A stretch of 58,192 nucleotides of DNA from an uncultured Bacillales bacterium (GCA_964470405.1 CAYYCV010000006.1:1-58192); one strand, 5' to 3'. Positions 1-58,192 are shown, counted from the first letter of the stretch. Notes: generated by a model from the sequence alone, not told the origin. Translations and numbers: made by a program.

Positions 1-920
1 ATCCGCCGTTCTTCGCCAAGTGAGGCGAAAAACGTTCGACTTGATCCAGGTGGACAACCGGCCCGCCTATATCCCGAAAATAAAAGAAACGTTTCCCCAT
101 ATACCGATTGCGCTTTTTCTGCACTCCCTGACTTATGCCACGCCTGCAAGCGAGCAGCTCGCCCGCCATTTGTCCAAAGCCGACCTGATCATCGTCAACA
201 GCCATTCCCTCCGCGAAGAACTGACCCGGCTCTACCCGAATCTTCACCCTTCCATTCACGCTGTGCATCTCGGCGTCGATCTGGACCAATTCCACCCGCC
301 CAGCCGGAGGCAGAGAACCATGCTTCTGATCAAAAACAGACTGTCGCCGGCCCAATTCACCATCGTATACGCCGGAAGGATCATTCCCAGAAAAGGCATC
401 CCGACATTGATTCACGCCGTTCGCCTCGCGCGCGAATCCATTCCTTCCATCCAATTGGTGATCGCCGGAAAACCGAGCCATGCTTCTTATCTGACCTATC
501 TTAGAAATTTGGCCGTTTCTTTAAACGTGCCCATTCGTTTTATCGGACAAGTGTCCCACCAATATATGCATCAGGTTTACTGGTTTGCGGATTGTTTCGT
601 CTGCCCCTCGCAGCAGTACGAGGCTTTCGGCCTCGTCGTGGCGGAAGCAGCCGCCTCCGGCACGCCCGTCGTCGCCTCGCGCAACGGCGGCATCGCCGAA
701 ATCGTCGAGCACCGGAAAGAGGGCTTGCTCGTCGACGATTACACGAATCCGCAAGCCTTCGCGCTGCAAATCGTCCGGCTCGCATCCGACCCGTACCTGC
801 GCAAGCAGCTTGCCAGGCAAAGCCGATTGAAGATGGAGCAGGATTTCAGTTGGCGCCATACGGCCTCTCAATTGAAAAGTATCTACATCGATTACGCCGG
901 GCGGAGAGGGGAGAAAGGAA

Positions 921-3891
<2,971 letters not shown>

Positions 3892-5007
3892 TCAACTCCC
3901 CCGATTTACATTTCCTTGCGAAACCCGGTAGATCCGGGCATGCCCGAGTCTGTTCAAATCCACGCTTTCCACGCCGGTGGAGGTGATGAAAGTTTGAACT
4001 TTATTTTGAAACATCCCGATCAACTGCGTTTGCCTGCCGCGATCCAATTCGGAGAGAACATCGTCCAACAAAAGAATCGGATATTCGCCCGCCTCCTCGC
4101 AAATCAGCTCGATTTCAGCCAATTTCAACGATAGCGCGGTCGTTCGCTGCTGCCCCTGCGAAGCGTAGGATTGAACCTCTTTTCCATTAATAAAAAAGGC
4201 CATATCGTCGCGATGAGGCCCGATTAAGGTCATGCCTCTTTTCAATTCCTGTTCCTTCACCTGTGATAACCTTATCATAAATTGCTCAAATAGAACAGCT
4301 TCATCATCCTTTTCGTCCAATTCCAAAGAAGGCTGGTATTCAATCGTTAATCGCTCGCCATGATTCGTGATCTCGGTATGAATTTGCTCGGCCCACTTTT
4401 GCAGCTTTTTTATAAAGTGTTGACGTTTCCGCATAATTTTAACACCGTTCTCGACAAGCTGGACATTCCAAACGTCCATTAAATCGGGATCGGCCGCTTT
4501 GAAATTTTGATTTTTCAACAGATTGTTGCGCTGCGCCAAAATTTTTTGATATTGCACCAAATGATGAAGATAAGCCGGCTGCACTTGCCCGATCTCCATG
4601 TCCAAAAAACGCCGCCGCGTTCCCGGCGCTCCCTTCACAATCTCCAGATCTTCCGGCGCGAACATCACCACGTTGAGAATGCCGATGAACTCGCTTAATT
4701 TTCTTTGCTCCAAACCGTTGACCAGCGCTTTTTTTCCCAATGAAGATATGCTTAAATCCAGTTTGCAGCCACCGTATTTTTTCTCCACTTCACAATGAAG
4801 AAAGGCGGAATCTTCGTTCCACCTGATCAATTCTTTGTCTTTATGCGTGCGGTGGGATTTGCTCAACGCCATGGCAAAAATGGCCTCCAGCAAATTGGTT
4901 TTGCCCTGGGCATTCGGGCCGATAAACAGATGAATGTCCCCTTCGATATCCAGATCGACATATTCGTAATTACGGTAATTTTTCAACGTTATTTTTTTCA
5001 GGAACAA
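3892..5007 (-). CDS. recF: DNA replication and repair protein RecF
   Basis: 371 aa. Walker A GPNAQGKTNLLEAI and signature LLLDDVLSELD. Conserved synteny. Confidence 0.97.
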   Translation of the reverse strand: MFLKKITLKNYRNYEYVDLDIEGDIHLFIGPNAQGKTNLLEAIFAMALSKSHRTHKDKELIRWNEDSAFLHCEVEKKYGGCKLDLSISSLGKKALVNGLEQRKLSEFIGILNVVMFAPEDLEIVKGAPGTRRRFLDMEIGQVQPAYLHHLVQYQKILAQRNNLLKNQNFKAADPDLMDVWNVQLVENGVKIMRKRQHFIKKLQKWAEQIHTEITNHGERLTIEYQPSLELDEKDDEAVLFEQFMIRLSQVKEQELKRGMTLIGPHRDDMAFFINGKEVQSYASQGQQRTTALSLKLAEIELICEEAGEYPILLLDDVLSELDRGRQTQLIGMFQNKVQTFITSTGVESVDLNRLGHARIYRVSQGNVNRGS

Positions 5008-5040
5008 ACCGCTTCCCCCAACCGCTGTCGTTTCTCCAAC

Positions 5041-5256
5041 CTACGTCCGAACGACCTGAAACTTTCCAAATCCTTCGATTTCCACAACATCTCCGGGATA
5101 AAGCTTTTTTCCCCGCCGCCGTTCCTCTTCGCCATTCACCCGTATCCGGTTCGCAAGAAGAAACGCTTTGGCCTGCCCTCCCGTATCAATGCAGCCCGAC
5201 CATTTTAAAAACTGTCCGAGAGCGATATACTCCGTCCGGATCGATACCTCATTCAT
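5041..5256 (-). CDS. yaaA: S4-domain RNA-binding protein YaaA
   Basis: 71 aa S4-like protein between dnaN and recF. Confidence 0.85.
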   Translation of the reverse strand: MNEVSIRTEYIALGQFLKWSGCIDTGGQAKAFLLANRIRVNGEEERRRGKKLYPGDVVEIEGFGKFQVVRT

Positions 5257-5271
5257 GCGCCTTTATTCCTC

Positions 5272-6417
5272 TCAATTGGTCGTTCGATACGGCAAAATCA
5301 AATGGAGCATGCGAATGTCGGACTTCGGCTTGACGATAATCGGACTCATCGCTCCGGTGAAACCGATATAAACCAATTCGCTGTCGATCGTTTTCAACAC
5401 ATCGAGCATATATTTTGAATTAAAGGAAATTTTAAGTTCTCTTTCTCCGGCAAACTCGGCCAATTCAATTTGCTCCGTTACCTTCCCCAATTCCGAAGAG
5501 CTGGAGGAAATCTCAATCGATCGATCTTCACTCGTCGTCAGCTTGACGATATTGGATTTATCTTCCCGCGACAGCAAGTAAGCGCGGTCGATCGCATCCA
5601 TCAGTTTCCTCGTGTTGATCACCAGTTCCGTTTTGAAGCTTTGGGGAATGATCTTCGAGGTTTCCGGATAATTTCCGTCCAGTATTCTGGAATAAAACAA
5701 AACCGAATTCATTCTGAACAAAATTTGATTATCCGAGGAAACAATATCGATCATCTGGCTTTGATCCGGTATGATTTTATTCAGTTCGTTCAACGTTTTT
5801 CCCGGAATCACCGTATTATAAATTTGCAATTCGTCGTCGCAATCGATGTCTACGTCCCGAAAAGCCAGCCTGTGGCGGTCGGTTGCCGTTAATTTGAACG
5901 ACTTGTCCTTCACCGTCAGCAGCACGCCCGTCAATATCGGAGTAGCTTCATTGATGGACACGGCAAATCCGGTTTGCCGGACCATGGTTTTCAACAGTAA
6001 TCCGTCCATCACGACGCATTTTTTCTCATCGATCCGGGGAAGCACCGGAAATTCCTCGGGGTCCATACCGACGAGTTGAATTTCGGAAGATCCGGAGCGA
6101 ATCAATGTGGTGAAATGCTCGTTTACTTCGATTTCCACGTTGTCGTCAGGCAGTTTTCTTACGATTTCGATAAAAAACTTCGCGGGGATCACTACGCCCC
6201 CCGGATTAACCAGGCGAATCACTTCCTTCCCTTCCTTCAATATGGGAATGAAGCTTTGAATCGTGATGTCGGTATCGCTTGCCGTAAGCGTAAGGCCGCT
6301 GGCGTTCAATTCCATTTTGATGCCGCTCAAAATAGGAATCGGGCTTTTGCTGGAGGTCGCTTTGGCAACGTGATTGATGGATTCGTTCAAATCGTCTTTC
6401 AGTATGGTCAATTTCAA
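5272..6417 (-). CDS. dnaN: DNA polymerase III beta sliding clamp
   Basis: Clamp-like sequence throughout. I prefer the TTG at 6417 (MKLTILKDDL), 9 nt after GGAG, over the ORF-track start at 6426. Confidence 0.95.
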   Translation of the reverse strand: MKLTILKDDLNESINHVAKATSSKSPIPILSGIKMELNASGLTLTASDTDITIQSFIPILKEGKEVIRLVNPGGVVIPAKFFIEIVRKLPDDNVEIEVNEHFTTLIRSGSSEIQLVGMDPEEFPVLPRIDEKKCVVMDGLLLKTMVRQTGFAVSINEATPILTGVLLTVKDKSFKLTATDRHRLAFRDVDIDCDDELQIYNTVIPGKTLNELNKIIPDQSQMIDIVSSDNQILFRMNSVLFYSRILDGNYPETSKIIPQSFKTELVINTRKLMDAIDRAYLLSREDKSNIVKLTTSEDRSIEISSSSSELGKVTEQIELAEFAGERELKISFNSKYMLDVLKTIDSELVYIGFTGAMSPIIVKPKSDIRMLHLILPYRTTN

Positions 6418-6426
6418 GGCGGTCAA

Positions 6427-6586
6427 CTCCTGTATATTCAGTTTCGGTAATGTTATTTTACCATATAATTATGTTAAATCTTTTTATAGTAATAGTAGGG
6501 ACGCAGAATATGTGGATATGTCACTGTGCGGCGGGATTTAAAGCTTTTTTGCCTGTTTACAGTTTGTGAATAAATTCTGCACGCAT
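6427..6586. other. oriC downstream module (incC-like) with DnaA boxes, GC cluster, DnaA-trio-like repeats and an AT-rich candidate unwinding element
   Basis: TGTGAATAA at 6565-6573 and TGTGGATAT at 6511-6519 each differ by 1 nt from TGTGGATAA. GGGACGC is followed by TAGTAATAGTAG at 6487-6498, then an AT-rich tract at about 6440-6486. Confidence 0.8.
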
Positions 6587-7945
6587 TCAGGTTAAATTTT
6601 TAATTCGGTCTTTGATGTTATGAATGACTTTATAAAGCTCTTGGTCCACTTGCATCGTCTTCGAGATTTTGTCGTGGGCGTGAATGACCGTTGTGTGATC
6701 CCTTCCGCCGAAAGCTTCTCCGATTTTGGGCAGGGAGAAGTCGGTCAATTCACGCGACAGGTACATGGCCACCTGGCGCGGGAAAGCGATCGCTTTCGTT
6801 CTTTTTCTGGCCGAGAAATCCTCAAGCCGCAAGCCGAAGTAATCGCCGACTTTTTGCTGAATGTCCTGAATGGTTATCACTTTCGGACGGTTGGAAGGAA
6901 TGATGTCCTTCAGCGCTTCCGCGGCCAGATGGGCGGTGATGTCGGCGTTGATCAATGAAGAATAGGCGACGACGCGAATCAATGCCCCTTCCAATTCCCG
7001 GATGTTCGTATCGATTTGATTGGCTATGTACATCATGGCTTCATTCGGAATATCGAGGTTTTCCGCTTTTGCTTTTTTTCTCAATATAGCGATTCTCGTT
7101 TCCAGATCGGGAGGCTGGATGTCGGTGATCAGTCCCCACTCGAATCGGGACCTGAGCCGCTCTTCAAGAGTCGGAATTTCCTTCGGCGGCCGGTCGCTGG
7201 AAATTACGATTTGTTTCCTTTCTTCGTGCAGCGCGTTGAAGGTGTGGAAAAATTCTTCCTGCGTCCCGTCCTTTCCGGCCAAAAACTGGATATCGTCAAT
7301 CAGCAAAATATCGATGTTCCTGTATTTGTTGCGAAAGCTTTCGCCGCGATTGTCGCGAATGGCGTTGATAAATTCATTGGTGAATTTCTCGGAGGATATA
7401 TAGAGAACGCGGGTGTCCGGATTGTGCTCCAAAATGTAGTGGCCGATCGCATGCATCAGGTGGGTTTTCCCCAATCCGACGCCGCCGTACAAAAACAGCG
7501 GATTGTACGCTTTGGCCGGAGCTTCGGCAACGGCGAGCGACGCGGCGTGCGCGAAGCGGTTGCCCGCCCCGATGACGAAAGTGTCAAACGTATATTTGGG
7601 GTTCAGCATATGCGAAAAAGGTTCATCGTTTTGACGTTTTTGCCTAACGGGCACGGAGGAAGCGGAAGGGTCGGAAGCGTCGTTCTTCTGGCTTTCGTCC
7701 TCGATGACGATTTTGATGTCGACTTCCCAGCCGATCACGTCCAGCACGGTGTTCGAAATCAATTTGATGTATCTTGTTTCAAGCCATTCCTGACAAAATT
7801 TATTGGGTGCGCAAATGACGAGCATCGATTCGTCAAAATTTAGTGCTTTTGTCGATTTAAGCCAAGTATCAAAGCTTGGTTTGCTTAATTTTTGTTGAAT
7901 AGAAGACAGCGTTTCTTGCCAAAGCTCATCAATATGGCTCTCCAC
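6587..7945 (-). CDS. dnaA: Chromosomal replication initiator DnaA
   Basis: 452 aa. AAA+ Walker [11 protein letters not shown] and a C-terminal DnaA-box binding domain. GTG start lies 10 nt after AAGGAG. Confidence 0.98.
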
Positions 7946-8423
7946 TGTGGTTTCACTCCTTTAAAATTATAGCGCTGTGGCTTAAGCCATGGATATAGTG
8001 GAAGAATGCAAAGAGAAACAGAGGGGTGGTTTGTCCATAGGGAAAAAAATTGTTAACAAAGTTATCCACAATTTGTTGATATTTCTGAGGAAACGACAAA
8101 CTTATTCACAAAGAAACAATTTTATGATATCAAAATGGGGGGTGTATTTCAATCAATTTAATTTTTCTGTCCACAATCACACGATGTTGTGTATAAGCTT
8201 GTCTACATCACTAGATATTGTTGATATATTGTTTATATTTACGACAATTTTCGTTTTTTTATTTTTTTTATTCACAGTGGATATGTTTAAAAAAATTTTT
8301 TTTTGCCTTTTTCCGGCATGACAATTGACTTTTACTTTTCAAAGTGATTTAATTTATAAGGATGTATGTGCGAAGCGACAGGCCGTTTATTTTGAATGTT
8401 TTCCTTAAGGGGGTGCGATATAG
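7946..8423. other. oriC upstream module (incA/B-like DnaA-box cluster), also holding the dnaA and rpmH promoters
   Basis: Perfect TTATCCACA at 8062-8070 and TTATTCACA at 8102-8110. Weaker boxes at 8030-8038, 8167-8175, 8199-8207 and 8276-8284. Very AT-rich from 8221 to 8320. Confidence 0.8.
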
Positions 8424-8558
8424 ATGAAACCTACATTTAGGCCGAATGTAAGCAAGCGCAAGAAAGTTCACGGTTTCCGAAAAAGGATGAGTACGAAAAA
8501 TGGTCGTAAAGTACTCGCCGCTCGCCGCAAAAAAGGCAGAAAAGTTTTATCCGCTTAA
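8424..8558 (+). CDS. rpmH: 50S ribosomal protein L34
   Basis: My own translation gives [44 protein letters not shown]. It is absent from the ORF track because it is under 60 aa. RBS is AAGGGGG. Confidence 0.97.
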
Positions 8559-8571
8559 CCGGCGTTCACTG

Positions 8572-8601
8572 AAGCAGGTCACTCAGGTGGCCTGCTTTTT
8601 T
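8572..8601 (+). terminator. Hairpin plus T-run between rpmH and rnpA (attenuator or partial terminator)
   Basis: AGCAGG...CCTGCT stem followed by TTTTTT. Confidence 0.5.
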
Positions 8602-8630
8602 AAAAGCAACTGATTGAATGGGGCGTTTCC

Positions 8631-8993
8631 ATGCAAAAAAAATTTCGGTTGACAAACGGCCAGGATTTCAATAAAGTGTATCGCTTCGGAAAATCGGCCG
8701 CCAATCGCCAATTTGTGGTTTACTATCTTGAAAATCGCACCGTGGAACAATTTCGCCTGGGCATATCCGTGAGCAAGAAGGTTGGAACCGCGGTTGTCCG
8801 AAACCGGATGCGCCGATTGGTGAAAGAAATCGTAAGGCATCACGAACGCGAACTGAGCCCGCATCACGATTTTGTTTTTATCGTCCGGAAGCCGGCGCTT
8901 CCGATGGATTACGGCGATTTGGAAAAAAGCGTTTTGCACGTACTGAAAAAAGCGGCGCTTGTCCGGCACAAAAATAATGGGCCGAAACAGTAA
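8631..8993 (+). CDS. rnpA: Ribonuclease P protein component
   Basis: 120 aa basic protein directly after rpmH, with an RnpA-like sequence. Confidence 0.93.
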   Translation: MQKKFRLTNGQDFNKVYRFGKSAANRQFVVYYLENRTVEQFRLGISVSKKVGTAVVRNRMRRLVKEIVRHHERELSPHHDFVFIVRKPALPMDYGDLEKSVLHVLKKAALVRHKNNGPKQ

Positions 8994-9068
8994 CAGTTTC
9001 ATTGTCGCGGGATATATGTTATAGTTTATTTTGGAAAAGGACGCAGAAGCTATAGGAGGAATAAGATT

Positions 9069-9809
9069 TTGTTTCGTAAAATTTATAGATGGGCGCCGCT
9101 TTTTTTTATTCTTGTTTTTCTTTCAGGCTGTACTCCAAGCAGCTACAGTAAACCGATCGATCCGGTCAATGGCGGATGGTGGGACAAGGTTGTATATCCG
9201 GTTTCGGTTACGTTGGACTGGTTTGCCGATTTGTTGTGGGGACAATACGGGTTGTCGATCATGATTGTGACCATTATTGTCAGGCTGATCATACTGCCTT
9301 TGTCTTTGAAGCAATACCGCAGTTCGAAGCAGATGCAGGCGATTCAGCCGGAATTGAAGAAATTGAAAGAAAAGTACAAAAACGATACGAAGAAGCAGCA
9401 GGAAGAAACGATGAAGCTGTTTCAGCAGCATGGAGTCAATCCGCTGGCCGGATGCTTTCCGCTGATTATTCAAATGCCGATTTTGATCGCGTTGTACCAT
9501 GCGATTATCCGCGATCCGGAAATCAAGAGCAGCCATTTTCTCTGGTTGGAGTTGGGCGCGCACGATCCCTTTGTCCTCCCGATTCTTGCTGCGATCACCA
9601 CCTTTGTTCAGCAGAAAATCATGTCGTCTCAAAATCCGATGAATTCACAGATGAAAGGTTTGATGTACGTTTTTCCGGTTCTTATATTTATCATGGCAAG
9701 GAGCTTTCCTTCGGCTTTGCCGCTTTACTGGGTTTGCGGTAACTTATTCATGATTGTGCAAACTTATTTTATATACGGACGACCTAATAAGGGAGGTCAG
9801 CACAAGTGA
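9069..9809 (+). CDS. yidC: Membrane protein insertase YidC (SpoIIIJ/YqjG type lipoprotein)
   Basis: Lipobox LSGC, a 60-kDa inner-membrane insertase core, and conserved synteny. Confidence 0.93.
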   Translation: MFRKIYRWAPLFFILVFLSGCTPSSYSKPIDPVNGGWWDKVVYPVSVTLDWFADLLWGQYGLSIMIVTIIVRLIILPLSLKQYRSSKQMQAIQPELKKLKEKYKNDTKKQQEETMKLFQQHGVNPLAGCFPLIIQMPILIALYHAIIRDPEIKSSHFLWLELGAHDPFVLPILAAITTFVQQKIMSSQNPMNSQMKGLMYVFPVLIFIMARSFPSALPLYWVCGNLFMIVQTYFIYGRPNKGGQHK

Positions 9810-10423
9810 AGAAAATTTCAGTGACTGGAAAAACGGTGGATGATGCTATTCAAGCCGGATTAAAAGAACTGAATGCTACCGAAGATCAGGTTAAGATCCA
9901 AATTATCGAGCAGCCGAACAAAGGTTTGTTCGGGCTGATTGGCTCCAAGGAAGCCAAAATTGAAATGGAATTGATTCCCGATCCGTTGGAGGAAGCCGCT
10001 CGCTTCCTCGAATCGGTTTTTGACGCGATGCGGCTCGATCTCAAGCTGGAGCGGCAGGATAGCCCCGACGGCGTCGTTTTAAATATGACAGGCGATGAAT
10101 TGGGCATCCTGATTGGCCGTAGAGGTCAAACATTGGATGCGCTTCAATTTCTCACGAATATTGTGGCTAACCGGTACTCCACACAGCATCTTCGGATCAT
10201 TCTCGACGCCGAAAATTTTCGCGAGCGACGAAAAGAAACGCTGCAAAATTTGTCGCGCCGCTTGGCCGATCGCGTTGTGCGAACGAAAAGCGAAATTGTG
10301 CTGGAGCCGATGTCTCCCCAGGAACGGAAGGTCATCCATTCCTGCCTTCAAAATCATCAATGGGTGAAAACCTTCAGCAAAGGAGAAGACCCGAATCGAA
10401 GAGTTGTGATTGCTTTAAAATAA
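9806..10423 (+). CDS. jag: Jag/KhpB RNA-binding protein (KH + R3H)
   Basis: 205 aa. Jag_N, KH and R3H-like regions. Follows yidC. Confidence 0.9.
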   Translation: MKKISVTGKTVDDAIQAGLKELNATEDQVKIQIIEQPNKGLFGLIGSKEAKIEMELIPDPLEEAARFLESVFDAMRLDLKLERQDSPDGVVLNMTGDELGILIGRRGQTLDALQFLTNIVANRYSTQHLRIILDAENFRERRKETLQNLSRRLADRVVRTKSEIVLEPMSPQERKVIHSCLQNHQWVKTFSKGEDPNRRVVIALK

Positions 10424-10432
10424 AGAACATGG

Positions 10433-10471
10433 CAATGACTTCGCTTGCGCTCAAGGGGTCATTGTTTTTTT
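10433..10471 (+). terminator. Rho-independent terminator after jag
   Basis: CAATGAC...GTCATTG stem followed by TTTTTTT. Confidence 0.7.
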
Positions 10472-10510
10472 GACTTTACTTTGTAAACGACCTCAAAGGT
10501 AGTGGTTTTT

Positions 10511-11887
10511 ATGATAACAGACACGATTGCGGCGATATCGACGCCTTTGGGGGAGGGCGGCATTGCCGTCATTCGCGTTAGCGGCCCGGAATCCATCGAT
10601 CGGGTGGAACGGGTTTTTTCTTCCAAAGGCAGGTTGTCCGAAGCGGAATCCCACACGGTGCATTATGGCCGAATAAAGGATTCCGAGCACGGGCAGGCGA
10701 TAGAAGAAGTGCTGGTCACCCTGATGCGCGCTCCGCGTTCGTTTACGATGGAGGATGTGGTTGAAGTCAACTGCCATGGCGGAATCATTTCCGTCAAGAA
10801 GGTTCTTCATGTGCTGCTCGATCAGGGGATTCGCTTGGCGGAGCCGGGGGAGTTTACCCGAAGGGCTTTTTTAAACGGACGCATTGATTTATCGCAGGCC
10901 GAAGCTGTCATCGACTTGATTCGCTCCAAATCGGATCGGGCGTTTTCTGTCGCCTTGCGGCAGGTAGAGGGTCGCTTATCCCAAAAAATCAAGCAGCTTC
11001 GGCAAAAGCTGGTTGAAACAATGGCCCATATCGAGGTGAACATCGATTATCCCGAGCATGATGTGGAAGAATTAACGCAAGCTTTTATTTTAAATCAATG
11101 CCGTATGGCAACGGATGAAATCATACTGCTTTTGGATCACGCCAAACAGGGAAAGATTTTAAGGGAGGGCATCGTTACCGCTATCGTTGGCCGGCCGAAT
11201 GTCGGGAAGTCTTCGCTGTTGAATGAGCTGGCTCAGGAAAATCGCGCTATTGTGACGGATGTTCCCGGAACGACAAGAGATGTGATCGAGGAATTTGTGT
11301 CGGTCGGAGGAATACCGTTGCGGTTGTTGGATACCGCGGGAATTCGCGAGACGGCCGATATCGTGGAACGGCTCGGCGTGGAGAAATCCAGAAATGCCCT
11401 TTCCCAGGCCGATCTAATTTTGTTAGTATTGAATTACAACGATTCTTTGCATGAGGATGAAATCCAGTGGATGGCCCAATTGAAAAACAGGCCTTTGATC
11501 GTCATTATCAATAAGACCGATTTGCCGGGCCGAATCGACCTGGATGATTTGGAAGCTCGTTTTCCCAAGGATCGGATCGTGCGCATGTCGTTGGCAAATC
11601 ACCAGGGAGTGCCGGAGTTGGAGAACGTGTTGTCCGGGATGTTCCTCAGCGGCGGGCTGGAGGCCGATGACTTGACTTATGTCAGCAACGCCAGACATAT
11701 TCATTTGTTGAAACAGGCGCGGGAGCATTTGCGCGAAGCGATAGAGGCTGCCGAACAACGGATTCCGATCGATATGATTCAGATCGATATCCGAAGCGCG
11801 TGGGAGCGTTTGGGGGAAATTATCGGCGATGCGGTCGAGGATTCGTTGCTGGATCAGATTTTTTCCCAATTCTGTTTGGGCAAATAA
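10511..11887 (+). CDS. mnmE: tRNA modification GTPase MnmE
   Basis: N-terminal DTIAAISTPLGEGGIAVIRVSG, G domain GRPNVGKSSLLN, C-terminal CLGK. The ATG at 10511 is preferred over the GTG at 10502. Confidence 0.96.
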   Translation: MITDTIAAISTPLGEGGIAVIRVSGPESIDRVERVFSSKGRLSEAESHTVHYGRIKDSEHGQAIEEVLVTLMRAPRSFTMEDVVEVNCHGGIISVKKVLHVLLDQGIRLAEPGEFTRRAFLNGRIDLSQAEAVIDLIRSKSDRAFSVALRQVEGRLSQKIKQLRQKLVETMAHIEVNIDYPEHDVEELTQAFILNQCRMATDEIILLLDHAKQGKILREGIVTAIVGRPNVGKSSLLNELAQENRAIVTDVPGTTRDVIEEFVSVGGIPLRLLDTAGIRETADIVERLGVEKSRNALSQADLILLVLNYNDSLHEDEIQWMAQLKNRPLIVIINKTDLPGRIDLDDLEARFPKDRIVRMSLANHQGVPELENVLSGMFLSGGLEADDLTYVSNARHIHLLKQAREHLREAIEAAEQRIPIDMIQIDIRSAWERLGEIIGDAVEDSLLDQIFSQFCLGK

Positions 11888-11917
11888 TAAAATGGCCATG
11901 GAAATGGAGGGTTTGTT

Positions 11918-13807
11918 ATGGGATACACGGCAGGGGAATATGATGTCATCGTGATTGGCGCCGGCCATGCCGGTTGCGAATCGGCTTTGGCCGCCGCCAG
12001 GATGGGTTGCCGGACGCTGCTTATTACGATAAATCTCGATATGATTGCGTTCATGCCTTGCAATCCGTCCATTGGCGGTCCGGCGAAAGGCCATGTCGTT
12101 CGAGAGATTGATGCGCTCGGCGGAGAGATGGGGCGGAATATTGACCAGACCTATATTCAAATGAGAATGTTGAATACGGGGAAAGGCCCTGCCGTCCATG
12201 CGCTTCGCGCTCAGGCCGATAAAGTCCTTTATCAGAAAACGATGAAGGAAACGCTGGAAAAAACGAAAAATTTGGTTTTGCGGCAGGGGATGGTCGAGGA
12301 GCTCATCGTTGTAGAAGGCGCCTGCGTCGGAGTGGTAACCAAAACCGGCGCGGAATACCGCAGCAAGGTGACGGTATTAACGACGGGAACTTATTTGAGA
12401 GGGAAAGTGATCTTGGGCGAACTGATGTACGAGAGCGGACCGAACAATCAGCAGCCGTCGATCAAATTGTCGGAATGCTTGCGCGATCTCGGCTTTGAAC
12501 TGGTGCGGTTCAAGACGGGGACGCCGCCGCGGGTGCACAAGGATTCGATTGATTTCGACAAAACCGAAATCCAGCCGGGGGATGAGCATCCTCAATTTTT
12601 TTCGTATGAAACGGAGGATGAGCCGAAAGAGCAATTGCCTTGTTGGTTAACGTACACTTCGGCCGACACCCATCGCATTATCAGCGACAATTTGCATCGC
12701 GCCCCGATGTTTTCCGGCGCGATTGAGGGTACAGGTCCGCGATATTGCCCTTCGATCGAAGATAAGATCGTCCGTTTCAGCGATAAGCCGAAGCATCAAA
12801 TTTTTCTCGAACCGGAGGGCCGATACACTTCCGAATACTATGTGCAAGGGTTGTCGACCAGCATGCCGGAAGATGTGCAATTGCGCATCCTGCATTCGGT
12901 TGTCGGATTGGAAAGGGCGACCATGATGCGCTCCGGTTACGCAATCGAATATGACGCGATTGTTCCGACCCAGTTGTGGCCTTCTTTGGAAACGAAGCGG
13001 GTTTCCAATCTGTTTACCGCGGGCCAAATCAACGGTACGTCCGGTTATGAGGAAGCGGCGGGGCAAGGCATTATGGCCGGAATTAATGCGGCCAGGAAAG
13101 TGCAAGGCCGCGAGCCGTTGATTTTGGATCGGGCGCAGGGATATATTGGGGTGTTGATCGACGATCTGGTCACGAAGGGAACCAACGAACCGTATCGATT
13201 GCTGACATCCAGGGCCGAGTACAGATTGTTGCTGCGTCATGACAACGCCGATTTGCGATTGACGCCCGCGGGATACGGCATCGGGCTGATTTCGGAAGAA
13301 AGGTATGGCAAGTTTTTGCATAAGAAGCAGATGATCGAACAGGAGATCGAACGTTTGAAAATGACGAAGGTCAAGCCGGACTTGCTTGTGCAGTCCGTGT
13401 TGGAGAAGGCGGGCTCGGCGCCGCTGGACAACGGGGTGCAGCTTATTTCGCTGCTGCGCCGTCCGGAGATTTCCTACAGCCACATCGAAGAAATCTCGGC
13501 GTCCCCGCTTGATCTGAGTCATGAGATGAAAGAGCAAGTTGAAATTCAAATCAAGTACGAAGGGTATATCGAGAAGCAGATGATTCAGGTGGAGCGTTTG
13601 CGCAAAATGGAGAAAAAGAAGATTCCGGATCAGATTGATTATGCGCAAATTCATGGCATTGCGACGGAGGCGAAGCAGAAGTTATCGAAAGTTCGGCCGT
13701 TGTCGATCGGTCAAGCTTCGCGTATTTCCGGAGTTTCTCCCGCCGACATTTCGATACTGTTGGTGTATCTGGAGCATTTCAACAAGGTAGTGGCGGCGCG
13801 AGGTTGA
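11918..13807 (+). CDS. mnmG: tRNA uridine 5-carboxymethylaminomethyl modification enzyme MnmG
   Basis: 629 aa. FAD motif [12 protein letters not shown]. Conserved synteny. Confidence 0.97.
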
Positions 13808-13808
13808 T

Positions 13809-14534
13809 ATGGAGGAGCATGTAACGGAACGCTTCTGCGGATTGCTTGCCGAGAAAGGTTTTCTGTTGACGGGAAGGCAAAGGGATCAGTTTGACATTTA
13901 TTTCAAAGAGTTGGTTTCATGGAATGAAAAAATCAACTTAACCTCCATTACAGAGAGGGAACCGGTTTATTTTAAACACTTTTATGATTCCGTTTCCCTC
14001 TCTTTCTTCGTGAAAATGAACGGCGTCCACTCGCTGGCTGATATCGGTTCGGGGGCCGGATTTCCCGGTTTGCCGTTGAAGATTTTATTTCCCGGTTTGA
14101 AGGTTTTGATTATCGATTCGCTTCAAAAGCGGGTTCGTTTTCTTCATCATCTTACGGAACGGTTGGGATGTCGGGATGTTGAATGCGTTCATGCCAGAGC
14201 GGAGGAGGCGGGAAGAAATCCGAAGTATCGAGATCGCTTTGATCTGGTTACGGCCCGGGCGGTGGCAAAGCTGAATGTTTTATGCGAGCTTTGCTTGCCG
14301 TTCGTGTCCGATGGAGGTTTGTTCGCGGCGATGAAAGGATCGGACCCCCGGGAAGAAATAGACGCTTCATTGTTCAGTTTGCATGCGCTGCGGGCAAAGG
14401 TGGATCGGGTGTTTCACTTTGAACTTCCCCTTGAAAACGCCGCAAGGCATATTATTTTGATTCGCAAGGAGGGTTTAACCCCGAAAAAGTACCCCAGAAA
14501 GCCGGGTCTGCCTGTAAAACAGCCGCTCCAATAG
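13809..14534 (+). CDS. rsmG: 16S rRNA (guanine527-N7)-methyltransferase RsmG
   Basis: 241 aa. SAM motif DIGSGAGFPGLPLKI. Confidence 0.95.
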   Translation: MEEHVTERFCGLLAEKGFLLTGRQRDQFDIYFKELVSWNEKINLTSITEREPVYFKHFYDSVSLSFFVKMNGVHSLADIGSGAGFPGLPLKILFPGLKVLIIDSLQKRVRFLHHLTERLGCRDVECVHARAEEAGRNPKYRDRFDLVTARAVAKLNVLCELCLPFVSDGGLFAAMKGSDPREEIDASLFSLHALRAKVDRVFHFELPLENAARHIILIRKEGLTPKKYPRKPGLPVKQPLQ

Positions 14535-14537
14535 CAT

Positions 14538-14553
14538 TGTTTCACGTGGAACA
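14538..14553. promoter_or_regulatory. parS centromere-like site
   Basis: TGTTTCACGTGGAACA. Its reverse complement, TGTTCCACGTGAAACA, matches the Bacillus parS consensus exactly. Confidence 0.85.
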
Positions 14554-14681
14554 TTTGCAACGAAAATCTTTATATTTCCAAGGCAGGATATTGGATAAGC
14601 GATGGAGAATAGTTCCCTTACGGAGTATGAACGATCGCGCGAATCCACATCCATTCCGATAAAGTGGTGGGAAGGTAGAAA

Positions 14682-15497
14682 ATGATGGAACAAATTTCGA
14701 GAATTTTTGGTTTTTCCGATCGAAATGCAAAGGAAGAGGTTCGGCGTATCCCTGTAGGGGAAGTTGTTCCTAACCCGCATCAACCGAGGACGATTTTCGA
14801 CGATGACCGCATCGATGAATTGTGTCAGACGATTAAAACACATGGCATCATTCAGCCGATCGTGGTTCGGGTGCGAAACGAGAAATTCGAGATTATTGCC
14901 GGTGAACGCAGATGGAGAGCGGCGAAAAAGCTTGGTATGGATTACATTCCCGCCATTGTCAAGGAATTTAACGATTCGCAATCCGCTTCGATCGCACTCA
15001 TTGAAAACCTTCATCGGGAAAACTTGTCCGCGATCGAAGAAGCCGCCGCGTACCAACAGTTGATCGAATTGCACGGGTTGACGCAGGAAAGTCTGGCGCA
15101 ACGGCTCGGGAAAAGCCAATCTACCATTGCCAATAAAATTCGCCTTTTGCATTTAGGGAGCAAGGTCAAACAGGCGATGCTGGATCGCCTGATTACGGAA
15201 CGCCATGCGCGAGCCCTTTTGTCGCTTGACTCGGAGGAGCTCCAGGAAAAGGTGTTGGAGGACATTGTCAGCAAGGAACTGAATGTCAAGCAAACGGAAG
15301 CCAGAGTGAAGTATTACAACGAAAGCGCAAAGATTAAAAAAACCAAACGTTTTTCTTTTTCAAAAGATATACGGTTGGCTCTCAATACCATACGCCAGTC
15401 CGTGGAGATGGTTTCCGAATCGGGTTTGAAAATCGTCACGGACGAACGGGATTTGGATGATCATTACGAATTTGTAATCCGGATTCCGAAGAAATAG
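14682..15497 (+). CDS. noc: Nucleoid occlusion protein Noc (ParB paralog)
   Basis: 271 aa ParB-like protein ([11 protein letters not shown]) lying upstream of soj-spo0J, as in Bacillus. Confidence 0.9.
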
Positions 15498-15513
15498 CAG
15501 AGAGGTGAATAGG

Positions 15514-16275
15514 TTGTCAAAGATCATAGCCATTACGAACCAAAAAGGCGGAGTTGGCAAAACGACCACTTCCGTTAATTTGGGAGCATCATTGGCTTCT
15601 TTGGGCAAGAAAGTACTTTTGGTAGATATAGATCCGCAAGGCAACACGACAAGCGGAATCGGGATTAACAAGGCGGATGTGATATATTGCATCTACGATG
15701 TTATTATTAACGATATTCATCCGAAAGACACGATAGTAGATACCAAAATTGAAAATTTGCAAATCATTCCGGCCACGATTCAATTGGCCGGCGCCGAAAT
15801 CGAGCTTGTTCCCACCATTTCGCGGGAAATTCGCTTGAAAAAATCGCTTCATTTAATTAAGCATATGTTTGATTATATATTGATTGACTGTCCGCCTTCC
15901 CTGGGCATTCTTACAGTGAACTCTCTTACGGCATCGGATTCCGTCATCATACCGATCCAGTGCGAATATTATGCGCTTGAAGGCTTGAGTCAGCTTTTGA
16001 ACACGGTTCGTCTGGTGCAAAAGCATCTGAACACGTCGTTGCAGATTGAAGGTGTTTTGCTGACCATGTTCGATGCCAGGACCAATTTGGGCATCCAAGT
16101 CATAGAAGAAGTTAAAAAGTATTTTCAACAAAAGGTATATCAAACGATCATCCCGCGCAATATCAGACTTAGCGAAGCTCCGAGTCACGGTCAATCGATC
16201 ATCACGTATGATCCGAAATCGAAAGGTGCTGAGGTTTATATGGAACTTGCGAAGGAAGTGATTGAAGTTGAATAG
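15514..16275 (+). CDS. soj: Chromosome partitioning ATPase Soj/ParA
   Basis: Deviant Walker A NQKGGVGKTT. TTG at 15514 (MSKIIAIT), 7 nt after GAGAGGTG, is preferred. The ORF track starts at 15505. Confidence 0.95.
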   Translation: MSKIIAITNQKGGVGKTTTSVNLGASLASLGKKVLLVDIDPQGNTTSGIGINKADVIYCIYDVIINDIHPKDTIVDTKIENLQIIPATIQLAGAEIELVPTISREIRLKKSLHLIKHMFDYILIDCPPSLGILTVNSLTASDSVIIPIQCEYYALEGLSQLLNTVRLVQKHLNTSLQIEGVLLTMFDARTNLGIQVIEEVKKYFQQKVYQTIIPRNIRLSEAPSHGQSIITYDPKSKGAEVYMELAKEVIEVE

Positions 16276-17122
16276 GCGATTGGGCAAAGGGCTGGACGCG
16301 CTCATTCCTTCTCTGCATATCAATGACGACGACAAAGTGGTCGAAATTGCAATCGGCCAATTAAGAGCGAATCCGTATCAGCCGAGAAAAAATTTCGAGG
16401 ACGACAGCATGAAGGAACTGGCCGCGTCGATTAAAGAGCACGGCGTTATTCAACCGATCATTGTGCGTTCCGTGCTGAAGGGATTTGAAATCATTGCCGG
16501 CGAAAGAAGATGGCGCGCAGCTCAAATGTGCGGTTTGGTCACGATCCCCGCGGTTGTAAGGAGCTACTCCGATCAACTGGTGATGGAGATCGCTTTAATT
16601 GAAAACTTGCAGCGTGAAGACCTGAATGCGATTGAAATTGCTTCCGCCTATCAAGCGCTGATGGATCAATTTGCACTGACGCAGGAAGAGCTTGCTTTGA
16701 AAGTGGGAAAATCACGGTCGCATGTTGCCAATTTTCTAAGATTGTTGCAGCTTCCCGAGGAAATTAAAGATAATGTTTCACGTGGAACTATTTCGATGGG
16801 ACATGCCCGCGCCATTGCCGGTTTGAAGAATAGCAAGCTGCAACGGGAGATGGCGGAGCATGTCATTAAAGAGAATTGGAGTGTAAGGGAACTGGAGGAG
16901 GCACTGCAAAAATCGGAAGAAAAAAAGAAGCCGAAGTCCAAAGCAAAGCCCTCCAAAAGAAATGACCCTTACATCAATCAAATGGAGGAAGCATTAAGAC
17001 ACATGTATCGTACCACTGTGAGGATTCATCATCAAAAAACGAGAGGCAAAATTGAGTTGTCCTATTACTCCAAAGAAGATTTGGAACGTCTTTTGGAGCT
17101 ATTGCAAGGAAAAACTTCCTGA
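16262..17122 (+). CDS. spo0J: Chromosome partitioning protein Spo0J/ParB
   Basis: 286 aa. ParB box [11 protein letters not shown] and an HTH. Exact start is uncertain. Confidence 0.93.
   Translation: MKLNRRLGKGLDALIPSLHINDDDKVVEIAIGQLRANPYQPRKNFEDDSMKELAASIKEHGVIQPIIVRSVLKGFEIIAGERRWRAAQMCGLVTIPAVVRSYSDQLVMEIALIENLQREDLNAIEIASAYQALMDQFALTQEELALKVGKSRSHVANFLRLLQLPEEIKDNVSRGTISMGHARAIAGLKNSKLQREMAEHVIKENWSVRELEEALQKSEEKKKPKSKAKPSKRNDPYINQMEEALRHMYRTTVRIHHQKTRGKIELSYYSKEDLERLLELLQGKTS
16774..16789. promoter_or_regulatory. parS site inside spo0J
   Basis: TGTTTCACGTGGAACT, 1 mismatch to the consensus. An intragenic parS in spo0J is known from B. subtilis. Confidence 0.7.
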
Positions 17123-17146
17123 GACTGTCCGAGAGGGTCGAATCGA

Positions 17147-18310
17147 ATGGGAATACGATACTTTGATCACGCGGCTTCCTCATGGCCCAAGCCGCCGGAA
17201 GTGATTGCGGCGATGGACGAATGCATGCTGGAGTATGCCGCCAATCCCGGGCGCGGAAGCCACGCTATGGCGGTAAGGGCAAGCCGCGCTTTGTTTGATG
17301 CGCGAAGAAATCTGGCAAGCCTGTTCCATGTCAAAGATCCGAATCATATATCGTTTGCGCTGAATACGACGCATGCTTTGAATCAGGCCATACATGGTTT
17401 TGTGCGAGCGGGAGATCATGTGATATGCACTGAAATTGAGCACAATTCGGTAAGGAGACCGCTGGAGTATTTAAAGGCAAAACGGGGCATTCAGATCACC
17501 TATTTGCATGCCGACCTTTTTGGAAATATCGATCTTGCCGATTTGGATCGTTCGGTTCAAGCCAATACCCGTCTGATTGTCTGCAATCATAGCTCCAATT
17601 TGCTGGGCAATATTTTACCGATTGCCCAAATCGGCGAATGGGCGAAGCGGCGCGGGGTTAAACTGTTGGTGGATGCGGCGCAAACGGCCGGCGTTTTGGA
17701 CATTGACGTGGAACGCATGGGGATCGATATGCTGGCTTTCCCAGGGCATAAAGGATTGCTGGGGCCGCAAGGTACGGGCGGATTATACGCGCATCCCGAT
17801 ATGGAGTTGGAGCCTTTCATGCAGGGCGGGACCGGAAGCCGGTCGGAGGATATCTACCAACCGGGCGTCAGACCCGATCGTTACGAAGCGGGGACGCAAA
17901 ACACGGTGGGGATCGCAGGCCTGAACGAAGGTGTGAAGTTTGTTCTGGAGCAAGCGCCGCAAAAAATCCACCGGAAAGAATGGAGTCTGACTCAGCGTTT
18001 GATGGAAGGGCTAGCGAAAATCGAAGGAATTCGCCTTCTTGGTCCGCCGGCCGGTCAGGATCGGACGGGAATCGTATCGTTTTATTACGAGCATGTCGAT
18101 TCCTCCGAGGCTGCGTTTATTTTCGATCAACATTTTCAAATTGCCGTTCGGTCGGGTTATCATTGCACGCCGCTGGCGCACCGATCCGCGGGTACGATCG
18201 AAATCGGAGCGGTCAGAGCCAGTGTCGGATTTTATACCACGGAAGAAGACGTGGATTATTTCATTGATTCGGCCCGCCAGATTGGCGAACAAACTGGAGT
18301 TGAAGGCTGA
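17147..18310 (+). CDS. Aminotransferase class V / cysteine desulfurase-family PLP enzyme
   Basis: 387 aa. The fold-type I class V pattern includes FPGHKGLLGPQGTGGL, which holds the PLP-lysine region. Confidence 0.85.
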   Translation: MGIRYFDHAASSWPKPPEVIAAMDECMLEYAANPGRGSHAMAVRASRALFDARRNLASLFHVKDPNHISFALNTTHALNQAIHGFVRAGDHVICTEIEHNSVRRPLEYLKAKRGIQITYLHADLFGNIDLADLDRSVQANTRLIVCNHSSNLLGNILPIAQIGEWAKRRGVKLLVDAAQTAGVLDIDVERMGIDMLAFPGHKGLLGPQGTGGLYAHPDMELEPFMQGGTGSRSEDIYQPGVRPDRYEAGTQNTVGIAGLNEGVKFVLEQAPQKIHRKEWSLTQRLMEGLAKIEGIRLLGPPAGQDRTGIVSFYYEHVDSSEAAFIFDQHFQIAVRSGYHCTPLAHRSAGTIEIGAVRASVGFYTTEEDVDYFIDSARQIGEQTGVEG

Positions 18311-18354
18311 AACCTGAACTTGAAGGTTGAACCGCATTTATCGGATGAAGGGGA

Positions 18355-18849
18355 ATGAAAATGGAGGCAGACAGATTTGTCATCGTGATGGCGGCGGCAG
18401 CAATTTTGGCGCTGTGTTTGATTTTGTGCGTATGGCTGGCGGCAATAACGGTAAAGCTGAGGAAGACCGTCCGGCGTTTTGAACGAATGATGGGCGCCGC
18501 AGAGGTGGAAAATTTGGAGGAAGTGGTTGCGAATCTGCAAGCCGATGTGAAAATGCTCCAATCCGGATCTCAACGCCAGGAAGCGCAGGTCGATCAAATA
18601 TGGAAACGGATCGAGCGATTGAAGGCGCATGTCGGCGTTCATCGATATAATGCGTTCAGCGAAGGCGGCAGCGATCTCAGCTTCTCTATCGCCATTGTGG
18701 ATGAACAGCAAAGCGGGGTCGTGATCACGGGGCTGCATAATCGTGAAGATACGTACATTTACGCCAAGCCGTTGGATCACGGACAATCGAAGCATACCCT
18801 ATCTCCGGAGGAGAGGGAAGCGATCAATCAAGCTCTGCCCAAGGCATAG
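18355..18849 (+). CDS. DUF4446 family membrane-anchored protein
   Basis: 164 aa with an N-terminal TM helix and coiled-coil. Sequence and position near spo0J/yyaC are typical of DUF4446. Confidence 0.7.
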   Translation: MKMEADRFVIVMAAAAILALCLILCVWLAAITVKLRKTVRRFERMMGAAEVENLEEVVANLQADVKMLQSGSQRQEAQVDQIWKRIERLKAHVGVHRYNAFSEGGSDLSFSIAIVDEQQSGVVITGLHNREDTYIYAKPLDHGQSKHTLSPEEREAINQALPKA

Positions 18850-19444
18850 CGTTGGGGCTTCGCAAATGAAGCAGCGAGGCGAACAAAGCTTCGGCCATGA
18901 TTTCGGCCATGTTGATGACCAGGCTCAGCCGTGTGTTTTGAAGCACAAAGTACTCCATAAAGCCGCCGACATTGACGATGCCGGTCATATGAATGTCTCC
19001 GACGGGCGGAAGATCCTTATTCACTCCGGCTCCGGGTTTAACCGGCCCGTGCCCGATCTGGATCAAGCCTACGCTGGAATGCTGTCCCAGGCAAGCGTCT
19101 ATGCCGATGACGAAAGGGTGGTTATAGCGCTTTTCGATATCTTCGAGGGTTTCTTTCAAATTGACGGCATGAACCGGCTGGTCGATCGTTCCGTATAAGG
19201 GAAAACGGTATCGGCAGCGCTGTTGAAGGTATCTGCCGACCAACGGCCCGAGCGCGTCGCCGGTGGAACGATCCGTGCCCACGCAAACCACGACAATCTC
19301 CGTGCTTCGGGGAATGCCTGACAGGATTTGGCTTAGATGCGCGCTCAACCTTTGCTGAACTCCCGGCTCCAAATAAGATATTTTAAAGGAGGATTCCAGC
19401 TTTTTCTGGGATCCTGGAAATAAGGCCATAGGCTTCTCCCGCAT
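18824..19444 (-). CDS. yyaC: Putative sporulation protein YyaC (GPR-like protease fold)
   Basis: 206 aa. VVVCVGTDRSTGDALGPLVG motif. Conserved position. Confidence 0.85.
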   Translation of the reverse strand: MREKPMALFPGSQKKLESSFKISYLEPGVQQRLSAHLSQILSGIPRSTEIVVVCVGTDRSTGDALGPLVGRYLQQRCRYRFPLYGTIDQPVHAVNLKETLEDIEKRYNHPFVIGIDACLGQHSSVGLIQIGHGPVKPGAGVNKDLPPVGDIHMTGIVNVGGFMEYFVLQNTRLSLVINMAEIMAEALFASLLHLRSPNAMPWAELD

Positions 19445-19638
19445 TTCACGTATTTTATTTTTCCGTATTAGTATATGGACATTCCGTACTTTTTATACGA
19501 AGCACTTCTAAAAGTACGGCGAAAAAAACGGCGCGGGGGTTGGGCATGGGTTGGAGAAGCGGAAGTGGTCGGGTCGCCTTTGTCCGCGGGTTTCTCCCGA
19601 TCCGGCTGTAAAAACAAGAAATTGAAGGTGAATTCGCG

Positions 19639-19890
19639 ATGGAGCAGTGGATGTTGATTGCATTCGATTCCACGCAGCAGGCGTTGAGAGCGGAGATGCT
19701 GCTGGAATATGCGGAGATCGAAATCGATATATGCCCCACCCCGAAAGAGATTACCGCAGGGTGCGCCTTGTCTGTGGAATTTCCGGGGGATGCGCTGCAG
19801 ACCGTGGAACGGATCATCCGATCGGAGCATGTGGAAATTAAGGGGATTTACCTGAAGGAGGACGGGGGATACGTCCAAATTGAATTTTAG
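19639..19890 (+). CDS. DUF3343 domain protein (putative S/Se carrier-like)
   Basis: 83 aa. The pattern FDSTQQALRAEMLLE...CPTPKEI resembles DUF3343. Confidence 0.65.
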   Translation: MEQWMLIAFDSTQQALRAEMLLEYAEIEIDICPTPKEITAGCALSVEFPGDALQTVERIIRSEHVEIKGIYLKEDGGYVQIEF

Positions 19891-19942
19891 ATTCTGACGA
19901 ACGGTTTGTTTCATGCGAGAAATGGCGGGAGGATGGGAAGGA

Positions 19943-20164
19943 ATGGAACAGAAGCAATTCAAGCTTGGGGATGTCGTGCAGATGAAAAAGCAGCACCCTT
20001 GCGGCTCCAACGAAATGGAGATTATTCGCATGGGAATGGATATCCGGGTTAAGTGCACGGGCTGCAAGCACAGCGTGTTGATCCCCAGGGCGCAGTTTGA
20101 AAAGAAAATGAAGAAAGTGATTCGATCGGCTCTGGTTGAAAATGAAACGGAGGAAAAGCGGTGA
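19943..20164 (+). CDS. DUF951 family protein
   Basis: The KLGDVVQMKKQHPCGSNEMEIIRMGMDIRVKCTGC pattern is typical of DUF951. An internal ATG start is preferred. Confidence 0.75.
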   Translation: MEQKQFKLGDVVQMKKQHPCGSNEMEIIRMGMDIRVKCTGCKHSVLIPRAQFEKKMKKVIRSALVENETEEKR

Positions 20165-20298
20165 CCGCCCCCTCATAAGATATCCGCAGGTTGTATGGGG
20201 AACGAATGCTCGTATTTGAACGGCGGGGCCAAAAGAAATTCATTGCGTTTTCTTTCGATTCTGTGGTAAAATAGCTTTTGTGTCTGGTTGTGTTAAGT

Positions 20299-20391
20299 GG
20301 AAAGGTACCCAAGCGGTTATAAGGGGACTGACTCGAAATCAGTTAGACGGGTAACTCCCGTGCGTGGGTTCGAATCCCACCCTTTCCGCCA
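20299..20391 (+). tRNA. tRNA-Ser (anticodon CGA), CCA encoded
   Basis: Hand-folded cloverleaf. Acceptor stem GGAAAGG/CCTTTCC. Anticodon stem ACTGA/TCAGT with loop CTCGAAA. Long variable arm. T-arm GTGGG-TTCGAAT-CCCAC. 3' end G-CCA. Confidence 0.9.
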
Positions 20392-20669
20392 CCAAAAGAA
20401 CCGGCGCGTCGGGCCAAGCCCGGCTTTCCGTCAGACCGATTCGGTCTGTTCCTCTTGCTTATGAAGCAGCTTTCCCTCCGAAGGTTTTTTGAATCGTCCG
20501 TTTGATACGAAAACGCCCTCCGAATGAAATGAGAACGTCTCTCCTTTGTTAGAGCCGCAATTTTTTCTTGTATTCTCAGGCCTGATTTGATATAGTGATT
20601 AGGTGCGAGTTGACAGCTTGCTCCTTGTTCCCGTATGGGGACCGTTTAGTCCAAAAGGAGGTGAAATAA

Positions 20670-20954
20670 ATGCGCAAGTATGAAGTGATGTATATTGTTC
20701 GAACCGATATCGAGCAAGAAGCAGCGGATGCGGCGATTGAGAAATTCAAGGGCATTATCAGCAATGGCGGAGAAATCACAAAGCATGAAGTGCTTGGCAA
20801 ACGCCGTCTTGCGTATGAAATCGACAAGTTTCGCGACGGGATTTATGTTCTCGTCAACTTTACCGCGCCCTCGGAAGTGGTAAAGGAGCTTGATCGAATA
20901 ATGAAGATTTCGGATGAGGTTATCCGGTCTTTAGTCGTTCAGGATATAGCTTGA
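20670..20954 (+). CDS. rpsF: 30S ribosomal protein S6
   Basis: 94 aa (MRKYEVMYIVR...). RBS AAAGGAGGTG. Confidence 0.97.
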   Translation: MRKYEVMYIVRTDIEQEAADAAIEKFKGIISNGGEITKHEVLGKRRLAYEIDKFRDGIYVLVNFTAPSEVVKELDRIMKISDEVIRSLVVQDIA

Positions 20955-20997
20955 TTTTGCTGCCGTTTAGCCGGCAGAAGTCATGGAGGGAGTTCGA

Positions 20998-21471
20998 TTG
21001 TTGAACCGAGTGATTCTTATTGGCAGACTGACCCGGGATCCCGAGCTGCGGTACACCCCGTCCGGGGTGGCTGTTGCCCAGTTTACGCTGGCCGTTGATC
21101 GCCCGTTTACAAATCAGCAGGGCGAAAGGGAAGCCGATTTTATCAATATCGTAGCCTGGAGGCAACTGGCGGAAACGTGCGCGAATTATTTGCGCAAGGG
21201 ACGCTTGACCGCGGCCGAGGGCAGGCTTCAAATTCGTCATTACGACAATAACGAGGGCAAAAGGGTTTACGTCACTGAAGTGATTGCCGATAATGTTCGT
21301 TTTCTCGAATCGGCCGGGGCCGGGGGTGGAAACCGCAATGATCCGCAGGGATCGGGAGCGGGGACCGGAGGCAGCCGGGGACAGGGAAGCTCGAGCTCGC
21401 AGAGCAGCAATCAGGACCCTTTCGTTCATGACGGCACGGTTGACATTTCGGATGATGATTTGCCATTTTAA
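20998..21471 (+). CDS. ssb: Single-stranded DNA-binding protein
   Basis: OB fold ([19 protein letters not shown]), a Gly-rich tail and the C-terminal DDDLPF tip. Start is TTG at 20998 or 21001 after GGAGGGA. Confidence 0.96.
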
Positions 21472-21491
21472 GTGGAAAGGAATGAGATCGA

Positions 21492-21767
21492 ATGAATAAC
21501 CGGAGAGAAAATACCAACGACCGGGACGACCGTAAATTCAGCGGCCGCCGTGGACGAGGCAAACGCCGTAAAGTGTGTTATTTCACCGTCAATAAAATCA
21601 CGCATATTGATTATAAAGATACCGATTTGCTCCGCAAGTTTATCAGCGAACGGGGAAAAATCCTCCCGCGCCGCGTAACGGGAACCAGCGCGAAATATCA
21701 GCGGATGCTGACGATCGCCATCAAGCGCGCCCGCACCATCGCTTTGCTTCCGTATACGACGGAGTAA
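21492..21767 (+). CDS. rpsR: 30S ribosomal protein S18
   Basis: 91 aa. Contains KVCYFT...IDYKD...[15 protein letters not shown]. Confidence 0.97.
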
Positions 21768-21819
21768 GGGAGCCGGGCAGCGATCAAGGGACAACACAAT
21801 AGATTTCATCAAGCGGAAG

Positions 21820-21867
21820 AACCGCCTGAGTGCGCATAGTAAGCATGTGTTCAGGCGGTTTTTGTTT
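21820..21867 (+). terminator. Rho-independent terminator after rpsR
   Basis: 10-bp stem AACCGCCTGA/TCAGGCGGTT followed by TTTGTTT. Confidence 0.75.
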
Positions 21868-22025
21868 GGACGGCGGGATGTGCGCCGCGAGCTCGCTTCT
21901 TTTTTCAATGCGTCGGATGCGCACGAGGGAAAGCGGAAAGGCTTTTCGGATTTCCCGTTCCCCCCGTGGAGTTTTCTTACAGAGGCGGCCGCTTTGTGTT
22001 ATAATCGTGAATAAAGCTTCGGATC

Positions 22026-22964
22026 ATGAAACGAAGGATGTTATCCACACGAGGTGATTTCTTGTTCAGCCGGATCGGGAAGGCAGGGCTATGGGGCATC
22101 GTTTTTTTATTTATCCTGCTTTCGTTTTTGACGCCTCTAAGTTTTATTACGATCAGTTTCATTATGGTCCCTATCGTTGTTGCGTACGTGAACAGCAATC
22201 TGAAAACGTTTATATTTTTGTTTTTGATTCTGTGGGTGTTGCTGTATGTTTTCGGCGGCAAGCTTGGGCTGCTTTTGATCGGCCTTTCGCTGTTTTATTT
22301 CCCTGCGGCCATGTTGATGGGGCATTTGTACCGAAAGCAAAGCAAGGCCAAGGTGGTTATCACCGCGGGCATGGCTGCGCTGTTCGCGGAACTGCTGTTG
22401 ATTCTGGTCGGTTTTTCGCTGGCCGGGGTAAATATCCCGCTGCTGTTGTCGCAGTTTGCCCAGGACAGCGTGTACAATACCCCGCTGATGCAGCAACTGG
22501 TTCCCCTGGAATTGCAGGAACAATACTTGTTGATCATGCGGCAGATGATTCCCCTGTTTATGATTCTTTTTTCCGCATACTACGCGGTGATCACGCATTG
22601 GATATCCAGAAAGCTGTTGGATCGGCCGGAGCGAAGAATTCCCAAACTTGAGCCAATCAAGGATTGGATGGTTCCCAAGTCGCTGGTGTGGTATTATTTA
22701 ATAGCGCTGTTTCTGGACTTCGTGATGAACCGCGATGCCCAGTCTACGCTGGAAATGATCCTGATCAATCTGGTTCCGCTGCTGATGTTTGTTTTCGCCA
22801 TCCAGGGCATCTCGTTTCTTTTTTTTATTGCCGATCTGAAAAAGTGGAACAAAGCGCTGCCTGTCGTGGGCATCGTGCTGCTGCCGTTTTTTGCCCAAGT
22901 GATCAGTTTGCTGGGGATATTTGATGTCGCTTTTCAGGTTCGCAAGCGGATTCGGAAATCTTGA
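22026..22964 (+). CDS. yybS: YybS family membrane protein (DUF2232)
   Basis: Polytopic membrane protein immediately upstream of gdpP, as in Bacillus. Start is uncertain. Confidence 0.8.
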   Translation: MKRRMLSTRGDFLFSRIGKAGLWGIVFLFILLSFLTPLSFITISFIMVPIVVAYVNSNLKTFIFLFLILWVLLYVFGGKLGLLLIGLSLFYFPAAMLMGHLYRKQSKAKVVITAGMAALFAELLLILVGFSLAGVNIPLLLSQFAQDSVYNTPLMQQLVPLELQEQYLLIMRQMIPLFMILFSAYYAVITHWISRKLLDRPERRIPKLEPIKDWMVPKSLVWYYLIALFLDFVMNRDAQSTLEMILINLVPLLMFVFAIQGISFLFFIADLKKWNKALPVVGIVLLPFFAQVISLLGIFDVAFQVRKRIRKS

Positions 22965-23030
22965 CGGAAGCGCGGCGGGATCTGCGCGCGGGCCGGGCTT
23001 GAAATCGTTTATCTTTTGGGAGCGGATGTT

Positions 23031-24989
23031 ATGCCGAAATTTCTTATGAACCGATGGCACGGATTGCACATTATATGGGGCTTTATTCTCATGCTCGCCC
23101 TCGTGATTGCATTGTCCGCCTTTGTTTGGCAAATCGGCGTCGTTGCGCTGTTGCTGTGCGGAATCGTGATTTATTACACTTTGGTGGCCGAACGGGCTTT
23201 TCGCAGGGATTTCAACAATTATGTCGCCACGCTGACTCATCGGGTGAAGCGCTCCGGGAGCGAGGTGATCAACGAACTGCCGATCGGGATTCTGTTGTAT
23301 AATGAGGAAAGGACTATAGAATGGCACAACCCTTTTGTGGCGCGAATGGTGGATCGGGAATTGCTGCTGGGGGTCAATCTGTCGGAAGTGTTTCCGATGT
23401 TGAAGAACATGAAGGCCACGGAAACGAAAATCGTGGTGGGGCATCGGCAATACGAGGTGTTGATCAAACCGGATGAGCGGTTGCTGTATTTTACGGATGT
23501 AACGGAGTACTCGGAACTGCTTAGAAAGTATCAGGAAGAAAAACCGGCCGTGGGCATTATATTGCTGGATAATCTGGAAGAGGCCACGCAGGGCATGGAC
23601 GATCAGAAACGCAGCATGATGCTGGCGAAGGTGGTCACTTTGATCACGGAATGGGCCCATGCCAATCAAATCTTTTTGCGCCGGATCGCTTCCGATAAAT
23701 TCATGATTATTATGGACCAACTGGCCTTGCGAAAATTGGAGCAGGATCGTTTCGAGGTGCTGGACGACGCGAGGGAGCTGACGTCGGAGTACAAGCTTTC
23801 CATCACGTTAAGCATCGGGATCGCCTCCGGCATCGACAGCTTGATTGAGCTCGGCAACCTGGCGCAATCCAGCCTGGATATCGCGCTCGGCCGCGGCGGG
23901 GATCAGGCGGCGGTGAAGGTGAAGGAGCGGCTTTCCTTCTACGGCGGCAAATCGAACGCGGTGGAGAAAAGGACGCGCGTGCGCGCCAGGGTGATTTCCC
24001 ATGCGTTGAGGGATTTGATCGGGGAAAGCGACAATGTGGTGATTTTCGGACACCGCAATCCGGATATGGATGCGATCGGAGCGGCCATCGGCGTGCTGAA
24101 GGCGGCCCAGGTCGGCAACAAGGTGGGCTACATCGTTCTGGAGGGCGTTAATCCTTCGATTCATAAATTGATGAAGGAGATCAAGGAGAACGAGAACATC
24201 AACAAGTGGTTCGTCAGCCCGGAGCAGGCGCTGCAATTGACGACCGAGCGGACGCTGGTGGTGGTGGTGGACACGCATAAAGCCTCGATGGTCGCCGAGC
24301 CGAAGCTGCTGCAGCAAAGCCATCGGATTGTGGTGGTCGATCACCATCGGCGAAGCGAGGAGTTCATCAACGAGGCCGTTCTGGTCTACATGGAGCCGTA
24401 CGCTTCCTCGACCTGCGAGCTGGTGACGGAGCTGCTGCAATATTTCAACGACCGCATGACGATGGATGTGCTGGAAGCGACCGCGTTGTTGGCCGGCATT
24501 GTGGTGGATACGAAAAGCTTCGCCCTGCGCACGGGGGCAAGAACCTTTGAAGCGGCGTCTTTCTTAAGGCGGAGCGGCGCCGATGCGGCGCTGATTCAGC
24601 GCATGTTGAAGGAAGATCTGGACGAATACATGGAAAAAGCGGAAATTATCAAGCACGCGAAGCTGTATTACGATCATATCGCCATCGCGATTTCCGAATC
24701 GGGGCATAAGTATTCGCAGTTGTTGATCGCGCAGGTGGCGGACACGTTGCTGAATATGACCAATGTGATGGCTTCGTTCGTGATCAGCGAGCGCCAGGAC
24801 GGGCTGATCGGGATCAGCGCCCGTTCGCTCGGGCAGATCAATGTCCAGGTGGTCATGGAACGGCTGGGCGGCGGCGGGCATTTGACTAACGCGGCGGTGC
24901 AGTTGGAAGGGACGACGTTGAAAAAAGCGGAAAACAAGTTGAAGAAAGTGCTGGAGGAAATGCACGCGGAAGAGGGGTTGTTTTTATGA
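23031..24989 (+). CDS. gdpP: Cyclic-di-AMP phosphodiesterase GdpP (YybT)
   Basis: Two N-terminal TM helices, PAS-like and degenerate GGDEF regions, and a DHH/DHHA1 domain ([17 protein letters not shown]). The ATG at 23031 follows GGGAGCGG. Confidence 0.93.
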
Positions 24990-25429
24990 AAGTGATCTTT
25001 TTGAAAGATGTGAAAGGGCAAGGGAAAAAAGGGGAAATCAAAAATGTTTCCGAAGGATACGGACGCAATTTTTTGATTCCCCAAGGACTGGCCAAACCCG
25101 CGTCGGATTCCAATGTCAAGCAATTGGAGCATGAAAAATCCGTCGAGCAGCATAAGAAGGACAGGGAAAAGGAACAATGCGAGGCGTTGGCCCAAAAGCT
25201 TGCGGCCATGACGATCGAGATCAAGACGAAGGCCGGGGAAGGCGGAAAGCTCTTCGGATCGATCACCGGCAAGCAGATTGCCGATGAGCTGGCATCCCGA
25301 AAAATCAAAATCGACAAAAGGAAAATCGGTTTGGATGAGCCGATTCGCAGCCTGGGCGTCACGGAGGTTCCGATCAAGCTGCATCCGCAGGTGAAGGCGA
25401 TGTTGAAGGTGCACGTGATCGGGGAGTAA
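24986..25429 (+). CDS. rplI: 50S ribosomal protein L9
   Basis: 147 aa ([30 protein letters not shown]). Confidence 0.97.
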
Positions 25430-25461
25430 ACGGTTGTTGCATGTAAAGGAGCGGGCGAATC

Positions 25462-26826
25462 ATGAACGGCGATATATTGATGGACCGCGTTCCGCCGCAG
25501 AATGTGGAAGCGGAGCAGGCGGTGCTGGGAGCCATATTGCTGGACGGTGAAGCGTTGACCGTCGTGATGGAGCGGATTACTTCCGACGATTTTTATCGCA
25601 GCGCGCATCAGCGGATCTTTGAGGCGATGGTCGATTTGTCGGAAGAGAACGAACCCGTCGATCTGATTACGCTTACGGCGTCGTTGCAGACCCGGCAGCA
25701 GTTGGAGGAGGTCGGAGGGGTCAGTTACCTTTCGGAATTGGCCAAGGCGGTGCCGACGTCGGCCAATGTCGATTACTACGCGCAGATCGTGGAGGAAAAA
25801 TCGATGCTGCGCCGTTTGATCCGCGCCGCGTCAGAGATCGTCAGCAACGGATTTGCCAGCGCGGAGGATGTCGGCGACATCATCGATCAGGCCGAACAGC
25901 GGATTATGGAAATTTCCAACCGTCGTTCGGGCAACGGGTTTATCTCGATCCGCGACGTGCTGATGGAAGTGTTCGAACGGGTGGAGTTTCTGCATCAGCA
26001 TAAAGGCGGAACCACCGGTATCCCGTCAGGTTTCCCGGCCCTCGATAAAATGACGTCGGGCTTCCAGAAGTCCGACCTGATCATCGTGGCCGCCCGCCCT
26101 TCCGTCGGGAAGACGGCGTTTGCCCTGAACATCGCGCAGAATGTCGGGGTGCGGGGCAAGGAAACGGTGGCGATCTTCAGCCTGGAAATGGCGGCGTCCC
26201 AGCTCGTTCAGCGGATCATCTGCGCGGAGGCGAACGTGGATGCGGGCCGCATGCGCACCGGATTCCTGGAGCCCGACGATTGGGAGAAGCTGACGATGGC
26301 GATCAGCACGCTGTCGGAGGCCAACATCTACATCGATGATTCGCCGACGATTACCGTTTCCTCCATTCGCACCAAATGCCGCAGGTTGAAGAAGGAAAAA
26401 GGTTTGAGCATGATCCTGATCGATTATTTGCAGTTGGTTCATTCCCGCGCCCGGAACTCGGAAAACCGGCAGCAGGAAGTGTCGGAAATCTCCCGCACGC
26501 TCAAGGCGATCGCCCGGGAGCTGGAGGTGCCGGTTATCGCGCTGTCGCAGTTGAGCCGCGGCGTGGAGCAGCGGCAGGACAAACGGCCGTTGATGTCCGA
26601 CCTGAGGGAGTCGGGATCGATTGAGCAGGACGCGGATATCGTTGCTTTTCTATATCGGGATGACTATTATAATCAGGATTCGGAGAAGAAGAACATTATC
26701 GAAATTATTATCGCCAAGCAAAGAAACGGCCCGGTGGGGACCGTAGAACTGGTGTTTTTGAAAAATTACAACAAGTTCGTCAATCTGGATCGGACTCACT
26801 CGGAGCCCGCCGCCGCAAGCCAATAA
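25462..26826 (+). CDS. dnaB: Replicative DNA helicase (DnaB family; DnaC in B. subtilis nomenclature)
   Basis: 454 aa. N-terminal PPQNVEAEQAVLGAILLD and Walker A ARPSVGKTAFALN. Confidence 0.97.
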   Translation: MNGDILMDRVPPQNVEAEQAVLGAILLDGEALTVVMERITSDDFYRSAHQRIFEAMVDLSEENEPVDLITLTASLQTRQQLEEVGGVSYLSELAKAVPTSANVDYYAQIVEEKSMLRRLIRAASEIVSNGFASAEDVGDIIDQAEQRIMEISNRRSGNGFISIRDVLMEVFERVEFLHQHKGGTTGIPSGFPALDKMTSGFQKSDLIIVAARPSVGKTAFALNIAQNVGVRGKETVAIFSLEMAASQLVQRIICAEANVDAGRMRTGFLEPDDWEKLTMAISTLSEANIYIDDSPTITVSSIRTKCRRLKKEKGLSMILIDYLQLVHSRARNSENRQQEVSEISRTLKAIARELEVPVIALSQLSRGVEQRQDKRPLMSDLRESGSIEQDADIVAFLYRDDYYNQDSEKKNIIEIIIAKQRNGPVGTVELVFLKNYNKFVNLDRTHSEPAAASQ

Positions 26827-26951
26827 GCGGAAGAGAGAGGTTCGGCCGCGGTCGACCAAGCAGCCAGGCGGAAGAAAGGGAAGCGGGCTGCGGCGGGTTG
26901 AGTGGGAGAGTTGGTTCGCGACGGGCTGAGTGGAAGAAAATTCGATCAAAT

Positions 26952-26987
26952 CCCGAACAATCTTGTTATAATTGACGGAATTGTTCG
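26952..26987. promoter_or_regulatory. Inverted PurBox pair (candidate PurR operator) upstream of purA
   Basis: CCCGAACAAT and ATTGTTCG lie in inverted orientation, separated by about 18 nt, just upstream of the putative purA promoter. Confidence 0.6.
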
Positions 26988-26994
26988 TTTTTTA

Positions 26995-27023
26995 TTGACT
27001 TTACTGTGTTTGCTTGCTACACT
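26995..27023 (+). promoter_or_regulatory. Putative sigma-A promoter of purA
   Basis: TTGACT, 17 nt, TACACT. Confidence 0.5.
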
Positions 27024-27093
27024 AATTCTGCCGCCGTTCGTATAATACGGCATGATCCAGGTGTGACAAACACCCGATAGGGGGATGAGATGA

Positions 27094-28380
<1,287 letters not shown>

Positions 28381-28387
28381 CCGTACG

Positions 28388-28426
28388 TTGTGAGTAGCGG
28401 GTGTGAGTAGCGGGTGTAAGGAGTGG
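28388..28426. repeat. 13-bp G/T-rich tandem repeat x3 starting 8 nt after the purA stop
   Basis: GTTGTGAGTAGCGG, GTGTGAGTAGCGG and GTGTAAGGAGTGG. Confidence 0.85.
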
Positions 28427-28546
28427 AGATCGGGACGGGAGCGGGGATCGAGCGGAGCCGGGCGCTTGGCCGAAGTTTTGTTTGAAAAGATAGGAACGCT
28501 TCCGTGGAAATGTTGCCGGTTGGGGTTGGAGGGCCCGCTGTTGTAG

Positions 28547-28732
28547 AATTACTGCAAAAGTACATCTATTGTCCCCGATTGGTGTTCAACGGGCCAAATA
28601 CCTGCAAAAGTACATGTATTTTGCGCTTACTTCCTGATTAGGGCGAAATGTGGTTGGAATACCTGCACAAATGCAGGTATTCCTTCTGAAGGCCTGGTTT
28701 GCTTGCAAAAAAGCTGCACTTTTGCAGTTATT
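28547..28732. repeat. Composite four-hairpin palindromic element, copy A (186 bp)
   Basis: Modules at 28547-28570, 28596-28622, 28656-28683 and 28711-28732. The third is a perfect 12-bp stem, GGAATACCTGCA-CAAA-TGCAGGTATTCC. The end modules are inverted relative to each other (18/21). Confidence 0.9.
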
Positions 28733-29004
28733 GCCTTGTGGCGGGTGCTAGTCGTAGTTGAGCCGTCGAGCCGAGTGCGCCCCCACCCCCGGCACGGCAG
28801 TCAGCGGGCGGACCGCATCTGCCTTTGGAAAGGAATCTTCGATGACCGGATTCGCTGCGATTTTCCCGCATTTCAATCGGCGGCTCGTTCTAAAGCTAAG
28901 CCCCGCTGACTCCCACGAATAATTCGAGAAAATGATGAAGATGTTATGCAGGGAAACACGCCTGCGTTATGGAACAATAAATATAAACTTTCGATGATAT
29001 AGAG

Positions 29005-29934
29005 GTGTGCGTCTTGGGCGATATCAAGCTTTTTAAATGGAACGACGGCGGAGTGACCGAACTGGAGGGCAGGTCGGTCGCGGTCGAAAAAACGCTTCAA
29101 ACATTGATGGAGCGGCACTTGGAAGCGATGCTGGGCATCCGCTTTTTGGCGACCGAATACGCGACCGGCAAAACGCACAGCGGGCGGATTGATACGCTGG
29201 GCATCGATGAGAACCATGCGCCGGTCATTATTGAATACAAAAGGTCCACCAATGAAAATGTCATAAACCAGGGACTGTATTACCTCGATTGGCTGCTCGA
29301 TCACAAAGCGGAATTCACCTTGCTTGCGATGAAAAAATACGGCCATGACGTGGCCGAAACGATCGATTGGTCATCTCCGCGTTTGTTATGCATTGCGGGG
29401 GGATTCACGAAGTACGATGAGCATGCGGTGCAACAAATCAATCGAAACATTGAGCTGTACAGCTATAAACGGTTTGGGGACGAGCTGCTTTTGCTCGATC
29501 TGGTCAATGCCGCGGTTGCCCGGAACGTGGAAGCGGATGAGGTGAAACGCCCTTCGGGTTCAAACAACAGGTCCGCTGAAAAAACGGTGACGGAATATTT
29601 GCAACAATCCGATGCCGGGTTGAAGGATCGGTTTGAGTCCATAAGCGCTTTTTTGTTGGCTTTGGGCGACGACGTACAGGAAAAGACTTTGAAGCAATAC
29701 ATCGCTTTTAGAAGAATTAAAAATTTCGCGTGCATCGAGATACATCCGCAATTGGGGCGAATCACGGCGTTTGTAAAAATAAATCCCGACACCATAGAGA
29801 TGGAGCCGGGTTTTACAAGGGATGTCAGAAAAATCGGGCACTTCGGAACCGGCGATTTGGAAATCACCATCGCAAGCGACGAACAGTTCGAGAAGGCCAA
29901 ACCGCTCTTCGTAAAGAGCTATGAGGCGAGCTAG
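29005..29934 (+). CDS. NucS/DUF91-like PD-(D/E)xK nuclease domain fused to a DUF5655-like C-terminal domain
   Basis: GRIDTLGIDENHAPVIIEYKR...NQGLYYLDWL fits the D...E-x-K nuclease motif of NucS-like proteins. The C-terminal half resembles DUF5655. The start may instead be the TTG at 29014. Confidence 0.65.
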   Translation: MCVLGDIKLFKWNDGGVTELEGRSVAVEKTLQTLMERHLEAMLGIRFLATEYATGKTHSGRIDTLGIDENHAPVIIEYKRSTNENVINQGLYYLDWLLDHKAEFTLLAMKKYGHDVAETIDWSSPRLLCIAGGFTKYDEHAVQQINRNIELYSYKRFGDELLLLDLVNAAVARNVEADEVKRPSGSNNRSAEKTVTEYLQQSDAGLKDRFESISAFLLALGDDVQEKTLKQYIAFRRIKNFACIEIHPQLGRITAFVKINPDTIEMEPGFTRDVRKIGHFGTGDLEITIASDEQFEKAKPLFVKSYEAS

Positions 29935-30059
29935 GAGCCGGCTGGGAGCCGGGCATCAACAACTTGGATGAATCCGATGGCTTCCAGAGCGGCTTTGCGC
30001 ACGAATCCCCATTTTCGCCCAGTTGCTCCCGGCCCCTTGCTCTCCCGCGGTTTAACCGC

Positions 30060-31475
30060 TCAAGGATGAATAGTCAGCCCCACAAGCGGCCAATATAGGA
30101 ATGCGGCAAGAAGCGTGATCGCGGTCATGAGTACCGTCAAGATGGTGCCCGACAGGAAATAGTCTTTCCCGTTGTAGTGGCCGAAGCCGAACGTCGACAT
30201 GCTCCCGGCCGACTGGCTGGGCACAAAGTAGCCGTTGCTGCAGGCGACCAGGCAGACCATGCCCAGCCACACCGGATTAAACGAGCTGGCCGTGGCAAAG
30301 GTCAGCGCAATCGGCATGAGCGAAGCCACCATGGCTGAATTATTGGTAAAGCCGATGCGAATGAGAATGAAGATAATCATCATCGAAAGCGCTAAAGCGA
30401 ATGCCGAAAAATGATTGAAATGATTTCCCGCCATGTCGGACATAACGTCAATCACTCCGTTTTTCTGCAACCCGTCGGCCAGGGCGAATCCGGCGGCGAA
30501 CAACAGCGTGATGCCCCAGTCCACTTTCCGGCCGGTTTCCTTCCATTTCAGCAATCGAAAGCCGGGCAGAAACATCAAACAAACCACGGCCAAGGCCGGA
30601 ACCGCGATCGGAAGGCCGTGCCACTGCCCGCCGATCCATAGGAAAGCCAGGAGCAAGCAGAGAAACACCAGCTTTTTCTCCGATAAACTGATCGGCCCCA
30701 GCTTGCCGTATTCCGCGCGAAAAAAGCTCAAGCTTTCCAGTACAGGCTGCTTCGCGACCGGATACATCCAAAGCAAAATCAGCCAGAATACCCCGATGGA
30801 CAGCAAGACGATGGGCATCATCAGCACCATCCAGTACAGGTAATCCCAATGATAGCCGAGCATGGACCGGAACAGACCGACGGCGTATATCGAGCCCCCG
30901 GCCCCGGTCATTAAGCTGACGGCGCCGGCATAAGGCACGAAGGTGATGATGAGGAACACCAGCTTGGGGAAATGGGGGCCACCCCGCCCGCCGACCGCGG
31001 CCACAATGCCGACCGCGATCGGCAGCAGCAAAGTAATTCGGCCGATCGCGTTGGATATGAAGAACGTCAGCATAAAAGCGAGGGCCGTCAGCAGCAGCAG
31101 CATCCATCGCAAACGCCCGCCGGATGCGATCATTAAACGGTAGGCGATCCTGCGGTCCAACCCGTATTTTTCAAACGCCGCGCCGACAATCAACATGGAG
31201 AGAATCAGCCATATCTCCTCTTTCCCCAGGGCCGCCGCCGCCTGCTCAAACGGTAAAATTCCCGTGATCGCAAGCAAGGCCATCACAATTAAGCTGGTGA
31301 CCGGCGTTGGAACGATCGAGGTCAACCATAAGACGATCGCCAACAATAAAAGCCCCAGGGAACGCCAACCGGAAGCGCTCAGCACTTCCGGCAAGGGCAA
31401 AACGAGGGTGCCGATGAAAACGAGAATGACGCCCGCCACTGCCACCGTTGCGGTATTCCACCCAGATGTCTTCAT
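30060..31475 (-). CDS. DASS/SLC13-family anion (di/tricarboxylate) transporter
   Basis: 471 aa polytopic permease with a DASS-like N-terminal region. It is the last gene of the long minus-strand operon. Confidence 0.75.
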   Translation of the reverse strand: MKTSGWNTATVAVAGVILVFIGTLVLPLPEVLSASGWRSLGLLLLAIVLWLTSIVPTPVTSLIVMALLAITGILPFEQAAAALGKEEIWLILSMLIVGAAFEKYGLDRRIAYRLMIASGGRLRWMLLLLTALAFMLTFFISNAIGRITLLLPIAVGIVAAVGGRGGPHFPKLVFLIITFVPYAGAVSLMTGAGGSIYAVGLFRSMLGYHWDYLYWMVLMMPIVLLSIGVFWLILLWMYPVAKQPVLESLSFFRAEYGKLGPISLSEKKLVFLCLLLAFLWIGGQWHGLPIAVPALAVVCLMFLPGFRLLKWKETGRKVDWGITLLFAAGFALADGLQKNGVIDVMSDMAGNHFNHFSAFALALSMMIIFILIRIGFTNNSAMVASLMPIALTFATASSFNPVWLGMVCLVACSNGYFVPSQSAGSMSTFGFGHYNGKDYFLSGTILTVLMTAITLLAAFLYWPLVGLTIHP

Positions 31476-31481
31476 CGACGT

Positions 31482-32927
31482 CTAGTTCGGTCGGCAAAGC
31501 GGAAGGATGTCGTTGACCAGCGAACGCGTCTCAAACGCATACATGTACTTCGTCAAGGTATCGACTTGCGCGTTTCCGATCATGGGCGCGGCAAGCCGGG
31601 TGAATTTACGGATCAAATCCTCGTTCTTCATCGGGTTTTCGATGCTTCCCGTGGCGTGCTCGATCATCACCTCGTGTTGCGACCCGTCTTTTTTGGTTAA
31701 TACCGCTTTGGCCATTTCCTCTTTCATCGTCGGATCGATCTCGGTTTTGATTTTGCTGCGGAATGCGACAACCTCGGGGGACAGCACCTTCTCATCTTCA
31801 TATTGCGCTTGTCCCGCATCCCCTTCCATGAACGCGATCGAGGCCGTATGATAGATGCTGAATTTCCCTTCCAGGCCCGTTTGCGGGTTGATCTTGCTCG
31901 TCAGCTCCAGCACGTAGGGATTCGTAATGATGTGAATTTCATCCACCTCCGCCGGAGAAGCGAATTCCCTCAGGGCGATGCAAGCGTCGATGGAAGGATG
32001 GAGGACAATGCCGCAGGCGTATGGCTTGAATGCGTTCTTCAATATTTCCCAGTTGGAGCCCCAATTCACATTGACCTGCGAAAGATCGCTTTCGGGCGAA
32101 AGCACGTGAGCGAATCCCCGTTTCGCCTCCAGCACTTGCTTGGAGCTGGTGAAGCCCCGCTTGGCCAGCAGCGCCGCCAGCAAGCCGTTCTGGGCCGCCT
32201 TCCCGGGGTGAAAGGGCTTGGTCATCGTGCCGAACATCTCCCTCAGGCCGAAAGCCTGCGTCCCGGCGATGCCGAGCGCGTACAGCATTTCCTCCTCGCT
32301 CGATTGAAGCAGCAGGCAGGCGGCAATGGCCGCTCCGAATACGCCCGTTGTGCTCGTCACATGCCAGCCGATATCGTAATGGCTGGGGCGGATCGCGTTG
32401 CTGATGCGCAATTCGGCCTCTACCCCCAGAATGAATGCGTGCAGCAGTTCGCTGCCGCTAAAGCCATAATGTTCCCCCAGTGCAAATACGACGGGGGCAA
32501 CCGGCCCGCTGGGGTGGTGGATCGTATCCAGGTGCGTATCGTCGTAGTCGAAAATATGGGACGACATGCCGTTTACCAACACGGCATGCAATAAATCGAG
32601 CTTCTCCGTTCTTCCGAGAATGGATACCTGCGCCGAGGAATCCATGGCCCGGGCGACCTCCAACACCATATCGACCGAATCGTGCCGGGCCGCGCCGATG
32701 GTCACGCCCAGCCAATTGTACAAGCTTCGCACACCGTGATCTTTGACATCTTGGGGGATGCTGTCCCAGCGGGTTCGCAATACGTTCCGAACCAGCAATG
32801 GGGTCACTTCCGTATTTGCAACCGGGGAAGCAGCCGATGTCCCGGAAACGCCTGTTGTATACATATTGTGATTTTGCAAAATTGATCCCTCCGCGACCAT
32901 AACATAGATATATTCGTATATTGGCAA
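31482..32927 (-). CDS. MmgE/PrpD family protein
   Basis: VNGMSSHIFDYDDTHLDTIHHPSGPV is the characteristic MmgE/PrpD motif. The start is uncertain, with an alternative ATG at 32864. Confidence 0.85.
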   Translation of the reverse strand: MPIYEYIYVMVAEGSILQNHNMYTTGVSGTSAASPVANTEVTPLLVRNVLRTRWDSIPQDVKDHGVRSLYNWLGVTIGAARHDSVDMVLEVARAMDSSAQVSILGRTEKLDLLHAVLVNGMSSHIFDYDDTHLDTIHHPSGPVAPVVFALGEHYGFSGSELLHAFILGVEAELRISNAIRPSHYDIGWHVTSTTGVFGAAIAACLLLQSSEEEMLYALGIAGTQAFGLREMFGTMTKPFHPGKAAQNGLLAALLAKRGFTSSKQVLEAKRGFAHVLSPESDLSQVNVNWGSNWEILKNAFKPYACGIVLHPSIDACIALREFASPAEVDEIHIITNPYVLELTSKINPQTGLEGKFSIYHTASIAFMEGDAGQAQYEDEKVLSPEVVAFRSKIKTEIDPTMKEEMAKAVLTKKDGSQHEVMIEHATGSIENPMKNEDLIRKFTRLAAPMIGNAQVDTLTKYMYAFETRSLVNDILPLCRPN

Positions 32928-32958
32928 AAAGTCTGAAAATGGATCCTGCCGAAAAGTC

Positions 32959-33624
32959 CTATCCGTTCATAGCGTTATGATCCGCCAACTGCTTGAGCGC
33001 ATTTTTGTAGGCGTTTCTGACGTGAAATTGGGCCGTCGATTCCGCGAGATTTCCGTCGCCTATTTCAATGGCATTCAGGATCATTCGATGCTCGCGCAAA
33101 TTCTGCTCGGGGCGGCCGGATTGGGAAAGCGAAGTGGACATTAAAAGGCCGATGTGAGTTTGCAAGGTTTGCATCATCGTCTGGAGATAGAAATTTTGCG
33201 AGCCTTGGGCAATCTCCATATGAAATTGGGCGTTCACCTTGGACAGATGATGAATGTCCCCCAATGAGGCAAACCTTTCCGCGTCATCCAGCAGCTTTCC
33301 CAGGTGTTCAATCGCGTGCCGGTTTCCTTTGATCGCCATCAGTCGAGCCCCCAGCCCCTCCAATACTTCCCTGATATCGTACAATTGCTCGATTTGCTCC
33401 GTGGAGATGCTGGTGACGGTGCACCCTTTATGCGGTGCGGAAGTGACAAGCCCCAGGATTTCCAATTGGCGGAAAGCCTCCCGGATGGGGGTTCGACTGA
33501 CCCCGAGTTTGGCTGAAATGGCCCGCTCCGAAAGCGTCTGGCCGGTGTGAATTTCTCCCTGCTGAATGGCGTGAAATAAATACTCGACAACTTGATCCCG
33601 TTTAATGTCCTTTTCTTCCGACAT
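32959..33624 (-). CDS. GntR family transcriptional regulator (FadR/FCD subfamily)
   Basis: 221 aa. N-terminal wHTH (LSERAISAKLGVSRTPIREAFRQLE) and a C-terminal all-helical FCD-like domain. Confidence 0.9.
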   Translation of the reverse strand: MSEEKDIKRDQVVEYLFHAIQQGEIHTGQTLSERAISAKLGVSRTPIREAFRQLEILGLVTSAPHKGCTVTSISTEQIEQLYDIREVLEGLGARLMAIKGNRHAIEHLGKLLDDAERFASLGDIHHLSKVNAQFHMEIAQGSQNFYLQTMMQTLQTHIGLLMSTSLSQSGRPEQNLREHRMILNAIEIGDGNLAESTAQFHVRNAYKNALKQLADHNAMNG

Positions 33625-33650
33625 TCCAATCCCACCCTAAATCAAAATAT

Positions 33651-35387
33651 TTACCGTTTTGGTCCTAAATTCAATCCGATCATCTTGGCGGCGATAGCGA
33701 TGCCGACCGTCATGAACATGATAATCACGCCAATCACCGTGGCGGCCTCCAATCGCCCGTCGTACATCATGTCCAACTGCAGCATCGCCAGCGGCTTGTT
33801 GCTTGGAGTGGACAACAAGGCGACGTGAGCGACCGATCTGGCGGCGCTGGCGAAGATGGTCACGGCGACCACGGCGACGGTCGGCGCGATAAGCGGCAAT
33901 ATGATTCGCCTCATCGAGTAAAATAACGAGGCGCCGCTCACGTACGAGGCTTCTTCCAATTCGTTGCCGATTTGCAGCATACCGCCTTTCATCAATTGAA
34001 TGCCGAACGTCATATTGCCGAACAACACCGCAATAACCAGAATGATCATGGTGCCGTAAAGAGGCTGGAATACGGGGGTGGACAGCACCATCCACAGGAA
34101 GCCCAGGCTCACGACAATACCGGGAATCGCGGTGGGCATCCAGGACAGGAAGTCGAGGGATCCCCGCAAGCGATACGATGACTTGACCGAAATATAAGTG
34201 ATCAAAAACAAAATGGGGATAGAAATCAGCATCGTGCCAATAGACAGAATGAGGGTGTTATTCAAACCGTGAATAAATCCCGAGTTGGACAAAACCGCGT
34301 GCCAGTTGTAGGTGGTCCAATCGGTGCCCCACATGCCGAATATCCGTTTGAAGCTGCCTACCACGACCATAAGCAAGGGAACGATCGTCATGATAAAAAC
34401 GAACAGGAAAACGAACGAAAATGCGGGCCATTTCCATTTGCCCAGCTTGAATGTTCTGGTGGAAAATTTACCTGAAACCGTAGTGTAATTTTTACGGGCA
34501 ATGATCATTTGTTGCGCGATCACCATCGGCACGATCATGAGCAGCGCGGCGATGCTTAAGACGGAGCCATGGCCGTACAGCGGCGGTTCTTGTTTAATAA
34601 AATTATAAATCAATGTGCTATAGACGTGAATGCGGTCCGGAGCGCCCAGAATCAATTCAACCTCAAAGCCCTCCATGGACCGGATCAATCCAAGCACAAC
34701 GGCGACAAGAATCACGGGGACCATAATCGGGACGGTGATGCGAAATATCGTTCCGATGGTGCTCGCCCCTGAAGTCAACGAGGCTTCTTCCAACGACGCG
34801 TTCATGTTGCGCATGGCAGGCGCCAGCATCATAATCTTTACGGGTATCGTTCCGGTCAGCAGGTGTACCCAAATTATACCCCAGTAAGAATAGATGTTAA
34901 ATGGACCTTTGTCGATAAATGGGATTTTTTCAATTAACGTGTTAAGCAAACCGTTGTGCCAATCGAAAATCATAATCCATGACAAGGTGACTGTCAAGGT
35001 CGGCATGAAAAGGGCGATCCAAAAACCGACCTCCAGCCAGTGCCCGCCGGGTAAATCCGTCCGCGCGATCAACCATGCCAGAAAGACGCCGATCACAATC
35101 GCGATCAGTTGCCGCATCACGGAAAGCGTGATCGTGTTCCAGATCGCATCCTTGATATTTTTATCGTGCAGCGCTTCGATCCAGTTGGACAGTCCCAGGT
35201 AATACTCCTGGCCGAAGTTGCCCACCCGAATCGATTGGATGATGACGAGAGCCAAGGGATACAGGACAAAGAAGCCGACGATGATAAGGATGGCCGTATA
35301 GAACACCGTGCTTGGGCGAATGGATTTTTTCAGCTTGTCGGCAAGGTTGGACCCCGGTTCGAGCGGCTGATAATCTAGCTTTTCCAT
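33651..35387 (-). CDS. ABC transporter permease, fused double-domain (FbpB/ThiP-like)
   Basis: About 578 aa with two MetI-like permease halves. The ATG at 35387 overlaps the upstream ATPase stop. Confidence 0.85.
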   Translation of the reverse strand: MEKLDYQPLEPGSNLADKLKKSIRPSTVFYTAILIIVGFFVLYPLALVIIQSIRVGNFGQEYYLGLSNWIEALHDKNIKDAIWNTITLSVMRQLIAIVIGVFLAWLIARTDLPGGHWLEVGFWIALFMPTLTVTLSWIMIFDWHNGLLNTLIEKIPFIDKGPFNIYSYWGIIWVHLLTGTIPVKIMMLAPAMRNMNASLEEASLTSGASTIGTIFRITVPIMVPVILVAVVLGLIRSMEGFEVELILGAPDRIHVYSTLIYNFIKQEPPLYGHGSVLSIAALLMIVPMVIAQQMIIARKNYTTVSGKFSTRTFKLGKWKWPAFSFVFLFVFIMTIVPLLMVVVGSFKRIFGMWGTDWTTYNWHAVLSNSGFIHGLNNTLILSIGTMLISIPILFLITYISVKSSYRLRGSLDFLSWMPTAIPGIVVSLGFLWMVLSTPVFQPLYGTMIILVIAVLFGNMTFGIQLMKGGMLQIGNELEEASYVSGASLFYSMRRIILPLIAPTVAVVAVTIFASAARSVAHVALLSTPSNKPLAMLQLDMMYDGRLEAATVIGVIIMFMTVGIAIAAKMIGLNLGPKR

Positions 35388-36559
35388 AGCCGGGTATCCT
35401 CCCTTGGAAAGGTAAGAATGATATCTTGCCCAAGCGACCACTTCTGATGATGCGGCAAAAACAAAGATATTTTCTCGCTGCCTTGTAAAGTAACGGTCGT
35501 CTCATATCCGTTGCCGACGAAGAACAGCATATCGATTTGGCATCGCATCGCGTTGATATCCGGTTGACCGGACAGCTCCTCGTAACGGGTTTCCGTGTAA
35601 GGCACGGCGGAGATATGCTCGGGACGAAGGGATGCCACGGCGCTTTCGCCCACGGAAAGATCGTCGGACAACGGATGGCTGGCATGGAAAAAGCGCTCTT
35701 GTTGACTGTTCAGCGACAATCGATATCCTTCCGCGGACTTCTCCGCCACCTTGCAAGGCAGCAGGATCGATTTTCCCAGGAAATCGCGAACAAAGGTGGT
35801 GACAGGCCGATGGTATACATCCTCCGGCGAGCCGATCTGTTCGATTCTTCCTCCGTTCATCACCCCGATGCGATCCGACAAGCTCAACGCTTCGATCTGG
35901 TCGTGGGTGACGAAGAGAACCGTGATGCCAATTCGCTTCTGCAATTCCTTGACCTCGATGCGCATATGCTCCCTTAACTGGGCGTCCAAATTGCTGAAGG
36001 GTTCGTCCAACAAAAGAATATCCGGACTAAAGACCAGGCTTCTGGCGAAAGCGACTCTCTGCTGCTGTCCCCCGCTCAGCATCGGAGCCGGCCGGTCCGG
36101 CAAATGTCCCAAGCCGACCAATTCGAGCACCCGCATAACTTCCCTTTTAATGACGTCTTTTTTCTGCTTCATCACACGCATCGGATAGGCGACATTTTCA
36201 AACACGGTCATTTGGGGCCAAATGGCGTACGATTGAAACACCATGCCCATCTTCCGCTTGTTCGTCGGAACGAACGTGTTGCTTATTTTGGAATCGATAA
36301 TTTTACCGTTATAGGTGATTTCTCCGCCATCGATCTTCTCCAGCCCGATCGCCATTCTCAACGTCGTTGTTTTTCCGCACCCGCTGGGTCCGAGCAATGT
36401 TAAAATCTCGCCTCTTTTGATTTCCAAATTCAGGTCCTTCACCACGTGTACGTTTCCAAAGTGTTTGTTGACCTTGTTCATCAGAAGCACATGATCGTCG
36501 CGGGTCGGGCTTTGATCCGCATGGCTCCCCTGTTTAGGGTTCGCGTTTAAAGACAGCAT
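35375..36559 (-). CDS. ABC transporter ATP-binding protein (PotA/FbpC-like with C-terminal TOBE-like domain)
   Basis: Walker A GPSGCGKTT, signature LSGGQQQRV and Walker B LLLDEP. Confidence 0.92.
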   Translation of the reverse strand: MLSLNANPKQGSHADQSPTRDDHVLLMNKVNKHFGNVHVVKDLNLEIKRGEILTLLGPSGCGKTTTLRMAIGLEKIDGGEITYNGKIIDSKISNTFVPTNKRKMGMVFQSYAIWPQMTVFENVAYPMRVMKQKKDVIKREVMRVLELVGLGHLPDRPAPMLSGGQQQRVAFARSLVFSPDILLLDEPFSNLDAQLREHMRIEVKELQKRIGITVLFVTHDQIEALSLSDRIGVMNGGRIEQIGSPEDVYHRPVTTFVRDFLGKSILLPCKVAEKSAEGYRLSLNSQQERFFHASHPLSDDLSVGESAVASLRPEHISAVPYTETRYEELSGQPDINAMRCQIDMLFFVGNGYETTVTLQGSEKISLFLPHHQKWSLGQDIILTFPREDTRLWKS

Positions 36560-36613
36560 AGTCTACCTCCTTGTATGCGCGCATGAGGCGTACCTCAATC
36601 AAGTCGAATGGAA

Positions 36614-37597
36614 TCAACGATGCTCCGGAACGAGCAGGATTTTGCCGATGCTGTTCCTGGCTTCGACCAATCGGTGCGCATCTGCGGCTTCCGCCAGGGA
36701 AAAGGTATCCCCGACGACAATATGCAAGCTCCCCTTGCTCAAATAACCCAGCACTTTCTCCGCTGTCGGCTTTACAAGATGGGGCCGGTGTTTCCGCGTA
36801 TGCCCGAAGCTGAATCCGAGCACCGATCTGCAATTATGGAACAAATCGGCCGTGTTGATCTTCGTCGGTCCGCCCATATTCCCAAATACAACGAGCCGGC
36901 CGTACATCGCCAGACAGCTCAAGCTGCGTTCCGTAACGGGTCCCGAAATCGAATCGAGGATCACGTCCGCGCCTTTTCCGTCCGTTATATCCAGCACAGC
37001 CTTAGAAAAGTCTTCTTCGGTGTGATGGATGACGTGGTCGGCACCCGCCTCTTTCGCGATGGCCGCCTTGCTTTCGCTGCTCACCGTGCCGATCACCTGC
37101 GACGCTCCGAGTAATTTGGCGATTTGAACGGCCGTCGATCCCACGCCGCCCGCCGCTCCATGAATGAGCACGGTTTCGCCCTCCCGAATTCGCGCCACGT
37201 CCGCCAGCAACTGATGGGAAGTAAAGGCCACGATCGGGCAGGCCGCGCCCAATTTGAAATCCACCGCATCCGGCAGCGGAAACGTTAATATCGCATCGGT
37301 CGCAACATATTCGGCATAGGATCCGTTTGACGTGAATGCGATGACCCGCTGTCCGACCCGAAATTCGGTTATGTCGGCCCCTGTCTCTACGATCGTGCCG
37401 GCGACGTCCAACCCCGGAATATACGGCAGTTGCCTGATGTTGCGCGGGTTCCCGTAACGGCCTTTGATATCCGCATAATTCACCCCTGTGGCTTCCACCC
37501 GGATCAGGACCTGATTGGCCGCCGGCGCGGGTCGATTCATATCCGTATATCGCATCACTTCAGGTCCGCCGTGTTGCGTGACGATCACTGCTTTCAT
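36614..37597 (-). CDS. NADPH:quinone oxidoreductase-like MDR dehydrogenase
   Basis: MKAVIVTQHGGPEVM... and an AAGGVGS Rossmann motif. The internal ATG at 37597 is preferred. Confidence 0.85.
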   Translation of the reverse strand: MKAVIVTQHGGPEVMRYTDMNRPAPAANQVLIRVEATGVNYADIKGRYGNPRNIRQLPYIPGLDVAGTIVETGADITEFRVGQRVIAFTSNGSYAEYVATDAILTFPLPDAVDFKLGAACPIVAFTSHQLLADVARIREGETVLIHGAAGGVGSTAVQIAKLLGASQVIGTVSSESKAAIAKEAGADHVIHHTEEDFSKAVLDITDGKGADVILDSISGPVTERSLSCLAMYGRLVVFGNMGGPTKINTADLFHNCRSVLGFSFGHTRKHRPHLVKPTAEKVLGYLSKGSLHIVVGDTFSLAEAADAHRLVEARNSIGKILLVPEHR

Positions 37598-37608
37598 TTT
37601 CCCATCCC

Positions 37609-37848
37609 CTACCAAACTTGAATGATTTCTCCGCGTTCGACCGCTTCCCAAATGGTATACGTGTCAAAGCCTTTATCTTTCCAATCTACCAGATCGTAAT
37701 CCAATCTATGGCCAATAATCACCCGGATGCCGTGTTTGCGCAAATGCTCCGCCTCTTCCAGCGCGCGCGAGCTGAAGGACAGAATCGCGATCAATTTGCC
37801 TCTGTAGTATTTGTCGATAAAGTCGCTCTCGGTGTTATTGCCCGCCAT
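37609..37848 (-). CDS. Small protein resembling the first about 70 residues of ketol-acid reductoisomerase, with a degenerate Gly-rich loop
   Basis: 79 aa. GKLIAILSFSSRALEEAEHLRKHGIRVIIGHR...WKDKGFDTYTIWEAVERGEIIQVW aligns by eye with IlvC [30 protein letters not shown]...AAAQAEIIMVL. A GGAGG lies 9 nt before the ATG. Confidence 0.5.
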   Translation of the reverse strand: MAGNNTESDFIDKYYRGKLIAILSFSSRALEEAEHLRKHGIRVIIGHRLDYDLVDWKDKGFDTYTIWEAVERGEIIQVW

Positions 37849-37902
37849 AACGCACAACCTCCTGTATGAACGATGAGCATAAGGGGCATAGCCCCTTTAT
37901 GC

Positions 37903-39012
37903 TTATTTGCCCCACGGTAACACCGTGCAATGAATGGCTCCAATGTTGATTTCCGCTCCCACCGTGCGCAAAGCGTCATGCACGCCGTGCAGATCGAACG
38001 AATGCGTGCACAGCTTGTCCAGCGGATGTTTGCCGCCGGCGATGACATCGAGCGCCATTTCCACGGCGAGATAGCTATGCCCGCGCACGCCTCGGACCGT
38101 CAGATTTTTGGACAAAATCTGGTCGCTGTCAAAGGAGGGAATGGGCTGCTTTTTCCTGGCGGCCAGGATCACCCTTCCGCGTTTTCGGGTCATTCGGATC
38201 GCGTTGCTTACGGTCACGGTTCCGCCTGTGGAGACATCCAGCACCATATCCGCCATTTCGCCGTTCGTTATCTCTTTTACCCGTTCAAGCAAGTCTTCCT
38301 TCTCCACATCGACGATATAATCCGCGCCCAGTTCCAACGCCGTGTTCAAGCGGTGGCTGTCGCGGCCCAAACCGCTGACAATGACGCATTTCGCTCCTGC
38401 CGCTTTGGCCGCGATCACGCAGCCCAGGCCTTGCTGTCCCGGACCCTGGATGACCACCGTGTCTCCCATCTTCACTTCGCCTTGCAAGTACACCCATTCG
38501 ATGCCGTTCGACAGCGGGAGAGCCAGGGCGGCCTGCTCCGCGGGAATATGGCTTTTCACTTTGTGCAGCACCGCGCTGGGGTGCAAATATAAATATTGGC
38601 TATACCCGCCGTACAATGAAGGCTTGACGGACGTGGGGGTGGAACCGTAACGGATGAAGTGCTCCCGGTGCGAATCCGTTTGGTAGCAGGAGCGAAATTC
38701 ACCGGTGCGGCAAAATGTGCATTGTCCGCAGGGGAGGTACTCTTCCAACGCGACGCGATCGCCTTCTTTCACCCCCCACAGCTCTTGCGCTCTTCTGCCG
38801 ATTTTCTCGACAAATCCGACATTCTCATGTCCCAATATGCGCGGCGTCAATTTGCCGCCGGTATACATCGGCCAGTCGGAGCCGCAAATTCCGGCGGCTT
38901 CGATTCTTAAAAGCCCGCCGTCTTCCGGAATATCCGGCAAATCGAATTCCTGAAGCTCGGTTGTCCGTTCGGCCACCATGACGGCGGCCAGACATCGATT
39001 AGACAAACCCAT
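37903..39012 (-). CDS. Zinc-dependent alcohol/polyol dehydrogenase (MDR family)
   Basis: GICGSDWPMY, GHENVGFVEKIG, a structural-Zn Cys cluster (CGQCTFCRTGEFRSC) and a GPGQQG Rossmann motif. Confidence 0.88.
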   Translation of the reverse strand: MGLSNRCLAAVMVAERTTELQEFDLPDIPEDGGLLRIEAAGICGSDWPMYTGGKLTPRILGHENVGFVEKIGRRAQELWGVKEGDRVALEEYLPCGQCTFCRTGEFRSCYQTDSHREHFIRYGSTPTSVKPSLYGGYSQYLYLHPSAVLHKVKSHIPAEQAALALPLSNGIEWVYLQGEVKMGDTVVIQGPGQQGLGCVIAAKAAGAKCVIVSGLGRDSHRLNTALELGADYIVDVEKEDLLERVKEITNGEMADMVLDVSTGGTVTVSNAIRMTRKRGRVILAARKKQPIPSFDSDQILSKNLTVRGVRGHSYLAVEMALDVIAGGKHPLDKLCTHSFDLHGVHDALRTVGAEINIGAIHCTVLPWGK

Positions 39013-39054
39013 CCATCCCCTTCCTTGATACGTGGTTCAACCTTTGCCGGAAGA

Positions 39055-40329
39055 TCAATAGACCGCGATAAACCCGTCCTTCAACGCTTCCTGCCATTTC
39101 TCGTTCCGTCCGATCATGCCCTCTGTTGTGCGAATATGCCGGTACGGCGCGGGATCGATGCCCCGAATCGTTCCGCCTTTCTCCGCGGCGTCGATGGCTT
39201 CCAGAAGCAATTGTCGTGCGGCGATAATCGCCAAATCGGCCGTGCCCAATTTTTCCTGCGAGCGATTCACGATGGGGCCCATGAGCTCCTGCACGGCGAC
39301 GTCCTGCGTATTGACCCCTTTAATGCCGGTGAAGGTTCGGATTCTTTGCTCCTCGCGATCGATCATATAATCGTTCTCCGCGCGGGCTTTCAAACGAAAT
39401 GCGGGATATCCCGGCAAATAGTCGTCGGCGCCCCGCCCGGCTCTGGACTCGTACTCCTTGATGTATTCCGGGGTTAACGGGATATCCTTATCGTAGGCGT
39501 ACATCGTATTGTACACGTAGCAGTGGTGGTCATCGACCGGCACCCAGATGTGCCCGTGAAGCACGGGGATTTTGCGGCGTTTGCCGCTTCGTTCCGTCAC
39601 TCCGCCTCTGATTTGTTGGGAAGGCATGATAAATTGATAGGCCCGAATATATTGGCCTTCCTCTCCCATGTTGCGGATGCCCGCGTAACGGAAGCCGTAT
39701 GCCGTTTTTTCCACTTCCAATTTCGGGGAAGTATCTTTCGTGAATTTGTCCCTGTTGGTAAAATCGTTATCGTGCAGAAAAGCGACATGGGATGTATCGA
39801 TGCCACCTTCCAACGCCTGTAAAAAGTTGCAATGCTGATAGGTTTTCGATACGAAACGATGCGATTCGGGCGCGCGGAGCCATTCGTAATCCGGCTTCGG
39901 CGGCATCTTCTCTTCGGGTCCCATGTAGGTCCATACGATCCCGCCCGCTTCCCAGCAAGGGTAGGATACCGATCTGACCTTGTTTTTGTAATTGCTCTCC
40001 GCCGGCTCGTTCGGCATATCCACGCATTGGCCTTCCGTATCGAACTTCCAGCCGTGGTATACGCAGCGCAAGCCGCACTTTTCGTTGCGCCCCAGGAACA
40101 TGGGCGCTCTGCGATGGGGGCATAGCGCGTCGATGAGCCCCACCTTTCCGTCGCTGTCTCTGAAGGCGATTAAATCCTCTCCCAGCAGCCGAACGCGAAG
40201 CGGGTCGCCGTCCGGAACCGGCAATTCCCTGTGAAGGGCGAATGGAATCCAGTACCTCCGATACAGATTGCCCATCGGTGTTCCCGGTCCTACTTTGGTG
40301 AGGCGCTCGTTGGTTTCCTTAGCAAGCAT
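39055..40329 (-). CDS. Rieske [2Fe-2S] non-heme iron oxygenase, phthalate-dioxygenase-like (alpha-only type)
   Basis: Rieske motif CPHRRAPMFLGRNEKCGLRCVYHGWKF. The N-terminus (LTKVGPGTPMGNLYRRYWIP) is typical of the phthalate family. No beta subunit is present. Confidence 0.85.
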   Translation of the reverse strand: MLAKETNERLTKVGPGTPMGNLYRRYWIPFALHRELPVPDGDPLRVRLLGEDLIAFRDSDGKVGLIDALCPHRRAPMFLGRNEKCGLRCVYHGWKFDTEGQCVDMPNEPAESNYKNKVRSVSYPCWEAGGIVWTYMGPEEKMPPKPDYEWLRAPESHRFVSKTYQHCNFLQALEGGIDTSHVAFLHDNDFTNRDKFTKDTSPKLEVEKTAYGFRYAGIRNMGEEGQYIRAYQFIMPSQQIRGGVTERSGKRRKIPVLHGHIWVPVDDHHCYVYNTMYAYDKDIPLTPEYIKEYESRAGRGADDYLPGYPAFRLKARAENDYMIDREEQRIRTFTGIKGVNTQDVAVQELMGPIVNRSQEKLGTADLAIIAARQLLLEAIDAAEKGGTIRGIDPAPYRHIRTTEGMIGRNEKWQEALKDGFIAVY

Positions 40330-40380
40330 GGTTGCATCCTCCTGATGATTAATGAAGTAGATGATGAATTCAACGGCCGA

Positions 40381-41358
40381 TTATAAACGATATAAAAGCT
40401 TGGCGTTGTCCTCGAATACCTTCTTGCGATCCTGTGCCGTCAACCAATCGATGCTTTCAACGATCGGTTTCAAATCGTCCATCCAGCGCCCGGTTTTTGG
40501 ATCCCTTGCCGAAGCCGTGCCCGGTTTCTCCGTGCCGAACAACACGTTGTCGGGTCCGACCACTTTAAGCAACAGCTCCAGAGCTTCCTTCGAATAGTTG
40601 CAGGTTTCAAAATAAAGCTTCTTCATGCTGAGATCGAAGTCTTCTTCGTCCTTGCGGATCCGCCATGCCCGGAAGCGGCCCATGTGATAGGGAATCGCGC
40701 CTCCGCTGTGCCCCATGATAATTTTTAACTTGGGAAAATCCTTGAAGACGTTGGAATCCAGCAAAGACATGATCGCAATGCTTTCTTCATTAATGAAATG
40801 CAAGGTGTAGGATACCCTTTCCAAACAACAGCCCGCCGAATGGATCAGGGCCGGAATGTCCAGCTCCACCATTTTCTCGTACAGCGGATACCAATATTCG
40901 TCTCCCAGCCCTTTCGGTTCCGGCCCGTTTCCTTCCGTGGGATCCGGGTTCAGCAGGCAGCCGACGAATCCAAGCTCCTTCACGCATCGTTCCAGTTCAT
41001 CCAGGCAGTTCTCGACAGGCTCGCCCGGAACTTGGGGCAATCCCGCGACCCCTTTGAACACCTCCGGATGCAATCGGCATTGCTGTGCGATGATATCGTT
41101 GACATACCTCGTCCACATATGCACGATGGGTCCGGGTTTGATCGAATGCATCATCTGGTAAGGTCTGGGCGAGATGAATTGCATATCCGTGCCGACTTCC
41201 TTCAACAAACCCAGATGCTTGGTCAAATTTTGCTCTATCAATTCATCGCTGAGCTTCGCCGGCTTCTGGATCGGATTGCCTCTGCTCGCAATTAACTTCG
41301 ATTGAAATAGGTAGGCTTCCGCCGGAGCGGAGGTATGGCCATGAATGTCGATAATCAA
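40381..41358 (-). CDS. Amidohydrolase-2 family enzyme, LigJ-like (4-oxalomesaconate hydratase-like)
   Basis: MIIDIHGH..., ISPRPYQMM, GLPQVPGEP, LNPDP, YWYPLYEK, HFINEE and GGAIPYHMGRF. The family assignment (PF04909-type) is firm. The LigJ subfamily call rests on my recollection of LigJ. Confidence 0.7.
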   Translation of the reverse strand: MIIDIHGHTSAPAEAYLFQSKLIASRGNPIQKPAKLSDELIEQNLTKHLGLLKEVGTDMQFISPRPYQMMHSIKPGPIVHMWTRYVNDIIAQQCRLHPEVFKGVAGLPQVPGEPVENCLDELERCVKELGFVGCLLNPDPTEGNGPEPKGLGDEYWYPLYEKMVELDIPALIHSAGCCLERVSYTLHFINEESIAIMSLLDSNVFKDFPKLKIIMGHSGGAIPYHMGRFRAWRIRKDEEDFDLSMKKLYFETCNYSKEALELLLKVVGPDNVLFGTEKPGTASARDPKTGRWMDDLKPIVESIDWLTAQDRKKVFEDNAKLLYRL

Positions 41359-41388
41359 AGATCATCTCTCCCTTAATTCGTAAATGTT

Positions 41389-42063
41389 TTAATCGAAATG
41401 ATAAATTTCGAGCGTGCTTTTCCCCGACTTCAATTCGGCCAAAATGGCTTTTTCCTGTTCTTCCCTGCGCTCGGCTTCCATCACGATTCGCTCCACTTGA
41501 TCCATCGGCAGCACGACGCAGCCGTCCGCGTCGCCGAAAATAAGGTCGCCGGGGAAAATCTGCGTGCCCTCGATTCGAATCGGGGCATTGATCGCTCCGA
41601 ACGCATCTTTATTTTTGGAGGTTCCCTGGATGCATAACCCTCTGGAGAAAACGGGAAAGCCCATGTCGATCAACTGCCGTTCGTCGCGCACACAGCCATC
41701 GATCACCAAGCCTTTGATTTTTCTTTCCATCGCGGCCGTGGCCATAATTTCTCCCCAGTAGCCCGCTTCGTGGTGCCCGTTGACATCGATGACCAGAATG
41801 GTGCCGGCTTCGGCTTCGTAAATCGCCCGATGCAGCCACAAATTGTCGCCCGGGGGGGATTGGACGGTGGTGACCCGCCCGTACAGCTTCGTTTCCTTCG
41901 TCAAAGGTTTAATGGCTGCGGGCAGCGCGCCTGTCTTTCCGGCCGCTTCATGCAGCGTTGCGGAAGAATACAGTCCCGCCTTGGCTATCCATTGTTCGAT
42001 CTTGTCATCCGTTGGACGGATCTTTTCGTTGTTGGCCCGCATTTGTTTTCCTGCCTTTATCAT
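41389..42063 (-). CDS. RraA-fold class II aldolase, LigK/HMG-CHA aldolase-like
   Basis: TLHEAAGKTGALP..., SPPGDNLWLHRAI, GYWGEIMATAA and VIDGCVRD match the pattern of 4-carboxy-4-hydroxy-2-oxoadipate aldolases. Confidence 0.7.
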   Translation of the reverse strand: MIKAGKQMRANNEKIRPTDDKIEQWIAKAGLYSSATLHEAAGKTGALPAAIKPLTKETKLYGRVTTVQSPPGDNLWLHRAIYEAEAGTILVIDVNGHHEAGYWGEIMATAAMERKIKGLVIDGCVRDERQLIDMGFPVFSRGLCIQGTSKNKDAFGAINAPIRIEGTQIFPGDLIFGDADGCVVLPMDQVERIVMEAERREEQEKAILAELKSGKSTLEIYHFD

Positions 42064-42707
42064 GATTTGCTTTGCAATCGATGATAGTTGAATTTCTCCC
42101 TTGCACGACCCAAGGTCGCGCCTTGCTCCACTTCCGCTCTAATCGCATCCTCCGCCTTCTCGATTTCCAAGGCCACGGATAGCACTTTCTCCTCGCACTC
42201 TGCGGGGATTACCACGACCCCGTCCGCATCTCCAACCAGCAAGTCGCCCGGGCTGATTCGGACGTTTCCGAATGAAACGGGGACGTTCACGCCTTCGACC
42301 TGCACGCGATCTTTGCCGGTTCGCATATAATGGTCGAGACTGAAGATGGGATAGGCCAGCTTCAGGCTTAGCTCCGAATCGCGGCAAACGCCGTGAATCA
42401 CGGTGCCCGCGATGCGCTTGTGGTGCGCGACGGTTGTCAGAATATCGCCCCAAACGGTGCAATCCGTCTTCCCGTCGTTATCCAAAACGATCAGTTCGCC
42501 TTCGTTTACATCGTCAATATAGTCCCCGACCGTTCCTTTCGTTATGCCGACGGGCCCGTATTTAACCGTAAACGCCCGGCCCACCGTACGAAAGCTTCGA
42601 TCGAGGGGCTTCACACCGAGGCATTGGCCGGTGATCCCGAGCTTGTCCAGCGCGTCCGAAATCGTGGATGTGGATAGTTTTTTGAATGATTCCGCCACCG
42701 AATCCAT
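42060..42707 (-). CDS. RraA family protein (paralog 2)
   Basis: 215 aa. STISDALDKLGITG..., VWGDILTTVA, HGVCRD and GDADGVVVIP. Confidence 0.8.
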   Translation of the reverse strand: MDSVAESFKKLSTSTISDALDKLGITGQCLGVKPLDRSFRTVGRAFTVKYGPVGITKGTVGDYIDDVNEGELIVLDNDGKTDCTVWGDILTTVAHHKRIAGTVIHGVCRDSELSLKLAYPIFSLDHYMRTGKDRVQVEGVNVPVSFGNVRISPGDLLVGDADGVVVIPAECEEKVLSVALEIEKAEDAIRAEVEQGATLGRAREKFNYHRLQSKS

Positions 42708-42715
42708 CTGGATGC

Positions 42716-43381
42716 TTACCCCCTCTCCAACATCGTTTCGTAATTCTTCCCCATCACTTCCGTCACCGTTGTTCCGTTCATCAGATCGTCTATCATTTTT
42801 CTTTCCTTATTAGCCAGCTTCTCCGCCACGGCGATGACCTCCTCCATCCGTTCGGCCGCGATGAACACCACTCCGCTTCCGTCGGCGATGACATAATCTC
42901 CCGGTCGAATGGCCACAGATTCGATTTCGATCTGTTCATTATATGAATGCTCCACGATCCGGCTTCTTGCCGTCACCGTGACAGTGGATCGGGCGAATAC
43001 CGGAAAGCCGTATTCGCGGCTCTCGTCGGCATCCCGACACGCTCCGTGAACGATGGCGCCGCGGATGCCCTTCGCCTTGGCGGCAACGGATAGAATGCCT
43101 CCCCAAGCTCCGACATCCGGACGCCCCTGATTGTCTACGACGATCACATCGTTTGGCGATGCGATTTCTATAGCCGCGGTGCCCAAATGACGGGCGGATG
43201 CCTGGCCGTCTCTCTTGGGAACAAGCTTCACCGTGATGGCTCTTCCTACGATTTTGCCGCAATCCCAAACCTTCCGAAGCCCTATAACGGCTCCCCTTAA
43301 CCCCAGCGAATCAAGCGCATCGGACACCGCGCATGCATCCAGTTCCCCAAGCCTTTGGAGCATCGTCTCGTCATGGCCCAC
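42716..43381 (-). CDS. RraA family protein (paralog 3)
   Basis: AVSDALDSLGLRG..., AWGGILSVAA, HGACRD and ADGSGVVFI. I prefer the GTG at 43381, 8 nt after AAGGAGG. The ORF-track ATG at 43426 lies inside the operator palindrome. Confidence 0.75.
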   Translation of the reverse strand: MGHDETMLQRLGELDACAVSDALDSLGLRGAVIGLRKVWDCGKIVGRAITVKLVPKRDGQASARHLGTAAIEIASPNDVIVVDNQGRPDVGAWGGILSVAAKAKGIRGAIVHGACRDADESREYGFPVFARSTVTVTARSRIVEHSYNEQIEIESVAIRPGDYVIADGSGVVFIAAERMEEVIAVAEKLANKERKMIDDLMNGTTVTEVMGKNYETMLERG

Positions 43382-43415
43382 CTCTTTCGCCTCCTTTGTC
43401 ACCGGAAAATGTAAT

Positions 43416-43425
43416 TGGTATACCA
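43416..43425. promoter_or_regulatory. Operator-like palindrome TGGTATACCA (site 1)
   Basis: Perfect 10-bp palindrome 9 nt downstream of the -10 of the minus-strand operon promoter. Confidence 0.65.
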
Positions 43426-43434
43426 TTCTCTATT

Positions 43435-43463
43435 ATATTATGTTACGCCTATTCATCTGTCAA
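43435..43463 (-). promoter_or_regulatory. Putative sigma-A promoter of the 14-gene minus-strand operon
   Basis: Read on the minus strand: TTGACA (43458-43463), 17 nt, TAATAT (43435-43440). Confidence 0.65.
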
Positions 43464-43570
43464 GCGCTTTCAGCACATTCGCCCCACTAAAAGTAATCGA
43501 TTTGTCGAAAAATTTTTGTCATGTATCTCCCATCTTTGATTATCAAATTTTTGGATGATTTCATCACATA

Positions 43571-43580
43571 TGGTATACAA
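43571..43580. promoter_or_regulatory. Operator-like half-degenerate site TGGTATACAA (site 2)
   Basis: 1 mismatch to the palindrome, in the divergent intergenic region. Confidence 0.4.
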
Positions 43581-43653
43581 AATAAATAATATCACCTTGA
43601 TTTTTGCGGAAAAAACATGAAATATGGCTTATTTTTCGTTTTAATTAGATATA

Positions 43654-43663
43654 TGGTATGCAA
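43654..43663. promoter_or_regulatory. Operator-like degenerate site TGGTATGCAA (site 3)
   Basis: 2 mismatches to the palindrome. Confidence 0.3.
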
Positions 43664-43770
43664 TTATTCAAATTGTGATGAAGTGACAAAAAGGCCTCCT
43701 TTCATCAAAATAGTAGAAATATTTCTTTAAAATGGATCGAATGTACGAATTAAACTTGTTGCAGAAGCCC

Positions 43771-43799
43771 TTGACAGAAGTTTGGAAGTACCATAAAAT
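43771..43799 (+). promoter_or_regulatory. Putative sigma-A promoter of the binding-protein/MFS transcription unit
   Basis: TTGACA (43771-43776), 17 nt, TAAAAT (43794-43799). Confidence 0.65.
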
Positions 43800-43809
43800 A
43801 ATCATTGTT

Positions 43810-43819
43810 TGGTATACCA
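43810..43819. promoter_or_regulatory. Operator-like palindrome TGGTATACCA (site 4)
   Basis: Perfect palindrome 10 nt downstream of the -10. Confidence 0.65.
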
Positions 43820-43997
43820 TTAGATCAAGCAGGCGAGTCATGAGGAAGGAATATGGCGACGATTTACGCAGTATTCCTATTACAAAAAGCAGGGGGGTAA
43901 GCGTTTTCAAACCAAGTTGATCGAAATCTGACGTTTTCCAATGAAGTATACGACCATTCTATTGCCTATTCTTTTAGGTATAAAGGGGAGTGCAACG

Positions 43998-45155
43998 ATG
44001 AGTTTGTTCAAACGTTCATTGTTTTACATCATGTGTGTGCTGCTGATCGGGACGATGGCGGCTTGTTCCGCCAATAATAACCCCGGCGAATCTGCGGCAA
44101 CGCCGGATACATCTGCTGCGAATACGCCGGCTCCGGCGGAGACACCTGCGGAAAATGCAAAGGATGCCGAGTGGGAACAAGTGCTGGAAGCCGCGAAAAA
44201 AGAAACTTTGAAGGTCATCGTTCAACCGGGCGTCCAGGATACGGCTTTTGTGGAAGACTTTAAGAAAGCTTACCCGGATATCAAAGTGGAATTCGAAGGA
44301 TTGCGCCCGAGCGATGTGGCTCCCAAAATTGTAACGGAACAACAGAACAACAAGTTCTACTGGGATGTGATGGTTGCGGCTACATCGAATATGGTGAGTG
44401 TCTTGGGGCCTGCCAACGCTTTCCAGGATATTCGGCCCTTCCTGCCCGAACAGTCCGATGACGACTGGAATGCGGGATTTGAATTGTATGCCCAGAACGT
44501 GTCGAACCAGCCTTGGACGTTCCTGATTACAACCGATCTGCACGCTACGCTGTATGTCAATCGGGATCAGCTTACCCCGGAACAATTCAGCAGTGTGGAT
44601 GATCTGATGAAGCCGGAATACAAGGGGAAAATCGTTATTCATACGCCTAAAACGCAGTCTACGGGCTCCCTGGCGTTAGCGGGGATTCTCAACATCAAGG
44701 ACGAAGCGTTCATCGAAAAATTGTTGACGGAACAGGAACCGGTGTTTGTGGACGATCAATCGATCGCGGCCAACTGGGTCGTCGACGGCAGATATCCGAT
44801 CGGCATCGGTCTGGATCGGCCCCGCCTTCAGGAATTGCAGAGCGCCGGTCTTGGCAAATCGATTGAACGGTTGGACTTCCCGGGCCAATCCACGCTTTCC
44901 AGAGGGATGAGCGTATTCCGCAACAACCCGAGCCCGAATGCAACCAAAGTATTTGTCGATTGGGTGTTGAGCGATGAGGGGCAAACCTCCTACGCGCTCA
45001 ATCGCCATCAGAACTCCAGGAAGAAAGGCATTGAGCCCGGCGATACGGATCTGCTGATCGATTGGAGCCAATATGACAAGTATTCCTTGCAAGGCACCGA
45101 GAAAGGCTCCGATCAAGTCATGAAAGTCATTGAGATTTATAAAAAGCACTTCTAG
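43998..45155 (+). CDS. ABC transporter substrate-binding lipoprotein (family-1, FbpA/PotD-like)
   Basis: MSLFKRSLFYIMCVLLIGTMAACS is a lipoprotein signal. RBS AAGGGGAG lies 7 nt before the ATG at 43998. This is probably the partner of the ABC genes at 33651-36559. Confidence 0.85.
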   Translation: MSLFKRSLFYIMCVLLIGTMAACSANNNPGESAATPDTSAANTPAPAETPAENAKDAEWEQVLEAAKKETLKVIVQPGVQDTAFVEDFKKAYPDIKVEFEGLRPSDVAPKIVTEQQNNKFYWDVMVAATSNMVSVLGPANAFQDIRPFLPEQSDDDWNAGFELYAQNVSNQPWTFLITTDLHATLYVNRDQLTPEQFSSVDDLMKPEYKGKIVIHTPKTQSTGSLALAGILNIKDEAFIEKLLTEQEPVFVDDQSIAANWVVDGRYPIGIGLDRPRLQELQSAGLGKSIERLDFPGQSTLSRGMSVFRNNPSPNATKVFVDWVLSDEGQTSYALNRHQNSRKKGIEPGDTDLLIDWSQYDKYSLQGTEKGSDQVMKVIEIYKKHF

Positions 45156-45313
45156 TTTCCGATCGCTGTTGTCCGCCGATTTCTCCGATTCACAGTCTGA
45201 TGGGGAAGAAATCGGCGGGCAAAGGCGACTCCTTTCGTTTCTCCCATTATAAAGCCGCCTCGTACAATGAATGTTTTCATTCAGCGCAGTTACGGGCGGC
45301 TTTATTGATATCA

Positions 45314-46513
45314 ATGGATCCAGCCATCGAGGTGAACCTTTTGTCACAAAAAGCCATTGTTTTTTCATATAGCAGCTCGCTTTTTTTTAATATTGCCTCC
45401 TCTGTGTCGATTATACTGATTCCGTTGTATGCTTTGCATCTGGGGTACGATCCTTTGCAGATCGGCACATTGATCTCGTCGGCGGGCATTTTCCATGTGT
45501 TATTGCGAATATTCGGCGGCATGTTGTCCGATTATTTCGAGGAGCGGCCCATTTTGTGGACCAGCTACACGGTCTTTCTGGCGGGTACGCTTATACTGGG
45601 CATGACCGAATCGTTCTGGTCCATTTTTTTTGCCCAGCTCATTATGGGCGCCGCCCGTTCTTTCTATTGGACGGCAAGCCAGTCCTATTCGACGCGCATC
45701 AATGAGCGGCAGGCTTCGGGCATTATCGCCAAATTGACGAGCGTCACCAGCGCCGGCCAGGTGCTCGGGTTTTTCCTGGGCGGTGTGATCGCCGCTTTGC
45801 TGGGATACCAACTCAGCTTTTTCACCTGCGCCGCGATCAGCTTCATTGCCTTGGTGCTGAGCGTGATCATGCCAAAGCTGCCGCGGAAAACCAAGAAGCG
45901 CAAGCCGGCGGACATCTTCAAGCCCATTCCGGCCGTGCTGCGCGTACGCCCGCTATATTTGGCGGGCATGCTGGCGTTTGTGGCCGCGCTGCCCATATCG
46001 CTGGTCAACTCGTTTTACCCTGTATACTTTCAGGAAATCGGCTTCAACGAGACCGTCACTGGCTCGCTCAATTCGCTGCGTCCGGTTGGCGCCATTGTCA
46101 TCGGCATGATTTTCGGGCGGTTTTTCTCCAAGGCCAGCAAGAAAATTTTATTTACTGTCGGGATGTGCGGGACGGGGTTGCTGATTCTCTTTACCCCGTT
46201 GATGGAGGACGCCTGGATTTTGTCGCCGTTGATGCTGTTCATCGGGATCACTGCGGGCGTGTCCCAAATTCTTTACCAAACGATTGTCACGGAGTACAGC
46301 AAGCCCGAGCGGCGCGGAATATCGCTGGCATTGTCCGGCACGGCCTTCTCCTTCTCCATACTGATTGTGCCGCTCCTGTTTGGCTGGCTGGTCAAGATGC
46401 ATGATCTGGCGACGGCGTTTACGGTCATTGGTTCCGCGCTGGTGTTTGTCAGCATGTTTACCCCGTTGTTCTTTCATTATTTGATTGCAAAATACAAGCA
46501 TGTCGAGTCGTAA
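45314..46513 (+). CDS. MFS transporter
   Basis: About 12 TM helices. The internal ATG at 45314 is preferred because the N-terminal extension is not membrane-like. Confidence 0.85.
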   Translation: MDPAIEVNLLSQKAIVFSYSSSLFFNIASSVSIILIPLYALHLGYDPLQIGTLISSAGIFHVLLRIFGGMLSDYFEERPILWTSYTVFLAGTLILGMTESFWSIFFAQLIMGAARSFYWTASQSYSTRINERQASGIIAKLTSVTSAGQVLGFFLGGVIAALLGYQLSFFTCAAISFIALVLSVIMPKLPRKTKKRKPADIFKPIPAVLRVRPLYLAGMLAFVAALPISLVNSFYPVYFQEIGFNETVTGSLNSLRPVGAIVIGMIFGRFFSKASKKILFTVGMCGTGLLILFTPLMEDAWILSPLMLFIGITAGVSQILYQTIVTEYSKPERRGISLALSGTAFSFSILIVPLLFGWLVKMHDLATAFTVIGSALVFVSMFTPLFFHYLIAKYKHVES

Positions 46514-46559
46514 TTCCCCCTTGTCCAAAAACGGAACCGGCTGTTTGTCGCCGCATGTT

Positions 46560-46609
46560 GAAAAAGGAGCCTCCCCAATGCGCCAATGGCTTGGGGAGGC
46601 TCCTTTTTT
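46560..46609. terminator. Bidirectional rho-independent terminator between convergent MFS and dioxygenase genes
   Basis: 13-bp stem GGAGCCTCCCCAA/TTGGGGAGGCTCC flanked by an A-run and a T-run. Confidence 0.85.
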
Positions 46610-46634
46610 CCAAACGGGTTCCTCTGGCGTTGGA

Positions 46635-47660
46635 TTATGACCAGCGGCAGAAGGTCATGCCGATGCCGGTTCCCGCAGCCGTGCGAAAAACGGGGATGTA
46701 TTCGTCCCAGTCCAGGCGCAGATGCTCCACGGCGGCGGCCAGCGCGATCCAGTTGCGTATTTCGCCGCTTCCGGCTTTTAAACGGTGCAACGGCAAATGG
46801 CGCAGATCGAACTCGGAACGGTTGCGAAGCGCGTTCAACACCTTCTGGTCGATGCCCACGTCCGTCACGAAATGGCTTAACCCGCCTGAAGCGACCACCG
46901 CGACCTTCAAAGGATCGGGAATCGACTCGATCGCCACCCGCAGCGCCCGGCCGAAGTCGTAACACCGGGAAGGCGAGATCGCGTTGGGCGGCCAAATATT
47001 CAAATAGACGGGCACCATGGGGATCACGCGATCTTCGTCCATCAGTTTCGTAACCACCATGCCGTAACCGTGCCCGTGCCCGCTGACCGCCGGTTCCTTC
47101 TGCTCCCGCAAAACGCCGACGTCGAAATTTTGCTGGATTAACGATTCCACGATATGCCCCGCCACTTGGCCGGACCCTGGCCAAACGTTGTTTTTATCCA
47201 TTCCTTTCACTTTGCTTGCCTTTTTGAATGCTTCGGAATCGGGATCGAGCAGCGGCTTGCGCTTGATCTTCTCCATGCGCTTTCTTTCATCCGCGCTGAT
47301 CAGCCGATCCCCGCAATATACCGCGATAGCCGGCACATTCGACTCGTCCAGAAATTCGCCCGGGTGATCGTTGCTGATAATCACGGCGACATCCGGAATC
47401 TCTTTCAAAAAGTCGTTCTTCAATCTGGCGAAATTGCGATTCATCGCCTCGTACAACAATTGCAAATTTTCCGGGCTTGCCTGTTCCGCATAGCGTCCTT
47501 CCCGCTGATTTTCCAGGTCGGCGTAAGACATATGCTGTCCGGTTTCGTCGTAAAGGAGCTTGTGATGGAGATCGTTGCCTTGAAATAGCGGCCAATGCTC
47601 TCCTTCCATCGCCATCATTGGACTGTGCGACATACCGATGCCTTGAACGATTTCGGCCAT
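46635..47660 (-). CDS. Class III extradiol ring-cleavage dioxygenase (LigB family), single subunit
   Basis: 341 aa. GIGMSHSPM..., SNDHPGEF and SGHGHGYG match the LigB-superfamily pattern. No LigA-like small subunit lies nearby. Confidence 0.75.
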   Translation of the reverse strand: MAEIVQGIGMSHSPMMAMEGEHWPLFQGNDLHHKLLYDETGQHMSYADLENQREGRYAEQASPENLQLLYEAMNRNFARLKNDFLKEIPDVAVIISNDHPGEFLDESNVPAIAVYCGDRLISADERKRMEKIKRKPLLDPDSEAFKKASKVKGMDKNNVWPGSGQVAGHIVESLIQQNFDVGVLREQKEPAVSGHGHGYGMVVTKLMDEDRVIPMVPVYLNIWPPNAISPSRCYDFGRALRVAIESIPDPLKVAVVASGGLSHFVTDVGIDQKVLNALRNRSEFDLRHLPLHRLKAGSGEIRNWIALAAAVEHLRLDWDEYIPVFRTAAGTGIGMTFCRWS

Positions 47661-47696
47661 TGAAGCCTCTCCTTTTAAAAAATATTGTTGTGAAAA

Positions 47697-48905
47697 TCAT
47701 GCTTGTTTGGCGCGATTGCGATCGGGAATGAAAAATATGATCACATTGCTCACAACCATCACGAAAGCAATAAAATAGAAGGAAGCGTTAAAGCTGAACG
47801 CGTCGGCAAATGCGCCTACGATGGCGGGGCCCATGGAGACCATCAAGGCTTGCGTCGTAAACATGAGGCTGGCTGTCGTTCCGGCCATGTTCTCCGCCGT
47901 GCTTTCCATGGCCCACGCCTGCATGACCGGGCGCATGGCGTACAGGAAAAAGCCGAGCAGCGCAATCACGCTGACCAGGAGCCATTCGATTTGCACGAAG
48001 GTGACGCAAATGACCAGAACCGAGCTGGCGATAAGGCCGGACATCACGACCTTTCTGCGCCCCAATTTGTCGGAAAGGCTGCCGACGAACGGGCCGGCCA
48101 GCAATCCCCCTCCTTGCAAGGCGGAATAATAGAGCGCGACCCAGATCGGCGATAAATCCATCTCGATCGCCAGATACAGAGGCAACAGAACCCGCATTCC
48201 GTTCCCCGCCATCGCGCGGAAGCCGCTGGACAAAGCCAGCAACGTAATAAAGCGGTTTCGAATGAGCCGCTTCAGATCCTTCGTGTAATCCTTCAGGCTC
48301 ATTGGCGCTGCCGCCGGGGCCCCGCTCGTTTTGGTCCGGACATTGATTCCCCGAAGCATGAACAGCACGGCTGCCGTGGCAACCAGGCCGGGAAGGTAGT
48401 TCCAAACGACCGTTTCCCGCCACGTCATGGTCAGCAATAAAACGCCGACGAATGCCGGCGCCAGAAGGTCCCCGACATTTGCCGCCATTCCGTGGAATCC
48501 GAACACAAAGCCCCGCTTGCCCGGGTATCGGGAAGAGAGCGTCGCGAACGAGGCGGGATGCCAAAATTCGTTGCCGCCGCCCATGATGATGAGCAGGACC
48601 GCCAACGCCCAGAAGCTGTCAACGTATCCCATAATAATAAAAGGCAAACTGGACAAAATGACAGAGATCGCCATCAGGATATTTTTGTTCGATGTCATAT
48701 CCGTGAGGGCGCCGATGGGAATCCCGATGATCGATTTGACGATAAACATGATGGTCACGACGAGCCCGGATTGCGTTACCGAGAAACCCAGCTCCAACGT
48801 GATATAAGGAAGCAATATATAAAAACTGGCGATATACCAATGCGTAATCATGTGGCCGATATTAATGGCCCAGAATGCGCTTTCTTTACGCGGATGACTT
48901 TCCAC
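47697..48905 (-). CDS. MFS transporter
   Basis: 402 aa, about 12 TM helices. Confidence 0.85.
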   Translation of the reverse strand: MESHPRKESAFWAINIGHMITHWYIASFYILLPYITLELGFSVTQSGLVVTIMFIVKSIIGIPIGALTDMTSNKNILMAISVILSSLPFIIMGYVDSFWALAVLLIIMGGGNEFWHPASFATLSSRYPGKRGFVFGFHGMAANVGDLLAPAFVGVLLLTMTWRETVVWNYLPGLVATAAVLFMLRGINVRTKTSGAPAAAPMSLKDYTKDLKRLIRNRFITLLALSSGFRAMAGNGMRVLLPLYLAIEMDLSPIWVALYYSALQGGGLLAGPFVGSLSDKLGRRKVVMSGLIASSVLVICVTFVQIEWLLVSVIALLGFFLYAMRPVMQAWAMESTAENMAGTTASLMFTTQALMVSMGPAIVGAFADAFSFNASFYFIAFVMVVSNVIIFFIPDRNRAKQA

Positions 48906-49073
48906 AACAGCTTTTCACCCCATCCCCTTTGCATCTTTTATCGTTGGGGGAGCTTCTCAGGAAGTATGGTGAAAAACAAGCGGCTCCGCGCCCGGGCGCG
49001 GGTTTCCGATCGGGTTGTCCGCCCCGACCTGCGTCTCATGCCCCGCGCGGACGCCGCTTTTGACACCGCGCTT

Positions 49074-49454
49074 CTAGAGCACAGCCACAAATTCAATTTG
49101 AATATGCGTACCTTCACCCAAGTTTTTAATCGTTATGTGTCTGGCCGGCCTGTCGTTCTCATCCGGGAACATCCGAAGCCAGTGTTCGTTCACCAAGCTT
49201 CGGTAAAGATTGTCGCTGAGGTGCACGCTCATGTGGGCGATATGCTCGATTGACCCGCCGGCATTCTCGACCAATGTTTGGATGTGTTGAAACACAAGCC
49301 GCACTTCTTCTTTCACATCGGCCGGCTTTTGGCCCGTATTCGGGTCCTTGCCGCTGAGCGCGGAGGAATACACCATATTGCCGATCTTGACGCCCATCGG
49401 TATCGGTGCTTTGTGCTCTATCCCCGGGATATACAGCCGTTCTCTTAAAGGCAT
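49074..49454 (-). CDS. RidA/YjgF family enamine/imine deaminase-like protein
   Basis: 126 aa with a YjgF/RidA-like sequence. Confidence 0.8.
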   Translation of the reverse strand: MPLRERLYIPGIEHKAPIPMGVKIGNMVYSSALSGKDPNTGQKPADVKEEVRLVFQHIQTLVENAGGSIEHIAHMSVHLSDNLYRSLVNEHWLRMFPDENDRPARHITIKNLGEGTHIQIEFVAVL

Positions 49455-49505
49455 CCTTCTTCACAACCTTGTTCAGTAAAATAAGATCCGTGTCAAACAG
49501 GCGAA

Positions 49506-49515
49506 TGGTATACCA
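49506..49515. promoter_or_regulatory. Operator-like palindrome TGGTATACCA (site 5)
   Basis: Perfect palindrome 10 nt downstream of the -10 of the ridA-MFS-dioxygenase promoter. Confidence 0.65.
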
Positions 49516-49525
49516 ATTGATAAAT

Positions 49526-49554
49526 ATTTTATGCTAAATTTGATATTGTGTCAA
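49526..49554 (-). promoter_or_regulatory. Putative sigma-A promoter of the RidA-MFS-LigB operon
   Basis: Read on the minus strand: TTGACA (49549-49554), 17 nt, TAAAAT (49526-49531). Confidence 0.65.
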
Positions 49555-49649
49555 GTGGCCTTCCGCTATTAGGCGTTGATGAATTGGTTATTTAATGGGA
49601 GGAATGCAGCCTTTTGCTTGATTATCCGATTTTTCATTATTTAAAAAAA

Positions 49650-49677
49650 TTCACAATATGGTATACCATGTTGTGAA
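49650..49677. promoter_or_regulatory. Extended 28-bp near-perfect palindrome centred on TGGTATACCA (site 6)
   Basis: TTCACAATATGGTATACCATGTTGTGAA, with the core at 49659-49668. It lies just upstream of the CoA-transferase remnant. Confidence 0.6.
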
Positions 49678-49943
49678 TGGAGTGTGGGGGTGGTACGGAC
49701 GGAATGAGAATCTCATTGGACGCAAAGCGGGCGGTTACCCAAAAGCAAAAAATTCTTTATATCACGGAGCGCGCTGTCTTTGAATTGCTCGAAGGGGAGT
49801 TGACCTTGATTGAGATTGCGCCGGGTATAGACCTGCAGCGCCACATTTTAGACTTGCTTGACTTTGAAGTGAAGGTTCATCGCGACCTCAAACAGATGGA
49901 TCGGAAACTATTTCTCCCGGAGGCCATGGGGATCGCGTTGTGA
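49677..49943 (+). pseudogene. C-terminal remnant of an acyl-CoA:acetate/3-ketoacid CoA-transferase (YdiF-like)
   Basis: ILYITERAVFELLEGELTLIEIAPGIDLQRHILDLLDFEV...LKQMDRKLF matches only the last about 70 residues of family-I CoA transferases. No upstream coding sequence is present. Confidence 0.7.
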
Positions 49944-49989
49944 GCCGATGTTGTGAACTGATGTTGTGAACTGATGTTGTGAGCCGATA
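49938..49989. repeat. 13-bp G/T-rich tandem repeat x4 overlapping the stop of the CoA-transferase remnant
   Basis: GTTGTGAGCCGAT, GTTGTGAACTGAT, GTTGTGAACTGAT and GTTGTGAGCCGAT. Confidence 0.9.
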
Positions 49990-50103
49990 TATGGCTCTCT
50001 GAAAGCGTGAAAAGGGCTCCGGATCTTTGGCGGCATGGTATCCTGCGAGAACAACGTCGCCGGAGAGGGGAACGCTTTTCGGATGAAGCCCGTCAGCGTT
50101 CTA

Positions 50104-50208
50104 TGCATCTACGCGATCTACCAAGCAGGTAATGTTGAATTTGTTGTGGTCGATATACCGGATTAGTTGCGGTATGCCTGGTTCACGATCTTGCAAAATG
50201 CCAAGCAG
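50104..50208 (-). pseudogene. MarR-family wHTH fragment, paralogous to the intact MarR gene at 51808-52302
   Basis: LLGILQDREPGIPQLIRYIDHNKFNITCLVDRVDA versus LLGILRDREPSMLQLARYLNLDKSSITGLVDRLER. DNA similarity is visible by eye. Both ends of the gene are missing. Confidence 0.65.
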
Positions 50209-50433
50209 GTGTGGATCGAATGAGGATGGAATGAGGATGGAATGAAGTATCGCGCGGGTATGATCCTTTTGAAAGGACTTGGATGGGCGGCGAAAAAGGG
50301 TGCGGGGGCCGGGCACAGGCGAAAGAAGCGGCAGATGGGAAAGAAGTGGCAGGAGCCGCCTGTTTTTTACCGCAGTTTGAAGCTTCCGCCCCCTTTTGCC
50401 GACTGCCAGCGGCGGGGAAACGGGTGGGCGGCT

Positions 50434-50624
50434 GAAATACCTGCAAAAGTGCAGCTTTTCGCAGGATTCAACGGGTGTTTTGAGAAAATTCCTGCTTTTA
50501 TGCAGTTATTTCAAGGCAGCCCGCTTCATTCCGGCGTGAACGCCCAAAATACCTGTATTTTTGCAGGAATTTGATCCTCTGGGCATCCGATGAGCGCACA
50601 TAGATGTACTTTTGCAGGTATTTT
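50434..50624. repeat. Composite four-hairpin palindromic element, copy B (191 bp)
   Basis: Modules at 50434-50469, 50486-50511, 50546-50572 and 50600-50624, with the same about 50/60/54-bp spacing as copies A and C. Confidence 0.85.
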
Positions 50625-50652
50625 AGTCCAAAGGGTCCGACCGCCCTCCGAA

Positions 50653-50737
50653 TGTGAAAAACAGGATGCGCGAAAAAACAGAATGTGTGAAAAAACCAGG
50701 GTGCGTGAGAAAAACAGGAGGTATGAAAAAACGGGAC
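50653..50737. repeat. Degenerate 16-19 bp periodic repeat with G(T/C)GAAAAAACAGG core, about 5 copies
   Basis: GTGAAAAACAGGA, GCGAAAAAACAGAA, GTGAAAAAACCAGG, GAGAAAAACAGGAG and ATGAAAAAACGGGA. Confidence 0.7.
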
Positions 50738-50851
50738 GGTGACGGGCGTTATAAACAGACCGTTGACCAATTCCGCGGCAAGTGTTCCCTCTCACGTGTG
50801 TCTCCTTTACAAGTGTTCTCTCACAAGAGTTCCCCTTGCAAGTGCTCTCCC

Positions 50852-51670
50852 TTATATATGAAGCGGCGCCCAAACTGTTCGTGTCCAGGCCGTCTGCATA
50901 CCCGTTCGTTCCATATTGCGTTGACTTGAGCTTCCAAAGCTTGCTTGAGCGGCCACAAGCTCGCAATTTGCTTTGTGCGCCTCATGCATTCGCCATAGCA
51001 AAAGCGCGGTTTGAAGCCCTTTCCTCCTAAATTCGGGCGCTGTCGCGGCCAAAGCAAGGGAGGCCGTACGATGGCTGATGTGCATCGCGGTGACCGCCGC
51101 CGGTATATCATTCCAATCCGCCAAAAACAGTTTCCATCCGGGGCGGTTCAGCAAACCTATATTGTTGTTTGCAAAGTGGCGTTTATGTATAAGATCCATG
51201 CCGGAGCCGACGCAGTGAACGCCCGCATAGAGGTCAAAATCCGTGTCATGATCCACTTGACGTATTTTTATGTTCGGAGGAAGTTGGGGCGACTCACTTC
51301 GGGGAAGACCGTAAAGGACGGAATGAAAGCTTTCCTGAAACAGTCCATTTTCGGCCAGTTGCCTCAACATCCCGGGGCTGACGCCAATCGGATTGATATC
51401 CAACTGGAATGTTCTATTTTTTTCATGATAGAAGTGAATGATTTCCTCCAGCCTGTCCATGTCGTCTTGCGAGAAGCCCTTTACTGAATTAAACAGCCCC
51501 CAGGGCATGGTTTGGATGTAGAAGGCCGTCGTGTTTCCAAATTTCCTGATTTCGACTCCTTCCGGATTGCCCGTTCGCTCGCCGATCGAGCTGATCCTCG
51601 AAGTAAAATAATCGATTTCGGATTGTTGTATGCGTTTGGCCCATTCTTCGCTCATCACCGGGAGTTTCAT
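50852..51670 (-). CDS. GNAT family N-acetyltransferase
   Basis: The C-terminal acetyltransferase core contains APEFRRKGLQTALL. The ATG at 51670 follows GGAAAGGGGGA. Confidence 0.75.
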   Translation of the reverse strand: MKLPVMSEEWAKRIQQSEIDYFTSRISSIGERTGNPEGVEIRKFGNTTAFYIQTMPWGLFNSVKGFSQDDMDRLEEIIHFYHEKNRTFQLDINPIGVSPGMLRQLAENGLFQESFHSVLYGLPRSESPQLPPNIKIRQVDHDTDFDLYAGVHCVGSGMDLIHKRHFANNNIGLLNRPGWKLFLADWNDIPAAVTAMHISHRTASLALAATAPEFRRKGLQTALLLWRMHEAHKANCELVAAQASFGSSSQRNMERTGMQTAWTRTVWAPLHI

Positions 51671-51743
51671 TGATATCCCCCTTTCCTGCAACAAAACCGT
51701 GGACGTACAGTAATATGCATTCAAAAATCAAAAGCTTGCCGTT

Positions 51744-51797
51744 CAACAATGCCTGCCCGAGCAACAATGCCTGCCCGAGCAACAATGCCTACCCGCG
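51744..51797. repeat. 18-bp tandem repeat x3 (CAACAATGCCTGCCCGAG)
   Basis: Two identical units and a third with 2 substitutions, between the MarR stop and the GNAT start. Confidence 0.9.
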
Positions 51798-51807
51798 AAA
51801 ATAGAGA

Positions 51808-52302
51808 CTATGCTTCGCTCGCCGGACGGGCTCCCAGAATTTTGGCCGCAAGGGCGGCGAGCTGCGAGCGCTCGGTCTCGGTTATTCCCTCGATTGCGGC
51901 GTGAATTTGCCGCTCGATTTCCTCCCCGGCCGCCCGTATCAACTGCCGTCCGGCAGAGGTCACCCTGACGTTGAATCCGCGCCGGTCGTTGGGAGTGACC
52001 ATGCGTTCGACGAGCTCGCGGCGTTCCAAGCGATCTACCAGGCCGGTAATACTGGATTTGTCAAGGTTGAGATACCGGGCCAATTGCAGCATGCTTGGTT
52101 CCCGGTCCCGCAAAATGCCAAGCAGTCGAATTTGAATGATCGACAGGCCATGTTCGGCTCCAACCCGGCCGAGCACAGTCTGGATCAGAAAGGAGAGCTG
52201 CACCAAGCTATCCACGATCGATAGATCGCTTGGAATGTTGGAGGAGGCGGAAGAGGCGCTGTTCAAAGGATTCACACTCCGGTCTTCGCTGTATTCGAAC
52301 AC
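51808..52302 (-). CDS. MarR family transcriptional regulator
   Basis: The wHTH region reads LLGILRDREPSMLQLARYLNLDKSSITGLVDRLERRELVER. The GTG at 52302 is preferred because the longer ORF (to 52377) would overlap both divergent promoters. Confidence 0.8.
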   Translation of the reverse strand: MFEYSEDRSVNPLNSASSASSNIPSDLSIVDSLVQLSFLIQTVLGRVGAEHGLSIIQIRLLGILRDREPSMLQLARYLNLDKSSITGLVDRLERRELVERMVTPNDRRGFNVRVTSAGRQLIRAAGEEIERQIHAAIEGITETERSQLAALAAKILGARPASEA

Positions 52303-52356
52303 GCGGCGCGCCGCCTCGGGTTCGGATGTTCTTTTCCCATTGTACCATAGCGGCCG

Positions 52357-52400
52357 TTGACTTTGTAAGTGAAACAAACTATATTGTTTGTATTACAAAC
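52357..52400. promoter_or_regulatory. Plus-strand promoter of the MDR gene at 52437 overlapped by a candidate MarR operator
   Basis: Plus strand: TTGACT (52357-62), 17 nt, TATATT (52380-85). An inverted repeat ACAAAC-N6-GTTTGT (52374-52391) plus a third ACAAAC (52395-52400) overlap it. The minus-strand extended -10, TGGTACAAT (52339-52347), lies just outside this interval. Confidence 0.5.
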
Positions 52401-52436
52401 TAAATATATGCGCAAAGTCGCCAATGGAGGTTTATA

Positions 52437-53411
52437 ATGTATGCCGCAGTAGTGCGTTCTTTTGATACCGTTCCCAAATACGAAGTATTTGATGCGCCGC
52501 AGCCGTCGGGAAAAAATGAAATGCTTGCCGACGTTCTGGCCGCCGGCTTGCATGCCCGTGTCCGGTCTCAAGCCAATGGCTCCCATTACACCGGCAGGGG
52601 TGAATTGCCGCTGATCCCCGGCATCGACGGCGTTGGGCGGTTATCGGACGGCCGATTGGTTTATTTCGCGGCCTCCGACACCTCGTTTGGAACGCTGGCG
52701 GAGCAGGCGGTTGTCGACTTGCGGCGCAGCGTGCCTTTGCCCGAAGGCATCGATCCTGTTCTTATCGCCGCGGCAATGAATCCGGCTATGTCGTCGTGGG
52801 TCGCTCTCCGCCGCCGGGTTGATTTTCAGCCGGGGCAACAGGTTCTCGTTCTGGGGGCAACCGGGAATTCCGGGCAGATGGCCGTTCAGATCGCCAAGCT
52901 TCTGGGCGCAAGCCGGGTGATCGGAGCCGGGCGCGATCCGAACCGGCTTCATGCGCTTCCCGCGTTGGGCGCCGACGCGATCGTCTCCTTGGCGGGCGAT
53001 CCGGAGGCGGCGGCCCATCGGCTGGGGGAGGCGGCATCCGAAGTCGACATCGTGATCGACTATCTGTGGGGGAAGCCGGCCGAACTGGCGATGGTTCCCT
53101 TATTGACGAAGCGGTCGGATCGGAGCCGAGCTTTGCTTTGGATCCAGATCGGTTCCGTTGCCGGCCCCGCGGCCGCCATACCCTCCGCCGCGCTGCGGTC
53201 CGCCAACCTTCAAGTGCTCGGCAGCGGCCAGGGCTCGGTCCCGGCCGCCGGATACATCGCCGAGCTTCCGGCGCTCATCGATGCCGTTGCCGCCGGCAAG
53301 CTGAAGGTGAACGCGGATCCGTTCCCGCTTTCCAAGGTGGAGGAAGTGTGGAAAGCGCCTTCCGTTGCGGGGCGGCGGGCGGTGTTCGTCCCGGCGATGC
53401 AAGACAAATGA
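52437..53411 (+). CDS. MDR-family NAD(P)H quinone oxidoreductase-like protein
   Basis: 324 aa. GATGNSGQMAVQIAKLLGA Rossmann motif. Divergent from the MarR gene. Confidence 0.8.
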   Translation: MYAAVVRSFDTVPKYEVFDAPQPSGKNEMLADVLAAGLHARVRSQANGSHYTGRGELPLIPGIDGVGRLSDGRLVYFAASDTSFGTLAEQAVVDLRRSVPLPEGIDPVLIAAAMNPAMSSWVALRRRVDFQPGQQVLVLGATGNSGQMAVQIAKLLGASRVIGAGRDPNRLHALPALGADAIVSLAGDPEAAAHRLGEAASEVDIVIDYLWGKPAELAMVPLLTKRSDRSRALLWIQIGSVAGPAAAIPSAALRSANLQVLGSGQGSVPAAGYIAELPALIDAVAAGKLKVNADPFPLSKVEEVWKAPSVAGRRAVFVPAMQDK

Positions 53412-53510
53412 TGCAAGCGGGATTTTGAGGTGTGAATACTTCAAAAACAAGTTTATAATATCCGTATATTATATTGCCCGCCAATGAATGGGCTTGCAAG
53501 GGGAGAAATC

Positions 53511-53900
53511 ATGGAAGAACACAACGCGGGTTGCAGGTCGGTGGACGAGTATATTTTGCGATTCCCTCCCGAGATTCAAGACATACTTCAAACGTTGCGA
53601 AAAGTCATAAAAGAGGCCGCACCGGACGCGGAAGAAAAAATCAGCTATCAAATTCCCACCTTTGCGCTGCATGGGAATCTGGTGCATTTTTCCGCCTATC
53701 CGAAGCATATCGGTTTTTACCCGGCCCCCTCCGGGATCAGCGAATTTAAACGGGAATTGTCGGCCTATAAAGGGGCGAAAGGGTCCGTACAGTTTCCCAT
53801 AGGCCAGCCGCTGCCATATGAATTAATAGGCGAAATCGTGCGGTTTCGAGCGGCCGAAAATATCCAGAAGGCGGAAGCCAAGCTTAAAAGGAAAAAATAG
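53511..53900 (+). CDS. DUF1801 (YdhG-like) domain protein
   Basis: SVDEYILRFPPEIQDILQTLRKVIKEAAPDAEEKISYQIPTF is typical of DUF1801. The ATG at 53511 follows AAGGGGAG. Confidence 0.75.
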   Translation: MEEHNAGCRSVDEYILRFPPEIQDILQTLRKVIKEAAPDAEEKISYQIPTFALHGNLVHFSAYPKHIGFYPAPSGISEFKRELSAYKGAKGSVQFPIGQPLPYELIGEIVRFRAAENIQKAEAKLKRKK

Positions 53901-54250
53901 CGGGAGGCAGGGCCCCATTTGATATGAAATATCGCATGACGTGCACGTCGGAGGAGCTTGCGCTGTTCGTCGCGCTCTGCGGATACCCGGATATCGCGAT
54001 GAGCGCGGCCGCGCCGTTGGCGGAACGGCAGGGAAGCCGGCCGAATGAGGACGAAGCCCTTCGGAGTATTTGAAAAGCTTGATCGGATTTTGGACGCCGC
54101 CGGCGCCAACAAACGCCAAAACGCGCGAAGTCCCCGATACGACGATTGAAACGGAGGTTGCCGGGCGGCAGTTGTTTCGGGCTGCAGGGCAGGGATCATC
54201 AAATCGAACGTATAGAAAGAAATGCGACATGAAGACTATGTGAAGGCTAT

Positions 54251-54480
54251 GTGTGCCACCGATGTCTGGAAACCGGGAAACCGGTTGCAATTGAAAACTC
54301 GGGGACCAAGGAAATGAACGATCCCCGTATCCATTACGGGAATTGTGCGGAAGCGGGCGTAGGATGCTGCCCCATCATGCTTGAAGGCAAGCCGATCGGC
54401 GTGATCGGTTTTTGGCGTTTGGCCGACGTCAGCGGGAGAAGCGGTTTTCCGATCTTCAGACGAACGCTGCATTTTTGGAG
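54251..54480 (+). pseudogene. GAF-like domain C-terminal fragment (gene remnant)
   Basis: CLETGKPVAIEN...CPIMLEGKPIGVIGFW resembles the end of a GAF sensor domain. The ORF then runs into repeat DNA and no adjacent output domain is present. Confidence 0.4.
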
Positions 54481-54509
54481 CATAGTTATATGGATTGTGC
54501 GAGTTGTAT

Positions 54510-54574
54510 GGATTGAGTGTGGTTGTGCGGATTGCGCGAGTTCGCGAGTTGTTGGATTGAGTGTGGTTGTGCGG
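54510..54574. repeat. 21-bp direct repeat GGATTGAGTGTGGTTGTGCGG x2 within a G/T-rich degenerate repeat tract
   Basis: Copies at 54510-54530 and 54554-54574. Related GGATTG(T/C)GCGAGTT units surround them. Confidence 0.85.
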
Positions 54575-54670
54575 TGGTTGCAGGTTGAGTCCGGAAATAT
54601 GGGAACTTGCAAGGATCCCCTTTTGCGGTTTCCGGCCGTGGACCGTCGGCGTTTCGGGTCACTTGATGTC

Positions 54671-54855
54671 AATAACTGCAAAAGTGCATCTTTTCGTGCC
54701 CTGTTTTGGACGCTGGAGGAAATACCTGCAAAAGTGCAGGTATTTCGAGGCGAATCGCTGTAAACGGGGAACGGAGCGCAGAATACCTGCACTTTTGCAG
54801 GTATTTCCTCCAGCACGTCGTCCACGGAGAAAATAGATGCACTTTTACAGTAATT
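54671..54855. repeat. Composite four-hairpin palindromic element, copy C (185 bp) with nested inverted repeats
   Basis: Outer 21-bp arms at 54671-54691 and 54835-54855 match 19/21. Inner 32-bp arms at 54713-54744 and 54782-54813 are perfect reverse complements. Confidence 0.92.
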
Positions 54856-55194
54856 TAACCTGAAAGGTTAAAAATTTGCCCTTTTTTTGAGATCGAGCGG
54901 TGTTTGGGCTTGTGCTATCGAATCCTCGGTCCGTTCCCTGGCTTGCCCATGGGCCGCTCCGGATTGGAAATCGACGGCGGGGCGGTCGGGATTCGTGACG
55001 TGGAAATGGCCGGGACTCACGACGTGGGGACGTCGGGATTCATGGAGCGCCGCCTCTTATGCTATAATGCTGTTAAGGGCTGCATCGCCTGACAGACCGG
55101 AGTCGTTTCCGACCAGAGCAAAGGGTGATGATCCATTATTGCAAACCAACGCGCGCGAAATCGGATAGCCGTTTGGATCGGCATAACGGCAGGC

Positions 55195-57429
55195 TTGCTT
55201 GCGGTGGCATGGCTGCTGGTCCATTTTGCCGAGGCCAAGGGGAAGCCGGATCCGCATGCAGTGGGGCAAGTTGCTGCCGAGGCCAGGGAAATGCCGGATC
55301 CGCATGCAGTGGAGCAAGGCGTTGCCGAGGCCAAGAGGATATCGGATCCACATGCAGTGGGACAAGGCGCTGCCGAGGCCAGGGAAATGCCGGCCCCGCA
55401 TACGGTGGAGCAAGGCGTTCTGGATTTGCGGGATTGGGATCTGGGTGAGAACGGGCCGGTGGCCTTGGATGGAGCGTGGGAATTTTATTGGCTGCGGCTA
55501 TGGACGCCGGAGCAACTTGAAACCGGCGCCGCCCAGGACGGCGCGCACGGTTATTTGCAGGTGCCCGGGGTCTGGAAGGGCCGGTCGATCGCCGGACAGC
55601 CGCTGTCGAATATGGGATACGGCACGTATCGTTTGTCGCTCCGCCTGTCTCCGGGCGACGCAGGCCGCGCGCAAGCGCTGGACATGCCGGGGGTAGCCAC
55701 GGCCTACAAGCTGTGGGTCAACGGGCAACTGCTGGCATCCAACGGAACGGTGGCCTCGAATCGCGAGGAAATGGTTCCGCGAAACGATCCGCGGCCCGTT
55801 TATTTCACGCCGTCCCAATCCCGGATGGACATCGTGCTCCAGGTTTCCAACTTCGTCCAGCGGAAGGGCGGGTTGTGGGGAGGCGTCCGTTTGGGCCGTG
55901 CCGACCAGATTGCGTCGGAGCATGAAAAAAATGTGCTCGAGCAAGTTTTTATCGTCGGCGCGTTGATGGTGATGGGCCTGTACCATTTGGGATTGTACAT
56001 CTTTCGTCGGGACCGGTCCGTGTTGTTTTTTGGCATCGCCTGTCTCTTGATCGGCGTTCGCACTTTGTTGGTCGGGGAGGTCATCTGGCTGCGTCTGTGG
56101 CCGGCATTCGGCTGGGAATGGGCGGTGAAGCTTGAATATTTGTCGGCTTTTATGGGCGTTGCTTTCTTTGTCCTGTACATGGCGCATTTGTACCCCCGGG
56201 ATTTGAACCGCAAACTGTCCTACGGATTGTTTTTCTTTATTGCCGTCATTTCGCTGCCGATTTTGTTTTTGCCCGCCCGAATTTATACATATTGGATGCT
56301 TTATTATCAGTTGGTGCTGCTGCTGTCCTTGTTTTATATCGTGTTCGCGGTGTTGCTGGCCTCGATCCGCAGGAGGAAGGGGGCCTGGATCAATCTGGCG
56401 GCGTTGGTCGTCTTTGTATTGACGGTGCTGAACGATGTTCTCTATTATAATTTTTGGCTTCGTACCGGGGATTTGGTGCAGGTCGGGCTGTTTGTTTTTC
56501 TTTTCGCCCAGACGATGGTGTTGGCTTCGCGGTTTTCCCGGGCATTTGTTCAGGTGCAGCAACTGTCCGCGGCCCTGCAGGAGACGAATTTGAATCTGGA
56601 AAACAAGGTCGTCCGCCGCACCGCCGCATTGGTCAAGTCCAACAAGCAGCTTAAGCAAATGGAAATTTCCCGGCGGCATTTGCTGTCGGATATTTCGCAT
56701 GAATTGGGCGCCCCTTTGACGTCCCTGCTCGGTTACCTCATGGCGTTGAGGGACGGCATTGCCCGTCAGGACGGCCCGAAGCATATCGAGATCGTGTATA
56801 GGAAGGCGCTGATGATTCAGCGTTTGATCCATGACTTGCGAAGTCTGGTTCATATGGAAGAACGGCAGATTGAATTCGTGTTTAAACCGGTGAACGCCGC
56901 CGATTTTTTCAGGTCTTTGGGCGAGAAATACGAATGGGACGCGGCGGAAAAAGGGGTTCGCTTCGTCAGGCGGGAGATTCGTCCGTCCCCGCCGGACAAG
57001 CTGATGCTGAACATCGACCCGGATCGCGTGGAACAGGTGATGACGAATTTGATATCGAATGCCGTGGCGCATACGAAGCGGGGGGATACGATTACGGTTT
57101 CCGGCAGGTATTTTGCGAGTTTTTGCAAAATGGCGTTTCAGGTTTGCGATACGGGGACGGGCGTGGAACGAAGCGAATTGCCCTTTGTGTTTGAACGGTT
57201 TTTCAGGGGTACGGCGCACGGCGGCTCCCCCGTCGATGGAAGCGGATTGGGGTTGGCGATCTCGAAAGAAATCATCGAAGCGCACGGCGGCCGAATTGGG
57301 GTTCGCAGCGAAATCGGCGTTCGGACGGCGTTTTATTTCATATTGCCGGTGTATGCGTCGGCGGAAGACATCGTTGCAAAGGGGGAACGCGGAAGTGGGA
57401 GATCGGAAAATTCTGGTCGTGGAAGATGA
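55195..57429 (+). CDS. Sensor histidine kinase with 7TMR-DISM extracellular and 7-TM domains
   Basis: The 7TMR-DISMED2-like region contains YGTYRLSL...ATAYKLWVNGQ...GGLWGGVRLG. It is followed by 7 TM helices, HisKA (LSDISHELGAPLT) and HATPase_c (GSGLGLAI). The start codon is uncertain. Confidence 0.88.
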   Translation: MLAVAWLLVHFAEAKGKPDPHAVGQVAAEAREMPDPHAVEQGVAEAKRISDPHAVGQGAAEAREMPAPHTVEQGVLDLRDWDLGENGPVALDGAWEFYWLRLWTPEQLETGAAQDGAHGYLQVPGVWKGRSIAGQPLSNMGYGTYRLSLRLSPGDAGRAQALDMPGVATAYKLWVNGQLLASNGTVASNREEMVPRNDPRPVYFTPSQSRMDIVLQVSNFVQRKGGLWGGVRLGRADQIASEHEKNVLEQVFIVGALMVMGLYHLGLYIFRRDRSVLFFGIACLLIGVRTLLVGEVIWLRLWPAFGWEWAVKLEYLSAFMGVAFFVLYMAHLYPRDLNRKLSYGLFFFIAVISLPILFLPARIYTYWMLYYQLVLLLSLFYIVFAVLLASIRRRKGAWINLAALVVFVLTVLNDVLYYNFWLRTGDLVQVGLFVFLFAQTMVLASRFSRAFVQVQQLSAALQETNLNLENKVVRRTAALVKSNKQLKQMEISRRHLLSDISHELGAPLTSLLGYLMALRDGIARQDGPKHIEIVYRKALMIQRLIHDLRSLVHMEERQIEFVFKPVNAADFFRSLGEKYEWDAAEKGVRFVRREIRPSPPDKLMLNIDPDRVEQVMTNLISNAVAHTKRGDTITVSGRYFASFCKMAFQVCDTGTGVERSELPFVFERFFRGTAHGGSPVDGSGLGLAISKEIIEAHGGRIGVRSEIGVRTAFYFILPVYASAEDIVAKGERGSGRSENSGRGR
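55228..55419 (+). repeat. 48-bp in-frame tandem repeat x4 near the kinase N-terminus
   Basis: The encoded units are AEAKGKPDPHAVGQVA, AEAREMPDPHAVEQGV, AEAKRISDPHAVGQGA and AEAREMPAPHTVEQGV. Confidence 0.92.
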
Positions 57430-58084
57430 TGCGGATGTCCGGCAGCTCATTGTTCTTTATTTGCGCCGACATGGCCTGGATACGGCGGAGGCCGGCGATG
57501 GGCGGGAAGCGTTGGAAGCGTTCGAACGGGAAAAACCGGACTTGCTGCTGCTTGATATCATGATTCCCCATATCAGCGGGTGGGAGGTGTGCCGCCGAGT
57601 GCGCGAAGCTTCCAAGGTGCCCATTCTGTTTCTGAGCAGCAAGTGGGAATCGAAGGATGTCGTTGCCGGCCTGGAGATCGGCGGGGACGATTACATTGTC
57701 AAGCCCTTTGTTCCCGACGTGCTGGTGGCGCGCGTAAAAGCGAATTTGCGGCGAATCGAGCCGCCGTCGCCGGAACAGGCCGGCCGGCCCCTGTCCTTCG
57801 GGTCGCTGCGCGTCGATCCCGTGCGCTGCGAAGTGTGGCTGGACGGGTGTCCGATCGATCTGCTGGCGAAAGAAATGAAGCTGCTCCTGTTCATGGCCCG
57901 GCATCCGAGGCAGGTGTTTAGCGCGGAGCAGTTGTACGAGCACGTCTGGGACCCGCTGGGAGGCGATCCGCGGACGGTCATGGTGCATATCAGCCGCTTG
58001 CGGAGGAAGCTGGAAAAGCCCGGGTCGCGGGTTCCGCGCATTCGCACGGTGAAGGGCATCGGTTATAAATTCGAGATGGAATGA
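57395..58084 (+). CDS. OmpR-family response regulator
   Basis: Receiver domain (KILVVEDDADV...LLLLDIMIP) plus a winged-helix trans_reg_C domain (RTVKGIGYKF). The GTG at 57395 follows GGGGGA. The longer ORF-track frame is an upstream artefact. Confidence 0.92.
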   Translation: MGDRKILVVEDDADVRQLIVLYLRRHGLDTAEAGDGREALEAFEREKPDLLLLDIMIPHISGWEVCRRVREASKVPILFLSSKWESKDVVAGLEIGGDDYIVKPFVPDVLVARVKANLRRIEPPSPEQAGRPLSFGSLRVDPVRCEVWLDGCPIDLLAKEMKLLLFMARHPRQVFSAEQLYEHVWDPLGGDPRTVMVHISRLRRKLEKPGSRVPRIRTVKGIGYKFEME

Positions 58085-58105
58085 ATCGCAAGCGGGACAA
58101 GATTT

Positions 58106-58144
58106 CGGCACTCCGCCGTCAGGGGCGGGGGCCGATTTTTTTTT
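58106..58144 (+). terminator. Rho-independent terminator after the response regulator
   Basis: GC-rich hairpin (CGGC/CCGCC ... GGCGG/GCCG) followed by a run of 9 T. Confidence 0.7.
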
Positions 58145-58192
58145 AGGCTTTAGCCAGTTGAGTGCGTGAAACGCGCGAAACAAAAAACCACC

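Follow-up and report, generated by a model that had tools for sequence, protein, structure and literature searches.

A putative import and catabolism island for a carboxylated aromatic acid, with a LigZ/LigY-like core, in a Bacillus-type bacterium

A described relative of the locus analysed here is the dehydrodivanillate (DDVA) cluster of the lignin degrader Sphingobium SYK-6, in which the genes follow the order ligZ-RraA-RraA-ligY(-ligXa). In the SYK-6 numbering ligZ is SLG_07720, ligY is SLG_07750 and ligXa is SLG_07770, and the ferredoxin and reductase of LigXa are encoded elsewhere, unlinked to the cluster (PMC12997858). The hydration of 4-carboxy-2-hydroxypenta-2,4-dienoate (CHPD) is listed as not identified in the SYK-6 pathway (PMC12673573). 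The core of the present 20-kb island is homologous to, and syntenic with, this module (identities of 32-55%), and the claim of a preliminary description that no described ring-cleavage pathway matches its enzyme set is not upheld. From its sequence, the island is on balance probably one repressor-controlled unit for the import and catabolism of a carboxylated aromatic acid, built around a hydrolytic meta-cleavage core of the LigZ/LigY type.

Gene content and layout

The window, that is, the whole stretch of DNA analysed, spans 58,192 nucleotides. The host is a Bacillus-type bacterium, and the island adjoins its replication origin. Start codons were taken where a ribosome-binding site (RBS) supports them, and several differ from those of the longest open reading frame (ORF). 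The genes form three units: 13 close-packed genes on the minus strand, a divergent pair encoding a binding protein and an MFS transporter, and an operon encoding a RidA protein, an MFS transporter and a dioxygenase. The tight packing described earlier for the long unit stands, with a count of 13 ORFs instead of 14. With RBS-supported starts, the gaps in this unit, which begins at the GTG at 43381, run from -13 nt (overlap of the ATPase and permease genes) to 54 nt, the same range as described before. Pfam agrees at the domain level with every gene identity that had been named.

30060..31475, minus: DASS-family anion:Na+ symporter, terminal gene of the long operon (PF00939, 2e-58; TIGR00785, 195.4 against a cutoff of 198.6)
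31482..32879, minus: MmgE/PrpD-family protein (PF03972 and PF19305; RBS-chosen start, longest ORF from 32927)
32959..33624, minus: GntR/FadR-type (FCD) regulator (PF00392 and PF07729)
33651..35387, minus: fused two-domain ABC permease (two BPD_transp_1 stretches; ORF to 35441)
35375..36559, minus: ABC ATPase with TOBE domain (PF00005 and PF08402)
36614..37597, minus: QOR-type MDR (TIGR02824, 277.8 against a cutoff of 296.8; ORF to 37651)
37609..37848, minus: KARI_N-like mini-protein, 79 aa (PF07991, 27.5 bits; ORF to 37857)
37903..39012, minus: Zn-dependent alcohol dehydrogenase, Zn-ADH (PF08240 and PF00107)
39055..40329, minus: Rieske non-heme-iron oxygenase, phthalate/LigXa family (PF00355 and PF19301, LigXa_C)
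40381..41358, minus: LigY-like amidohydrolase, Amidohydro_2 (sequence matches to LigY, 5VN5/6E6I)
41389..42063, minus: RraA1, LigK-like (NF006731, 174.2 against a cutoff of 179)
42060..42707, minus: RraA2 (55% identity to ORF 9333-9989 of locus L093)
42716..43381, minus: RraA3, first gene of the long operon (45% identity to ORF 8662-9333 of L093; ORF to 43426)
43998..45155, plus: lipoprotein solute-binding protein (SBP) of an ABC importer (SBP_bac_8, SBP_bac_11 and SBP_bac_1; ORF from 43941)
45200..46513, plus: MFS transporter 1 (PF07690)
46635..47660, minus: LigZ-like class III extradiol dioxygenase, LigB superfamily (PF02900, 58.9 bits)
47697..48905, minus: MFS transporter 2 (PF07690, 2e-55)
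49074..49454, minus: Rid-family protein (PF01042, 47.7 bits)

The permease, whose nearest NCBIfam model is a PhnU2/Fbp-type permease, has a good RBS before its start at 35387, which gives the 13-nt overlap with the ATPase gene. The RBS-supported ATG at 43998 gives the SBP a signal peptide and lipobox (...LIGTMAAC), the GTG of RraA3 is preceded by an AAGGAGG RBS, and MFS transporter 1 has a 49%-identical ortholog in locus L083.

The predicted ring-cleavage core

In L093, a locus that encodes a protein 91% identical to LigY, the core genes are ordered LigB-RraA-RraA-Amidohydro_2, and a Rieske/LigXa_C gene runs in the opposite direction. One-to-one identities to the island are 32% for the LigZ-like protein (full-length, E 2.6e-39), 45% for RraA3, 55% for RraA2, 50% for the LigY-like protein and 33% for the LigXa-like protein. 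The dioxygenase is a single-subunit enzyme in which H12, E102, H197, H263 and E300 are invariant among 125 relatives, and in most members of its family the canonical second iron-binding histidine of LigB is a glutamine. The amidohydrolase matches LigY (5VN5/6E6I) at 4e-103 (348 bits, about 52% identity) and LigJ at 2e-73 (250 bits, about 40% identity), so that the earlier label of LigJ-like hydratase gives way to that of a predicted LigY-like C-C hydrolase for a meta-cleavage product.

RraA1 has 3NOJ as best solved match (2e-34) and keeps all ten aldolase residues checked (N71, H75, G101, R123, D124, G144, T145, K147, R195 and E199; residue roles from PMC5065237), which is consistent with a LigK-like HMG/CHA aldolase/oxaloacetate decarboxylase. 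N71, H75 and R195 are altered in the other two; RraA2 keeps R123, D124, T145, K147 and E199, and RraA3 keeps R123, D124, T145 and E199, with K147 replaced by arginine. They represent two distinct orthologous groups in which R123, D124 and E199 are kept and the pocket residues differ, RraA3 corresponding to the first and RraA2 to the second RraA ORF between ligZ and ligY. Far from being extra paralogs, as first described, they are a conserved component of the module: dioxygenase, hydrolase and paired RraA genes recur in 11 other loci (L014, L021, L081, L083-L085, L087, L088, L090, L093 and L094), and L095 differs from these in having one RraA gene instead of two. The lower module is found in Bacillota, Actinomycetota, Alphaproteobacteria and Armatimonadota behind differing oxygenases (LigXa-like, P450 and flavin types), and its copy in Polymorphobacter adjoins hydroxycinnamate genes.

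LigA, LigC, LigI, PrpF and reductase or ferredoxin domains were not found in the ORFs of the island or in the flanking ORFs scanned, in line with the list of absent components given before. The LigZ/LigY route is hydrolytic, and LigA, LigC, LigI and LigU are therefore dispensable, which, together with the unlinked redox partners of SYK-6, makes the "missing" parts expected.

A trimmed lower pathway of gallate or protocatechuate 4,5-cleavage, as framed in the preliminary description, is unlikely. Here a gallate-like substrate would be converted by the LigB-type enzyme straight to 4-oxalomesaconate, with the amidohydrolase acting next as a LigJ-type hydratase, an RraA aldolase releasing pyruvate and oxaloacetate, and the PrpD-like protein standing in for the LigU/GalD isomerase. 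The similarity of the amidohydrolase to LigJ and the complete LigK-like aldolase RraA1 are compatible with this, as are the nearest named NCBIfam groups of the dioxygenase, which are protocatechuate 4,5-dioxygenase and gallate dioxygenase, both far below their cutoffs. A distant dioxygenase relative in Conexibacter adjoins one RraA gene and a PIG-L protein, of the GalB hydratase family, and tricarboxylates are substrates of the PrpD family. Nonetheless, the amidohydrolase is about 100 bits nearer to LigY, synteny points to ligZ-RraA-RraA-ligY, and RraA2, RraA3 and RidA would be left without a role. The PrpD-like gene is, moreover, missing from most copies of the module; together with the DASS gene it joins the module in one other Bacillales locus, L087, where the two are neighbours (65% and 48% identity). 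Its best solved relative is an IDS epimerase (6e-54), followed by cis-aconitate decarboxylases, and it is a candidate hydratase or isomerase for a tricarboxylate intermediate. The preliminary description was right to set the cluster apart from the standard pathways of gallate and of protocatechuate 4,5-cleavage, and the caution then expressed about the substrate remains appropriate.

The Rieske oxygenase and the Rid protein

The Rieske gene encodes an alpha subunit only, and its nearest solved relative is isophthalate dioxygenase (9INA, 3e-95, 42% identity), which corrects the earlier "phthalate-type" label. The carboxylate binders R234 and H257 are conserved, as are G172, T175 and V178. At two pocket positions where isophthalate dioxygenase has isoleucine the clade has arginine, which argues against plain isophthalate as the substrate. 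The Zn-ADH, with catalytic C-H-E residues and a structural Cys4 motif, is proposed to be the dihydrodiol dehydrogenase partner of this oxygenase; in 13 other loci an ortholog of it (42-55% identity) lies within 10 kb of the Rieske ortholog. Cohnella and Alicyclobacillus have the pair beside cupin proteins and not a LigB-type enzyme, and the product may therefore not be protocatechuate. The 79-aa mini-protein has a degenerate glycine loop and a perfect RBS before its ATG at 37848, and in L012 and L004 homologs with the identical end (...IIQVW stop) adjoin the genes for the Rieske protein and the Zn-ADH. The QOR-type MDR carries no zinc motifs and is possibly an ene-reductase.

The Rid protein, which keeps the arginine motif ...PAR..., is encoded within about 10 kb of the close LigB-like relatives examined (at least 29% identity, in a full module), and its gene is absent from the SYK-6-like DDVA locus and the Polymorphobacter copy of the module. 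It is at the centre of a quite improbable alternative, in which the substrate would contain nitrogen, either as a pyridine dicarboxylate such as dipicolinate or as a carboxylated aminophenol. Dipicolinate is the aza-analogue of isophthalate and is freed by germinating spores. The dihydroxy-pyridine or aminophenol acid formed by the Rieske oxygenase and Zn-ADH would undergo ring opening by the LigB-type enzyme and cleavage by the amidohydrolase, after which Rid would hydrolyse the resulting enamine or imine with release of ammonia. A Rid protein with a deaminase-type arginine motif accompanying every close module copy fits this scheme, as do the retention, in the Rieske enzyme, of the meta-dicarboxylate-binding residues known from isophthalate dioxygenase, the nearness of the PrpD-like protein to iminodisuccinate epimerase and a host within the Bacillota. 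Rid-family 2-aminomuconate deaminases are, in addition, partners of LigB-type aminophenol dioxygenases (PMC4433059), and the core of the island operator described below, GTATAC, is the motif of DipR, a dipicolinate-responsive GntR/FadR repressor (PMC11472048). GTA-TAC operators are, however, common to several unrelated GntR/FadR regulators, and the DipD oxygenase of the dip cluster is described as novel. DipD is reportedly not a Rieske enzyme. Elsewhere, oxygenases of the LigXa-like, P450 and flavin types supply the lower module, the two loci named above have it but lack a Rid gene, and no nitrogen-handling gene besides Rid recurs with it.

Shared operator, proposed route and comparison with SYK-6

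Three strong sigma-A/sigma-70-like promoters are predicted, with 10-11 of 12 matches, and in each the 10-bp palindrome TGGTATACCA lies 9-10 nt downstream of the -10.

43463-43435, minus: promoter of the long operon, TTGACA-17-TAATAT (operator 43416-43425, 9 nt past the -10)
43771-43799, plus: SBP-MFS promoter, TTGACA-17-TAAAAT (operator 43810-43819, 10 nt past the -10)
49554-49526, minus: RidA-MFS-LigB promoter, TTGACA-17-TAAAAT (operator 49506-49515, 10 nt past the -10)
43571..43580, no strand: near-match operator TGGTATACAA, one mismatch, in the divergent intergenic region
49649..49678, no strand: 30-nt near-perfect palindrome centred on the fourth exact operator copy, 49659-49668

Exactly four copies of TGGTATACCA are present in the 58 kb, all within promoter regions of the island (43416, 43810, 49506 and 49659), and matches with one mismatch occur at 43571 and, inside an MFS gene, at 45801. 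This makes six matches at up to one mismatch, against 0.54 expected, and none of 100 shuffles reaches six. The palindrome at 49649-49678 may serve as an additional operator, or it may have belonged to a divergent gene that has since been lost. At all three promoters the operator overlies the predicted transcription start, a geometry well supported as that of a repressor, and the GntR/FadR (FCD) regulator encoded within the long operon is proposed to be this repressor. L087, a Neobacillus-like contig, encodes a 61%-identical GntR protein and carries three exact and one near-exact intergenic copies of the operator, together with orthologs of LigB (61%), the LigY-like protein (79%), RidA (65%), RraA1-3 (61-67%), the PrpD-like protein and the symporter. 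The shared palindrome and the single regulon had both been recognised from the start, and both are borne out by these observations.

That the island is a mosaic of unrelated adjacent units (an ABC importer, a PrpD/DASS organic-acid unit, an aromatic module and two dehydrogenases) is very improbable: L001-L004 do have the Rieske/Zn-ADH pair but no lower module, PrpD-like homologs in Proteobacteria stand beside TctC and isocitrate-dehydrogenase-family genes, and promoter-like sites lie within the permease gene, but one operator holds the same position at all three promoters, the regulator sits within a 13-gene unit with gaps of at most 54 nt, terminator-like matches are not above chance (27 observed, 24.6 expected), and in L087 the PrpD-like, DASS and GntR genes occur once more in the company of the lower module and the operator.

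For the preferred hydrolytic LigZ/LigY-type reading, a route can be proposed. Uptake of the substrate would rely on the lipoprotein-SBP/ABC importer, on the MFS pair and the DASS transporter, or on both. The isophthalate-dioxygenase-like Rieske oxygenase would act first, with a reductase encoded at another locus as its electron donor. With the step of its partner Zn-ADH a carboxylated catechol would be reached, either protocatechuate itself or a derivative substituted at position 5, and the single-subunit LigZ-like class III dioxygenase would open its ring. The LigY-like amidohydrolase would then cut a C-C bond to give a small acid and CHPD, provided that enzymes of the LigY type can act on a semialdehyde or other small cleavage product. 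The RraA3/RraA2 pair, possibly as a hetero-oligomer and possibly aided by Rid, would convert CHPD to 4-hydroxy-4-methyl-2-oxoglutarate, from which the LigK-like RraA1 would release two molecules of pyruvate. Four further products of the island (the mini-protein, the QOR-type MDR, the PrpD-like protein and the DASS transporter) may deal with a by-product or with a branch through tricarboxylates.

SYK-6 uses its DDVA enzyme set on a biphenyl lignin fragment. The low identities of the LigZ (32%) and LigXa (33%) counterparts make DDVA itself very unlikely as the substrate here, and the island encodes a Rid protein, whereas the known LigZ/LigY route has no Rid step. The gene set is best regarded as a probable variant of a described pathway type.

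The LigZ/LigY-type ring-cleavage core

The island is a Gram-positive, GntR-controlled module of the LigZ/LigY type, with a different feeding oxygenase and conserved, so far uncharacterised accessory proteins. All the gene families named in the preliminary description were found as Pfam domains where it had placed them, and those needed here, together with one border gene, are the following.

29005-29934, plus strand: DUF5655/NucS_C-like gene between purA and the island, convergent with the island and ~125 nt from it
32959-33624, minus strand: GntR/FadR-type (FCD) regulator
37609-37848, minus strand: KARI_N-like mini-ORF
37903-39012, minus strand: zinc alcohol dehydrogenase (Zn-ADH)
39055-40329, minus strand: Rieske protein
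40381-41358, minus strand: amidohydrolase
41389-42063, minus strand: RraA1
42060-42707, minus strand: RraA2
42716-43381, minus strand: RraA3
46635-47660, minus strand: LigB-family dioxygenase

The amidohydrolase had been labelled LigJ-like. Its best solved relatives are two LigY entries (5VN5/6E6I; 4e-103, 348 bits, ~52% identity over residues 1-324), and the LigJ hydratases rank after them (2e-73, 250 bits, ~40% identity), which makes LigY the nearer label. The HxH motif is aligned with that of LigY, as are the later His and Glu positions, and we assume for all of them the roles that these positions have in amidohydrolases. LigY hydrolyses a C-C bond in the product of OH-DDVA meta-cleavage; DDVA stands for dehydrodivanillate. 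A gallate/oxalomesaconate route, in which the amidohydrolase would act as a hydratase, is possible, but it is less favoured by both similarity and synteny.

A search with the LigY sequence rebuilt from the LigY alignment returned a 91%-identical protein in a SYK-6-like locus (L093). In this locus, a LigB gene (331 aa), two RraA-like genes and an Amidohydro_2 gene follow one another, with a Rieske/LigXa_C gene on the opposite strand. In SYK-6, the genes ligZ, ligY and ligXa carry the tags SLG_07720, SLG_07750 and SLG_07770, and the ferredoxin and reductase of LigXa are encoded at distant loci (PMC12997858). Given this gene order and these tags, the two RraA-like ORFs therefore correspond to the genes between ligZ and ligY; a full-text literature search found no mention of SLG_07730 or SLG_07740. 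The window matches L093 one-to-one, with identities of 32% over the full length for the dioxygenase (E 2.6e-39), 45% for RraA3, 55% for RraA2 and 50% for the amidohydrolase, and RraA2 and RraA3 fall into two orthologous groups across four loci. The Rieske protein contains the PF19301 domain of the LigXa type, and its identity is 33% with the LigXa-like protein and 42% with isophthalate dioxygenase (IPDO).

The dioxygenase scores above the Pfam LigB threshold, but can be aligned with the solved LigB and DesB over only ~100 residues and reaches 75 bits against cutoffs of at least 290 for the named NCBIfam families. Residues H12, E102, H197, H263 and E300 are invariant in 125 relatives. The canonical histidine of the 'NDH' motif is Gln in 92 of these, and His occurs only in Bacillales-type members, including that of the window. 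Both the dioxygenase and the LigZ-like protein of L093 have the D-Q/H-x-E and GG(L/M) features of the subfamily. The family is a divergent class III subfamily to which the LigZ-like protein belongs.

Domains of the two-subunit dioxygenase LigAB, of LigC, LigI and LigU were found in none of the island ORFs, and the intergenic space is too small for additional genes. The scanned ORFs, in the island and on its flanks, also gave no match to a ferredoxin or reductase domain. The earlier observation that LigA, LigC, LigI, LigU and a Rieske reductase are missing is thus correct, but these absences are not anomalies; they are expected because the pathway is of the LigZ/LigY type. The related claim that the enzyme set matches no described pathway is not supported, as the type of pathway is known; no characterised ortholog, however, covers all the components, and a full-text literature search found no published description of an island-type cluster.

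The three RraA paralogs were aligned to the HMG/CHA aldolase of P. putida, with residue roles taken from PMC5065237, and fall into three orthologous groups. RraA1 and its orthologs retain all ten catalytic and phosphate-site residues checked (N71, H75, G101, R123, D124, G144, T145, K147, R195 and E199; PMC5065237). On the LigK/PcmE aldolase model NF006731, RraA1 scores 174.2 against a cutoff of 179; no island enzyme reaches an NCBIfam equivalog cutoff, and RraA1 comes nearest. By these residues, the RraA1 group appear to be genuine aldolases of the LigK type. In both RraA2 and RraA3, T145, the metal ligands (D124 and E199) and the essential R123 are retained and positions 71, 75 and 195 are changed, a pattern suggesting that they probably still perform metal-dependent pyruvate-enolate chemistry on a different substrate. 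Their orthologs are adjacent as a pair in 10 of 11 module loci, the exception being a Streptosporangiaceae MAG (L021). For the DDVA pathway of SYK-6, the hydration of 4-carboxy-2-hydroxypenta-2,4-dienoate (CHPD) is listed as 'not identified' (PMC12673573), and the RraA2/RraA3 pair would be an obvious candidate for it. The comparison thus points to this pair and, in many lineages, to a Rid protein as candidates for CHPD conversion.

Feeding oxygenases and accessory proteins

The best solved match of the Rieske protein is 9INA (3e-95, 42% identity), identified as IPDO through PMC12445078, and two phthalate-dioxygenase-type entries come next. In IPDO, the two carboxylates of isophthalate are bound by R234 and H257 with assistance from G172 and T175; in the Rieske protein and its closest relatives, all four are conserved, as is V178. 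Relative to IPDO, the clade has Arg in place of I246 and I294, both conserved clade-wide, Ser in place of F249 and Val in place of F333. Such a pocket would fit an aromatic acid with a meta-dicarboxylate arrangement and extra negative or polar groups, and is not evidence for isophthalate as such.

An ortholog of the Zn-ADH (42-55% identity) is found at most 10 kb from a Rieske ortholog in 13 other loci. In Cohnella and Alicyclobacillus, this pair lies beside IclR regulators, TctC/TctA or MFS transporters and cupin proteins, with no LigB module there. In these two genera, two small cupins flank the pair (L001, 11294-12481; L004, 5822-7079 and 11294-12418), and L004 has one bicupin more. These neighbours suggest that the same upper-pathway product may be processed further by another route.

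The mini-ORF (79 aa) has a perfect RBS and a degenerate glycine loop. Homologs with an identical ...IIQVW-stop ending lie beside Rieske and Zn-ADH genes in L012 (6709-7011) and L004 (7080-7352), in Alicyclobacillus herbarius and a MAG labelled Bacteroidetes, which gives three distant organisms in all. The shared ending therefore indicates a conserved small protein and not a gene fragment or debris. A GC-rich hairpin with a 7-bp stem (37881-37897) lies within the 54 nt that separate the Zn-ADH gene from the mini-ORF; it may have a role in mRNA processing or stability.

The dioxygenase, the LigY-like hydrolase and the paired RraA genes occur together in 11 loci besides the window.

Loci other than the window with the full module
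L014: Armatimonadota MAG
L021: Streptosporangiaceae MAG
L081: Paenibacillus genome
L083: metagenome contig
L084: Rhodococcus koreensis plasmid
L085: Bradyrhizobium plasmid
L087: Neobacillus-like contig
L088: Alkalihalophilus pseudofirmus
L090: Polymorphobacter plasmid, adjoining hydroxycinnamate genes
L093: SYK-6-like locus
L094: Brevundimonas

In a Steroidobacteraceae contig (L095), the arrangement recurs but with a single RraA gene. IPDO-like Rieske proteins feed the module in the window, L014 and L021. L081, L083 and L087 have other LigXa_C Rieske proteins, only 32-38% identical to that of the window, and the one in L083 is 44% identical to the LigXa-like protein. Upstream genes encode P450s in L085 and L088, flavoproteins in L084 and L090, and a Ring_hydroxyl_A-type Rieske protein in L094. 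Given that the upstream oxygenases differ between loci, the lower module would therefore work as a funnel for catecholic acids of a common type and not for a single substrate. To our knowledge, characterisation of the LigZ/LigY module has until now been confined to a single lignin biphenyl in a single sphingomonad; the comparison presents it as a lower pathway that is modular and widespread, occurring in no fewer than four phyla and fed by interchangeable oxygenases. Two further genes recur among the related clusters and are absent from the window island: one for an NMT1/Phosphonate-bd-like binding protein (L081 11054-12052, L001 6811-7668, L014 12785-13726 and L021 14871-15872) and a 2-Hacid_dh gene (L081, L083 and L094).

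A Rid gene accompanies the module in all nine full-module loci, window included, in which the dioxygenase is at least 29% identical to that of the window, and is absent from L090 and the SYK-6-like locus. The Rid protein scores 47.7 on PF01042 (cutoff 27.3) and contains the sequence ...RPARHITIK...IEFVAV, where we take the arginine of the RPAR motif to be the Rid active-site arginine. Its score on TIGR00004 is 45 against a cutoff of 106, and it is therefore not an archetypal RidA. The PrpD-like protein is nearest to IDS epimerase and cis-aconitate decarboxylases. A link of this protein to aromatics through homologs on proteobacterial plasmids was rejected, their neighbours being TctC and isocitrate-dehydrogenase-family genes with no aromatic link.

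Operator, regulon and genomic setting

The minus-strand operon runs from a GTG at 43381 to 30060. It had been described as having 14 genes, of which 13 ORFs could be counted, and the gap range of -13 to 54 nt came out the same with RBS-supported starts. Terminator-like hairpins show no excess (27 observed versus 24.6 in shuffled sequence). Within the 20 kb, the three best sigma-70-like promoters precede the genes for RraA3, the SBP and RidA, and the proposal that they share one operator palindrome is borne out: in each of them, the 10-bp sequence TGGTATACCA begins 9-10 nt past the -10 hexamer. There are exactly four copies in the 58 kb, each in an island promoter region, and one 1-mismatch copy also occurs in the divergent intergenic region. 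With at most one mismatch, six matches were observed against 0.54 expected, and 0 shuffles reached six. The position just past the -10 hexamers is as expected for a repressor, and binding of the regulator is predicted. The features of a GntR/FadR regulon are present, namely a regulator with wHTH and FCD domains (PF00392, PF07729) and a palindrome overlapping the target promoters.

The fourth exact copy is the centre of a 30-nt near-perfect palindrome (49649-49678), ~100 bp upstream of the RidA promoter. This palindrome is abutted by a plus-strand ORF of 88 aa (49677-49943) without a Pfam match, which may be the remnant of a lost divergent gene. Two promoter-like sites with 11/12 matches lie at 34873-34997 on the minus strand, inside the ABC permease gene and upstream of the regulator gene, and may be internal promoters or chance matches.

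The Neobacillus niacini-like contig L087 contains orthologs of the GntR/FCD regulator (61%), dioxygenase (61%), amidohydrolase (79%), RidA (65%), RraA1-3 (61-67%), PrpD-like protein (65%) and DASS transporter (48%), and its intergenic regions carry three exact copies and one near-exact copy of the island palindrome. This comparative evidence argues that the lower pathway, with the PrpD-like and DASS genes, belongs with the regulator and the operator. The island thus offers a clean GntR regulon for carboxylated aromatic acids in a Gram-positive, which is relevant to the valorisation of lignin and phthalate isomers.

A nitrogen-containing substrate, with dipicolinate, the aza-analogue of isophthalate, as one candidate, would account for the Rid protein, the IPDO-like pocket, the DipR-like GTATAC core of the operator (PMC11472048) and the IDS-epimerase-like PrpD homolog. 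We nevertheless consider it improbable, as the GTATAC core is common to GntR/FadR regulators that are unrelated, the oxygenase reported for the dip pathway differs in type, and the lower module is also found in LigXa-, P450- and flavin-fed contexts. Little credence is likewise given to the idea that a spore-former uses a Rieske/LigZ/LigY/Rid route, unrelated to that of the proteobacterial dip cluster, to recycle dipicolinate or a similar pyridine dicarboxylate, with the GntR regulator as a functional analogue of DipR; were the substrate to contain nitrogen, the island would bear on the environmental fate of spore dipicolinate. The DipR/dip link as the main explanation, suggested by the GTATAC core, and a Cupriavidus campinensis locus with weak LigB and LigY matches were also considered. 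The link was dropped because the motif, present in other GntR/FadR systems, is not specific and because the C. campinensis locus has neither a GTATAC site nor any annotation. Both the common operator and the regulon seen in L087 make a mosaic of unrelated units unlikely.

The window comes from around the replication origin of a Bacillota chromosome. The genes gyrB, recF, dnaN and dnaA are found at 1.7-7.9 kb on the minus strand, and mnmE, mnmG, noc, parB, purA and the genes for a GdpP-like protein and the replicative helicase on the plus strand as far as 28.4 kb, all with NCBIfam models above cutoffs; noc is Firmicute-specific. The GC content is ~52% across the whole window and the island is not distinct in composition; the GC skew flips at ~30 kb because the island genes are oriented against the direction of replication. 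The 13-gene operon (30060-43381, ~22-35 kb from dnaA) is head-on to replication, which is unusual for a long Bacillota operon. A DNA search of E. coli genomes and plasmids gave no near match to the island, no Rieske ortholog above 61% identity was found among species-representative genomes, and an exact look-up of the window dioxygenase across public assemblies gave no match.

At the other border of the island, the stretch 49937-50849 is non-coding and repeat-rich, with several short tandem arrays (13-nt units x4, 11-nt x3, 17-18-nt x4-5, plus 14/31-nt units). Beyond it (51808-53411, 55195-58084) lie a MarR regulator gene divergent from an MDR dehydrogenase-like gene, and then genes for a 7TMR-DISM histidine kinase and an OmpR-type response regulator; the island operator is absent from these genes.

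Proposed route and known systems

Gene content, homologies, synteny and the operator/promoter geometry are observations, and from them we infer every chemical step of a LigZ/LigY-type route. Without inducer, the GntR/FCD repressor would shut all three promoters. The substrate would enter by the lipoprotein-SBP/ABC system and/or the MFS and DASS carriers, and the Rieske oxygenase, with an unlinked reductase, and the Zn-ADH would convert it to a carboxylated catechol. After ring cleavage by the LigZ-like dioxygenase, the LigY-like enzyme would hydrolyse the product to a small acid and CHPD. This could be converted to 4-hydroxy-4-methyl-2-oxoglutarate by RraA3/RraA2, possibly with the Rid protein, and RraA1 would cleave the latter to two pyruvates.

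Two Paenibacillus pathways were rejected as models. The enzymes of the DDVA pathway of Paenibacillus sp. B2 (mhqPOD) are unrelated, and protocatechuate 2,3-cleavage (Pra) was discarded because the amidohydrolase is LigY/LigJ-like and not ACMSD-like, with an ACMSD match only at the 1e-19 level, and because the tautomerase/decarboxylase set is absent.

The meta-cleavage of 2-aminophenol uses the AmnBA dioxygenase and the Rid-family 2-aminomuconate deaminase AmnD, and a LigB-superfamily dioxygenase and a Rid-family protein thus occur together in both systems. The island dioxygenase is, however, single-subunit, the set of semialdehyde dehydrogenase, tautomerase and decarboxylase is lacking, and the later steps fall to enzymes of LigY and RraA type. 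The enzymes of the dip dipicolinate cluster of Alcaligenes faecalis JQ135 (DipD oxygenase and redox partners) are reportedly unrelated, the oxygenase being of a different type. This cluster has in common with the island a GntR/FadR (FCD) type of repressor and several promoters each with a GTATAC-core palindrome (PMC11472048), a comparison limited to this core, and the GTA-TAC motif is not specific for DipR. IPDO of Comamonas testosteroni KF1 and phthalate dioxygenase share the Rieske motif and the 2-His iron motif with the window protein, which differs in having no nearby cognate reductase and a Zn-ADH as partner dehydrogenase.

With the protocatechuate 4,5-cleavage and gallate pathways (LigAB-LigC-LigI-LigU-LigJ-LigK; GalA-D), the island has in common a class III dioxygenase, a LigJ-related amidohydrolase (~40%) and a complete LigK-like aldolase (RraA1), and its end products are probably pyruvate-type as well. 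It differs in lacking LigA, LigC, LigI and LigU/GalD, in an amidohydrolase nearer to LigY and in a dioxygenase far below the cutoffs.

The DDVA module of SYK-6 (ligXa, ligZ, two RraA-like ORFs and ligY; Sphingobium/Parasphingobium lignivorans) consists of the same protein families, and its order of dioxygenase, RraA, RraA and amidohydrolase is found in many module copies. The likeness extends to the LigY-like enzyme (50-52%), the RraA orthologs (45% and 55%), a Rieske/LigXa_C oxygenase with its reductase elsewhere, and the lack of LigA, LigC, LigI and LigU. In contrast, the window dioxygenase and Rieske protein are only 32% and 33% identical, the latter being nearer to IPDO, the host belongs to Bacillota, and the gene order is rearranged, with the dioxygenase in a separate operon. 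To the SYK-6 set, the window adds RidA, a LigK-like third RraA, a Zn-ADH, a QOR-type MDR and a PrpD-like protein, together with DASS, ABC and MFS transporters and the GntR regulon.
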